In this document: positions 1 through 64,000 of the stretch, one piece after another | Numbering within the stretch: position 1 is the first letter of the stretch | Layout of the letters: every line of letters begins with the position of its first letter | Assembly (NCBI GenBank): GCA_019828565.1 | Contig: JAHDYR010000001.1 | Span: 1 to 64,000, forward strand | Direction of reading: 5' to 3' | Source: Carpediemonas membranifera BICM | Lineage: Eukaryota > Protista > Fornicata | DNA length: 64,000 nt | Program-made: the position numbers and the translations under genes | Notes under the pieces: generated by a model | What the model was told of the DNA's origin: nothing | Database searches by the model: none | What the model saw: only the letters and a program-made list of their open reading frames with translations

Positions 1-3000
1 AAACTGATTGGCTGGCTGCTTTAAATCATACCCGAGGGATCTAAAGGTATACTGTATACGCAGAGGTCAAATGCATCAACTGATTGACTTATGAAATGAC
101 GGTTCTGCCACTCACCGGAGTACAGCCGAAGCATCCTAGATTAATGAGGTGCCAGCTGCCAGCGCTCGCGATTAAGCCAATCTCCAGCGATAGCGTTCCT
201 GGCGCTCGTTGCGCGGGTCGTGCCCACATTTTCGAAAGTGGTCGCTGGAAAGAAATCACTGAGCTGCGGATCGCCCCGGACATGATACTGTGGCTTAATC
301 GCCGGGCTCTAGTATGCACTATACGCAGAGGCGCAGGAGTCCCCCAAATGCATCCAGCTGATTCGGCTCTGCGCAAAATGCATGTCGTTTTCTTGCCTCG
401 CGCTTGCCTGAGCTGCGGCATGCGAGATCGCTGCGTGCCTGGCTGGCGCTCGCTGGTCGACCAATCTCCGGCGAGTAAGCGTTCCAACTCGTTGCGCTGG
501 GTCGTGCCCGACACCGAAGTGGAATGCCCGCGGAATCACGAGCCTAGGATGCCCGATAATGTCGACTTAATCGCCAGGGCTCTGGTATGCTATGCCGGGC
601 GCCGGAGTCAAATCGCATCAACGATTGACGCGAAGGCAAAACTGTTTTGGTTTCTGCCACTCACCCGCCTGAGACTGGTGGCATCCCTGAATCGCTAGTG
701 CCTAGCTGGCGCTCGCGGTCGCCATCTTTCCGGCGATAAAGCGTTCAACTCGTTACTGGGTCGTGCCATTTTCGAAGTGGTCATACCTGGAAATCGCGAG
801 CTGGGATGCGGACTAATGTCTGCCTTAATCGCCAGGGCTCCTGGTATACTATGCGCAGGGCGCTGAAGTCAAGTCATCTGGCTGATTGAGGCTTATAGAA
901 ATGGCGTTTTGCGGTTTCTGCCCACTCACCCGCCACCAGGAGCTACAGTCAGCACATCCCTAGATCGCTGGTGCCTGGCTGCTGGCGCTCGCGATTAAAG
1001 CCAATCTCCGGCGATAGCGTTCAGCTCGTTGCGCTGGGTCGTGCTTTCGCATTTTGCCGAGTGGTCGCCCTGGAATCACGAGCAGCGGAATGCGGACTAG
1101 TCCATGTCTGGCCCAATCGCCAGGGCTCCTATAGCCATACTATGCGCTTAAGGAGTGAAGCGAGTCCCAAATGCATCCAACTGGTTGGCTCATGAAAATG
1201 GCGCGATTTCTGCCACTCACCCGCCTGAGGCCTGATCAGTCTGACTTTTATCCCCTAGATCGCTGGTGCCTGTAGCCCAAGCGCTCGCGGTCAGCCAAAT
1301 CTCCGGCGGTGGCGTTCCAACTCGTTGCGCACCAGGGTCGTGCCGATGCTGCGAGAGTGAGGTCGCCCTGAGAAATCGACGGCGGGATGCTTGGAACTAA
1401 TGTCTGAAACGGCTGTCGCCAGCGACTCCTGGTATAGCTCTTGCCACGCAAGGGCTGGGAGTCCTAAAATGCATCAGCTGATTGACTTATGAGAAATGAG
1501 CATTTTGCAGTTTCTGCCACTCTCACCCGCCTGGGGAGCTACCGATCGGCGCATCCCTGGATCGCTGGTGCCGCCCGCTGGCGCTCGCGTCAGCCAATCT
1601 GCGGCGATTAGCGTTCCAGCTCGTTGCGCTGGGTCGTTGCCATTTGTTTCCGAAAGTTGGTCGCCCACGAAAATCACATGGCTTCGGGATCACTCGGACT
1701 AATGTCTGGCTTGATCTTCAGGGCTCCTAGTATACTATACGCAGAGAGCGCGGAGGTCCCCAAATGCCATCCAGCTGAGTTGACTTGTGAGAAAGTGGCA
1801 TTTTTGATTTCTGCCTCTCACCGCCTAGCAGGGCTACGGTCAGCGCGTCCCCTAGATCTCACGCTGGTGCCTGGCTGGCGCTCGCCTTGTAAAGCGAAAT
1901 CTCCCGGCGATGGCGTTCAACTCGTTTGCGCTGGAGTCGTGCCCATTTACCGAGAGAGTGGTCGCTACAGAAATCACGAGAGAAACTGGGATGCCCCGGA
2001 CTAATCAATGCGTAGGCAATCGCCAGGGCTCCTAGTATACGCTGTCACGCAAGGGCGCAGAGTCCCCAAATGCATCAGCTGATTGACTTATGAAAATGAC
2101 GTTTTGATTTCTGCCACTCGCACGCCCGCCTGCCAAGGGCGCTGCAGTCGGCACATCCCTAGATCGCTGGTGCCTAGCTAAGCGCTCGCGATTCAGCCAA
2201 TCTCTGCCGGCGATGGCGTTCCCAGCTCGTTGCGCTGGGTCGTGCGGGCATGAGCGAGAAGTGGTCGCCCCTGGAAATCACGAGGCTGGGATGCCCCGGA
2301 CTAATGTCTGCGAAGCTTAATCGCCGGGGCTCGTATACTATACGCAGAGCGCCCGGAGTCCCCAAAATGCGTCAGCGATTTGACCTATGAAAATGCCGTG
2401 TCTGCCCTGCGCCGCCACTAGGGAGCCTGATCGTCAGCATCCCTAGATCGCTGAGTGCCCTGCTGCGCGCTCGCGCGCGGTCATATCTCCCACGGCGATG
2501 GCGTTGGCGCTCGTTGCGCTTCAGGTGCGTGCCCGACTCGAAAGTATGGTCGCCCTGAAATCGCGAGCTGGGATGCGGACTATATCGGAGGCTAGCAGCG
2601 TACTCGCGCCGGGATACTATGCGCAGGAGGCGCGGAGTCGGTAGCCATCAGCTGATTGACTTATGAAAATGACATTTTTGATTTCTGCCACTCACCCGCC
2701 TGGGGAGCTACGGTCGAGCGCATCCCTAAGATCATGAGTGCCTAGCTGGCGCTCGCGATTAAGCCAATCTCCGGCGATGGCGTTCAGCTCGTTGCGCTGG
2801 GTCGTGCCCACTCGAAAGTGGTCGCCTGAAATCACGAGCTGGGATAGCACGAGACTAATGTCTGGCTTGTCGCCAGGGCTCTAGTATACTATGCGCAGAG
2901 GCGCGGAGTCCCCCCAAATGCATCAACTGATTGACTTATGAAAATGACACTGATTTCTGCCACTCACCCGCCTGGGGAGCTACAGTCGGCACATCCCCTG

Positions 3001-6000
3001 AATCGCTGGTGCTAGCTGGCGCTCGCGATTAAACAATCTCCCGGCGATGGCGATTCCAGCGCTCGTTGCGCTGGGTCGGTAGCGCGCATTTTTCGAGAGT
3101 GGTCGCACCGAAAATCACGAAGGCGGGATGCTATGGACTGTCTGGCTTAGAAATCGCCAGGGCTCCTAGTATATTATACTTGCCAGGCGCGGAGTCTAGG
3201 ATGCATCAGCTGCGATTGAAGCTTATGAAAAGTGAGCATTTTGATTTTCACGCCCTCACTGCCGCACTGGGAGCTTCAGTCGGCACATCCCTAGATCGCT
3301 TCGAATTGCCCATAGCCTAGCTGTCGCGGTCAGCCAATCTCCCGGCGATAGCGTTCCAACTCGTTGCGCTGGGTCGTGCCCATTTTTCGAAAGTGGTCGC
3401 CCCTGAAATCACGAGCTGGGATGCCCCGGACTAATGTCTGGCTTAATCGCCAGGGCTCCTAGTATACTATACGCAGAGGCGCGGAGTCCCCCCAAATGCA
3501 TCAACTGATTGACTTGTAGAAATGACATTTTTGATTTCTGCCACTCACCCGCCTGGGGAGCTGCAGTCGGCACATCCCTAGATCGCTGAGTGCCTAGCTA
3601 GCGCTCGCGGTCAAGCCAATCTCCGGCGATGGCGTTCCAGCTCGTTGCGCTGGGTCGTGCCCATTTTTCGAAAGTGGTCGCCCCTGAAATCACGAGCTGG
3701 GATGCCCCGGACTAATGTCTGGCTTAATCGCCAGGGCTCCTAGTATACTATACGCAGAGGCGCGGAGTCCCCCAAATGCATCAACTGATTGACTTATGAG
3801 AAATGACATTTTTGATTTCTGCCACTCACCCGCCTGGGGAGCTACAGTCGGCACATCCCCTAGATCGCTGAGTGCCTAGCTAGCGCTCGCGGTCAAGCCA
3901 ATCTCCCGGCGATAGCGTTCCAACTCGTTGCGCTGGGTCGTGCCCATTTTTCGAAAGTGGTCGCCCCTGGAAATCACGAGCTGGGATGCTTTGGACTAAT
4001 GTCTGGCTTAATCGCCAGGGCTCCTAGTATACTATGCGCAGGGGCGCGGAGTCCCCCAAATGCATCAACTGATTGACTTGTAGAAATGACATTTTTGATT
4101 TCTGCCACTCACCCGCCTGGGGAGCTACAGTCGGCACATCCCTAGATCGCTGAGTGCCTAGCTAGCGCTCGCGGTCAAGCCAATCTCCCGGCGTGGCGTT
4201 CCAACTCGTTGCGCTGGGTCGTGCCCATTTTTCGAAAGTGGTCGCCCCTGAAATCACGAGCTGGGATGCCCCGGACTAATGTCACGAAGCCCAATCGCCA
4301 GGGCTCCTAGTATACTATACGCAGAGGCGCGGAGTCCCCCAAATGCATCAACTGATTGACTTATGAGAAATGACATTTTTTGATTTCTGCCACTCACCCG
4401 CCTGGGGAGGCTACAGTCGGCACATCCCTAGATCGCTAGTGCCTAGCTAGCGCTCGCGGTCAAGCCAATCTCCCGGCGATGGCGTTCAACTCGTTGCGCT
4501 GGGTCGTGCCCATTTTTCGAAAGTGGTCGCCCCTGAAATCACGAGCTGGGATGCCCCGGACTAATAATACGGCTTAATCGCCAGAACTCCTAGTATACTA
4601 TACGCAGAGGCGCGGAGTCCCCCAAATGCATCAACTGATTGACTTATGAAATGACATTTTTGATTTCTGCCACTCACCCGCCGCAGGGGCTACAGTCGGC
4701 ACATCCCTAGATCGCTAGTGCCTAGCTAGCGCTCGCGGTCAAGCCAATCTCCCGGCGATGGCGTTCCAACTCGTTGCGCTGGGTCGTGCCCATTTTTCGA
4801 AAGTGGTCGCCCCTGAAATCACGAGCTGGGATGCCCCCGGACTAATGTCTGGCTTAATCGCCAGGGCTCCTAGTATACTATACGCAGAGGCGCGGAGTCC
4901 CCCAAATGCATCAACTGATTGACTTATGAGAAATGACATTTTTGATTTCTGCCACTCCACCCGCCTGGGGAGGCTACAGTCGGCACATCCCTAGATCGCT
5001 GAGTGCCTGGCTAGCGCTCGCGGTCAAGCCAATCTCCCGGCGATAGCGTTCCAACTCGTTGCGCTGGGTCGTGCCCATTTTCGAAAGTGGTCGCCCCTGA
5101 AATCACGAGCTGGGATGCCCCGGACTAATGTCTGGCTTAATCGCCAGGGCTCCTAGTATACTATACGCAGGGCGCGGAGTCCCCCCAAATGCATCAACTG
5201 ATTGACTTATGAGAAATGACATTTTTGAGTTTCTGCCCACTCACCCGCCTGGGGAGCTACAGTCGGCACATCCCCTAGATCGCTGGTGCCTAGCTAGCGC
5301 TCGCGATTAAGCCAATCTCCCGGCGATAGCGTTCAACTCGTTGCGCTGGGTCGTGCCCATTTTTCGAAAGTGGTCGCCCCTGAAATCACGAGCTGGGATG
5401 CCCCGGACTAATGTCAAAGCTTAATCCTTGGGGCTCCTAGTATACTATACGCAGAGGCGCGGAGTCCCCCAAATGCATCAACTGATTGACTTATGAGAAA
5501 TGACATTTTTGATTTCTGCCACTCACCCGCCTGGGGAGCTACAGTCGGCACATCCCCTAGATCGCTAGTGCCTAGCTAGCGCTCGCGGTCAAGCCAATCT
5601 CCCGGCGATAGCGTTCCAACTCGTTGCGCTGGGTCGTGCCCATTTTTTCGAAAGTGGTCGCCCCTGAAATCACGAGCTGGGATGCCCCGGACTAATGTCT
5701 GGCTTAATCGCCAGGGCTCCTAGTATACTATACGCAGAGGCGCGGAGTCCCCCCAAATGCATCAACTGATTGACTTATGAGAAATGACATTTTTTGATTT
5801 CTGCCACTCACCCGCCTGGGGAGCTGCAGTCGGCACATCCCTAGATCGCTGGTGCCTAGCTAGCGCTCGCGGTCAAAGCCAATCTCCCGGCGATGGCGTT
5901 CCAACTCGTTGCGCTGGGTCGTGCCCATTTTTCGAAAGTGGTCGCCCCTGGAAATCACGAGCTGGGATGCCCCGGACTAATGTCTGGCTTAATCGCCGGG

Positions 6001-9000
6001 GCTCTAGTATACTATACGCAGAGGCGCGGAGTCCCCCAAATGCATCAACTGATTGACTTATGAGAAATGACATTTTTGAGTTTCTGCCACTCACCCGCCT
6101 GGGGAGCTACAGTCGGCACATCCCTAGATCGCTGGTGCCTAGCTAGCGCTCGCGGTCAAGCCAATCTCCCGGCGATAGCGTTCCAACTCGTTGCGCTGGG
6201 TCGTGCCCATTTTTCGAAAGTGGTCGCCCCTGAAATCACGAGCTGGGATGCCCCGGACTAATGTCTGGCTTAATCGCCAGGGCTCCTAGTATACTATACG
6301 CAGAGGCGCGGAGTCCCCCCAAATGCATCAACTGATTGACTTATGAAAATGACATTTTTGATTTCTGCCACTCACCCGCCTGGGGAGCTACAGTCGGCAC
6401 ATCCCTAGATCGCTAGTGCCTAGCTAGCGCTCGCGGTCAAGCCAATCTCCCGGCGATAGCGTTCCAACTCGTTGCGCTGGGTCGTGCCCATTTTTCGAAA
6501 GTGGTCGCCCCTGAAATCACGAGCTGGGATGCCCCGGACTAATGTCTGGCTTAATCGCCAGGGCTCCTAGTATACTATACGCAGAGGCGCGGAGTCCCCC
6601 CAAATGCATCAACTGATTGACTTATGAAAATGACATTTTTGATTTCTGCCACTCACCCGCCTGGGGAGCTACAGTCGGCACATCCCTAGATCGCTAGTGC
6701 CTAGCTAGCGCTCGCGGTCGTAATCTCCCGGCGATAGCGTTCCAACTCGTTGCGCTGGGTCGTGCCCATTTTTCGAAAGTGGTCGCCCCTGAAATCACGA
6801 GCTGGGATGCCCCGGACTAATGTCTGGCTTAATCGCCAGGGCTCCTAGTATACTATACGCAGAGGCGCGGAGTCCCCCCAAATGCATCAACTGATTGACT
6901 TATGAAAATGACATTTTTGATTTCTGCCACTCACCCGCCTGGGGAGCTACAGTCGGCACATCCCTAGATCGCTAGTGCCTAGCTAGCGCTCGCGGTCAAG
7001 CCAATCTCCCGGCGATAGCGTTCCAACTCGTTGCGCTGGGTCGTGCCCATTTTTCGAAAGTGGTCGCCCCTGAAATCACGAGCTGGGATGCCCCGGACTA
7101 ATGTCTGGCTTAATCGCCAGGGCTCCTAGTATACTATACGCAGAGGCGCGGAGTCCCCCCAAATGCATCAACTGATTGACTTATGAAAATGACATTTTTG
7201 ATTTCTGCCACTCACCCGCCTGGGGAGCTACAGTCGGCACATCCCTAGATCGCTAGTGCCTAGCTAGCGCTCGCGGTCAAAGCCAATCTCCCGGCGATAG
7301 CGTTCCAACTCGTTGCGCTGGGTCGTGCCCATTTTTTCGAAAGTGGTCGCCCCTGAAATCACGAGCTGGGATGCCCCGGACTAATGTCTGGCTTAATCGC
7401 CAGGGCTCCTAGTATACTATACGCAGAGGCGCGGAGTCCCCCAAATGCATCAACTGATTGACTTATGAAAATGACATTTTTGATTTCTGCCACTCACCCG
7501 CCTGGGGAGCTACAGTCGGCACATCCCCTAGATCGCTAGTGCCTAGCTAGCGCTCGCGATTAAACCAATCTCCCGGCGATAGCGTTCCAACTCGTTGCGC
7601 TGGGTCGTGCCCATTTTTCGAAAGTGGTCGCCCCTGAAATCACGAGCTGGGATGCCCCGGACTAATGTCTGGCTTAATCGCCAGGGCTCCTAGTATACTA
7701 TACGCAGAGGCGCGGAGTCCCCCAAATGCATCAACTGATTGACTTATGAAAATGACATTTTTTTGATTTCTGCCACTCACCCGCCTGGGGGAGCTACAGT
7801 CGGCACATCCCTAGATCGCTGAGTGCCTAGCTAGCGCTCGCGGTCAAAGCCAATCTCCCGGCGATAGCGTTCCAACTCGTTGCGCTGGGTCGTGCCCATT
7901 TTTCGAAAGTGGTCGCCCCTGAAATCACGAGCTGGGATGCCCCGGACTAATGTCTGGCTTAATCGCCAGGGCTCCTAGTATACTATACGCAGAGGCGCGG
8001 AGTCCCCCAAATGCATCAACTGATTGACTTATGAAAATGACATTTTTTTGATTTCTGCCACTCACCCGCCTGGGGGAGCTACAGTCGGCACATCCCCTAG
8101 ATCGCTAGTGCCTAGCTAGCGCTCGCGATTAAGCCAATCTCCCGGCGATAGCGTTCCAACTCGTTGCGCTGGGTCGTGCCCATTTTTCGAAAGTGGTCGC
8201 CCCTGAAATCACGAGCTGGGATGCCCCGGACTAATGTCTGGCTTAATCGCCAGGGCTCTAGTATACTATACGCAGAGGCGCGGAGTCCCCCAAATGCATC
8301 AACTGATTGACTTATGAAAATGACATTTTTTTGATTTCTGCCACTCACCCGCCTGGGGAGCTACAGTCGGCACATCCCCTAGATCGCTGAGTGCCTAGCT
8401 GGCGCTCGCGATTAAGCCAATCTCCCGGCGATAGCGTTCCAACTCGTTGCGCTGGGTCGTGCCCATTTTTCGAAAGTGGTCGCCCCTGAAATCACGAGCT
8501 GGGATGCCCCGGACTAATGTCTGGCTTAATCGCCAGGGCTCCTAGTATACTATACGCAGAGGCGCGGAGTCCCCAAATGCATCAACTGATTGACTTATGA
8601 AATGACATTTTTGATTTCTGCCACTCACCCGCCTGGGGGAGCTACAGTCGGCACATCCCTAGATCGCTGGTGCCTGGCTAGCGCTCGCGATTAAGCCAAT
8701 CTCCCGGCGATAGCGTTCCAACTCGTTGCGCTGGGTCGTGCCCATTTTTTTCGAAAGTGGTCGCCCCTGAAATCACGAGCTGGGATGCCCCGGACTAATG
8801 TCTGGCTTAATCGCCAGGGGCTCCTAGTATACTATACGCAGAGGCGCGGAGTCCCCCAAATGCATCAACTGATTGACTTATGAAATGACATTTTTGATTT
8901 CTGCCACTCACCCGCCTGGGGAGCTACAGTCGGCACATCCCCTAGATCGCTGAGTGCCTAGCTAGCGCTCGCGGTCAAGCCAATCTCCCGGCGATAGCGT

Positions 9001-12000
9001 TCCAACTCGTTGCGCTGGGTCGTGCCCATTTTTTTCGAAAGTGGTCGCCCCTGAAATCACGAGCTGGGATGCCCCGGACTAATGTCTGGCTTAATCGCCA
9101 GGGCTCCTAGTATACTATACGCAGAGGCGCGGAGTCCCCCAAATGCATCAACTGATTGACTTATGAAAATGACATTTTTTTGATTTCTGCCACTCACCCG
9201 CCTGGGGAGCTACAGTCGGCACATCCCCTAGATCGCTAGTGCCTAGCTAGCGCTCGCGATTAAAGCCAATCTCCCGGCGATAGCGTTCCAACTCGTTGCG
9301 CTGGGTCGTGCCCATTTTTCGAAAGTGGTCGCCCCTGAAATCACGAGCTGGGATGCCCCGGACTAATGTCTGGCTTAATCGCCAGGGCTCCTAGTATACT
9401 ATACGCAGAGGCGCGGAGTCCCCAAATGCATCAACTGATTGACTTATGAAAATGACATTTTTTTGATTTCTGCCACTCACCCGCCTGGGGAGCTACAGTC
9501 GGCACATCCCTAGATCGCTGGTGCCTAGCTAGCGCTCGCGATTAAGCCAATCTCCCGGCGATAGCGTTCCAGCTCGTTGCGCTGGGTCGTGCCCATTTTT
9601 TTCGAAAGTGGTCGCCCCTGAAATCACGAGCTGGGATGCCCCGGACTAATGTCTGGCTTAATCGCCAGGGCTCCTAGTATACTATACGCAGAGGCGCGGA
9701 GTCCCCCAAATGCATCAACTGATTGACTTATGAAAATGACATTTTTTTGATTTCTGCCACTCACCCGCCTGGGGAGCTACAGTCGGCACATCCCTAGATC
9801 GCTAGTGCCTAGCTAGCGCTCGCGGTCAAGCCAATCTCCCGGCGATAGCGTTCCAACTCGTTGCGCTGGGTCGTGCCCATTTTTTCGAAAGTGGTCGCCC
9901 CTGAAATCACGAGCTGGGATGCCCCGGACTAATGTCTGGCTTAATCGCCAGGGGCTCCTAGTATACTATACGCAGAGGCGCGGAGTCCCCCAAATGCATC
10001 AACTGATTGACTTATGAAAATGACATTTTTTTGATTTCTGCCACTCACCCGCCTGGGGAGCTACAGTCGGCACATCCCCTAGATCGCTGGTGCCTAGCTA
10101 GCGCTCGCGATTAAGCCAATCTCCCGGCGATAGCGTTCCAACTCGTTGCGCTGGGTCGTGCCCATTTTTCGAAAGTGGTCGCCCCTGGGAAATCACGAGG
10201 CTGGGATGCCCCGGACTAATGTCTGGCTTAATCGCCAGGGGCTCCTAGTATACTATACGCAGAGGCGCGGAGTCCCCCAAATGCATCAACTGATTGACTT
10301 ATGAAATGACATTTTTGATTTCTGCCACTCACCCGCCTGGGGAGCTACAGTCGGCACATCCCTAGATCGCTGGTGCCTAGCTAGCGCTCGCGATTAAGCC
10401 AATCTCCCGGCGATAGCGTTCCAACTCGTTGCGCTGGGTCGTGCCCATTTTTCGAAAGTGGTCGCCCCTGAAATCACGAGCTGGGATGCCCCGGACTAAT
10501 GTCTGGCTTAATCGCCAGGGGCTCCTAGTATACTATACGCAGAGGCGCGGAGTCCCCCAAATGCATCAACTGATTGACTTATGAAAATGACATTTTTGAT
10601 TTCTGCCACTCACCCGCCTGGGGAGCTACAGTCGGCACATCCCTAGATCGCTGAGTGCCTAGCTAGCGCTCGCGGTCAAAGCCAATCTCCCGGCGATAGC
10701 GTTCCAACTCGTTGCGCTGGGTCGTGCCCATTTTTTTCGAAAGTGGTCGCCCCTGAAATCACGAGCTGGGATGCCCCGGACTAATGTCTGGCTTAATCGC
10801 CAGGGCTCCTAGTATACTATACGCAGAGGCGCGGAGTCCCCCAAATGCATCAACTGATTGACTTATGAAATGACATTTTTGATTTCTGCCACTCACCCGC
10901 CTGGGGAGCTACAGTCGGCACATCCCTAGATCGCTAGTGCCTAGCTAGCGCTCGCGGTCAAGCCAATCTCCCGGCGATAGCGTTCCAACTCGTTGCGCTG
11001 GGTCGTGCCCATTTTTTCGAAAGTGGTCGCCCCTGAAATCACGAGCTGGGATGCCCCGGACTAATGTCTGGCTTAATCGCCAGGGCTCCTAGTATACTAT
11101 ACGCAGAGGCGCGGAGTCCCCCAAATGCATCAACTGATTGACTTATGAAAATGACATTTTTTTGATTTCTGCCACTCACCCGCCTGGGGAGCTACAGTCG
11201 GCACATCCCTAGATCGCTAGTGCCTAGCTAGCGCTCGCGATTAAGCCAATCTCCCGGCGATAGCGTTCCAACTCGTTGCGCTGGGTCGTGCCCATTTTTT
11301 CGAAAGTGGTCGCCCCTGAAATCACGAGCTGGGATGCCCCGGACTAATGTCTGGCTTAATCGCCAGGGCTCTAGTATACTATACGCAGAGGCGCGGAGTC
11401 CCCCAAATGCATCAACTGATTGACTTATGAAAATGACATTTTTTTGATTTCTGCCACTCACCCGCCTGGGGAGCTACAGTCGGCACATCCCTAGATCGCT
11501 GAGTGCCTAGCTAGCGCTCGCGGTCAAAGCCAATCTCCCGGCGATAGCGTTCCAACTCGTTGCGCTGGGTCGTGCCCATTTTTTTCGAAAGTGGTCGCCC
11601 CTGAAATCACGAGCTGGGATGCCCCGGACTAATGTCTGGCTTAATCGCCAGGGGCTCCTAGTATACTATACGCAGAGGCGCGGAGTCCCCCAAATGCATC
11701 AACTGATTGACTTATGAAAATGACATTTTTTTGATTTCTGCCCACTCACCCGCCTGGGGAGCTACAGTCGGCACATCCCTAGATCGCTAGTGCCTAGCTA
11801 GCGCTCGCGATTAAGCCAATCTCCCGGCGATAGCGTTCCAACTCGTTGCGCTGGGTCGTGCCCATTTTTTTCGAAAGTGGTCGCCCCTGAAATCACGAGC
11901 TGGGATGCCCCGGACTAATGTCTGGCTTAATCGCCAGGGCTCCTAGTATACTATACGCAGAGGCGCGGAGTCCCCCAAATGCATCAACTGATTGACTTAT

Positions 12001-15000
12001 GAAAATGACATTTTTGATTTCTGCCACTCACCCGCCTGGGGGAGCTACAGTCGGCACATCCCTAGATCGCTAGTGCCTAGCTAGCGCTCGCGATCAAAGC
12101 CAATCTCCCGGCGATAGCGTTCCAACTCGTTGCGCTGGGTCGTGCCCATTTTTTTCGAAAGTGGTCGCCCCTGAAATCACGAGCTGGGATGCCCCGGACT
12201 AATGTCTGGCTTAATCGCCAGGGCTCCTAGTATACTATACGCAGAGGCGCGGAGTCCCCCAAATGCATCAACTGATTGACTTATGAAAATGACATTTTTT
12301 TGATTTCTGCCACTCACCCGCCTGGGGAGCTGCAGTCGGCACATCCCTAGATCGCTGGTGCCTAGCTAGCGCTCGCGATTAAGCCAATCTCCCGGCGATA
12401 GCGTTCCAACTCGTTGCGCTGGGTCGTGCCCATTTTTTTCGAAAGTGGTCGCCCCTGAAATCACGAGCTGGGATGCCCCGGACTAATGTCTGGCTTAATC
12501 GCCAGGGCTCCTAGTATACTATACGCAGAGGCGCGGAGTCCCCCAAATGCATCAACTGATTGACTTTATGAAATGACATTTTTTGATTTCTGCCACTCAC
12601 CCGCCTGGGGAGCTACAGTCGGCACATCCCCTAGATCGCTAGTGCCTAGCTAGCGCTCGCGATCAAAGCCAATCTCCCGGCGATAGCGTTCCAACTCGTT
12701 GCGCTGGGTCGTGCCCATTTTTTCGAAAGTGGTCGCCCCTGAAATCACGAGCTGGGATGCCCCGGACTAATGTCTGGCTTAATCGCCAGGGGCTCCTAGT
12801 ATACTATACGCAGAGGCGCGGAGTCCCCCAAATGCATCAACTGATTGACTTATGAAAATGACATTTTTTTGATTTCTGCCACTCACCCGCCTGGGGAGCT
12901 ACAGTCGGCACATCCCTAGATCGCTAGTGCCTAGCTAGCGCTCGCGATTAAGCCAATCTCCCGGCGATAGCGTTCCAACTCGTTGCGCTGGGTCGTGCCC
13001 ATTTTTCGAAAGTGGTCGCCCCTGAAATCACGAGCTGGGATGCCCCGGACTAATGTCTGGCTTAATCGCCAGGGGCTCCTAGTATACTATACGCAGAGGC
13101 GCGGAGTCCCCAAATGCATCAACTGATTGACTTATGAAAATGACATTTTTTTGATTTCTGCCACTCACCCGCCTGGGGAGCTACAGTCGGCACATCCCCT
13201 AGATCGCTAGTGCCTAGCTAGCGCTCGCGGTCAAGCCAATCTCCCGGCGATAGCGTTCCAACTCGTTGCGCTGGGTCGTGCCCATTTTTTTCGAAAGTGG
13301 TCGCCCCTGAAATCACGAGCTGGGATGCCCCGGACTAATGTCTGGCTTAATCGCCAGGGGCTCCTAGTATACTATACGCAGAGGCGCGGAGTCCCCCAAA
13401 TGCATCAACTGATTGACTTATGAAAATGACATTTTTTTGATTTCTGCCACTCACCCGCCTGGGGAGCTACAGTCGGCACATCCCTAGATCGCTAGTGCCT
13501 AGCTAGCGCTCGCGATTAAGCCAATCTCCCGGCGATAGCGTTCCAACTCGTTGCGCTGGGTCGTGCCCATTTTTCGAAAGTGGTCGCCCCTGAAATCACG
13601 AGCTGGGATGCCCCGGACTAATGTCTGGCTTAATCGCCAGGGCTCCTAGTATACTATACGCAGAGGCGCGGAGTCCCCAAATGCATCAACTGATTGACTT
13701 ATGAAAATGACATTTTTTTGATTTCTGCCACTCACCCGCCTGGGGAGCTACAGTCGGCACATCCCCTAGATCGCTAGTGCCTAGCTAGCGCTCGCGATTA
13801 AGCCAATCTCCCGGCGATAGCGTTCCAACTCGTTGCGCTGGGTCGTGCCCATTTTTCGAAAGTGGTCGCCCCTGAAATCACGAGCTGGGATGCCCCGGAC
13901 TAATGTCTGGCTTAATCGCCAGGGCTCCTAGTATACTATACGCAGAGGCGCGGAGTCCCCAAATGCATCAACTGATTGACTTTATGAAATGACATTTTTG
14001 ATTTCTGCCACTCACCCGCCTGGGGAGCTACAGTCGGCACATCCCTAGATCGCTAGTGCCTAGCTAGCGCTCGCGATCAAGCCAATCTCCCGGCGATAGC
14101 GTTCCAACTCGTTGCGCTGGGTCGTGCCCATTTTTCGAAAGTGGTCGCCCCTGAAATCACGAGCTGGGATGCCCCGGACTAATGTCTGGCTTAATCGCCA
14201 GGGCTCCTAGTATACTATACGCAGAGGCGCGGAGTCCCCCAAATGCATCAACTGATTGACTTATGAAAATGACATTTTTGATTTCTGCCACTCACCCGCC
14301 TGGGGGAGCTACAGTCGGCACATCCCCTAGATCGCTAGTGCCTAGCTAGCGCTCGCGATTAAAGCCAATCTCCCGGCGATAGCGTTCCAACTCGTTGCGC
14401 TGGGTCGTGCCCATTTTTTTCGAAAGTGGTCGCCCCTGAAATCACGAGCTGGGATGCCCCGGACTAATGTCTGGCTTAATCGCCAGGGCTCCTAGTATAC
14501 TATACGCAGAGGCGCGGAGTCCCCCAAATGCATCAACTGATTGACTTATGAAAATGACATTTTTGATTTCTGCCACTCACCCGCCTGGGGAGCTACAGTC
14601 GGCACATCCCCTAGATCGCTAGTGCCTAGCTAGCGCTCGCGGTCAAGCCAATCTCCCGGCGATAGCGTTCCAACTCGTTGCGCTGGGTCGTGCCCATTTT
14701 TCGAAAGTGGTCGCCCCTGAAATCACGAGCTGGGATGCCCCGGACTAATGTCTGGCTTAATCGCCAGGGCTCCCTAGTATACTATACGCAGAGGCGCGGA
14801 GTCCCCCAAATGCATCAACTGATTGACTTATGAAAATGACATTTTTTTGATTTCTGCCACTCACCCGCCTGGGGAGCTACAGTCGGCACATCCCCTAGAT
14901 CGCTAGTGCCTAGCTAGCGCTCGCGATTAAGCCAATCTCCCGGCGATAGCGTTCCAACTCGTTGCGCTGGGTCGTGCCCATTTTTTTCGAAAGTGGTCGC

Positions 15001-18000
15001 CCCTGAAATCACGAGCTGGGATGCCCCGGACTAATGTCTGGCTTAATCGCCAGGGCTCCTAGTATACTATACGCAGAGGCGCGGAGTCCCCCAAATGCAT
15101 CAACTGATTGACTTATGAAAATGACATTTTTGATTTCTGCCACTCACCCGCCTGGGGAGCTACAGTCGGCACATCCCTAGATCGCTGGTGCCTAGCTAGC
15201 GCTCGCGATTAAGCCAATCTCCCGGCGATAGCGTTCCAACTCGTTGCGCTGGGTCGTGCCCATTTTTCGAAAGTGGTCGCCCCTGAAATCACGAGCTGGG
15301 ATGCCCCGGACTAATGTCTGGCTTAATCGCCAGGGCTCCTAGTATACTATACGCAGAGGCGCGGAGTCCCCAAATGCATCAACTGATTGACTTATGAAAA
15401 TGACATTTTTGATTTCTGCCACTCACCCGCCTGGGGAGCTACAGTCGGCACATCCCCTAGATCGCTAGTGCCTAGCTAGCGCTCGCGATTAAGCCAATCT
15501 CCCGGCGATAGCGTTCCAACTCGTTGCGCTGGGTCGTGCCCATTTTTCGAAAGTGGTCGCCCCTGAAATCACGAGCTGGGATGCCCCGGACTAATGTCTG
15601 GCTTAATCGCCAGGGCTCCTAGTATACTATACGCAGAGGCGCGGAGTCCCCCAAATGCATCAACTGATTGACTTTATGAAATGACATTTTTGATTTCTGC
15701 CACTCACCCGCCTGGGGAGCTACAGTCGGCACATCCCCTAGATCGCTAGTGCCTAGCTAGCGCTCGCGATCAAGCCAATCTCCCGGCGATAGCGTTCCAA
15801 CTCGTTGCGCTGGGTCGTGCCCATTTTTCGAAAGTGGTCGCCCCTGAAATCACGAGCTGGGATGCCCCGGACTAATGTCTGGCTTAATCGCCAGGGGCTC
15901 CTAGTATACTATACGCAGAGGCGCGGAGTCCCCCAAATGCATCAACTGATTGACTTATGAAAATGACATTTTTGATTTCTGCCACTCACCCGCCTGGGGA
16001 GCTACAGTCGGCACATCCCTAGATCGCTAGTGCCTAGCTAGCGCTCGCGATTAAGCCAATCTCCCGGCGATAGCGTTCCAACTCGTTGCGCTGGGTCGTG
16101 CCCATTTTTTCGAAAGTGGTCGCCCCTGAAATCACGAGCTGGGATGCCCCGGACTAATGTCTGGCTTAATCGCCAGGGCTCCTAGTATACTATACGCAGA
16201 GGCGCGGAGTCCCCCAAATGCATCAACTGATTGACTTATGAAAATGACATTTTTGATTTCTGCCACTCACCCGCCTGGGGAGCTACAGTCGGCACATCCC
16301 CTAGATCGCTAGTGCCTAGCTAGCGCTCGCGATTAAGCCAATCTCCCGGCGATAGCGTTCCAACTCGTTGCGCTGGGTCGTGCCCATTTTTCGAAAGTGG
16401 TCGCCCCTGAAATCACGAGCTGGGATGCCCCGGACTAATGTCTGGCTTAATCGCCAGGGCTCCTAGTATACTATACGCAGAGGCGCGGAGTCCCCCAAAT
16501 GCATCAACTGATTGACTTATGAAAATGACATTTTTGGATTTCTGCCACTCACCCGCCTGGGGAGCTACAGTCGGCACATCCCCTAGATCGCTAGTGCCTA
16601 GCTAGCGCTCGCGATTAAGCCAATCTCCCGGCGATAGCGTTCCAACTCGTTGCGCTGGGTCGTGCCCATTTTTTTCGAAAGTGGTCGCCCCTGAAATCAC
16701 GAGCTGGGATGCCCCGGACTAATGTCTGGCTTAATCGCCAGGGCTCCTAGTATACTATACGCAGAGGCGCGGAGTCCCCCAAATGCATCAACTGATTGAC
16801 TTATGAAAATGACATTTTTTTGATTTCTGCCACTCACCCGCCTGGGGAGCTACAGTCGGCACATCCCCTAGATCGCTGGTGCCTAGCTGGCGCTCGCGAT
16901 TAAGCCAATCTCCCGGCGATAGCGTTCCAACTCGTTGCGCTGGGTCGTGCCCATTTTTCGAAAGTGGTCGCCCCTGAAATCACGAGCTGGGATGCCCCGG
17001 ACTAATGTCTGGCTTAATCGCCAGGGCTCCTAGTATACTATACGCAGAGGCGCGGAGTCCCCCAAATGCATCAACTGATTGACTTATGAAAATGACATTT
17101 TTTTGATTTCTGCCACTCACCCGCCTGGGGGAGCTACAGTCGGCACATCCCTAGATCGCTAGTGCCTAGCTAGCGCTCGCGATTAAGCCAATCTCCCGGC
17201 GATAGCGTTCCAACTCGTTGCGCTGGGTCGTGCCCATTTTTTTCGAAAGTGGTCGCCCCTGAAATCACGAGCTGGGATGCCCCGGACTAATGTCTGGCTT
17301 AATCGCCAGGGCTCCTAGTATACTATACGCAGAGGCGCGGAGTCCCCCAAATGCATCAACTGATTGACTTATGAAAATGACATTTTTTTGATTTCTGCCA
17401 CTCACCCGCCTGGGGAGCTACAGTCGGCACATCCCCTAGATCGCTGAGTGCCCTAGCTAGCGCTCGCGATTAAGCCAATCTCCCGGCGATAGCGTTCCAA
17501 CTCGTTGCGCTGGGTCGTGCCCATTTTTTTCGAAAGTGGTCGCCCCTGAAATCACGAGCTGGGATGCCCCGGACTAATGTCTGGCTTAATCGCCAGGGCT
17601 CCTAGTATACTATACGCAGAGGCGCGGAGTCCCCCAAATGCATCAACTGATTGACTTATGAAAATGACATTTTTTTGATTTCTGCCACTCACCCGCCTGG
17701 GGAGCTACAGTCGGCACATCCCCTAGATCGCTAGTGCCCTAGCTAGCGCTCGCGATTAAGCCAATCTCCCGGCGATAGCGTTCCAACTCGTTGCGCTGGG
17801 TCGTGCCCATTTTTTTCGAAAGTGGTCGCCCCTGAAATCACGAGCTGGGATGCCCCGGACTAATGTCTGGCTTAATCGCCAGGGCTCCTAGTATAATATA
17901 CGCAGAGGCGCGGAGTCCCCCAAATGCATCAACTGATTGACTTATGAAAATGACATTTTTGATTTCTGCCACTCACCCGCCTGGGGAGCTACAGTCGGCA

Positions 18001-21000
18001 CATCCCCTAGATCGCTAGTGCCTAGCTAGCGCTCGCGATTAAGCCAATCTCCCGGCGATAGCGTTCCAACTCGTTGCGCTGGGTCGTGCCCATTTTTTTC
18101 GAAAGTGGTCGCCCCTGAAATCACGAGCTGGGATGCCCCGGACTAATGTCTGGCTTAATCGCCAGGGCTCCTAGTATACTATACGCAGAGGCGCGGAGTC
18201 CCCCAAATGCATCAACTGATTGACTTATGAAAAATGACATTTTTTTGATTTCTGCCACTCACCCGCCTGGGGAGCTACAGTCGGCACATCCCCTAGATCG
18301 CTAGTGCCTAGCTAGCGCTCGCGATTAAGCCAATCTCCCGGCGATAGCGTTCCAACTCGTTGCGCTGGGTCGTGCCCATTTTTTTCGAAAGTGGTCGCCC
18401 CTGAAATCACGAGCTGGGATGCCCCGGACTAATGTCTGGCTTAATCGCCAGGGCTCCTAGTATACTATACGCAGAGGCGCGGAGTCCCCCCAAATGCATC
18501 AACTGATTGACTTATGAAAAATGACATTTTTTTGATTTCTGCCACTCACCCGCCTGGGGAGCTACAGTCGGCACATCCCCTAGATCGCTAGTGCCTAGCT
18601 AGCGCTCGCGATTAAGCCAATCTCCCGGCGATAGCGTTCCAACTCGTTGCGCTGGGTCGTGCCCATTTTTTTCGAAAGTGGTCGCCCCTGAAATCACGAG
18701 CTGGGATGCCCCGGACTAATGTCTGGCTTAATCGCCAGGGCTCCTAGTATACTATACGCAGAGGCGCGGAGTCCCCCCAAATGCATCAACTGATTGACTT
18801 ATGAAAATGACATTTTTTTGATTTCTGCCACTCACCCGCCTGGGGAGCTACAGTCGGCACATCCCCTAGATCGCTAGTGCCTAGCTAGCGCTCGCGATTA
18901 AGCCAATCTCCCGGCGATAGCGTTCCAACTCGTTGCGCTGGGTCGTGCCCATTTTTTTCGAAAGTGGTCGCCCCTGAAATCACGAGCTGGGATGCCCCGG
19001 ACTAATGTCTGGCTTAATCGCCAGGGCTCCTAGTATATTATACGCAGAGGCGCGGAGTCCCCCAAATGCATCAACTGATTGACTTATGAAAATGACATTT
19101 TTTTGATTTCTGCCACTCACCCGCCTGGGGAGCTACAGTCGGCACATCCCCTAGATCGCTAGTGCCTAGCTAGCGCTCGCGATTAAGCCAATCTCCCGGC
19201 GATAGCGTTCCAACTCGTTGCGCTGGGTCGTGCCCATTTTTTTCGAAAGTGGTCGCCCCTGAAATCACGAGCTGGGATGCCCCGGACTAATGTCTGGCTT
19301 AATCGCCAGGGCTCCTAGTATACTATACGCAGAGGCGCGGAGTCCCCCAAATGCATCAACTGATTGACTTATGAAAATGACATTTTTTTGATTTCTGCCA
19401 CTCACCCGCCTGGGGAGCTACAGTCGGCACATCCCCTAGATCGCTAGTGCCTAGCTAGCGCTCGCGATTAAGCCAATCTCCCGGCGATAGCGTTCCAACT
19501 CGTTGCGCTGGGTCGTGCCCATTTTTTTTCGAAAGTGGTCGCCCCTGAAATCACGAGCTGGGATGCCCCGGACTAATGTCTGGCTTAATCGCCAGGGCTC
19601 CTAGTATACTATACGCAGAGGCGCGGAGTCCCCCAAATGCATCAACTGATTGACTTATGAAAAATGACATTTTTTTGATTTCTGCCACTCACCCGCCTGG
19701 GGAGCTACAGTCGGCACATCCCCTAGATCGCTAGTGCCTAGCTAGCGCTCGCGATTAAGCCAATCTCCCGGCGATAGCGTTCCAACTCGTTGCGCTGGGT
19801 CGTGCCCATTTTTTTCGAAAGTGGTCGCCCCTGAAATCACGAGCTGGGATGCCCCGGACTAATGTCTGGCTTAATCGCCAGGGCTCCTAGTATACTATAC
19901 GCAGAGGCGCGGAGTCCCCCAAATGCATCAACTGATTGACTTATGAAAAATGACATTTTTTTGATTTCTGCCACTCACCCGCCTGGGGAGCTACAGTCGG
20001 CACATCCCCTAGATCGCTAGTGCCTAGCTAGCGCTCGCGATTAGCCAATCTCCCGGCGATAGCGTTCCAACTCGTTGCGCTGGGTCGTGCCCATTTTTTT
20101 CGAAAGTGGTCGCCCCTGAAATCACGAGCTGGGATGCCCCGGACTAATGTCTGGCTTAATCGCCAGGGCTCCTAGTATACTATACGCAGAGGCGCGGAGT
20201 CCCCCCAAATGCATCAACTGATTGACTTATGAAAATGACATTTTTGGATTTCTGCCACTCACCCGCCTGGGGAGCTACAGTCGGCACATCCCCTAGATCG
20301 CTAGTGCCTAGCTAGCGCTCGCGATTAAGCCAATCTCCCGGCGATAGCGTTCCAACTCGTTGCGCTGGGTCGTGCCCATTTTTTTCGAAAGTGGTCGCCC
20401 CTGAAATCACGAGCTGGGATGCCCCGGACTAATGTCTGGCTTAATCGCCAGGGCTCCTAGTATACTATACGCAGAGGCGCGGAGTCCCCCCAAATGCATC
20501 AACTGATTGACTTATGAAAATGACATTTTTTTGATTTCTGCCACTCACCCGCCTGGGGAGCTACAGTCGGCACATCCCCTAGATCGCTAGTGCCTAGCTA
20601 GCGCTCGCGATTAAGCCAATCTCCCGGCGATAGCGTTCCAACTCGTTGCGCTGGGTCGTGCCCATTTTTTTCGAAAGTGGTCGCCCCTGAAATCACGAGC
20701 TGGGATGCCCCGGACTAATGTCTGGCTTAATCGCCAGGGCTCCTAGTATACTATACGCAGAGGCGCGGAGTCCCCCCAAATGCATCAACTGATTGACTTA
20801 TGAAAAATGACATTTTTTTGATTTCTGCCACTCACCCGCCTGGGGAGCTACAGTCGGCACATCCCCTAGATCGCTAGTGCCTAGCTAGCGCTCGCGATTA
20901 AGCCAATCTCCCGGCGATAGCGTTCCAACTCGTTGCGCTGGGTCGTGCCCATTTTTTTCGAAAGTGGTCGCCCCTGAAATCACGAGCTGGGATGCCCCGG

Positions 21001-24000
21001 ACTAATGTCTGGCTTAATCGCCAGGGCTCCTAGTATACTATACGCAGAGGCGCGGAGTCCCCCAAATGCATCAACTGATTGACTTATGAAAATGACATTT
21101 TTTTGATTTCTGCCACTCACCCGCCTGGGGAGCTACAGTCGGCACATCCCCTAGATCGCTAGTGCCTAGCTAGCGCTCGCGATTAAGCCAATCTCCCGGC
21201 GATAGCGTTCCAACTCGTTGCGCTGGGTCGTGCCCATTTTTTTCGAAAGTGGTCGCCCCTGAAATCACGAGCTGGGATGCCCCGGACTAATGTCTGGCTT
21301 AATCGCCAGGGCTCCTAGTATACTATACGCAGAGGCGCGGAGTCCCCCAAATGCATCAACTGATTGACTTATGAAAAATGACATTTTTTTGATTTCTGCC
21401 ACTCACCCGCCTGGGGAGCTACAGTCGGCACATCCCCTAGATCGCTAGTGCCTAGCTAGCGCTCGCGATTAAGCCAATCTCCCGGCGATAGCGTTCCAAC
21501 TCGTTGCGCTGGGTCGTGCCCATTTTTTTCGAAAGTGGTCGCCCCTGAAATCACGAGCTGGGATGCCCCGGACTAATGTCTGGCTTAATCGCCAGGGCTC
21601 CTAGTATACTATACGCAGAGGCGCGGAGTCCCCCCAAATGCATCAACTGATTGACTTATGAAAAATGACATTTTTTTGATTTCTGCCACTCACCCGCCTG
21701 GGGAGCTACAGTCGGCACATCCCCTAGATCGCTAGTGCCTAGCTAGCGCTCGCGATTAAGCCAATCTCCCGGCGATAGCGTTCCAACTCGTTGCGCTGGG
21801 TCGTGCCCATTTTTTTCGAAAGTGGTCGCCCCTGAAATCACGAGCTGGGATGCCCCGGACTAATGTCTGGCTTAATCGCCAGGGCTCCTAGTATACTATA
21901 CGCAGAGGCGCGGAGTCCCCCAAATGCATCAACTGATTGACTTATGAAAAATGACATTTTTTTGATTTCTGCCACTCACCCGCCTGGGGAGCTACAGTCG
22001 GCACATCCCCTAGATCGCTAGTGCCTAGCTAGCGCTCGCGATTAAGCCAATCTCCCGGCGATAGCGTTCCAACTCGTTGCGCTGGGTCGTGCCCATTTTT
22101 TTCGAAAGTGGTCGCCCCTGAAATCACGAGCTGGGATGCCCCGGACTAATGTCTGGCTTAATCGCCAGGGCTCCTAGTATACTATACGCAGAGGCGCGGA
22201 GTCCCCCAAATGCATCAACTGATTGACTTATGAAAAATGACATTTTTTTGATTTCTGCCACTCACCCGCCTGGGGAGCTACAGTCGGCACATCCCCTAGA
22301 TCGCTAGTGCCTAGCTAGCGCTCGCGATTAAGCCAATCTCCCGGCGATAGCGTTCCAACTCGTTGCGCTGGGTCGTGCCCATTTTTTTCGAAAGTGGTCG
22401 CCCCTGAAATCACGAGCTGGGATGCCCCGGACTAATGTCTGGCTTAATCGCCAGGGCTCCTAGTATACTATACGCAGAGGCGCGGAGTCCCCCAAATGCA
22501 TCAACTGATTGACTTATGAAAAATGACATTTTTTTGATTTCTGCCACTCACCCGCCTGGGGAGCTACAGTCGGCACATCCCCTAGATCGCTAGTGCCTAG
22601 CTAGCGCTCGCGATTAAGCCAATCTCCCGGCGATAGCGTTCCAACTCGTTGCGCTGGGTCGTGCCCATTTTTTTCGAAAGTGGTCGCCCCTGAAATCACG
22701 AGCTGGGATGCCCCGGACTAATGTCTGGCTTAATCGCCAGGGCTCCTAGTATACTATACGCAGAGGCGCGGAGTCCCCCCAAATGCATCAACTGATTGAC
22801 TTATGAAAATGACATTTTTTTGATTTCTGCCACTCACCCGCCTGGGGAGCTACAGTCGGCACATCCCCTAGATCGCTAGTGCCTAGCTAGCGCTCGCGAT
22901 TAAGCCAATCTCCCGGCGATAGCGTTCCAACTCGTTGCGCTGGGTCGTGCCCATTTTTTTCGAAAGTGGTCGCCCCTGAAATCACGAGCTGGGATGCCCC
23001 GGACTAATGTCTGGCTTAATCGCCAGGGCTCCTAGTATAATATACGCAGAGGCGCGGAGTCCCCCAAATGCATCAACTGATTGACTTATGAAAATGACAT
23101 TTTTTTGATTTCTGCCACTCACCCGCCTGGGGAGCTACAGTCGGCACATCCCCTAGATCGCTAGTGCCTAGCTAGCGCTCGCGATTAAGCCAATCTCCCG
23201 GCGATAGCGTTCCAACTCGTTGCGCTGGGTCGTGCCCATTTTTTTCGAAAGTGGTCGCCCCTGAAATCACGAGCTGGGATGCCCCGGACTAATGTCTGGC
23301 TTAATCGCCAGGGCTCCTAGTATAATATACGCAGAGGCGCGGAGTCCCCCAAATGCATCAACTGATTGACTTATGAAAATGACATTTTTGATTTCTGCCA
23401 CTCACCCGCCTGGGGAGCTACAGTCGGCACATCCCCTAGATCGCTAGTGCCTAGCTAGCGCTCGCGATTAAGCCAATCTCCCGGCGATAGCGTTCCAACT
23501 CGTTGCGCTGGGTCGTGCCCATTTTTTTCGAAAGTGGTCGCCCCTGAAATCACGAGCTGGGATGCCCCGGACTAATGTCTGGCTTAATCGCCAGGGCTCC
23601 TAGTATAATATACGCAGAGGCGCGGAGTCCCCCCAAATGCATCAACTGATTGACTTATGAAAATGACATTTTTGGATTTCTGCCACTCACCCGCCTGGGG
23701 AGCTACAGTCGGCACATCCCCTAGATCGCTAGTGCCTAGCTAGCGCTCGCGATTAAGCCAATCTCCCGGCGATAGCGTTCCAACTCGTTGCGCTGGGTCG
23801 TGCCCATTTTTCGAAAGTGGTCGCCCCTGAAATCACGAGCTGGGATGCCCCGGACTAATGTCTGGCTTAATCGCCAGGGCTCCTAGTATACTATACGCAG
23901 AGGCGCGGAGTCCCCCCAAATGCATCAACTGATTGACTTATGAAAATGACATTTTTGATTTCTGCCACTCACCCGCCTGGGGAGCTACAGTCGGCACATC

Positions 24001-27000
24001 CCCTAGATCGCTAGTGCCTAGCTAGCGCTCGCGATTAAGCCAATCTCCCGGCGATAGCGTTCCAACTCGTTGCGCTGGGTCGTGCCCATTTTTTTCGAAA
24101 GTGGTCGCCCCTGAAATCACGAGCTGGGATGCCCCGGACTAATGTCTGGCTTAATCGCCAGGGCTCCTAGTATAATATACGCAGAGGCGCGGAGTCCCCC
24201 AAATGCATCAACTGATTGACTTATGAAAATGACATTTTTTTGATTTCTGCCACTCACCCGCCTGGGGAGCTACAGTCGGCACATCCCCTAGATCGCTAGT
24301 GCCTAGCTAGCGCTCGCGATTAAGCCAATCTCCCGGCGATAGCGTTCCAACTCGTTGCGCTGGGTCGTGCCCATTTTTTTCGAAAGTGGTCGCCCCTGAA
24401 ATCACGAGCTGGGATGCCCCGGACTAATGTCTGGCTTAATCGCCAGGGCTCCTAGTATACTATACGCAGAGGCGCGGAGTCCCCCAAATGCATCAACTGA
24501 TTGACTTATGAAAATGACATTTTTGATTTCTGCCACTCACCCGCCTGGGGAGCTACAGTCGGCACATCCCCTAGATCGCTAGTGCCTAGCTAGCGCTCGC
24601 GATTAAGCCAATCTCCCGGCGATAGCGTTCCAACTCGTTGCGCTGGGTCGTGCCCATTTTTTTCGAAAGTGGTCGCCCCTGAAATCACGAGCTGGGATGC
24701 CCCGGACTAATGTCTGGCTTAATCGCCAGGGCTCCTAGTATACTATACGCAGAGGCGCGGAGTCCCCCAAATGCATCAACTGATTGACTTTATGAAAATG
24801 ACATTTTTGATTTCTGCCACTCACCCGCCTGGGGAGCTACAGTCGGCACATCCCCTAGATCGCTAGTGCCTAGCTAGCGCTCGCGATTAAGCCAATCTCC
24901 CGGCGATAGCGTTCCAACTCGTTGCGCTGGGTCGTGCCCATTTTTTTCGAAAGTGGTCGCCCCTGAAATCACGAGCTGGGATGCCCCGGACTAATGTCTG
25001 GCTTAATCGCCAGGGCTCCTAGTATAAATATACGCAGAGGCGCGGAGTCCCCCCAAATGCATCAACTGATTGACTTATGAAAATGACATTTTTGATTTCT
25101 GCCACTCACCCGCCTGGGGAGCTACAGTCGGCACATCCCCTAGATCGCTAGTGCCTAGCTAGCGCTCGCGATTAAGCCAATCTCCCGGCGATAGCGTTCC
25201 AACTCGTTGCGCTGGGTCGTGCCCATTTTTTTCGAAAGTGGTCGCCCCTGAAATCACGAGCTGGGATGCCCCGGACTAATGTCTGGCTTAATCGCCAGGG
25301 CTCCTAGTATACTATACGCAGAGGCGCGGAGTCCCCCAAATGCATCAACTGATTGACTTATGAAAATGACATTTTTTTGATTTCTGCCACTCACCCGCCT
25401 GGGGAGCTACAGTCGGCACATCCCCTAGATCGCTAGTGCCTAGCTAGCGCTCGCGATTAAGCCAATCTCCCGGCGATAGCGTTCCAACTCGTTGCGCTGG
25501 GTCGTGCCCATTTTTTTCGAAAGTGGTCGCTCCTGAAATCACGAGCTGGGATGCCCCGGACTAATGTCTGGCTTAATCGCCAGGGCTCCTAGTATACTAT
25601 ACGCAGAGGCGCGGAGTCCCCCAAATGCATCAACTGATTGACTTATGAAAATGACATTTTTTTGATTTCTGCCACTCACCCGCCTGGGGAGCTACAGTCG
25701 GCACATCCCCTAGATCGCTAGTGCCTAGCTAGCGCTCGCGATTAAGCCAATCTCCCGGCGATAGCGTTCCAACTCGTTGCGCTGGGTCGTGCCCATTTTT
25801 TTCGAAAGTGGTCGCCCCTGAAATCACGAGCTGGGATGCCCCGGACTAATGTCTGGCTTAATCGCCAGGGCTCCTAGTATACTATACGCAGAGGCGCGGA
25901 GTCCCCCAAATGCATCAACTGATTGACTTATGAAAATGACATTTTTGATTTCTGCCACTCACCCGCCTGGGGAGCTACAGTCGGCACATCCCCTAGATCG
26001 CTAGTGCCTAGCTAGCGCTCGCGATTAAGCCAATCTCCCGGCGATAGCGTTCCAACTCGTTGCGCTGGGTCGTGCCCATTTTTTTCGAAAGTGGTCGCCC
26101 CTGAAATCACGAGCTGGGATGCCCCGGACTAATGTCTGGCTTAATCGCCAGGGCTCCTAGTATACTATACGCAGAGGCGCGGAGTCCCCCCAAATGCATC
26201 AACTGATTGACTTATGAAAATGACATTTTTGATTTCTGCCACTCACCCGCCTGGGGAGCTACAGTCGGCACATCCCCTAGATCGCTAGTGCCTAGCTAGC
26301 GCTCGCGATTAAGCCAATCTCCCGGCGATAGCGTTCCAACTCGTTGCGCTGGGTCGTGCCCATTTTTTTCGAAAGTGGTCGCCCCTGAAATCACGAGCTG
26401 GGATGCCCCGGACTAATGTCTGGCTTAATCGCCAGGGCTCCTAGTATACTATACGCAGAGGCGCGGAGTCCCCCCAAATGCATCAACTGATTGACTTATG
26501 AAAATGACATTTTTGATTTCTGCCACTCACCCGCCTGGGGAGCTACAGTCGGCACATCCCCTAGATCGCTAGTGCCTAGCTAGCGCTCGCGATTAAGCCA
26601 ATCTCCCGGCGATAGCGTTCCAACTCGTTGCGCTGGGTCGTGCCCATTTTTTTCGAAAGTGGTCGCCCCTGAAATCACGAGCTGGGATGCCCCGGACTAA
26701 TGTCTGGCTTAATCGCCAGGGCTCCTAGTATACTATACGCAGAGGCGCGGAGTCCCCCCAAATGCATCAACTGATTGACTTATGAAAATGACATTTTTTT
26801 GATTTCTGCCACTCACCCGCCTGGGGAGCTACAGTCGGCACATCCCCTAGATCGCTAGTGCCTAGCTAGCGCTCGCGATTAAGCCAATCTCCCGGCGATA
26901 GCGTTCCAACTCGTTGCGCTGGGTCGTGCCCATTTTTTTCGAAAGTGGTCGCCCCTGAAATCACGAGCTGGGATGCCCCGGACTAATGTCTGGCTTAATC

Positions 27001-30000
27001 GCCAGGGCTCCTAGTATACTATACGCAGAGGCGCGGAGTCCCCCAAATGCATCAACTGATTGACTTATGAAAATGACATTTTTGATTTCTGCCACTCACC
27101 CGCCTGGGGAGCTACAGTCGGCACATCCCCTAGATCGCTAGTGCCTAGCTAGCGCTCGCGATTAAGCCAATCTCCCGGCGATAGCGTTCCAACTCGTTGC
27201 GCTGGGTCGTGCCCATTTTTTTCGAAAGTGGTCGCCCCTGAAATCACGAGCTGGGATGCCCCGGACTAATGTCTGGCTTAATCGCCAGGGCTCCTAGTAT
27301 AATATACGCAGAGGCGCGGAGTCCCCCAAATGCATCAACTGATTGACTTATGAAAATGACATTTTTTTGATTTCTGCCACTCACCCGCCTGGGGAGCTAC
27401 AGTCGGCACATCCCCTAGATCGCTAGTGCCTAGCTAGCGCTCGCGATTAAGCCAATCTCCCGGCGATAGCGTTCCAACTCGTTGCGCTGGGTCGTGCCCA
27501 TTTATTTTTCGAAAGTGGTCGCCCCTGAAATCACGAGCTGGGATGCCCCGGACTAATGTCTGGCTTAATCGCCAGGGCTCCTAGTATAATATACGCAGAG
27601 GCGCGGAGTCCCCCAAATGCATCAACTGATTGACTTATGAAAATGACATTTTTGATTTCTGCCACTCACCCGCCTGGGGAGCTACAGTCGGCACATCCCC
27701 TAGATCGCTAGTGCCTAGCTAGCGCTCGCGATTAAGCCAATCTCCCGGCGATAGCGTTCCAACTCGTTGCGCTGGGTCGTGCCCATTTTTCGAAAGTGGT
27801 CGCCCCTGAAATCACGAGCTGAGATGCCCCGGACTAATGTCTGGCTTAATCGCCAGGGCTCCTAGTATACTATACGCAGAGGCGCGGAGTCCCCCCAAAT
27901 GCATCAACTGATTGACTTATGAAAATGACATTTTTGATTTCTGCCACTCACCCGCCTGGGGAGCTACAGTCGGCACATCCCCTAGATCGCTAGTGCCTAG
28001 CTAGCGCTCGCGATTAAGCCAATCTCCCGGCGATAGCGTTCCAACTCGTTGCGCTGGGTCGTGCCCATTTTTCGAAAGTGGTCGCCCCTGAAATCACGAG
28101 CTGAGATGCCCCGGACTAATGTCTGGCTTAATCGCCAGGGCTCCTAGTATACTATACGCAGAGGCGCGGAGTCCCCCCAAATGCATCAACTGATTGACTT
28201 ATGAAAATGACATTTTTGATTTCTGCCACTCACCCGCCTGGGGAGCTACAGTCGGCACATCCCCTAGATCGCTAGTGCCTAGCTAGCGCTCGCGATTAAG
28301 CCAATCTCCCGGCGATAGCGTTCCAACTCGTTGCGCTGGGTCGTGCCCATTTTTCGAAAGTGGTCGCCCCTGAAATCACGAGCTGGGATGCCCCGGACTA
28401 ATGTCTGGCTTAATCGCCAGGGCTCCTAGTATAATATACGCAGAGGCGCGGAGTCCCCCAAATGCATCAACTGATTGACTTATGAAAATGACATTTTTGA
28501 TTTCTGCCACTCACCCGCCTGGGGAGCTACAGTCGGCACATCCCCTAGATCGCTAGTGCCTAGCTAGCGCTCGCGATTAAGCCAATCTCCCGGCGATAGC
28601 GTTCCAACTCGTTGCGCTGGGTCGTGCCCATTTTTCGAAAGTGGTCGCCCCTGAAATCACGAGCTGGGATGCCCCGGACTAATGTCTGGCTTAATCGCCA
28701 GGGCTCCTAGTATACTATACGCAGAGGCGCGGAGTCCCCCAAATGCATCAACTGATTGACTTATGAAAATGACATTTTTGATTTCTGCCACTCACCCGCC
28801 TGGGGAGCTACAGTCGGCACATCCCCTAGATCGCTAGTGCCTAGCTAGCGCTCGCGATTAAGCCAATCTCCCGGCGATAGCGTTCCAACTCGTTGCGCTG
28901 GGTCGTGCCCATTTTTCGAAAGTGGTCGCCCCTGAAATCACGAGCTGGGATGCCCCGGACTAATGTCTGGCTTAATCGCCAGGGCTCCTAGTATAATATA
29001 CGCAGAGGCGCGGAGTCCCCCAAATGCATCAACTGATTGACTTATGAAAATGACATTTTTGATTTCTGCCACTCACCCGCCTGGGGAGCTACAGTCGGCA
29101 CATCCCCTAGATCGCTAGTGCCTAGCTAGCGCTCGCGATTAAGCCAATCTCCCGGCGATAGCGTTCCAACTCGTTGCGCTGGGTCGTGCCCATTTTTCGA
29201 AAGTGGTCGCCCCTGAAATCACGAGCTGGGATGCCCCGGACTAATGTCTGGCTTAATCGCCAGGGCTCCTAGTATAATATACGCAGAGGCGCGGAGTCCC
29301 CCCAAATGCATCAACTGATTGACTTATGAAAATGACATTTTTGATTTCTGCCACTCACCCGCCTGGGGAGCTACAGTCGGCACATCCCCTAGATCGCTAG
29401 TGCCTAGCTAGCGCTCGCGATTAAGCCAATCTCCCGGCGATAGCGTTCCAACTCGTTGCGCTGGGTCGTGCCCATTTTTCGAAAGTGGTCGCCCCTGAAA
29501 TCACGAGCTGGGATGCCCCGGACTAATGTCTGGCTTAATCGCCAGGGCTCCTAGTATAATATACGCAGAGGCGCGGAGTCCCCCCAAATGCATCAACTGA
29601 TTGACTTATGAAAATGACATTTTTGATTTCTGCCACTCACCCGCCTGGGGAGCTACAGTCGGCACATCCCCTAGATCGCTAGTGCCTAGCTAGCGCTCGC
29701 GATTAAGCCAATCTCCCGGCGATAGCGTTCCAACTCGTTGCGCTGGGTCGTGCCCATTTTTCGAAAGTGGTCGCCCCTGAAATCACGAGCTGAGATGCCC
29801 CGGACTAATGTCTGGCTTAATCGCCAGGGCTCCTAGTATACTATACGCAGAGGCGCGGAGTCCCCCCAAATGCATCAACTGATTGACTTATGAAAATGAC
29901 ATTTTTGATTTCTGCCACTCACCCGCCTGGGGAGCTACAGTCGGCACATCCCCTAGATCGCTAGTGCCTAGCTAGCGCTCGCGATTAAGCCAATCTCCCG

Positions 30001-31278
30001 GCGATAGCGTTCCAACTCGTTGCGCTGGGTCGTGCCCATTTTTCGAAAGTGGTCGCCCCTGAAATCACGAGCTGGGATGCCCCGGACTAATGTCTGGCTT
30101 AATCGCCAGGGCTCCTAGTATAATATACGCAGAGGCGCGGAGTCCCCCAAATGCATCAACTGATTGACTTATGAAAATGACATTTTTGATTTCTGCCACT
30201 CACCCGCCTGGGGAGCTACAGTCGGCACATCCCCTAGATCGCTAGTGCCTAGCTAGCGCTCGCGATTAAGCCAATCTCCCGGCGATAGCGTTCCAACTCG
30301 TTGCGCTGGGTCGTGCCCATTTTTCGAAAGTGGTCGCCCCTGAAATCACGAGCTGGGATGCCCCGGACTAATGTCTGGCTTAATCGCCAGGGCTCCTAGT
30401 ATAATATACGCAGAGGCGCGGAGTCCCCCAAATGCATCAACTGATTGACTTATGAAAATGACATTTTTGATTTCTGCCACTCACCCGCCTGGGGAGCTAC
30501 AGTCGGCACATCCCCTAGATCGCTAGTGCCTAGCTAGCGCTCGCGATTAAGCCAATCTCCCGGCGATAGCGTTCCAACTCGTTGCGCTGGGTCGTGCCCA
30601 TTTTTCGAAAGTGGTCGCCCCTGAAATCACGAGCTGAGATGCCCCGGACTAATGTCTGGCTTAATCGCCAGGGCTCCTAGTATACTATACGCAGAGGCGC
30701 GGAGTCCCCCAAATGCATCAACTGATTGACTTATGAAAATGACATTTTTGATTTCTGCCACTCACCCGCCTGGGGAGCTACAGTCGGCACATCCCCTAGA
30801 TCGCTAGTGCCTAGCTAGCGCTCGCGATTAAGCCAATCTCCCGGCGATAGCGTTCCAACTCGTTGCGCTGGGTCGTGCCCATTTTTCGAAAGTGGTCGCC
30901 CCTGAAATCACGAGCTGGGATGCCCCGGACTAATGTCTGGCTTAATCGCCAGGGCTCCTAGTATAATATACGCAGAGGCGCGGAGTCCCCCAAATGCATC
31001 AACTGATTGACTTATGAAAATGACATTTTTGATTTCTGCCACTCACCCGCCTGGGGAGCTACAGTCGGCACATCCCCTAGATCGCTAGTGCCTAGCTAGC
31101 GCTCGCGATTAAGCCAATCTCCCGGCGATAGCGTTCCAACTCGTTGCGCTGGGTCGTGCCCATTTTTCGAAAGTGGTCGCCCCTGAAATCACGAGCTGGG
31201 ATGCCCCGGACTAATGTCTGGCTTAATCGCCAGGGCTCCTAGTATAATATACGCAGAGGCGCGGAGTCCCCCAAATGC

Positions 31279-31314
31279 ATCAACTGATTGACTTATGAAA
31301 ATGACATTTTTGAT
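31279..31314 (+). ncRNA. Candidate non-canonical minimal type-I hammerhead-like motif, one per satellite unit (example copy)
   Basis: ATCAA-CTGATTGA-CTTAT-GAAA-ATGACAT-TT-TTGAT. Stem I ATCAA/TTGAT, palindromic stem III and UH are in the correct register. However, the CUGANGA box has one extra nucleotide and there is no stem II pair. Confidence 0.25.
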
Positions 31315-31385
31315 TTCTGCCACTCACCCGCCTGGGGAGCTACAGTCGGCACATCCCCTAGATCGCTAGTGCCTAGCTAGCGCTC

Positions 31386-31511
31386 GCGATTAAGCCAATC
31401 TCCCGGCGATAGCGTTCCAACTCGTTGCGCTGGGTCGTGCCCATTTTTCGAAAGTGGTCGCCCCTGAAATCACGAGCTGAGATGCCCCGGACTAATGTCT
31501 GGCTTAATCGC
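31386..31511. repeat. Perfect 12-bp inverted repeat inside the satellite unit (example copy)
   Basis: GCGATTAAGCCA (31386-31397) is the reverse complement of TGGCTTAATCGC (31500-31511), with a 102-bp spacer. Confidence 0.95.
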
Positions 31512-32066
31512 CAGGGCTCCTAGTATACTATACGCAGAGGCGCGGAGTCCCCCCAAATGCATCAACTGATTGACTTATGAAAATGACATTTTTGATTTCT
31601 GCCACTCACCCGCCTGGGGAGCTACAGTCGGCACATCCCCTAGATCGCTAGTGCCTAGCTAGCGCTCGCGATTAAGCTCCTAATAGACTATACAGCTGCC
31701 CCGTATGGCTGCATGACAACTACGTAGGTCTGCGGCCCCTCGGTGGTGGGCACCGAACGCCCGGTCAGTAAGGGCTCTGGTTGAATATGGTTAGAGGTTG
31801 GGCAGTAATCAGTTGATGAATCGATCCCGCATGTTTGAAGAAAATGGCCGAGGACAAGCCGGCCACCGTCTGCTCGCGAGCTCCGAGCAACTGGCGCCGG
31901 GAGTCACCTGGCAGCCGAATTTCGAGTCCGAGGCCCGTCGGCCGACACGTAAATTCACTCCCCCCCGTTCAGGTTTGGCTAGTCAGCCTAGGCGTCTGCT
32001 GGGTCAGACCAAAACGTGGTCGAGCTTATAACAGATATGTATAGATCGAAAAATCGCGTTCTTATA

Positions 32067-32139
32067 GGTCTGCTAGATCAGTCGGTAGATCGTTGGTCTG
32101 ATAAGCCAAAGGTCGTGGGTTCGAGCCCCACGTGGACCA
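32067..32139 (+). tRNA. tRNA-Ile, anticodon GAT
   Basis: Cloverleaf folded by hand: acceptor GGTCTGC/GTGGACC, D stem GATC/GATC, anticodon stem TTGGT/GCCAA with loop CT-GAT-AA, T arm GTGGG-TTCGAGC-CCCAC, discriminator A. No encoded CCA. Confidence 0.95.
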
Positions 32140-32140
32140 G

Positions 32141-32144
32141 TTTT
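32141..32144 (+). terminator. RNA polymerase III terminator (T4) of the tRNA gene
   Basis: TTTT(CTT) starts 2 nt after the discriminator base. Confidence 0.7.
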
Positions 32145-32430
32145 CTTCGCTTACTCGAAAATCGCTCCTTAAAATGCGAATTAGGCAAAACTCAACGCCA
32201 GGACAATCTGGCACACTAACAGTGCTCCTCCTACCTATACCCCTAACTCTATTCCAAGGGGGGGGCAAATATTTATTCTCCGATCAAATATTTGGAATTC
32301 GGCCGCGATCTGAGAATGAGGTAGGCGCCCCGCGTCCGAAGTCTCGTCGGCCATTCGAACTGGCCATCCTGATTTGATTACACGACCTGCCGGGACCGGA
32401 TCAGGATCGTATCATATATTTTGAGCTGTG

Positions 32431-32490
32431 TAAATATGTAAATATAAATATAAATAAAAAAATAATAAAAATATGTAAGTGTAAATATTA
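32431..32490. other. AT-rich tract with iterated TAAATA(T) motif
   Basis: 56 of 60 bases are A/T and there is no C, in an otherwise GC-rich region. Confidence 0.85.
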
Positions 32491-32967
32491 CGGCCGTCAC
32501 GCCGAGGTGACACGAGCCGCCTGTAGTCAGCTCCAGGCGTGATTAGTGGTGTCTGGTACTCAAATATCTGCACCATACTGCATTCTATCATATATGAGTA
32601 AGATTTTCGCACCATCCACAAAGTGTGGCTCTATAACAGAGAGCCCTCCTCTTAAATCCAACCAAAATGGGGGGGCGAGTATTTACTTCGGGTGGCTACC
32701 CCGAGCTCTTATGACAGACCCGGGTAAATCCTCGTCTTGCAATCCGGTCAGGTCCGGAACGGCTCCGACACCTGCCGATGCGTTTCGAAGTGTGACATAA
32801 AGTGCACATTGATCTGCGCGCGCAGGTGCCAGTGATGGTCCTGTGACAGGAACCACGTCGACCCCGATAGAATCGTTATGGCTCGCTCCTCTGGTTTCTT
32901 TCCATGGCAAGAAAGCGATACCATTCAGACGCCAAGCACTTCAGCCCAAAACCGCATTTTAATTAAT

Positions 32968-35900
32968 CTAATTAGGACTCCACTTGCCGAGCCTCGTCTC
33001 GAACTCAAGCATTGCCATCGACTCCCTCAACCAGGCCCTCTTCGCCGCCTGCTGAATGCCCACACGCCACACCGTCACGGCAAGGAGATGCGCTCCGATA
33101 TTGCACAAGAAAGCCACTGCAGAAACCACGATCCTGACCCACGATGCACCAAGCAAGATGAATCCGCCCACGATGGACGCGGCGAGGCCCAGGTATAGGG
33201 CAAAGAGGACAAAGCCGAACAACAACATCTTGCCCCAGCCGTCGAAGCCGCCAGAACGGTTTCTAAAGCCAATAGCAGCGGTCGCATTCCACAAAAGTGA
33301 CGTCGCAACCAAGGTATAGGCGTTATTACTCGCTAAAAACACAAAAGCTGAGACCACTGCGGGGATACCGACTATGCACACACATGCGATCGCCCAGCTG
33401 CTGAGATGCACCCGTTTCTCGGCCCCGCTCGTTGGGACGGGGATCGCTCTGACTACCGATGACCTGGAGGTGGAGAACAAAATACTGGGCGCGATAATGC
33501 ACTGGGCAGCTGCAGAGGTGGCGATCGCCGAGAACGGGGGCGTTGAGGCAAAAAATGATGCAATCAAAATGACCAGGAGCGTCTGGGCGATTGTTGCGAG
33601 GACGTACTTGGTGGCATAGTCGAGGCCTGCCAGGAGAGACCGGGCCTGCACTGAGAGGTCAGAGATGGAGACGGTGGTGGGCACCGACAGTACGGCCGCC
33701 GAGCTCACGATGGCGTCGGACAAGGACCTAGATGGTGGTAGGCAGACGGAGAGGTCTCCCTTGGCCACACACAGCGCCGTGGTGGGGCAGTCGAGCGAAT
33801 GTGCGGTGATGAGGGTGTCGCCGTAGTCGTGGAATAAGTCGATGAGGCCGCCGATGTCCTCGGGGCAGGAATTGCTGTACACGTTGACCTGAAGCGGGGT
33901 GTCGTCAATCCCGTCGACCAGGTGCTGTCGGATGGCGGGTAGACCCCTGGGCAGCCTGGCGTTTAGGTCGGACACAGGAAGAGGCTCGCCCTCCCCGCCG
34001 GCCTTGAGGGAGAGGCAGGAGTTCCACTCCGACCAGAGCCCCACGGCCCGTGCCAGGGCCCTAGAGCGTCTGGAGTTGTGTGCTGAGGCCCACACAACGC
34101 GCACACCGACGTCAGACAACGACTCGAGAGAAGAAGAGATGCTACTGTCAGCGACCGCCGCCCCACCGACCAGCCCGAGCAGCGTGAGCTCTGACACGCA
34201 TCTGACGAGGTGTCTGTGGCGGGTCGGGTCGTACCGGGTGACGGGGGGAAGGGTCTGCACCGCGGGGATGTCGGTGGCCGGGACGACGGTGGTTGCTACG
34301 GCCAGACACGGAGCGGCTCCCGCGAATGATGTGCTGTGGTAGATGTCGACGGCGTTCTCTCGGAGGGTCTGGGTGAGTGGCTGGACGCCGTCTGCTGTCC
34401 AAACTGATGTGCACGCCTCGAGGACGGCGTTCGGGGTGCCAACTGCGATGACCACGAGCTTGCCGTGGAGCTGCTCACGGAACACAGATACACGAAGCAA
34501 CGGGGCAGCCAGCCGACACCGCCAACCCTCCGTGGCGGCAGGCGGGTCAGCGATTACCGCACCCAGTGGGATGTAGTCCGCTGTCACGCCAGGGTCGAAG
34601 CCAAGGTCTGCGGCAAAGTCGGGCAACATGGCGAGGAAGGTCTCGTATCGAGGCGTGTGTACAGGCTTGAAAATGGCGCAGCCCAAGCCGACCGCGCGGG
34701 CAGAGAGACCGGCGGGGGTCTCGTCGGCAATGGCCTCAGCTGCCTCGTTGACGGCGAGAGAGGAGAAGGAGTCGCCCTTCGGAACGTGGACTTTCGTGGG
34801 GACGATGGCTGAGCTGATATATGGTTTCTCATGTAACAGTACGAGTCTACGTAAATTGCCGAGGACTCTGCATGGCGAACACACGTGGTGTAGGTAGTTG
34901 AGGCGGTGCTGGGTGTTGGAGTACGCTGGCTTACATATACCCATGTTAATCACAACGAGCTTCCATAAAGGGACCTCTCCCGCGCTCATCTTGAGGTATG
35001 ACAGGAGCAGCCTCATTTCCGCGAGCATTCCGAGCAGAGGCAGGCCCACTGGGGCCCACAGGGGCGCCACGGCAACGCATAGAAACCCGACCACGCCCAG
35101 TGGGCTGCAGTTGCCAGTGAGCGCGTAGACTATCGAGTACACCACGACTGCGGCTACCACGAGGAAGGTGTAAGACGCAAGGATGGGTGCTGGCAGGGGG
35201 CCTTGGAGCCGCACCGTCGATCTGTCTAGGATGCTGCTGAGGATTCTGGACGCGGGGGTCTGCTGGCACACACCCATGAGTGTCTTGGGCATGGATACGG
35301 GCCGGTAGCCGCCCTCGGGCCACGCGTTCGGCCGCGAGTCGGGAGACCAGATGAAAGAGCCGCTTCGAACACTGAAGCTGCCGAAGTCAATGTCTGCGGG
35401 GGCGACCGTGCCTTCTATTACTTCCACCAGGTCACCCTCGACAATGGTGGCTGGCGACACCCGACGCCAGCGGCCTGAGCGGTGTACTTGCACATGTTCA
35501 TTCGATGCGGCTGGAGCTGGGTCAGCGCTCGTGTCTACCTGACGCATCACGGCCCTTACATGTCGTCTGATCTGAACCACTGGCGCGACGCGTCGGTATA
35601 CCACATGTGTTGACGAGGCAAGCCAGAGGAGCAGGAGGACAACGGATGTGTTGGTTGGGGTGTCGCTGGCGAAGGATAAAAATGTGGCGCTAAGGACGAG
35701 GAGGAGCCAGGGCGTGGGGATGAGGCAGAGAGGCAGGCGGAGGAGGACTCGGTTGCGGTGGGCTCGGGCAGCGTCCTTGAGGGCTGCGACGAGAGATTTC
35801 TTGGCTGCAGCATCTGTGAGACCTTCGTTCATGCGCATGGCGATTGTTTCCTCGAATGGGCCACCAGTATTGGTTTCCGAGCCTGTTTCGAGCAGGAACT

Positions 35901-35970
35901 TGCCATGCGATGGAACGTCGACAGCAAGAGTGATATCAGCGAGGTCTAGGTTGCTCGATGCTCTGTTCAT
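32968..35970 (-). CDS. TMEM94: TMEM94/ERMA-like P-type-ATPase-fold membrane protein (1000 aa)
   Basis: TMEM94-family motifs WNSCLSL, LPRGLPAIRQHL..IDDTPLQV..YSNSCPE and C-terminal LEFETRLGKWSPN (cf. human LQFETKLGMNSPF). Actuator-like VEGDLVEV...APAD. Many TM segments. Confidence 0.85.
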   Translation of the reverse strand: MNRASSNLDLADITLAVDVPSHGKFLLETGSETNTGGPFEETIAMRMNEGLTDAAAKKSLVAALKDAARAHRNRVLLRLPLCLIPTPWLLLVLSATFLSFASDTPTNTSVVLLLLWLASSTHVVYRRVAPVVQIRRHVRAVMRQVDTSADPAPAASNEHVQVHRSGRWRRVSPATIVEGDLVEVIEGTVAPADIDFGSFSVRSGSFIWSPDSRPNAWPEGGYRPVSMPKTLMGVCQQTPASRILSSILDRSTVRLQGPLPAPILASYTFLVVAAVVVYSIVYALTGNCSPLGVVGFLCVAVAPLWAPVGLPLLGMLAEMRLLLSYLKMSAGEVPLWKLVVINMGICKPAYSNTQHRLNYLHHVCSPCRVLGNLRRLVLLHEKPYISSAIVPTKVHVPKGDSFSSLAVNEAAEAIADETPAGLSARAVGLGCAIFKPVHTPRYETFLAMLPDFAADLGFDPGVTADYIPLGAVIADPPAATEGWRCRLAAPLLRVSVFREQLHGKLVVIAVGTPNAVLEACTSVWTADGVQPLTQTLRENAVDIYHSTSFAGAAPCLAVATTVVPATDIPAVQTLPPVTRYDPTRHRHLVRCVSELTLLGLVGGAAVADSSISSSLESLSDVGVRVVWASAHNSRRSRALARAVGLWSEWNSCLSLKAGGEGEPLPVSDLNARLPRGLPAIRQHLVDGIDDTPLQVNVYSNSCPEDIGGLIDLFHDYGDTLITAHSLDCPTTALCVAKGDLSVCLPPSRSLSDAIVSSAAVLSVPTTVSISDLSVQARSLLAGLDYATKYVLATIAQTLLVILIASFFASTPPFSAIATSAAAQCIIAPSILFSTSRSSVVRAIPVPTSGAEKRVHLSSWAIACVCIVGIPAVVSAFVFLASNNAYTLVATSLLWNATAAIGFRNRSGGFDGWGKMLLFGFVLFALYLGLAASIVGGFILLGASWVRIVVSAVAFLCNIGAHLLAVTVWRVGIQQAAKRAWLRESMAMLEFETRLGKWSPN

Positions 35971-36173
35971 CTATCTTCTGAAGCTTTGTAGACTCCCAGG
36001 CAGCAGTGGGTGCTCCGAAACGAACAACCCGTCGTGATGCGCAGGTTAAGGAGAGAGCTCGCGGGAGCAATCCAGACCGAACCAGGGCCTTTATACACAC
36101 ATACAAGGCCGCCATGGACGAATCGCGGCTCTTTTTGACGCAGGTCATCTGGCGCATTGCCGAACGAAAGATC

Positions 36174-37100
36174 ATGGCTCACGGAGCTCCACGGTACAGA
36201 TCGGGCGGGGGCAACTATCAAAGACCACAGCAAGGACAAAGAAAGACTACTGCTGTGTCAAGGATTCTTGAACGGGCACAACAGTTCCTCACGGCCTTCG
36301 ACGGACCGCCAGCGAACAGAGCACAGAGTCTGCAGTCCTACTACCATCCAAACGCCCAGTTTAGCATCTCATGTTTCCCTTCCCTTCCTCCTCCGCTCAC
36401 CAACAAGCAAGGGCGCCCCGCACTGAACCAGCACACCACCCCCGCCGTGAAACAGACCTGGCAATGCTACGCCATGGAGGGCATCAACCACGGCGCGACG
36501 AGCACATCTACAGGGTCCGATGCAGCGCTCAAGAGCACCGCACCCGCCGTTCTGGCCTTCGTTAGCCAGCTGCCAGCCACGGTGCACAAGATTGAGTCCA
36601 ACAACCCGGGCGAAGTCGTGCTCCGGATGGTTGACAGAGAGAGAACTCCCACCGATCTCGATCCCAACCTCGCCTTCGTCACTTTTGATGGCCATTTGAT
36701 TGAATACCCGAGTGATCCGAGCAAAAGCACCGAGAGAATCTTCTTCCGCACCATTACCCTCGCCCAGACGTCCCCCAAGTCGCCCTACGTGGTGGTGAAT
36801 GACATGCTTCGTCTTGGCGAGTACGTTCCAATCTTCAAGCCTTTCAAATTCGACCTCCGCCAGACCCCTGCCTTCCAGGGCTCCAGACAGCCTTCACAGC
36901 CGGCCCAGCAGCCAGGGTCGTCGCTGACCGTGGAGCAGCAGACCCTGGTGTCCCAGCTAGGTGCTATGACGGGAATGCGGGATGAGTACTGCCGGATGCT
37001 GCTCGATGCATCGAACTGGGACGTCCAGACGACCCAAGCGAACTTCCAGGCGTTTTTGAAGAATAATGGCGGGGCGGTGCCTGCGAATATGTTGAAGTAA
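36174..37100 (+). CDS. MEX67: Mex67/NXF1-like mRNA export factor (NTF2-like + TAP-C/UBA domains), ~308 aa from the likely ATG
   Basis: NTF2-like motifs FLTAFD..RAQSLQSYYHPNAQFSIS and FFRTITL...VVNDML. TAP-C signature QQTLVSQLGAMTGMRDEYCRMLLDASNWD. RG/Q-rich N-terminus. The ORF-track start at 36006 is a GTG. Confidence 0.8.
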   Translation: MAHGAPRYRSGGGNYQRPQQGQRKTTAVSRILERAQQFLTAFDGPPANRAQSLQSYYHPNAQFSISCFPSLPPPLTNKQGRPALNQHTTPAVKQTWQCYAMEGINHGATSTSTGSDAALKSTAPAVLAFVSQLPATVHKIESNNPGEVVLRMVDRERTPTDLDPNLAFVTFDGHLIEYPSDPSKSTERIFFRTITLAQTSPKSPYVVVNDMLRLGEYVPIFKPFKFDLRQTPAFQGSRQPSQPAQQPGSSLTVEQQTLVSQLGAMTGMRDEYCRMLLDASNWDVQTTQANFQAFLKNNGGAVPANMLK

Positions 37101-37312
37101 AGCGTGTTTTAAGGGAGTTTAAGGGAAGAGGTGTGTCTGAACATGTATCGCAGAGAGCGAGAAGAAAGGGTAAGCTGCGACATAATTTGGCTATATCCAG
37201 TCAGAGCTTGGCCTCAGAGCTTGATGTCATCATATCTTGACTAAATCTGGATTTTTCTTCGCGGCACAGCCACTCACTGCGAAGCTGACTTTGACAATGT
37301 AATCATGGAGCA

Positions 37313-38428
37313 ATGGCTGAAGGACACAGTATTCAGCAGATACGACACGAATTCTTAGCAGTACTCCGCGAAATAGCGCTTGTATGCACTTCCGAGACGC
37401 CTGGCGACATTCCCTCGCTCATTTCCCGTGCCATCTCCGCTTTAGATGAAACCAACAGCCAAACAAGCCCTGCAACAACCAATACATTCACACCAAAGCC
37501 TCCGTTTACGATTGAATCGCTTCTCTCAGGCCTCCGTCTCGCCCTATCATACACCCCTCCGCCCCCAGTGCAACGGCCACTGTCCAAGGCTAGGAGCATC
37601 CTCACAGACGGCCCGAAGCTTAGCATGAACAGCTCTCTCGCCGAACACGAGGATTTACCTGAGAGATGTTACACGCTGGTCCAGGGAACGCTCTGGGCGC
37701 TCCTGATGGACGCGGGGGCCGACCCCGAGCTTGGGGAGGGAAGTGATGCGTACTCTAACGACAGCCGACTCCTCTGGTTCATTTGCAAGAAGTTTTTTTA
37801 TGTGCTTTGTGTCTCGCGACGCAACGGCCATCTGCTACACACCCCAGACGATGTTCACTTCGCCTCGTTCTGCGGTCATCTCTATTCCCGTGGCCGCAAC
37901 GCCGAGTATGGCACCGGTGTGATCTCCTCCAGCCTCTATGTTCCAACGTACCAGCGTGTCAGGGTTCCTCGGGTGTTCGAGCTCAACATCGAGGGTGAGA
38001 GCGTGCTTGCCATCACCACCCGTGGCATGTGGGCCTGGGGGTTCAGCGGGGAGGGTCAGCTGGGCATCGAGCCACGCATGGACGGCATCTCTCCCCCGGC
38101 AAGGGTGGTCTTCCCTGACAAGGGCGTGCAAGAGTACATGGACGAGATCAGCCCATGGCATAGGGGAGAGATGATCCAGAAGGTGTACAGGACCATGCGG
38201 CAGACCTATGTCCAGACGCCCTGCGGTATATTGGCAGCGGGGTACAACAAGGACAATCTGCTCGGCGTTGAGGCGAACGCGCTGCATGTGGTGCGCTTTT
38301 CGTTGGTGAGGGATAGTAATGAGTGCTACATCGAGGGCACCGATGCGGAGGGGCGGGTCGTCTTGCGGCGGAGGCGGCTGGCAGACTATGGGCGTCTGCT
38401 GGCAGAGTTGAGGGAGCGCAGGGGGTAG
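37313..38428 (+). CDS. RCC1-like repeat-containing protein (371 aa)
   Basis: RCC1-type motifs VLAITTRGMWAWGFSGEGQLG and ILAAGYNKDNLLG in a clean ATG-initiated ORF. Confidence 0.65.
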   Translation: MAEGHSIQQIRHEFLAVLREIALVCTSETPGDIPSLISRAISALDETNSQTSPATTNTFTPKPPFTIESLLSGLRLALSYTPPPPVQRPLSKARSILTDGPKLSMNSSLAEHEDLPERCYTLVQGTLWALLMDAGADPELGEGSDAYSNDSRLLWFICKKFFYVLCVSRRNGHLLHTPDDVHFASFCGHLYSRGRNAEYGTGVISSSLYVPTYQRVRVPRVFELNIEGESVLAITTRGMWAWGFSGEGQLGIEPRMDGISPPARVVFPDKGVQEYMDEISPWHRGEMIQKVYRTMRQTYVQTPCGILAAGYNKDNLLGVEANALHVVRFSLVRDSNECYIEGTDAEGRVVLRRRRLADYGRLLAELRERRG

Positions 38429-38514
38429 TGGATTTATGGTTGGCCAGATGTAATGTAACGTAAATCGGTCACTACAACTACTCCATATCACACGTTGGGA
38501 TGAAGCAGCCTTGT

Positions 38515-40109
38515 CTACTCTGCTCTCGCGTCAATGGTCCGGCTGCACACGCGGCACGTGACCTGCCGGTTCGCGCTGACTGTGGCCGACCGATGGCAGT
38601 GGGGGCACGTGACGGTGCGCTGCCTCGCGACGCCCTCGGGCAGGTCGACTGTCTGGCGCGGCGCCATCTCGCACTGGCCGCCGTAGTGGGCCATGTGCTC
38701 TTCCTGGTTGGCCACGCGGAGCAGGCACTTGTGGCAGAAGTCCTGGCCGCACGGGCACTTCGACATCTTGCAGCTGTCCAGGTCGCCCTCGCGCGAGGTC
38801 AGCTCGCCGCACGTGGGGCAGCGGCGGATGACGGGGACGTCCACAGCGGCGCCTCTGCCGAGCGTGACCAGGCGGCACGTCTGCAGGATGTCGTTCTGCT
38901 CGACGAGCGTCCTGATCTCGGCGCGCGAGTATGCCTGCTGGCGCCGCGGGATGACGTAGAAGTCGGCTGCCGCGCCTGCTGCGGCAGGGGCCGAGTCGAG
39001 CACCGCCTGGCGCATCTGGCCGGCGTCCTCCAGACGAGGGAGGCGGGAGGCGCCCGTGCAGTCGGCGTACACGCGGTGGTGGTCGTGGAGGGTCACGCCG
39101 ACGGAGCCGGGCTGGGGGAACTGGCCGCCGAACACGTGGAAGGCGAAGCGGCGGCGCGTCTCGTCGTCCTCGAGCACGGCGCGGAGGGCGTCCTGCACGC
39201 CCTGGCTGTCCGCGGGGAAGCGCAGCGGGGCGAGCACGGCGTCGACCGTGAGCGGGTTGGGGCGCACGAGTAGGGCCCGCAGCTGGGCGGCCGTCAGCGC
39301 GAGGACCTTCTCGCTGAAGCGCGTCTTCGAGGGCGTCGGGCGTGAAGACCAGCGTGCCCTCGCGGAAGATGGGCACAGCGAACACCATGCCCCCGACGGC
39401 CTGGCGGACGGCCACATGCGGCAGCTCGACGACCAGGTCGGGCAGGGCCTTCGCGGAGTCGTCGCCCGAGAGCGTCGCGGGGATGGCGAACAGGTCCTCC
39501 TCGCATGCGGCGATGCTGGCCAGGCTCGCCGAAACGTCGTCAGCGAGGGCGATGTCGACCGGGTCCTCGCGGAACATCTGCAGGCGCACGCGGTCGATGT
39601 CGTCGACGAAGGCGTGGGCGTTCGCGAACCTGCTGCTCGCCGCGTTGAGGTCGACCTCGGGGTCCAGCTCGTTGGCAGCGGCAGCGAAGAGGCCGTCGGC
39701 CAGGGCGCGGCGGACGGACCAGCGGGCCTCGGGGTGGGTGGCGAGCATGCCGGAGAGCACGTCGCGCAGGGCGTCGGGGACGGCAACAGTGGCGAGCAGG
39801 GCGGCGCAGAGAGTGTCGTCGTTGGCGGTCGAACTCTCGAGCAAGTCCCTGTTGTTGCTGAGAGAGAGGATGTCCCTGCAGAAATCCGTATAGTCCTTCG
39901 TCATCAGCGCCAGCATCGTCAGGCCCGCGTGGTACACATCGGCTGCCTGCTGCTCGCGATGCTTCAGCTTCTTTCCGGCCTTGCGCGCGGCGATCTCCTC
40001 GGGCGCGCTGAAGGCGAGCGTGCCGATGTTGACTCCGGTCGCGGTCGCGTTCACGGCGTCCATGTTCGAGGCCGTCTCGAAGTCGACGAGCACGGGGTGG
40101 CCCTCGCGC

Positions 40110-40142
<33 letters not shown>

Positions 40143-43035
40143 CAGACGCCCGCGCTGTGCAGGTCGTGGATCGCGGTGAGCAGGCCGTGGAGCAGTCTGC
40201 GCAGGCTGTCGGGCGAGTCGGCTGGGGCGTCGCGCAGATGGCGCTCGAGGCGCTCCATGACGATCGTGCAGGTCTGCTCGGCGCTGTCGACGAGGACGAA
40301 GTGCAGCTTGGGCGCAGCGGGGCTGTGCGCCATGCGCGACAGGATGCCCGCCTCGCGGTCGCAGAGCTTGCGATGGTGCTCGGTGTCGAGCTTGAAGGTC
40401 TTGGCGAAGAAGGTCTGGCCGTCGCGGGTCACGATCTGGCACAGCGCTCTGTTCTCGCTGACGGTCGACTCGACGGCGAAGTCGGACAGCGACAGGTCGG
40501 CGCGCATCTCGGGGAGGTCCATGAGGTGGGCCAGCCCCATCTCGCGCAGCTCGGCGAAGAGGCTGGCCGACGGCGCGGTGAGGGCCTCCAGCTCGGGGCA
40601 GAGCCGGACGAGCTGCGGCGTGCGGCGGGAAAGAACATCCTTCATGTGTGCCAGCTTGACTTTGACGGAGTCTAGTTCCTTCTGCGCTTCGTCAAGCTTG
40701 CCGACGCCGTGTTTGCGTTTCCTGCTGAAGAAGTCGACATCCTCTTCGAGCTCCTCGGCCTTGCTCTTCAGGTCTGGTAGTCGCCCAGCGACCGGAGCTG
40801 CGCAGTGATGGCGTCGGCCTCGGCGAACCCAGCCAGGTGGACCTCAGCCTCGGCGGCCAGGCCAGTCAACTGGCGAATGGTGCGCTCCTCAGCGCTCGTG
40901 TCCTCGCCAAGCTCCTTCCGACTGAGGGCACACTGCCACGTCACGCGGACGGCCGGCTGGAGGAAGGCGCGGAGCGTGGCGTACCTGGCCTGCAGCTCGG
41001 GCGCGAGGGTGGGGAAGTCGACGACCTCGTTGTCAGCGGCCTCGAGCATGCGGGCCATCTCGTCGAGCGAGGGGAGAGACTCGAAGGCGGCGGCGCCGTC
41101 GACGATGGCCGAGGCCGCCTGGTAGGCAGCGCTGACAGCGGCGATCCTGGCCTCGAGCGCCTCGACCCCGGCCCTGGCCTGGGCGATGACGCGGATCTCT
41201 GGGTGGCGTCTGGCCGGGCCGAGTCGGCTGATGAGACCAGCGGGCGACGGAGTGTCGTCAGTGTCAGGTGTTGGCATGGCGACCGAGAGCAGGGGTGGCC
41301 CTCGAGCGTGGCGCTCAGCCCAGCAGCCTGGTCGGCAGCGGCGAAGGTCACCATGGCCTGGAGAGACGAAATGGTGGTCCTCGCGTCAGAGAGTTTTGTC
41401 CTCGCCCAAGACAGTTCTGTACTCGCCTCAGAGAGCTCCACCCTGAGTCTGGCGTTGCAGTTCGCCAGTGATGTGATTGCGTCAACGGCATCATTATGCG
41501 GACCTTCGGCCACAAACAGTCCACCCGCCATTCTGATCATGGACGAAATCGGGGCGGCCATGGCGATGCGGAGATCTCGTGGGGCGACCTGCGATGAGGC
41601 CACGCGAGAGACGACCTGCCTCAGCTGGCCGATAGACGCGTCAACCAGGACAACGTCCGAGACGGCGCCCGAGCAGAAGTCGGCAACAATCTGGTCGCAC
41701 CTGCATTCGTTGAAGAGCTTGATGAGCTTGGCCAGCTCGGCGTCCTTGGAGTCTATCTTGGCGAACTTGTCCTCCAGCCAGACTCTGGCGGCGGGGCGGG
41801 TCAGCGTCATCGTGAAGGAGCGGGGCAGACCAGTGGCGAGGAAGTGGAGGAGGATGCGAGCGGTGTCGCTGATGAGTACTTCTGAGTCGTCAGGGTCGAT
41901 GGCGATGTCGGCGTCGGGGGCGACTGGGCTGGAGCAGAGCTGGTTGACGGTGGCCAGGAACTGGAGGGTGCGGGTGAGTGCGCTCCAGACCTTGGCTGTC
42001 GTGTCGCTGGATCCAGACACGATCGTGGTGCCGTCTCGGGAGAACGCGACACCATCCACCGTATGATTGTGCCCCGAGAACGTCCTGATCAGCGCCCCGG
42101 TCGCGACGTCCCACTGCATGATGGTGTTGTCGCCAGACCCAGACAGCAGAGTCCTGCCGTCGGGGGAGAAGGCGAGGCTCCACACAATATCGGTGTGCCC
42201 AATAAGGGTCCGAGTCAGCTCGCCAGTTGCGGAGTCCCAGAACTTGATTGAGCCAACATTGTCTCCGGATGCGATGATGGCCCCGTCGGGTGACACGGCA
42301 ATCGTGATGACACCGGAACCATGGTCCATGGTCCTGATGCATTCGCCAGTTGTGGCGATCCACTGCTTGACCTTGCTGTCCCAACTTCCAGTGCAAATGG
42401 TCGAGCCATCAGGGGAGATGGCCACACCGATCACCTCTCTGGAATGCCCTGTGAATGTCAGCCTGCACTGCCCTGTCTCGACGTCCCAGACCTTGGCGGT
42501 TTTGTCATACGATCCAGAGACCAGGGTGCGGCCATCGGACGAGAATGCAAGGCAGTGCACAACATCAGTGTGCCCGCTTTGGGTCTTAGTCACCCGACCT
42601 GTGGCTACGTTCCAGAGTTTGATACTTACGTCATCGCCACCAGAAGCGATGGTCGCCCCGTCCGGCGACACGGCAACGCATAAGTTGACCTCCATGTGTC
42701 ATGGTCCTGATACACTGACCAGTGGCCGAGTCCCACAGCTTGACGGTGCCATCGCATGAGGCACTGACGATGGTGCCGTCGGAGGTGGCGGCGGCACCGT
42801 GCACAACGTATTCGTGCCCAGTCAGTGTCCTAACGCACTCACCAGCCTCCATAGGTTTCATAGACCGCGTGTTCCACGCTTCTAGCGCGAGCTCAACCCT
42901 GTTCTCATGGTCGGCCTCGAGTCTACCACGCACCATAGAAACGGTAACAGCGGGCTCAGTGAGCTCCATCGTCAGAGTCTCTGGTTCTATACTCTCGCTG
43001 AGTAGGTACTGGATGACCTGCTCGAGGTCCTGCAC
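38515..43035 (-). pseudogene. Copy A: frameshifted multidomain gene, 7xWD40 - helical/coiled coil - Ser/Thr kinase - HECT-like - RBR Rcat (RING2) - Zn ribbon
   Basis: Five overlapping minus-strand ORFs (42631-43035, 40941-42695, 40768-41277, 38531-40645, 38515-39786) join into one ~1500-aa protein through 4 small frameshifts (~42680, ~41293, ~40772, ~39320). Motifs: GH..WD repeats; FFAK, HRDLKPEN, DFE, GTLAFSAPE; CPTCG...SCKMSKCPCGQDFCHKC; CPHC...CRVC. Some shifts could be sequencing errors. Confidence 0.8.
41975..42850 (-). other. Seven WD40 repeats (beta-propeller) of copy A
   Basis: Seven units like RTLIGHTDIVWSLAFSPDGRTLLSGSGDNTIMQWDVATG. One frameshift in repeat 2. Confidence 0.92.
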
Positions 43036-43531
43036 GGTGATTGGTGTCTCGCCTCGCTTGCGGATCTGGATGCCCTCGGGGCCGGGGCGCTCAGCTCTTG
43101 CGGTGCGGATCTGTACATCTACTGCTCTGCAGCCCTTGCTGCGTGAGAATGCGGCCTAGACACGTACCACTGGCTGTGTAAGCGTGGAATTGACGGATCA
43201 AACGCGTCAGGCGTGCTGTGTAAGGGAATCGCGATGCAGCTGGGCTACTGCTGTTGCTACGCACCATCTGTGTGAGAATCGCTGGAAACCGCGAACCTTG
43301 GGCATCATCGCTCCATGCTTGAAAACGACCAAGTCATCCGAGTCGATTGTGCTCAGGGGTGAGTCGACGCCGTGCCAGCCGCGGAACGCAACAGTGACGC
43401 AGGACAGTGGCACTCGCCCTTGCCGAGGATGCCTTGGTCGAGGAATTGACGATCAACCAGAGGGCTGTGAATGATGCATGGTCAGTCCTCCACACCATAT
43501 TGCTCATGCTAGCTGGGCTATCATACATTTA

Positions 43532-45022
43532 CTAGCCGTACTGCATCCGTACGGCCTGGGTCAGGCTCTTCATCCGGTCGACCTGCACGCTAAGCTCCTT
43601 CCGCTCCACGCTGAGCTGCCGGATCTGCTCCTTCATCTGGGCGATGGCGTCCCTGCGCTGTGTGCCAGTGCTGTCCCGCTGCGCCCTGAGACTCCTGATC
43701 TGCTCGTTCAACTCGGCCAGCTCCTCCTCCCTCGTCTTCACAAGGTCCAGTGTCGTCGTGTCCCGGTCCGCCACGGTCGCCAGACGCTGCTGCAGCGCCC
43801 GACGGTGCTCAACCCGCTGGGCGAGCTCAGATTCAGCAGTCTGAGCCAATATCTGACGGTCATGGTCGATCTGCGCCTTTCTTTCCTTCGTATCGCCCAA
43901 TGCCCGCTCGAGGTCCGCGATCTGGCCTTTCGCGTGGTCAAGCTCGCTCTCCAACCTCCTACGCTCCTCGAGCGCCCTGCTGTGTTCCGCCTCGGCCTCC
44001 TCTAGGTCCAGAGACTGTGCGTCGGTCGCCCTGGTCGCTGCACTACGGCGGGCGTCGTCGGCAGCGTTCAAGTCGGCCTCCAGCTCGAGCAGCTTGCGTC
44101 TAAGCTCTCTGTTACGAGTTTCCTCGACTCTCTTCCTCTGTTCGAGGTCTGCGGCGAGTGACAGCAGCCGCGCGACCTCCTCCGACAGCTGCTGCACCTC
44201 GACGTTGCCCTCAGAGGCCGCCATGGCAGAGCTGCTGCGGGTGGTCTCAACGTCGGCTGTGACGCCGCGTATCGACATGCTAAGGGCCTCGACGGACGCG
44301 AGGAGGGCCGCGATACGGCCAGTGGCCCCGTCGGCGACAGTCTTGACGCTGCCAAGACTCACGGCCATGCGGTCGAGAGAGTCCCCGAACCGCCTGGCAA
44401 GCGTGTCAGCGCCTGCCTTTGCGACGGCCGCCTCCTGCCGCTTTTGCTCCACCGACGACGTCATTGTGCGAATGTTTCCCTCCGATGCATCCCGGAGGTC
44501 CCGTAGGCGGCGCTCCTCCTCCTCAACTCGGCACTTGAGGGCTTCCCGTTCGTGGTTGACCGAGGCCTCCTCTCTACGGAGACGTTCGGTCTCCTTGCGG
44601 ACAGCATCCCGCTGGGTATCGAGGTGACGATGGGCGGCAGTATGGCGCTGTGACTCCTTATCTAATGCGTCCTCATGCTCTCGTTGAACATTCAGCTTCG
44701 AGGAGCGAAGGGCTTCCGTGTTGGCGCTGTAGCTGTTCTCGATTGTCGAGACACGGTCTCGGACACGACGGAGCTTGGGCTTGAGGTCATCACGCTCCCA
44801 CATGGCATGCTCAAGAGCGTCTTGCTTCTTTTGGAACTCGTTCTGGAGCTCCGCATGGAGGCGTTGGAAGCGATGGCGGTCATCGTCTGCTTGTTGCGCT
44901 TGACGGCGAGAGGCAAAGACCATTTGCTTCATGCGCGTCAAGCGAGTGTTAGCTTCTTCCAAATACGTGAGAAGCTCCCGGCTTTGGTTCATAAGATGGT
45001 GATGGCTTTGTGTATTCCGCAT
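43532..45022 (-). CDS. Long coiled-coil protein (496 aa), function unknown
   Basis: ATG-initiated ORF rich in E/R/L/A/Q with heptad character and almost no Pro. Confidence 0.8.
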   Translation of the reverse strand: MRNTQSHHHLMNQSRELLTYLEEANTRLTRMKQMVFASRRQAQQADDDRHRFQRLHAELQNEFQKKQDALEHAMWERDDLKPKLRRVRDRVSTIENSYSANTEALRSSKLNVQREHEDALDKESQRHTAAHRHLDTQRDAVRKETERLRREEASVNHEREALKCRVEEEERRLRDLRDASEGNIRTMTSSVEQKRQEAAVAKAGADTLARRFGDSLDRMAVSLGSVKTVADGATGRIAALLASVEALSMSIRGVTADVETTRSSSAMAASEGNVEVQQLSEEVARLLSLAADLEQRKRVEETRNRELRRKLLELEADLNAADDARRSAATRATDAQSLDLEEAEAEHSRALEERRRLESELDHAKGQIADLERALGDTKERKAQIDHDRQILAQTAESELAQRVEHRRALQQRLATVADRDTTTLDLVKTREEELAELNEQIRSLRAQRDSTGTQRRDAIAQMKEQIRQLSVERKELSVQVDRMKSLTQAVRMQYG

Positions 45023-45104
45023 AGCAAGATAAGAAGGAAGGTGCTCTGCGGCTGCTCAAAAAGGCCAGTGCAGGCTGCAATGTCGTGAATATCTACCCGG
45101 TTCC

Positions 45105-46806
45105 TCAGGCTGACGAGGAGGCGGGTTGGTGCCAGTCGGGCCCCACAAGGTCCGCGGCGAGCGGAGGGAGCTCGTCGAGGTGGACGTGGCCGGGGACGAA
45201 TAAACTTGACAAACTCTACACAGCTCTCGCGTCAATGGTCCGGCTGCACCCGCGGCACGTGACCTGCCTCCGGTTCGCGCTGACTGTGGCCGACCGATGG
45301 CAGTGGGGGCACGTGACGGTGCGCTGCCTCGCGACGCCCTCGGGCAGGTCGACTGTCTGGCGCGGCGCCATCTCGCACTGGCCGCCGTAGTGGGCCATGT
45401 GCTCTTCCTGGTTGGCCACGCGGAGCAGGCACTTGTGGCAGAAGTCCTGGCCGCACGGGCACTTCGACATCTTGCAGCTGTCCAGGTCGCCCTCGCGCGA
45501 GGTCAGCTCGCCGCACGTGGGGCAGCGGCGGATGACGGGGACGTCCACAGCGGCGCCTCTGCCGAGCGTGACCAGGCGGCACGTCTGCAGGATGTCGTTC
45601 TGCTCGACGAGCGTCCTGATCTCGGCGCGCGAGTATGCCTGCTGGCGCCGCGGGATGACGTAGAAGTCGGCTGCCGCGCCTGATGTGGCAGGGGCCGAGT
45701 CGAGCACCGCCTGGCGCATCTGGCCGGCGTCCTCCAGACGAGAGAGGCGCCCGCGCAGTCGGCGTACACGCGGTGGTGGTCGTGGAGGGTCACGCCGACG
45801 GAGCCGGGCTGGGGGAGCTGGCCGCCGAACACGTGGAAGGCGAAGCGGCGGCGCGTCTCGTCGTCCTCGAGCACGGCGCGGAGGGCGTCCTGCACGCCCT
45901 GGCTGTCCGCGGGGAAGCGCAGCGGGGCGAGCACGGCGTCGACCGTGAGCGGGTTGGGGCGCACGAGTAGGGCCCGCAGCTGGGCGGCCGTCAGCGCGAG
46001 GACCTTCTCGCTGAAGCGCGTCTTCGAGGGCGTCGGGCGTGAAGACCAGCGTGCCCTCGCGGAAGATGGGCACAGCGAACACCATGCCCCCGACGGCCTG
46101 GCGGACGGCCACATGCGGCAGCTCGACGACCAGGTCGGGCAGGGCCTTCGCGGCGTCGTCGCCCGAGAGCGTCGCGGGGATGGCGAACAGGTCCTCCTCG
46201 CATGCGGCGATGCTGGCCAGGCTCGCCGAAACGTCGTCAGCGAGGGCGATGTCGACCGGGTCCTCGCGGAACATCTGCAGGCGCACGCGGTCGATGTCGT
46301 CGACGAAGGCGTGGGCGTTCGCGAACCTGCTGCTCGCCGCGTTGAGGTCGACCTCGGGGTCCAGCTCGTTGGCAGCAGCAGCGAAGAGGCCGTCGGCCAG
46401 GGCGCGGCGGACGGACCAGCGGGCCTCGGGGTGGGTGGCGAGCATGCCGGAGAGCACGTCGCGCAGGGCGTCGGGGACGGCAACAGTGGCGAGCAGGGCG
46501 GCGCAGAGAGTGTCGTCGTTGGCGGTCGAACTCTCGAGCAAGTCCCTGTTGTTGCTGAGAGAGAGGATGTCCCTGCAGAAATCCGTATAGTCCTTCGTCA
46601 TCAGCGCCAGCATCGTCAGGCCCGCGTGGTACACATCGGCTGCCTGCTGCTCGCGATGCTTCAGCTTCTTTCCGGCCTTGCGCGCGGCGATCTCCTCGGG
46701 CGCGCTGAAGGCGAGCGTGCCGATGTTGACTCCGGTCGCGGTCGCGTTCACGGCGTCCATGTTCGAGGCCGTCTCGAAGTCGACGAGCACGGGGTGGCCC
46801 TCGCGC

Positions 46807-46839
<33 letters not shown>

Positions 46840-48030
46840 CAGACGCCCGCGCTGTGCAGGTCGTGGATCGCGGTGAGCAGGCCGTGGAGCAGTCTGCGCA
46901 GGCTGTCGGGCGAGTCGGCTGGGGCGTCGCGCAGATGGCGCTCGAGGCGCTCCATGACGATCGTGCAGGTCTGCTCGGCGCTGTCGACGAGGACGAAGTG
47001 CAGCTTGGGCGCAGCGGGGCTGTGCGCCATGCGCGACAGGATGCCCGCCTCGCGGTCGCAGAGCTTGCGATGGTGCTCGGTGTCGAGCTTGAAGGTCTTG
47101 GCGAAGAAGGTCTGGCCGTCGCGGGTCACGATCTGGCACAGCGCTCTGTTCTCGCTGACGGTCGACTCGACGGCGAAGTCGGACAGCGACAGGTCGGCGC
47201 GCATCTCGGGGAGGTCCATGAGGTGGGCCAGCCCCATCTCGCGCAGCTCGGCGAAGAGGCTGGCCGACGGCGCGGTGAGGGCCTCCAGCTCGGGGCAGAG
47301 CCGGACGAGCTGCGGCGTGCGGCGGGAAAGAACATCCTTCATGTGTGCCAGCTTGACTTTGACGGAGTCTAGTTCCTTCTGCGCTTCGTCAAGCTTGCCG
47401 ACGCCGTGTTTGCGTTTCCTGCTGAAGAAGTCGACATCCTCTTCGAGCTCCTCGGCCTTGCTCTTCAGGTCTGGTAGTCGCCCAGCGACCGGAGCTGCGC
47501 AGTGATGGCGTCGGCCTCGGCGAACCCAGCCAGGTGGACCTCAGCCTCGGCGGCCAGGCCAGTCAACTGGCGAATGGTGCGCTCCTCAGCGCTCGTGTCC
47601 TCGCCAAGCTCCTTCCGACTGAGGGCACACTGCCACGTCACGCGGACGGCCGGCTGGAGGAAGGCGCGGAGCGTGGCGTACCTGGCCTGCAGCTCGGGCG
47701 CGAGGGTGGGGAAGTCGACGACCTCGTTGTCAGCGGCCTCGAGCATGCGGGCCATCTCGTCGAGCGAGGGGAGAGACTCGAAGGCGGCGGCGCCGTCGAC
47801 GATGGCCGAGGCCGCCTGGTAGGCAGCGCTGACAGCGGCGATCCTGGCCTCGAGCGCCTCGACCCCGGCCCTGGCCTGGGCGATGGCCGCCTCGTACTCG
47901 GTGATGCGGATCTCTGGGTGGCGTCTGGCCGGGCCGAGTCGGCTGATGAGACCAGCGGGCGACGGAGGGTCGCAAATGCTCACAACATCGTCATTGATGG
48001 CGGCCGAGAGCAGGGGATGACCCTCGAGCA
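45105..48030. repeat. Dispersed ~2.5-2.9 kb segmental repeat (other copies 38515-~41310 and 61498-64000), all in the same orientation
   Basis: Long identical stretches by direct comparison. B and C share a left flank starting TCAGGCTGACGAGGAG (45105, 61498). Confidence 0.95.
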
Positions 48031-48142
48031 TGACGTTGATGTCCGCGGCGCGGTTGGCTTCGGTGAAGCGGCCGGGCTGGGGCGAGGCGCAGAATGACGA
48101 TGGCGAGAATCTCTTCGCAAGTGTTGTGGAAACAACCAGCAC
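45216..48142 (-). pseudogene. Copy B: 5'-truncated coiled coil - kinase - HECT-like - Rcat - Zn ribbon gene (no WD40)
   Basis: Near-identical to 38515-41310. Same frameshifts at ~47469 and ~46017. An extra 7-bp deletion at ~45745 puts Rcat in frame with the kinase (ORF 45216-47342). Confidence 0.8.
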
Positions 48143-48197
48143 TCGGTCTGATCAATCAAACAGCCAATCAAACACGACGAGCACTTTATCCCCATCA

Positions 48198-51100
48198 TTA
48201 GACGAACGCCTTCGCATCATCAGGCATCACATCCTGCTGCATCAAAGCCCGCAGGTTAGCGGGTAAGTCACGCACACGGGGCAGCTCCAGCCGCGATATG
48301 TAGTCATCAAGCTTCACTAGCGTCTTGTCGTCTGCATCACGGACGTAGACTCTGTTCCTCTTCATCCTTACCTTGAACTTGTGGCCGGCAACTTCGTACT
48401 TGGCGTTCCTCAATCGTTTGACGTTGTACGCCTCGCCCGTCTCAAAGAAGCGCTGATTGAAGACGCCGGCGACTGCGATGTCGGCCTTGTCGTGGACGTC
48501 CTCGGGGGAGTAGACTGGGTTGTTGGCGGGCTTGGTCTCCAGCGCCTCCCAGAAGGTGGCAGTGCCTTCGCGGACAAAGGCAAAGATACATCCGATAAAG
48601 AACGTGGCAAAGTAAACAACGTAAAGGAGCACCCGCTTGAAGATGGGCGAGCTTCCTTCGATGAAGATGCTCTTGGTGTCCGACAGGCCGACCATCTGGG
48701 GACCGATGTTCTCATCGTAAGTTCGGACGGACATGACTCTGAACTCGACGAATGCCGTCAGCCCGCCCATGTCGTATGTCATGGCGTGCTCGTACGTGGT
48801 GTCGAGTGTCTCCCAGACGGTCTTGTCGATACGGCGCTGGAACATGTACTGGATGTCAGGCGAGGTTGCGGCTGCTGCAACGCTGATGACACCAGTGTCG
48901 ATCTGGTCGATCGTGACATCAACAGTGTCATTGGACGTGGTGCCGCCAAACGTGAACGTGGTGGATCCGGTCGTGACATTGAGGTTCTGGGTATAGAGGC
49001 TGGCGCCAGAGTCAATGCGGTACTGCGAGTACGCCTCGTTCATGGCCGTAATCTTGTCACCGATGCCCAGTGCGGCCACCTCGTCGCCGTGGGCGCCTGT
49101 AGTGGCGGCCGTGTCATTAGAGGTGGTGACGTTCCTGGGCGTGGCGTCGAGAGTGAGGTAGAACGTGAAGACGAACGTGTCGCCAGGTGAGATGTCGGTG
49201 TTCGAGGTGAGCGTGACGTTCTTGCGGTTGTCACCGAGCGTGTCGACGTCGGTAGTAAACTCAGTTGAGTCGGAATCGACTGTGAAATCCTCAGTGACGA
49301 GGAAGTTGCCGCGGGCGTCGAAGGCCTGTACATCACCTGAGTTAGTCAGCCTTGCCGTTATTCTGACGACGTTCTTGCCCTTCCACACGAGCCTCTGGTC
49401 CTCTAAGGCGACCAGAGTAGTCGGGTCTACAAGGACTGACTCGAAAGTGGAGTCGATAGCCGCGCCCTTGGCCTCAACCGTGCGCTCGATGCCCTGGCCG
49501 ATGGTGTCCCAGGCAACCTTATCTTGACCGACCCAATCAGTGTACGTCAGCTTGAGGTCGGCGATTGCGGGTATGTCGCCCCATGGTGAGGTCTCGCGGT
49601 GGCAACGGAGGACAAGGTACATGTCTGCGAGGTCGGGTAGGCCGTAGTGGGCGCGGGGCATGGGGAAGTAGTCGAGGTTCCCGCCGTTAAACGAGGACGA
49701 GTCGAAGGCGTTGGTAAAGTCGATGGCGTAGCTGGCCCAACCGGCAGAGTCGACCGAGGTCGGCTGAAGAGCAGCGGCAGTCACGTTGACGGCGTCCTTG
49801 ACACTGAGGTAGTAGGCCTCCATGTCGTCGTCGGCTCTGGCGTAATCTGTTGTCACAAGCTTGGTCAGCCGCTCGACCTGGGCACTCGTCATAAACTTGC
49901 CGTCGACCATGTCGATCGAGGAAGGAGCACGGAAAGTGGCCTTCAGGTCAGACGAGTGGCCGAGCGTGTAGAACACCTTGCCGTGGACCTCGTTCATCTG
50001 GGCCGCGAGGTCGGCGTCGGGCTCACCTGCACCGGTGTTATTGTAGGGCACACCGAACATGATGGGGGGCACGCGGAGGTCGGCGCCGTAAGCATGGTGA
50101 TCGCCCAAGCCGGACACATCGGTGTCGTTGGGGAGGCCCTGGAGCTGCTCGAGGTTGAGGGTGACGTTAATGGAGTACAGCCGGCCTCTGAACTGCTCGG
50201 GGAATGTGTCGAGGACCTTGATGTCATAGTAGTACGTGCCCTTGAATCCGTCGCGGATGGTGACAGCGTTGACGTGTTCAAAGTCGAAGAACAGCGGCTG
50301 CATGTCCTGGACGGCAGTGCTGGGCTTGATCTCGAGATACTGGGCGATCTCTGGGTCGACTGACACGTTCATGAAGTTGTACGCGGTGACGTTCTTGATG
50401 TAGTTGCAGTAGACGTTATCGGCGAGGAGCTTATCAGTGTCGACGTTGCGTGCCTCTGGGTTCTTGCACACAGATGGGATGTCCATGCCGTCGTTGAGCA
50501 CGTAAATGTCCCAGCCGACGTTGTTCTTGATCGTCACGCGGGCTGTGAAGCTCTGGTTCGGCTGGAGGATGCATGAGGTGCCGAGCTCGCCAGCGTAGGA
50601 GATCGTGGTCATGTCGCCGTAGCCATACTGGAGCGGACTGACCTGCATCGTGTACTGGCGGCCAGACAGGCCCCTGGTCATCTCCTGGGCGTCCTTAAGG
50701 TTCATTACATGGTAGAACCTGGTGTCGGTGGTCGCCACGACGTCAGGGATGACTGAATCAACGATGGTGACGTCGGATCTGATGCCCTGGGTGACAGATG
50801 TCTCCTCGTCCACGATGATGAACGAGTTTGGCCCGTTGACGGGGTTCCAGTACTGGAAACGTGCGCCGTCGAACACCTTGACGTCGCCCTCGTACGAGAC
50901 GCCGTCGATGGGCTCCATATGGAGGTATGCGGTCAGCGTCTCGTGGGCGCCACCACGCATAGTGAGGGCGAAGTACATCCAATCTCTGGCCTGGTTGGTG
51001 GAGATGTAGTTCTGGGTGAAGTTGCTGATAGTAGTGGGCGTGTACATCTCGGTAGAAGGGTCGCAGGCGTAGTTGTTGTACCAGTTGGAGCCTGGGCGAT

Positions 51101-54100
51101 AGGCTACAGGGACGACGTTGTTCATCCCGACTGAGCGGAGCTCCTGCACCCTCGTAGCGTTGTGCATGCTGGGCACCTTGCGGTTGAAGAGACACACGTA
51201 GTAGTTCTTGAGCCTGTTGCTAATGACAGTGGGCAGGTTGCCTTCAGAGTCCGTGATGTCAAACAGGTCGATCCACTCGTCGTCGGGGATGAGGGGTGAC
51301 TGGCCTACAGAGTACGTGTTGACGTAGCTCTGGCCGCCGAGCATCGTGTCGTCCCTGCTCTGAAGGTTATCAGACCACCAGCCAGACATGTGTGAGAAGC
51401 GGGGGTCTGTGACAGGATACGCGGGGTTGTTGCGGGCTGAGTCGTAAGTCACGGAGAAACCGACGCCCTTCCAGATGGGCCAGCTGACGATGTTATGGGG
51501 CTTGTAGATGCCGTTGTTGGCGTTGGGCAGGAGATTGTCGATGGTGTACGGGTAGCCCTGGGCGTACGGTGTCGAGCTGTAGTCGTAGTGTGTCATGTCC
51601 CACATGTTGGCCTTGGAGTAGTTATCAGGGTACCAGTCGGCCACGCGGGGCGAGTACTGCCAGTCCTTGCCGCTGTGGGTTGAGTCGGCGCGGGACAGCG
51701 TCTTTGTGGGCAGGGTGACGCCGTCCTGGCACTCGGAGACCGTGAGATCGTTGGAGCAGAGGGTGGTGGAGTTCACAGACTTTAGCTCCTCAGAGTCGAG
51801 CAGCGTGCCCTCGAGGACAGTGCCTGGCTCGGACCAGCACTCGCCGTACTTGGACCAGAACACCTGCTTTTCGTACGAGTAGTCCGTAGCCTCTGTGGGA
51901 GAGTCGAGGTCGAACCGGTCCTGGGTCCAAACGGTGGTGTTCTCGTCGTAGACTAGGCCCCTACCACCCATGTCGCCCCAGGCGTTGTGGTGGTTCTCGC
52001 CGCATCTGGCCATGTCGAAGTATTTGGGGTAGTTGGAGGTGAACTTGGACATAACCTTGACGTCGATGGCGTGGTCGGTCGGCCAAGCGTCTACATACCT
52101 CTCACCGGTCTCAGCGTCGAGCATCTCGAACGTGGTAGAGATCATGAAGTTCCTGAGCGGCGGGGGGATCGGCGGCACGTCCGCAAAGGCCGACCGGAGG
52201 GGCTGTGCCATCTTACGGTACCACAAATCAGTCCACTCAATCCTGCCCGTCGTGGCGGCGAGGGGGATGACCTGGGAGATCCCCGTGGTCAGATACTCGC
52301 GCAGGGGGATAGAGCTCGTGCCAATGGTGGAAACTGCACCGAAGCCGGCCGACTTGGAGACGTGGCCAGGGTCCGAGACGTGGTGGGTCTCGACCGAGCC
52401 CCAGAGCGTGGAGTGCTCGTTCATGTCCTGGTAGTACAGACGGTAGCGGCTAAACTGCTCGATCGACTCGTACGCCTTGACCGTGCGAACAAAGTCAGAC
52501 TCGGGGCATCCTGCGTCGCCGGTAGAGGTGGAGCAGCGCTCGAAGAGGAAGGAGAGCTGGACCGCGGGGAGGGACATGAGCGTGGTGACGCCGAACTCGA
52601 CCTTGGTGAAGCCGACAGTCTCGGGGTCGACCAGGCTGAACTCGTCAATGAGCTCGACCGAGGAGGCGGCGAGGTTATACTTGAGGTCGTACACGGCCAG
52701 CGTGGCGTTGAACGCCTCGTGCGTGTAGTTACCAATGTGCTGTACATCATCGTCCATCAAACGGGCAAGGTACTGACCGTTGGAGTTGACCAGACCCTCG
52801 AGGGCGACCTGGATAGGAGAGCCGTTGATGCTGTACCTGTCGCCCGAAGTCGTGCCTCTGCGGAAGTGTGCTGTGATGATCCACTTGCCATTGACCTTGT
52901 CCGCGGGGACAGTGATGTCAGTGTCTGTCATGGCAACGTGGTCGACGGCGAAGTTCACCATGTTGGCATTGAGGATCTGCGTCTCGGTCATGTCACCCCA
53001 ACCCACGCCGGGGGGGAGGGTAAAGACGAACTTACCGCCGCGGAACGTGTACGAGGGCATAATGGTGAACTCTGCCTGGTAGGCGTTGATCACAGAGACG
53101 CTGGGGTACTCTACGCCGTCGGCTGAGATGTAGTAGCCGCCTTGGCGCTTAGTAAAGTCGCTGTTGGTCACACCGTCGAAGTAGCGGACGTCGCGCTCGT
53201 CTCTCACGTCCGCCTGGTTGATGGGCATGAGGTAGTGGGTGGCTGTGACGTTGTTAATGTCTCTGATGTCTCCCGTGGGCAGCTCGAGATCGTCATAGTG
53301 GATCATCTTCCTGTAGCAGTTGGTGACGTTCGCCTTAGAGCACTGAGCAGTGTCGTTAGGCGCGGTAAACTGGGCCAGGCCGTTGTAATACTGGGTCGGC
53401 TTGAGCCCGTCGTCCTTAGCGGAGTCCCAGTAGCCCTTAACGTACTCGTCGGCCGTGGGAGTGACTCCAAAGTCAGCGTCAAAGTCGATCTCATAACGGG
53501 GCATGTTCGGGTCGACCAGAGAGGCGTGCTTGTCAACAGTGTAGAAGGTGTAGGCGGACGGGGTGCCTCTTGGGAGGTACTGGCGGCCGAAGTTCTCGTA
53601 GTAGTCGCCGTTCATGAAGTATAGATCGGTACGGGTGAGCCCGAGGGTGCGGCGGCCGGTGATCACGCCTTCTTCGAGGTAGCGGCGCTCGTTGAAGATG
53701 GGGCGGTTGGCCTCGTCGTTGATCGTGGGCCAGGCGGTGTGGTCGGTGCCCCACAAAGTGGTGGCGCCAACCTCCTTGGTGGCGTCGATGAACGGGACGT
53801 ACCGCTGCTGTGCGGCCTCGAATTTGGTGGCGTAGTCGTAGTAGGAAACCTGGTCAATGACCTCATAAGTGGAGTTCAAGTCGACGAGGGCGCCAATGTT
53901 GGTAATGTCTGCCTTAGTCCCATTCACACCATACGCCAGTGGGGGGAAGGCGAGCTCGTACTTGGGGTTGTCCCTGTAGCTGTGTGTGATCTTCACGGGG
54001 TCGTCCCACTCGACAGTGAGGGTGACAGCCTTGCCAGACATGAGGGCGACGTCGAGATGGTCGGCATCGAGGTCCTGCCACTGTGTACCGCGGGTGTAGT

Positions 54101-56282
54101 CCTTGGAGAAGGGGTAGACGTAGTTTGTGCGGCCGTTACCAGTGCCCATAGCGGGGGACTTCTTGTAGTATGCGTTCCAGAAGTCGAGGATGTCAGCCGT
54201 GACCTGCTGGTCCGACCCGTCTACCACGGGGGAGACGAGAGGGATCACCTGGACGTGCTGGACGTCGTACGCCCGCGTGTTCGCCCTGTTGTTTGCCGTG
54301 ACGATGGGGTCAATGGTGTAGCCCTTGCCGGGGAGGGGGTAGAAGCTGCTCGGGTCGATGTTGTAGTCGGCACGGATGAGGGCAGCGCTCTTGGCCTGGA
54401 GGTACGTGGCGCCGTGGCGGAGCTGGACGTGTACGCCGTGCGTGTTCGTATATGACACCTGAGAGGCGGCGACGACAACGTTCCAGCCGCGCTGAGTGGC
54501 CTTCGCGTCGTTGATGTACAGCGTGAACTCCAGCGAGAGCACGTCTGAGGCGGGCAGGGTCGCCACTGGGCAGGAGTAGGCGCTGAGCCATGTGATGGAG
54601 TCGTCGTTGTCCATGAAATCGTGGGGCACGACAGAAACGTTCACACAGCCGGCGGGGACGCTGGCGACGTCGAAGTAGCGGGGGAACTGCATGATTATGT
54701 TGACGTCGTCGACGGGCTCCTCGTACAAATTCATGAACTCGCTAGTGACCTTGAGGTAAATGTCGGCCTCGAGAGCGGGGAAGTAGTTCTTGCTCACTCT
54801 GTCGGACACCATGCCGTGTTCGCAGTAGGAGTTGTACAGTACGTTTTTCGCAAAGGACATCATGATGGTGTTGAGGAATACAGGATACATGGCGTCGAAA
54901 CGGGCGACTGGATGGGCTAGGTTGACGAAGATCTGGCCGTTGCCGTACTCCTTGCGGCCGTACATGAACAAGTTGTCGGAGTTCTTCGCGGCGATGCTGA
55001 TGCCTTCGTTGGGATCCTTGATCTGCAGGTTCGTAGTGTCGAACTTCATGTACTGCTTGAGCTTGGCGTCCTTGGCTGGGTTGATGGCGTATGAGGAGAG
55101 GAGGTACTGTGGGAGACGCTCCTTACTGTCCTCGAGGATGCCCATGCAAGCCGCGGCGTGGTAGAAGTTACGATCGCCTAGCGTGTTGGGTCCGCTGCAG
55201 CCGTTGATGTAAGCAGTGTTGCCGGAGGCGACGAGGACCTCGCGGGGCTTGACAGTCCCGCTGGAGAGGAGGCCGAGCTTCTCTGCGACGTAGGCACCCT
55301 TGCCGCTGGCGATGATCGTGCCGCCGTTGTTGACGAAAGCTTGGATCTGGGCCTTGCCAGACTCGCCGATGTAGTCGACAATGGTGCTCTCCATGCGCAT
55401 GATAACGTCAGGGATGACGAGAACAGCCACGGGAGCAGAATTGTGCTCCTGGGAGAGCCAGCCTGACTGGACATCGGCCTGGTCGACGTAGACGAAGGAG
55501 GTGTCCTGGATGGTGGCAGTGGTCGAGTTGAGGTACTTCTCATACGTGGTCGTGTCGAAGCACTGGGTGTACTTGCCGAGGTACGTCTTCATCGCGGTGC
55601 AGTAGTAGGACGACTCGTAGGTCAAGTCGCGGGAGCCGATGCCGGAGACAGCCTCTTGGATCTTGAGGACGGCGACGTGGCCCTCGTATATTGCCTTGGC
55701 GAGCTCAATCTCGACGCTCTCGCCCGTCTCGGACATCCAGTTGAAGTAGCCCTTCCACGGGACGGCCTCGGCGTTGGTGCGGACGATGGCGCCCTTCTCG
55801 AGCGTGCGGTCGCCGTACTGTAGGTAGTGCTTGTCGGAGTCGTAGACGTCGTTGTGGGTGAACTCGTACGGGTACATGATGAACTCAGCCTTCTGGGTCG
55901 CCAGCTTGCCAAAGACCCACTTGTACGCGCGCTGGAGACGAGAGCCGCTAGAGAAGGTCTTGGGGTTGCCTTGGGCGTCCACACGGGGGCTGCTGGAGTT
56001 ATACCAGCCGTAGTAGTGCTGGAACTTTCCAAACGGAATGACCATGGGGTCCTCAATGGTGGGAGCGGAGCCAGTAACAGAGTCCAGGAGTGCCTTGATG
56101 CGAGAGGAACTCTGGGACTTGGTGCTGGGATCCATCCACTCGTTGTCGGAGATACCATAGGGATGATTGTACTCAATGAATCGTTCTGCGCGTTCGGTGG
56201 CTGCGCTGAACAGCTTCACTGAGCCAAATGCACAACAGATCACCAGGAGGGTTGCTATGACGAAGGTGATGCGTTTCGTCAT
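48198..56282 (-). CDS. Very large type I membrane/surface protein (2694 aa)
   Basis: Signal peptide MTKRITFVIATLLVICCAFG, Asn/Thr/Tyr/Asp-rich ectodomain with many N-x-S/T sequons, one C-terminal TM (VLLYVVYFATFFIGCIFAFV) and a ~120-aa tail. Includes a class I GATase-like segment (VLVIPD...IQAFVNNGGTIIASGKGAY) and Ig/DUF11-like segments (VRITARLTNSGDVQA...ISPGDTFVFTF). Confidence 0.9.
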   Translation of the reverse strand: MTKRITFVIATLLVICCAFGSVKLFSAATERAERFIEYNHPYGISDNEWMDPSTKSQSSSRIKALLDSVTGSAPTIEDPMVIPFGKFQHYYGWYNSSSPRVDAQGNPKTFSSGSRLQRAYKWVFGKLATQKAEFIMYPYEFTHNDVYDSDKHYLQYGDRTLEKGAIVRTNAEAVPWKGYFNWMSETGESVEIELAKAIYEGHVAVLKIQEAVSGIGSRDLTYESSYYCTAMKTYLGKYTQCFDTTTYEKYLNSTTATIQDTSFVYVDQADVQSGWLSQEHNSAPVAVLVIPDVIMRMESTIVDYIGESGKAQIQAFVNNGGTIIASGKGAYVAEKLGLLSSGTVKPREVLVASGNTAYINGCSGPNTLGDRNFYHAAACMGILEDSKERLPQYLLSSYAINPAKDAKLKQYMKFDTTNLQIKDPNEGISIAAKNSDNLFMYGRKEYGNGQIFVNLAHPVARFDAMYPVFLNTIMMSFAKNVLYNSYCEHGMVSDRVSKNYFPALEADIYLKVTSEFMNLYEEPVDDVNIIMQFPRYFDVASVPAGCVNVSVVPHDFMDNDDSITWLSAYSCPVATLPASDVLSLEFTLYINDAKATQRGWNVVVAASQVSYTNTHGVHVQLRHGATYLQAKSAALIRADYNIDPSSFYPLPGKGYTIDPIVTANNRANTRAYDVQHVQVIPLVSPVVDGSDQQVTADILDFWNAYYKKSPAMGTGNGRTNYVYPFSKDYTRGTQWQDLDADHLDVALMSGKAVTLTVEWDDPVKITHSYRDNPKYELAFPPLAYGVNGTKADITNIGALVDLNSTYEVIDQVSYYDYATKFEAAQQRYVPFIDATKEVGATTLWGTDHTAWPTINDEANRPIFNERRYLEEGVITGRRTLGLTRTDLYFMNGDYYENFGRQYLPRGTPSAYTFYTVDKHASLVDPNMPRYEIDFDADFGVTPTADEYVKGYWDSAKDDGLKPTQYYNGLAQFTAPNDTAQCSKANVTNCYRKMIHYDDLELPTGDIRDINNVTATHYLMPINQADVRDERDVRYFDGVTNSDFTKRQGGYYISADGVEYPSVSVINAYQAEFTIMPSYTFRGGKFVFTLPPGVGWGDMTETQILNANMVNFAVDHVAMTDTDITVPADKVNGKWIITAHFRRGTTSGDRYSINGSPIQVALEGLVNSNGQYLARLMDDDVQHIGNYTHEAFNATLAVYDLKYNLAASSVELIDEFSLVDPETVGFTKVEFGVTTLMSLPAVQLSFLFERCSTSTGDAGCPESDFVRTVKAYESIEQFSRYRLYYQDMNEHSTLWGSVETHHVSDPGHVSKSAGFGAVSTIGTSSIPLREYLTTGISQVIPLAATTGRIEWTDLWYRKMAQPLRSAFADVPPIPPPLRNFMISTTFEMLDAETGERYVDAWPTDHAIDVKVMSKFTSNYPKYFDMARCGENHHNAWGDMGGRGLVYDENTTVWTQDRFDLDSPTEATDYSYEKQVFWSKYGECWSEPGTVLEGTLLDSEELKSVNSTTLCSNDLTVSECQDGVTLPTKTLSRADSTHSGKDWQYSPRVADWYPDNYSKANMWDMTHYDYSSTPYAQGYPYTIDNLLPNANNGIYKPHNIVSWPIWKGVGFSVTYDSARNNPAYPVTDPRFSHMSGWWSDNLQSRDDTMLGGQSYVNTYSVGQSPLIPDDEWIDLFDITDSEGNLPTVISNRLKNYYVCLFNRKVPSMHNATRVQELRSVGMNNVVPVAYRPGSNWYNNYACDPSTEMYTPTTISNFTQNYISTNQARDWMYFALTMRGGAHETLTAYLHMEPIDGVSYEGDVKVFDGARFQYWNPVNGPNSFIIVDEETSVTQGIRSDVTIVDSVIPDVVATTDTRFYHVMNLKDAQEMTRGLSGRQYTMQVSPLQYGYGDMTTISYAGELGTSCILQPNQSFTARVTIKNNVGWDIYVLNDGMDIPSVCKNPEARNVDTDKLLADNVYCNYIKNVTAYNFMNVSVDPEIAQYLEIKPSTAVQDMQPLFFDFEHVNAVTIRDGFKGTYYYDIKVLDTFPEQFRGRLYSINVTLNLEQLQGLPNDTDVSGLGDHHAYGADLRVPPIMFGVPYNNTGAGEPDADLAAQMNEVHGKVFYTLGHSSDLKATFRAPSSIDMVDGKFMTSAQVERLTKLVTTDYARADDDMEAYYLSVKDAVNVTAAALQPTSVDSAGWASYAIDFTNAFDSSSFNGGNLDYFPMPRAHYGLPDLADMYLVLRCHRETSPWGDIPAIADLKLTYTDWVGQDKVAWDTIGQGIERTVEAKGAAIDSTFESVLVDPTTLVALEDQRLVWKGKNVVRITARLTNSGDVQAFDARGNFLVTEDFTVDSDSTEFTTDVDTLGDNRKNVTLTSNTDISPGDTFVFTFYLTLDATPRNVTTSNDTAATTGAHGDEVAALGIGDKITAMNEAYSQYRIDSGASLYTQNLNVTTGSTTFTFGGTTSNDTVDVTIDQIDTGVISVAAAATSPDIQYMFQRRIDKTVWETLDTTYEHAMTYDMGGLTAFVEFRVMSVRTYDENIGPQMVGLSDTKSIFIEGSSPIFKRVLLYVVYFATFFIGCIFAFVREGTATFWEALETKPANNPVYSPEDVHDKADIAVAGVFNQRFFETGEAYNVKRLRNAKYEVAGHKFKVRMKRNRVYVRDADDKTLVKLDDYISRLELPRVRDLPANLRALMQQDVMPDDAKAFV

Positions 56283-56510
56283 TGTGGTGTCGTGCGTAGA
56301 TGGGTGATCAGTTTTTTACGCACAGAAAAAAATCCTAGATATGCGGGCGAATCCCAGCATATTCGCGCATATCCCGAATATTCTAGCACGACTGTACAGT
56401 TGGATCGATTTAGTTCCGCCCTGCAAGCATCCGCTCCAACTCCGCTCCAACGATATCTGGCCAACCGGCGCATATCACTCTGCCATCCATTTTCGTTGAC
56501 CATTCTTGAC

Positions 56511-57191
56511 TCACCGATATCGGAAAGATACGCCCGCCGTATCTCTCACCTTAAACTTCCTATTAGATCTCGCGGTTGCAGGACATCTGAGGTTGGTGCC
56601 ATAGATCTCGAGGTCGGCACCAGCGACAGTGAGGGCGAACACCGCCCGATCCTTACCAACAACAGTCAGCCTATCGTCTCTAGAGACAATGTAGAACGAC
56701 TGCGACGTTTCTAGCACCACAACGCCCTCCAGACCGACGTGGGTGGGGTTCGATGACTGGCGGACGGCCACGAGAGCGCCCGTCAAGTCCATTTTGAGTA
56801 TGATGCTGTACAGTGCTGCGGGGTCCATGGCGGTGGAGGGGAGAACGTCTGCGGCGTATTCGGACCAGAGGGAGTGGAGCGGCTCGTAGTCGGCGAAGGA
56901 GGCGGGGCCCGGGCGGAGGCGGGGAAGGCGACAGGCGCGCTGCTTGCGGCGAGAAAGTGGTAGCTTGTCTACACGCTTGGTTTCAGCTGCTGTGGCTGCT
57001 CCTGCAAGCGTTGGCTTGCGAGGACCGTGGACTTGGAGCAGTTTCCCTCGGAATTTGGAGTTAATTGTCGCATCCTCCTTGCTGTGTGATTGCATAAGCG
57101 TAGTACAAACTGTTGGGGAACTTTCAGAATCGATTTGACGAACAACTCGGCCTCTAAACCCATTTGCTTCTGTCCACTGACGATTATACAT
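56511..57191 (-). CDS. POP4: RNase P/MRP subunit p29 (POP4/Rpp29); alternative start ATG at 57095
   Basis: Family signature YEPLHSLWSEY...LKMDLTGALVAVRQSSNPTHVGLEGVVVLETSQSF...VFAL...IYGTNL...RSNRKFK. Confidence 0.92.
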   Translation of the reverse strand: MYNRQWTEANGFRGRVVRQIDSESSPTVCTTLMQSHSKEDATINSKFRGKLLQVHGPRKPTLAGAATAAETKRVDKLPLSRRKQRACRLPRLRPGPASFADYEPLHSLWSEYAADVLPSTAMDPAALYSIILKMDLTGALVAVRQSSNPTHVGLEGVVVLETSQSFYIVSRDDRLTVVGKDRAVFALTVAGADLEIYGTNLRCPATARSNRKFKVRDTAGVSFRYR

Positions 57192-57442
57192 GTGCCATAA
57201 ATGGCGATCAATCGGGGATTAAAGGTGGATGAAGGCTGACTACGGCACGTCTACTGGCCCGTATAGGCTCTGACTTCGCATTAGCCATTCATGCCCACCT
57301 CCCACAATCCGTAACTCGATTCTACTTTCAACGCGGTCGACCTACCCAGCGTTCCAGAATCCACGCGCCCTCTCTCAAGAGGCACCACTGTCCTGGTCGT
57401 CAAGATTCTTGGGAGATCGTGGGGTGTCGTTGTCGCGACAAG

Positions 57443-58093
57443 ATGCCCGCACCCCTGCTTCCTATTGTGCCGTTCTCCGGTTCAGGCACTCGTTTGCTCA
57501 CAGGACCGCTTAAAACGATCTTATACTCACCTATTACGCTCCAAGAGCGTCTTTGCGAGGTCATTGGCTGTAGACAGTTCAATCTCAATGGAACCGAGAC
57601 GCCCGCGCACTTTGCGAGCCTTGTGATCCTCCTCGTGGTCTTTATTCTCATCGGACACACTCTCTTCCGCCTCCTAGCCTTCCTCGCCCGCCCACTCCTC
57701 GCACGCCACTCCACCTCCAGGGCCGTTGACCGTGCCGCGAGCCAAGTCTTCGGGCTTGTAGTAATCATCATGTACATGGCCTGGTTTGTCGTCTCCATCA
57801 ACGTGACTACCGGCTACGGCCGTGGTGACATGGCCGAGTCATCGCCCGAGCTCTCCCTGCACCTCCACGCATATGCTCTGGCCCTCATCGCATTCTTGCT
57901 CATCACGATTCGTACAGACAGGAGCGCGGCTGCCATCATCTTCCAGGTGATCATCCTCAGCTGCGACCTGGCCCTGCTTGTGGCCATCGCCGCGATCCCG
58001 TCATGGGGCCCAGTCCGGGAGCTCGGGATCATGCTCGTTGTCTCCTCGCTGTTCTTGGTCGCGCCCGTGAGGCTGAAGTCCATTTTTATGTGA
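57443..58093 (+). CDS. Small multi-pass membrane protein (~216 aa), function unknown
   Basis: ORF with 4-5 hydrophobic segments and coding-like GC3. First ATG at 57443. Confidence 0.65.
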   Translation: MPAPLLPIVPFSGSGTRLLTGPLKTILYSPITLQERLCEVIGCRQFNLNGTETPAHFASLVILLVVFILIGHTLFRLLAFLARPLLARHSTSRAVDRAASQVFGLVVIIMYMAWFVVSINVTTGYGRGDMAESSPELSLHLHAYALALIAFLLITIRTDRSAAAIIFQVIILSCDLALLVAIAAIPSWGPVRELGIMLVVSSLFLVAPVRLKSIFM

Positions 58094-58458
58094 GGATCGT
58101 CGGAATAAACGCTAGTTTTCTTGTTGACAGTACCCGGCTGGGGCGGGTCAGGACTGTCCATGACACTGGCCAGGCCTGGAGGGCTCCCGGATTCTGGGAA
58201 ACACTCCTGGATTCCGCGACTTTCGATGGCTCGAGAGGGGGAGCCATGTCGGGCTCGATGATCTCAGACTTGACCAAGCGCGAGAACAGGAAATAAGCTT
58301 GACACGCCATTTTAACTTACGGAGACATGGCGCACAGGTGTTCTTCCGACACGCGGGCGAGGCGGATTGCCGAAGGGCGATGACTGACTTGGCCAAGTCG
58401 TGTGCACGAAAAAAGTTTGTAAGCGTGTCCGGTTCCCGCGGCTTGCGTGAGAGCATCC

Positions 58459-61098
58459 ATGAACTCGATCAAGCTTATCTCTAGGGATCTACTAAAGAAT
58501 CACGTTCCACTCGCTGTGATCAGCGACTCATTCCTCGACGCTGAGAGTATATACCCGCTCTATATGGACAAGAGGGCTCAGAAGCCCGAGTGGGTTATTG
58601 AGTTCATGGACATAAGTGATATGCAGATGTTTCTCTCCCGTGGCACAGAGATGCGTGTCTTTGAGACGACATTCGGCACATGGCGCTGTCACTTGAAATA
58701 CGAGCGTGCCACCGAAGCCGATATAGCCTCCCGCGCCATGAAAAAAACTGAACCAGAGGATGTTCCCGAAGGCTACAGCGAAGACGCGACGTTCAACCAC
58801 TGTGCGCTTGATTTCCTCCCCTCTTTCCGCCAGAACCTCCCCGTCCGCGGCCTATGCGTCGCCGGAGTGGGCCTGTACAGCGCCGAGTCCCCCATCATCA
58901 CGGAGCTCTCCATGGGCATCAGCATGCTCCCCAACCAGCATATTGACTTCACGAACTCGCTTTACGTCAGACCAGACGGCAAGCCTGAGGGTGCCTCACC
59001 GGGAGGCTACGACAAGCTCTACACCTACATATCCGGGCTCGGCCCAGACTCTACCGTCTCTGAACACCTCAGCGACCGCCTGATCTGCGACGACTCCGTC
59101 CTTGTCCCGAGCTATCCTAACAAGCAGACCACGTTCGACGAGTACATCCGCGCACAGTCAAAGGTGCTCACGGACAAGCAGCTCCGCGACTTCTTCCACT
59201 ACGACCCCGCCGCATCCGACGTGGCCGTGCTCGTGGACGGGTCGTGCGAGCAGCTCGAGCAGGCGTGGGAGAAGGCGAACGGACAACGACTGTGGTGCAT
59301 CAGCTGGAAGGTGGCCGCCATGCATATACTCGCAAGGAAGACCGTGCCCTATAAGACCGCGATCGATGCCGTTGATCTGGCCGACTCATGCCACAGTCGC
59401 CTCGCCCAGCTCATCAAGAAATGCCCCTCGCACGAATTCTTCGCGCCAGACACGCCCCGTGAAGAATGCGCGTTCGTGAAGAATCTCCTGGTCGACATTA
59501 AGCTCCGGCTGGCCCTCTACCCTTTCGACGCTGCCGTCCTCAGTCAGAACCCGACTTACTGGACCGCGGAGGGGCTGTCAGCCGGCCAGGTCGAGGAGGT
59601 GTTCAACGAAGCAAAATCCGCCAGGGCTCCGGTGATACTAGCGCCAGGGCCCGAGCCGACTCCCGAGCCCGAGCATGAACCTGAGTCGGAGTCCGAGCAT
59701 GAGAATGAAACTCCCGTCCCACCACCCCAGCCGCCCCAGCGCTCCCCGCCTCCCGTGGAGAAGCCCGCTCCCACCCCCGCCCCCGGACCGGTGTCGACCG
59801 CCTCTCTCATGGCATCCCAGGACGTCGGGTACGTTCACCCTGCCCGACTCGCGGCCTCTGCGTCTGCCTCAACACCGTCTGCTGTACAGAGGCCGACGCC
59901 CGCGCACACACCCGCCCCATACCGTGCAGTCGGCTACAGGACGGACAGTGAGTCGACCGCGCAGGTTAAGCTGACCGAGGAACTGGTCAACAGGACTCAG
60001 GACGTCACCACGCTCGTGTGCCGGGACTACCTTCTCGGACGATGCCGGGCAGCCGCGGACCAGTGCAAGCTGGTTCATATCGAGGTACCCGACTCCGTAT
60101 GCGGCCACTTTTTGGCGGGGGACTGCAAGTACGGCAACCGCTGCCGCAAGACCCACCCACACAACGCCGGGGCGGGGTCGAACCACCAGTATCTCAGGGA
60201 CCTGCTGATGAAGAAGGCGACTAGGGCATCGCACTCGACCAACTGGGCGAGCGCACAGAGCCAGAGCCAGCCCAGGCAGCAGACGCCCCAGCCCCAGTCG
60301 CAGCCCCAGGCACACTTTGGGTTCGTCCACCCGTCCCGCCTGCCGCCGGGGCCTACCCCCATGCCGAAGCAGCCCCCGCCACCCCCGCCCAGAGCCCCAG
60401 AGCCCAAGCCGCAACCCCAGCCTCAGCCTCAGCCACACTCGCAGTACGGTTTCGTCCATCCCTCGAGACTGGGCAAAACGGCGATAGGTACCAAGGGCGG
60501 CAAGGGTGCCCAGAGACAGGTCAAGCGGAGCGGTGCGGCAGGCTACTCTAACAGGCCGCACACCACCCCAGCACCCGCTCCCGCCCCGGAACCCGTGACT
60601 GAGGTCGTCAAGGAGGTGAAGGTCCCCATGTCCATGCAAGAGATGCAGTCAAAGGTCCTCTCCACCCCGGCAGCCAGAGGTGAGCTGGTGGACGCCATGC
60701 TTGCTGACCCGATCATGCAGCAGGAGCTCATGTCGAAGTTGAGTCAAAATTCGCAGTTTAAGGCTCAGCTGGAGCCAAAGGCGATCCAGCAAATGGGGCA
60801 GGAGCTTGAGGAAAAGTTCCGGGCGCAGTACAACCGCACGCTGTCTGAGCAGGACAAGACCACGCTTGATGTGTTCATCCGAATCGTCAACCTGGCCGGG
60901 CGCCGCTCAGCCAGTGATGCCATCCAGGGCAACGTCGACTTCTCGCTCACCCAATTGATTAACAGTAACGTGCTGAAGTTTACCGATGACAGGCTGGGTT
61001 ACTTTTTCAGTACCCGATTTACGTTGAGTGGCAGTAAGGTGAGTTTTACCCCCAGGCAAACAGGCAATGTGGCCCAGGTCCATAGAGGCGGGTTATGA
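58459..61098 (+). CDS. Probable Maelstrom-like (DEDD-fold, ECHC Zn site) protein with two CCCH zinc fingers and Pro/Gln-rich regions (~879 aa)
   Basis: ITEL...LYVRP...ISGL resembles the DEDD/MAEL core, and KCPSHE-x10-CA resembles the MAEL C-H-C motif. CCCH fingers CRDYLLGRCRAAADQCKLVH and CGHFLAGDCKYGNRCRKTH at 60019-60156. The CDS is secure; the MAEL call is moderate. Confidence 0.7.
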   Translation: MNSIKLISRDLLKNHVPLAVISDSFLDAESIYPLYMDKRAQKPEWVIEFMDISDMQMFLSRGTEMRVFETTFGTWRCHLKYERATEADIASRAMKKTEPEDVPEGYSEDATFNHCALDFLPSFRQNLPVRGLCVAGVGLYSAESPIITELSMGISMLPNQHIDFTNSLYVRPDGKPEGASPGGYDKLYTYISGLGPDSTVSEHLSDRLICDDSVLVPSYPNKQTTFDEYIRAQSKVLTDKQLRDFFHYDPAASDVAVLVDGSCEQLEQAWEKANGQRLWCISWKVAAMHILARKTVPYKTAIDAVDLADSCHSRLAQLIKKCPSHEFFAPDTPREECAFVKNLLVDIKLRLALYPFDAAVLSQNPTYWTAEGLSAGQVEEVFNEAKSARAPVILAPGPEPTPEPEHEPESESEHENETPVPPPQPPQRSPPPVEKPAPTPAPGPVSTASLMASQDVGYVHPARLAASASASTPSAVQRPTPAHTPAPYRAVGYRTDSESTAQVKLTEELVNRTQDVTTLVCRDYLLGRCRAAADQCKLVHIEVPDSVCGHFLAGDCKYGNRCRKTHPHNAGAGSNHQYLRDLLMKKATRASHSTNWASAQSQSQPRQQTPQPQSQPQAHFGFVHPSRLPPGPTPMPKQPPPPPPRAPEPKPQPQPQPQPHSQYGFVHPSRLGKTAIGTKGGKGAQRQVKRSGAAGYSNRPHTTPAPAPAPEPVTEVVKEVKVPMSMQEMQSKVLSTPAARGELVDAMLADPIMQQELMSKLSQNSQFKAQLEPKAIQQMGQELEEKFRAQYNRTLSEQDKTTLDVFIRIVNLAGRRSASDAIQGNVDFSLTQLINSNVLKFTDDRLGYFFSTRFTLSGSKVSFTPRQTGNVAQVHRGGL

Positions 61099-61146
61099 TA
61101 TTTATGTGATGTACATCAAGTTATATAAAGCTAGCCGTGTCTTGGG

Positions 61147-61608
61147 GTGCTGGTGCTGAAGATCATTAAAGAGATGGTGGTCGCGCTGGGTCAACTTTCG
61201 CAGACTCGCGCCCGGAACATTCGGCCTTGGGTCGTCTTCCTCAGTGGCGGGCTAGTGCTGTTCGCGGGCGACATCGGTGAGCACATCATCGAGGCCGGCC
61301 TGCTGCCTGCCTTCCACGACAGCGACACGTGCGCCGGCGACCCCGCTGCAGTTCGCGATCGACCTGAAGATGATATTCTGCGATCTGGACGATCTGGTCT
61401 TCGTCGACGAGGGCCAGACGCTCTGGACCACATTCCACCCTGACCTGCCCACGCGCATCAACCCTCGGGACACGGCAGGACGCTGGTTCGAGTTCGATCA
61501 GGCTGACGAGGAGGCGGGTTGGTGCCAGTCGGGCCCCACAAGGTCCGCGGCGAGCGGAGGGAGCTCGTCGAGGTGGACGTGGCCGGGGACGAATAAACTT
61601 GACAAACT
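61147..61608 (+). pseudogene. Plus-strand coding-like fragment with a frameshift, tail-to-tail with copy C
   Basis: ORFs 61147-61443 and 61277-61783 join at a C4 run (~61343) to read ...HDSDTCAGDP/LQFAIDLKMIFCDLDDLVFVDEGQTLW... Its 3' end (from 61498) is also duplicated at 45105. Confidence 0.4.
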
Positions 61609-63197
61609 CTACACAGCTCTCGCGTCAATGGTCCGGCTGCACCCGCGGCACGTGACCTGCCTCCGGTTCGCGCTGACTGTGGCCGACCGATGGCAGTGGG
61701 GGCACGTGACGGTGCGCTGCCTCGCGACGCCCTCGGGCAGGTCGACTATCTGGCGCGGCGCCATCTCGCACTGGCCGCCGTAGTGGGCCATGTGCTCTTC
61801 CTGGTTGGCCACGCGGAGCAGGCACTTGTGGCAGAAGTCCTGGCCGCACGGGCACTTCGACATCTTGCAGCTGTCCAGGTCGCCCTCGCGCGAGGTCAGC
61901 TCGCCGCACGTGGGGCAGCGGCGGATGACGGGGACGTCCACAGCGGCGCCTCTGCCGAGCGTGACCAGGCGGCACGTCTGCAGGATGTCGTTCTGCTCGA
62001 AGAGCGTCTTGATCTCGGCGCGCGAGTATGCCTGATGGCGCCGCGGGATGACGTAGAAGTCGGCTGCCGCGCCTGATGTGGCAGGGGCCGAGTCGAGCAC
62101 CGCCTGGCGCATCTGGCCGGCGTCCTCCAGACGAGAGAGGCGCCCGCGCAGTCGGCGTACACGCGGTGGTGGTCGTGGAGGGTCACGCCGACGGAGCCGG
62201 GCTGGGGGAACTGGCCGCCGAACACGTGGAAGGCGAAGCGGCGGCGCGTCTCGTCGTCCTCGAGCACGGCGCGGAGGGCGTCCTGCACGCCCTGGCTGTC
62301 CGCGGGGAAGCGCAGCGGGGCGAGCACGGCGTCGACCGTGAGCGGGTTGGGGCGCACGAGTAGGGCCCGCAGCTGGGCGGCCGTCAGCGCGAGGACCTTC
62401 TCGCTGAAGCGCGTCTTCGAGGGCGTCGGGCGTGAAGACCAGCGTGCCCTCGCGGAAGATGGGCACAGGTAACTCCATGCCTCCGACGGCCTGGCGGACG
62501 GCCACATGCGGCAGCTCGACGACCAGGTCGGGCAGGGCCTTCGCGGAGTCGTCGCCCGAGAGCGTCGCGGGGATGGCGAACAGGTCCTCCTCGCATGCGG
62601 CGATGCTGGCCAGGCTCGCCGAAACGTCGTCAGCGAGGGCGATGTCGACCGGGTCCTCGCGGAACATCTGCAGGCGCACGCGGTCGATGTCGTCGACGAA
62701 GGCGTGGGCGTTCGCGAACCTGCTGCTCGCCGCGTTGAGGTCGACCTCGGGGTCCAGCTCGTTGGCAGCGGCAGCGAAGAGGCCGTCGGCCAGGGCGCGG
62801 CGGACGGACCAGCGGGCCTCGGGGTGGGTGGCGAGCATGCCGGAGAGCACGTCGCGCAGGGCGTCGGGGACGGCAACAGTGGCGAGCAGGGCGGCGCAGA
62901 GAGTGTCGTCGTTGGCGGTCGAACTCTCGAGCAAGTCCTTGTTGCAGCTGAGAGAGGATGTCCCTGCAGAAATCCGTATAGTCCTTCGTCATCAGCGCCA
63001 GCATCGTCAGGCCCGCGTGGTAGACATCGGCTGCCTGCTGCTCGCGATGCTTCAGCTTCTTTCCGGCCTTGCGCGCGGCGATCTCCTCGGGCGCGCTGAA
63101 GGCGAGCGTGCCGATGTTGACTCCGGTCGCGGTCGCGTTCACGGCGTCCATGTTCGAGGCCGTCTCGAAGTCGACGAGCACGGGGTGACCCTCGCGC

Positions 63198-63228
<31 letters not shown>

Positions 63229-64000
63229 CGCAGAGCTTGCGATGGTGCTCGGTGTCGAGCTTGAAGGTCTTGGCGAAGAAGGTCTGGCCGTCGCGGGTCA
63301 CGATCTGGCACAGCGCTCTGTTCTCGCTGACGGTCGACTCGACAGCGAAGTCGGACAGCGACAGGTCGGCGCGCATCTCGGGGAGGTCCATGAGGTGGGC
63401 CAGCCCCATCTCGCGCAGCTCGGCAAAGAGGCTGGCCGACGGCGCGGTGAGGGCCTCCAGCTCGGGGCAGAGCCGGACGAGCTGCGGCGTGCGGCGGGAA
63501 AGAACATCCTTCATGTGTGCCAGCTTGACTTTGACGGAGTCTAGTTCCTTCTGCGCTTCGTCAAGCTTGCCGACGCCGTGTTTGCGTTTCCTGCTGAAGA
63601 AGTCGACATCCTCTTCGAGCTCCTCGGCCTTGCTCTTCAGGTCTGGTAGTCGCCCAGCGACCGGAGCTGCGCAGTGATGGCGTCGGCCTCGGCGAACCCA
63701 GCCAGGTGGACCTCAGCCTCGGCGGCCAGGCCAGTCAACTGGCGAATGGTGCGCTCCTCAGCGCTCGTGTCCTCGCCAAGCTCCTTCCGACTGAGGGCAC
63801 ACTGCCACGTCACGCGGACGGCCGGCTGGAGGAAGGCGCGGAGCGTGGCGTACCTGGCCTGCAGCTCGGGCGCGAGGGTGGGGAAGTCGACGACCTCGTT
63901 GTCAGCGGCCTCGAGCATGCGGGCCATCTCGTCGAGCGAGGGGAGAGACTCGAAGGCGGCGGCGCCGTCGACGATGGCCGAGGCCGCCTGGTAGGCAGCG
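61609..64000 (-). pseudogene. Copy C: kinase - HECT-like - Rcat - Zn ribbon gene with internal kinase deletion; continues past the window edge
   Basis: Near-identical to copy B including the 3' flank. It has a 219-bp in-frame deletion at 63222-63228 and a 2-bp deletion at ~62950, plus the shared frameshifts. Confidence 0.85.

Follow-up and report, generated by a model that had tools for sequence, protein, structure and literature searches.

A probable lineage-specific satellite DNA with a maintained foldback domain in Carpediemonas membranifera

The window, a stretch of 64,000 nucleotides that begins at the start of contig C2 in the Carpediemonas membranifera assembly (69 contigs, 24.2 Mb in total), opens with a long tandem array on its forward strand. 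TRF reported a single array at 161-31677 with a period of 285, 111 copies and 95% matches, and segmentation with BLAST gave 112 head-to-tail units from base 68 to 31661, followed by a 16-bp stub up to 31677. Both results bear out the tandem array of more than 31 kb, built from a 281-bp unit, that an earlier sequence-only reading of this DNA had described. Units of exactly 281 bp are confined to the right edge, where the sequence is well resolved; the others measure 279-287 bp, and the differences lie mainly in the lengths of T, C and A runs. The monomer at 31099..31379 (+) served as reference, and positions q1 to q281 are numbered from its first base. The final unit (31662..31677, +) is truncated to q1-q16 and forms a sharp boundary, at which the flanking DNA is no more similar to the unit than shuffled sequences are. 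The idea that old, diverged units persist in the flanks, with a terminus that skips the hairpin, was rejected after local alignment scores on both sides matched those of shuffles. Beyond the boundary lie a dispersed repeat of ~290 bp (31721..32009, +) and a tRNA-Ile(GAU) gene (32067..32139, +), the latter 390 bp from the array. Copies of the dispersed repeat occur on C1, C9, C36, C31, C3, C63 and C68, where they stand ~50-250 bp upstream of tRNA genes.

Sequence quality collapses where the array is cut by the contig end. The terminal units at the contig start (1..3300, +) are ridden with indels: compared with the edge unit they show 77-90% identity and 10-29 gap openings each, and their gap load, at 13-29 per unit, compares with 0-8 in dispersed copies that have truly diverged. 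The published assembly was built from MinION R9.4 and Illumina data, and these 3.3 kb are most likely unpolished Nanopore long-read sequence rather than old units. The rest of the array (3301..31677, +) is homogeneous, with ~100 units in the 279-287 bp range, 98 of them full-length. At 3.3-6 kb the units are 94-97% identical to the edge unit, and the figure climbs to 100% at 28-31.6 kb. Substitution variants occur in local clusters, and the last seven units hint at a three-unit higher-order pattern. The ~112 near-identical units proposed from the sequence alone can be kept as a count, but near-identity fails in the first 3.3 kb.

The units have no coding capacity, as had been proposed: the consensus contains stops in all six frames, its longest open stretch is 47 codons, and the sole open reading frame of at least 150 amino acids (84-698) lies inside the error-ridden array end. 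Two compositional features noted in the first reading proved ordinary. CpG, described as abundant, has an observed/expected ratio of 0.97 in the unit, which is the level of the flanking genes (1.04). The palindromes that had been listed do exist, but their density is that of chance: those of at least 6 bp cover 60 bases, compared to 60.1 +/- 18 in dinucleotide shuffles, and those of at least 8 bp cover 41, compared to 20.6 +/- 13 (p = 0.08). We also discarded a gain of palindromes specific to the array, since the C2 consensus and the consensus of the dispersed copies are nearly equal in palindromic bases (60 versus 58) and in whole-unit folding energy (-91.6 versus -91.7 kcal/mol), and there is no excess over random substitutions either.

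We surveyed the family by counting two core 19-mers over the whole genome. A BLAST-type genome search missed one array, on contig C1, and all C2 units; a profile search recovered them and could not list weaker relatives, so the census relies on the 19-mer counts. Mapping the unit in this way, as the first reading had suggested, placed three assembled blocks of a 281-283-bp monomer among the 69 contigs, at C2:1-31677, C22:1-6749 (24 units) and C1:838431-849271 (38 units), together with ~20 dispersed partial single copies among the matches listed. The assembled satellite totals ~49 kb, or 0.2% of the genome. The 10.8-kb C1 array is fully spanned, has unique flanks on both sides and sits 0.84 Mb into a contig of 1.87 Mb. 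The C22 block carries the same variant as C2 and is oriented as expected for the opposite side of one unspanned array; the two blocks are compatible with being two sides of a single array. The family occupies two or three loci. The apical-hairpin sequence occurs 113 times in the genome, every time inside this family. In a search of metagenome contigs, one core 19-mer had 0 matches and the other had 20 chance matches, none of them homologous by the unit model. Units of the C1 array are 99.4% identical to their own consensus, and those in the interior of the C2 array are 97-100% identical to the edge unit, whereas the C2 and C1 consensus sequences agree at 237 of 282 positions (84%); units are thus more alike within arrays than between them, the pattern of concerted evolution. 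The longest identical runs measure 19-20 bp, and none of the conserved blocks is longer than expected by chance at 16% divergence.

About half of the monomer is taken up by a quasi-palindromic foldback domain of ~130 bp (31103..31232). In agreement with the original description, it is bounded by a perfect 12-bp inverted repeat, with left arm GCGATTAAGCCA (31105..31116) and right arm TGGCTTAATCGC (31219..31230) 102 bp apart, and fold prediction places the nested stems TCGTG/CACGA and CCATTTT/AAAGTGG at 31154..31194. These elements vary within the family. The sixth base of the right arm is G in most relatives, leaving an inverted repeat of 11/12 there, and of 13 family members only 3 form pair 59-94 of the nested stems. 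In 20-24 of the C2 units the left arm reads GCGGTCAAGCCA with no compensating change in the right arm, and the DNA fold of these units falls to z -0.5.

The claim that the unit is highly self-complementary applies to this domain and not to the monomer as a whole. Folded as DNA, the C2-type domain reaches -25.5 kcal/mol (z -3.1; 1 of 200 shuffles is as good), and the z values of the C1 type, a C11 copy and a C63 copy are -3.8, -3.0 and -3.3, respectively. Both strands of the domain fold well, with z of -2.8 to -4.6, or -3.2 to -4.6 with RNA parameters. The whole unit, in contrast, folds no better than its shuffles on either strand (z -1.6), and the other half of the monomer has a z of -0.8. Two dispersed copies fold no better than shuffled sequences.

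Foldability of the domain has been retained as the family diverged. Three lineages, separated by differences at 15-22% of their sites, all keep the domain at about -26 kcal/mol; after 19-28 substitutions the observed stability is -25 to -28 kcal/mol, compared to -15 to -18 kcal/mol in type-matched sets of random substitutions (p <= 0.013 in 6/6 directed comparisons among these three lineages, which alone carry the signal). The other half of the monomer gave p values of 0.18-0.34 in the same test. The majority consensus of the family, at -23.5 kcal/mol, is less stable than the three lineages, which argues against the simple decay of a once-perfect palindrome. At the same time, the helices differ from lineage to lineage. 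Folding is as good on the minus strand as on the plus strand, so G-U pairs carry no strand signal, and the foldback appears to be kept at the level of DNA rather than as a strand-specific RNA. The importance first attached to self-complementarity is upheld in part, by the 130-bp domain, whose foldability persists across diverged subfamilies.

Taken together, these results make it probable that C. membranifera carries here a non-coding satellite that is specific to its lineage and has a maintained DNA quasi-palindrome. It is tandem, non-coding, homogenised and present at two or three loci, in keeping with the satellite among the identities first suggested for it. None of our tests showed that the array encodes an RNA or marks a centromere or the end of a chromosome; arrays of TTAGGG, TAGGG or TTTAGGG were absent across the whole assembly, and telomere-type repeats were absent from the 19 contig ends read. 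Taken alone, the finding is an undescribed but ordinary young satellite. Such arrays would grow, shrink and homogenise via unequal exchange and replication slippage, and would yield no gene product. Foldability might persist because foldback-prone variants are preferentially amplified through fork stalling and template switching, because quasi-palindrome correction keeps the arms matched, or because chromatin proteins bind the non-B DNA.

The arrays could also be a centromere-associated or heterochromatin-nucleating satellite that provides the CenH3 platforms of two chromosomes, with other satellites serving the other chromosomes and the foldback supplying the non-B DNA often found in such repeats. 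We consider this unlikely, although several observations point toward it. The arrays combine length and homogeneity with variants peculiar to each locus, the C1 array sits mid-contig, and DNA-level maintenance of the foldback fits published dyad symmetries of centromeric satellites (PMC5889037), though short dyads in this unit do not exceed chance. The genome paper reported a candidate CenpA, expected centromeres among unassembled repeats and considered both telomeres and centromeres to be probably absent from the assembly (PMC8516963). Additionally, 40 kb of the right flank of the C1 array contain at least 7 pol remnants of Ty3/gypsy elements, including one with a chromodomain integrase; none were found in the left flank. 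Because Ty3/gypsy elements are common throughout the genome (1761 rough candidates), this cluster is weak evidence for a centromere. The family also forms only three blocks among 69 contigs, and in the C2 and C22 flanks ordinary genes and a tRNA gene come as close as 200-400 bp to the array, while 32 kb of this DNA yielded no pol remnants. Reports describe C. membranifera as lacking ORC/Cdc6 and most of the structural proteins of the kinetochore, and a broader version of this idea would have the arrays and the other single-locus satellites of the genome act as chromosome-specific centromeres, their maintained cruciform-prone domain being recognised by the reduced machinery for segregation or replication initiation. 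We consider that version improbable.

A mobile-element origin, in which the domain bounded by the inverted repeat was a MITE, a foldback transposon or a piece of some tRNA-targeting element and was tandemly amplified after insertion upstream of tRNA-Ile, is distinctly improbable. Among the matches listed, 5 of ~17 family loci lie less than 1 kb from a tRNA gene, tRNA-adjacent zones gather transposon remnants in this genome, and two dispersed fragments have flanks in common, as if carried within a larger repeat. However, the dispersed copies do not share termini: the 14 examined start anywhere from q40 to q268 and end anywhere from q21 to q281, at arbitrary unit positions. None of them starts or ends at the inverted repeat, no target-site duplications were seen in their flanks, and as a rule the flanks are not shared. 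Nor did we find similarity between the unit and the neighbouring repeats of the tRNA zones. We also rejected a related candidate, in which the unit would be a solo LTR of the form TG...CA, spaced by 5 bp, since the ends of the dispersed copies disagree.

One of the original suggestions, that the units are the many copies of a gene whose product is a structured RNA of a kind not yet described, is very improbable; a long hairpin cut into repeat-silencing small RNAs would be an example. The 130-nt domain does fold well with RNA parameters, and its stability is maintained across subfamilies. At gathering score, however, Rfam matched only the tRNA and nothing in the satellite, and at E <= 10 on both strands the only match was 12.7-bit noise to bxd_2. 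The same library detected U2 (6 copies) and 5S (5 on C23) away from the satellite at 57-96 bits. The strands fold equally well, and covariation does not exceed controls: with a fixed helix set, 89.1% of cells are paired, compared to 88.9% after shuffling; with an alternative fold, 18-36 of 500 shuffles attain the observed values; and compensatory changes on both sides of a pair show no significant excess over re-folded random mutants (p = 0.04-0.79). Helices vary between lineages, the outer stem is broken in at least 20 units of the C2 array, and, as noted above, conserved blocks do not outlast chance at this divergence. Two specific RNA candidates were likewise rejected. One was a U2-snRNA likeness, consisting of a GGCUUAAUC-like stretch, UAGUAU and, 64 nt on, AUUUUUG; the unit scores nothing against the U2 model, and the genuine U2 genes are located elsewhere in the genome. 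The other was a hammerhead at 31273-31320, which has CTGATTGA as its core instead of CUGAUGA, lacks helix II and matches no ribozyme model at E <= 10.

Finally, that a long-read assembler created the array or most of its length is scarcely credible: the raw-read error profile of the first 3.3 kb, the predominance of homopolymer lengths in mid-array variation and the stop at the contig end would fit such an expansion, but the family also forms the fully spanned C1 array with unique flanks, a second contig (C22) ends in the identical variant, substitution variants cluster spatially as in real arrays, and on the right the array stops at a clean, fully resolved boundary.

As a satellite, the family is new to the searchable literature, which holds no description of satellite DNA from Carpediemonas. 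Its strand-symmetric, maintained foldback is a clean example, on a small scale, of a satellite whose structure is preserved as DNA. Because C. membranifera is reported to lack ORC/Cdc6 and most kinetochore subunits, any candidate centromeric DNA would be a useful probe, and the arrays, with their exact coordinates, are concrete targets for CenH3 ChIP and FISH.

Several known systems resemble this satellite in part. Unit length and copy number fall in the range of tandem small-RNA arrays such as those of 5S rRNA, U snRNA and spliced-leader RNA, but the satellite scores nothing, unlike the 5S and U2 genes found elsewhere in this genome with 57-96 bits. Ribozyme-bearing satellites and retrozymes, such as newt satellite 2 and Schistosoma Sm-alpha, have ~300-bp monomers with internal structure. 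The Carpediemonas unit is similar in both respects, but hammerhead, twister, HDV-like and other ribozyme models were unmatched at E <= 10 on either strand. Human alpha satellite has a 171-bp monomer and locus-specific variants that arise by concerted evolution. The Carpediemonas family shares such variants, and a hint of higher-order organisation in the last seven C2 units, but does not have an array on every chromosome, higher-order structure over most of the array or a known binding box. Kasinathan and Henikoff (2018) described short dyad symmetries and non-B DNA in centromeric and pericentromeric satellites (PMC5889037). Like those, the Carpediemonas satellite has tandem monomers of a few hundred base pairs that are homogenised within arrays, and a part of the monomer with a predicted foldback or cruciform on both strands; unlike them, its dyads below 10 bp are at chance, the signal comes from one 130-bp quasi-palindrome, and the arrays amount to only ~49 kb of assembled DNA. 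Beetle satellites built from inverted sub-repeats or macro-dyads, as in Tribolium madens (PMC13081366), also have a monomer with large internal dyad symmetry, and a relation in sequence would not be expected. The beetle satellites extend over megabases and rank with the most abundant sequences in the genome, whereas the Carpediemonas family consists of three small arrays.

The array opens contig C2 of the Carpediemonas membranifera BICM assembly (G000), the window being the first 64 kb of this 500,663-bp contig. The whole assembly, built from MinION R9.4 and Illumina reads, holds 24,237,836 bases in 69 contigs. In size, contig number and GC content it agrees with the genome paper, which lists 24.2 Mb, 69 contigs and 57.1% GC in its Table 1 (PMC8516963). 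Eukaryotic ORFs flank the array, among them an NXF/TAP export factor, protein kinases, WD40 proteins and RNase P/MRP p29. Tandem Repeats Finder reported one array at 161-31677 (period 285, 111 copies, 95% matches), and segmentation by BLAST with the last full unit as query gave 112 units. All six frames of the unit consensus are interrupted by stops, the longest open stretch being 47 codons, in keeping with the sequence-only reading of the unit as non-coding; the sole array ORF of at least 150 codons (84-698) lies inside the indel-ridden first 3.3 kb.

Mapping the unit across the assembly, as that reading had proposed, placed blocks on contigs C2, C22 and C1, along with scattered pieces. A BLAST-type genome search found 24 units opening C22 on the minus strand and about 25 scattered partial matches. 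A sequence-only unit profile (R1) added an array inside C1 (838431-849271), whose 38 units of 283 bp share 99.4% identity with their own consensus and 84% with that of C2. Judged by whole-genome counts of two core 19-mers (177 and 173) and of a C2-type-specific 35-mer (113), the family appears to comprise these three blocks (~49 kb, 0.2% of the assembly) and the scattered pieces. The orientation of the C22 block fits reverse-complemented C22 and C2 as two sides of one unspanned array, and its units show the same set of variants as mid-array units of C2. Neither the satellite nor any terminal repeat occurs at the 19 other contig ends inspected, metagenome contigs yielded no true relative of either core 19-mer, and our literature search found no publication on Carpediemonas satellites. 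We conclude that this is a real, species-specific and previously undescribed satellite at two or three loci, in line with the earlier suggestion of a satellite.

A centromeric role for the satellite is possible but unsupported. The C1 array lies in mid-contig. Ty3/gypsy pol remnants number at least seven, one of them with a chromodomain, in the 40 kb on its right, whereas the 28 kb on its left contain none. This cluster (G000:C1:850258-889767; loci L050, L048, L051 and L052), which adjoins the array, includes an intact 850-codon pol and a chromodomain integrase. However, Ty3/gypsy elements are frequent throughout the genome, and the flanks of the C2 and C22 blocks are genic, with no pol remnants in 32 kb. 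As for a subtelomeric position, the whole assembly has no runs of TTAGGG, TAGGG or TTTAGGG, and the C1 array is clearly internal. In the genome paper, repeats figure only as masked sequence, and both centromeres and telomeres are expected to be missing from the assembly (PMC8516963).

The other proposal from the sequence, a multicopy gene for a structured RNA, found no support. At the gathering score, a tRNA is the sole Rfam match in the window. A search of three units on both strands at E<=10 returned only a 12.7-bit match to a fly lncRNA fragment, and no ribozyme, 5S, snRNA or other Rfam family. The library works on C. membranifera, since the same models detected U2 and 5S genes elsewhere in the genome, six of U2 at 57-68 bits and five of 5S at 89-96 bits. 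The 5S genes lie on one strand of contig C23 (G000:C23:8851-47168) at ~9.5-kb spacing, as if 5S belonged to a bigger tandem unit, which might be the rDNA repeat. In a 14-member alignment, the helices originally proposed pair 89.1% of cells compared to 88.9% in shuffles, 228 of 500 shuffles scoring as high. For an alternative fold containing a 14-bp central helix, 18-36 of 500 do as well, which falls inside the range of unconstrained related sequences in the covariation tool's own trials. When random mutants are re-folded for comparison, double-sided changes show no enrichment (p 0.04-0.79). The minus strand is no worse a folder than the plus strand, whether RNA or DNA parameters are used. Because the unit matches no Rfam family, covaries at the level of shuffles and folds equally on both strands, we see no support for a strand-specific structured RNA.

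Along the window array, BLAST identity to the last full unit is 100% at 28-31.6 kb, 97-99% in mid-array, where differences are mostly in the lengths of T, C and A runs, and 94-97% at 3.3-6 kb. In the first 3.3 kb it is 77-90%, with 10-29 gap openings per unit. The description of a homogeneous array of near-identical units is thus accurate from 3.3 kb on, but not for the gap-rich start. Genuinely diverged copies elsewhere in the genome (78-93% identity) have only 0-8 gaps, and for this reason we read the first 3.3 kb as probable unpolished long-read sequence at a contig end rather than old units. While neither the length of the window array nor its left 3.3 kb is reliable, an assembly artefact is unlikely as the origin of the repeat itself, since the C1 array is spanned completely and the same variant terminates two contigs. 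Substitution variants cluster by position along the C2 array; the left repeat arm, for example, takes its GCGGTCAAG form chiefly at 3.6-14.6 kb. In the last seven units (29693-31677), linked variants G/A at q109 and A/C at q164, counted along the reference monomer, alternate every three units, hinting at a nascent 843-bp higher-order repeat. On the C2 side the array ends sharply at q16; on the C22 side, where a WD40 gene lies ~200 bp away, its start at q130 is likewise sharp. Neither outer flank resembles the unit above shuffles.

The 14 dispersed copies that we read in detail span 86-303 bp (at most 1.08 units) and have both their ends at arbitrary points of a circularly permuted unit, as a rule with no common flanks and with no target duplications seen. 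One group is related to the C2 type (91-93% identical), a second to the C1 type (90-98%), and a third is ~80-88% identical to both. A tRNA gene lies within 1 kb of 5 of the ~17 family loci, the window array included (p ~5e-4 by our own estimate, even supposing 500 tRNA genes), and tRNA-adjacent zones accumulate transposon remnants. In the window, 390 bp separate the array from a tRNA-Ile (32067-32139; 65.4 bits, tRNA model), and within them a ~290-bp dispersed repeat (31721-32009) ends 57 bp upstream of the tRNA; on at least seven other contigs, copies of this repeat precede tRNA genes by ~50-250 bp. The 830 bp downstream hold two ~240-bp repeats (32197-32437 and 32614-32856), one of which occurs more than 40 times at 95-99% identity, with some copies paired ~3.7 kb apart, LTR-like. 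Between these repeats is a short AT-only tract (32431-32474; TAAAAATATAAA, 3.8 copies) in surroundings of 54-68% GC. The tRNA-Ile carries a GAU anticodon on a eukaryotic nuclear contig; the isoleucine anticodons usual in eukaryotes are AAU/IAU and UAU. At locus L011 (G000:C6:777314-778127), a tRNA-Gln sits between two oppositely oriented satellite pieces, 370 bp upstream and 41 bp downstream.

Elsewhere in the window, a protein-kinase gene is present in two tandem copies ~6.7 kb apart (38531-40645 and 45216-47342; 704 and 708 codons), which bear an identical 21-bp internal repeat (40151-40191 and 46848-46888). ORFs of 1000 codons (32968-35970), 883 codons (58447-61098) and, uninterrupted on the minus strand, 2694 codons (48198-56282) have no Pfam match.

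Much of the unit's apparent symmetry is at chance level. Palindromes of at least 6 bp cover 60 bases, where dinucleotide shuffles give 60.1 +/- 18 and flanking-gene tiles 62.8; those of at least 8 bp cover 41, compared to 20.6 +/- 13 (p 0.08). CpG observed/expected is 0.97 in the unit and 1.04 in the flank. Neither the dense palindromes nor the abundant CpG first remarked upon therefore distinguishes the unit. The 12-bp perfect inverted repeat is real, extending to 19 nt at 89% complementarity with its arms 102 bp apart. Self-complementarity is valid for one monomer half only, because the 130 bp bounded by this repeat fold as DNA with z -3.1, whereas the other 150 bp have z -0.8 and the whole unit z -1.6 on either strand.

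With DNA parameters, this 130-bp domain has a folding energy of -25.5 to -26.4 kcal/mol in the C2 and C1 types and also in a third lineage represented by single copies on contigs C11 and C63, although the three differ by 19-28 substitutions per 130 bp. When any of the three instead receives random substitutions matched in number and type, the outcome is -15 to -18 kcal/mol. In all six directed comparisons only 0-1.3% of such sets are more stable than the real descendant, a signal drawn from three lineages only. The other monomer half, at equal divergence (26 substitutions), gives p 0.18-0.34. The family majority consensus (-23.5 kcal/mol) is less stable than all three lineages, so independent decay of a once-perfect palindrome is a poor explanation. 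Partly different helices provide the stability: a perfect outer repeat in the C2 type; in the C1 type, a central helix of 11 perfect base pairs and a 14-bp outer repeat that has a single mismatch and whose two arms changed together; and an 8-bp apical stem in the C11/C63 type. With DNA parameters, neither two of the dispersed copies nor the GCGGTCAAG units of the C2 array fold better than shuffles. Foldability may have been kept by selection on non-B DNA, by preferential amplification of foldback-prone variants or by templated correction between the quasi-palindrome arms. We conclude that the sole feature taking this family beyond an ordinary satellite is a 130-bp DNA quasi-palindrome that has stayed foldable despite sequence drift.
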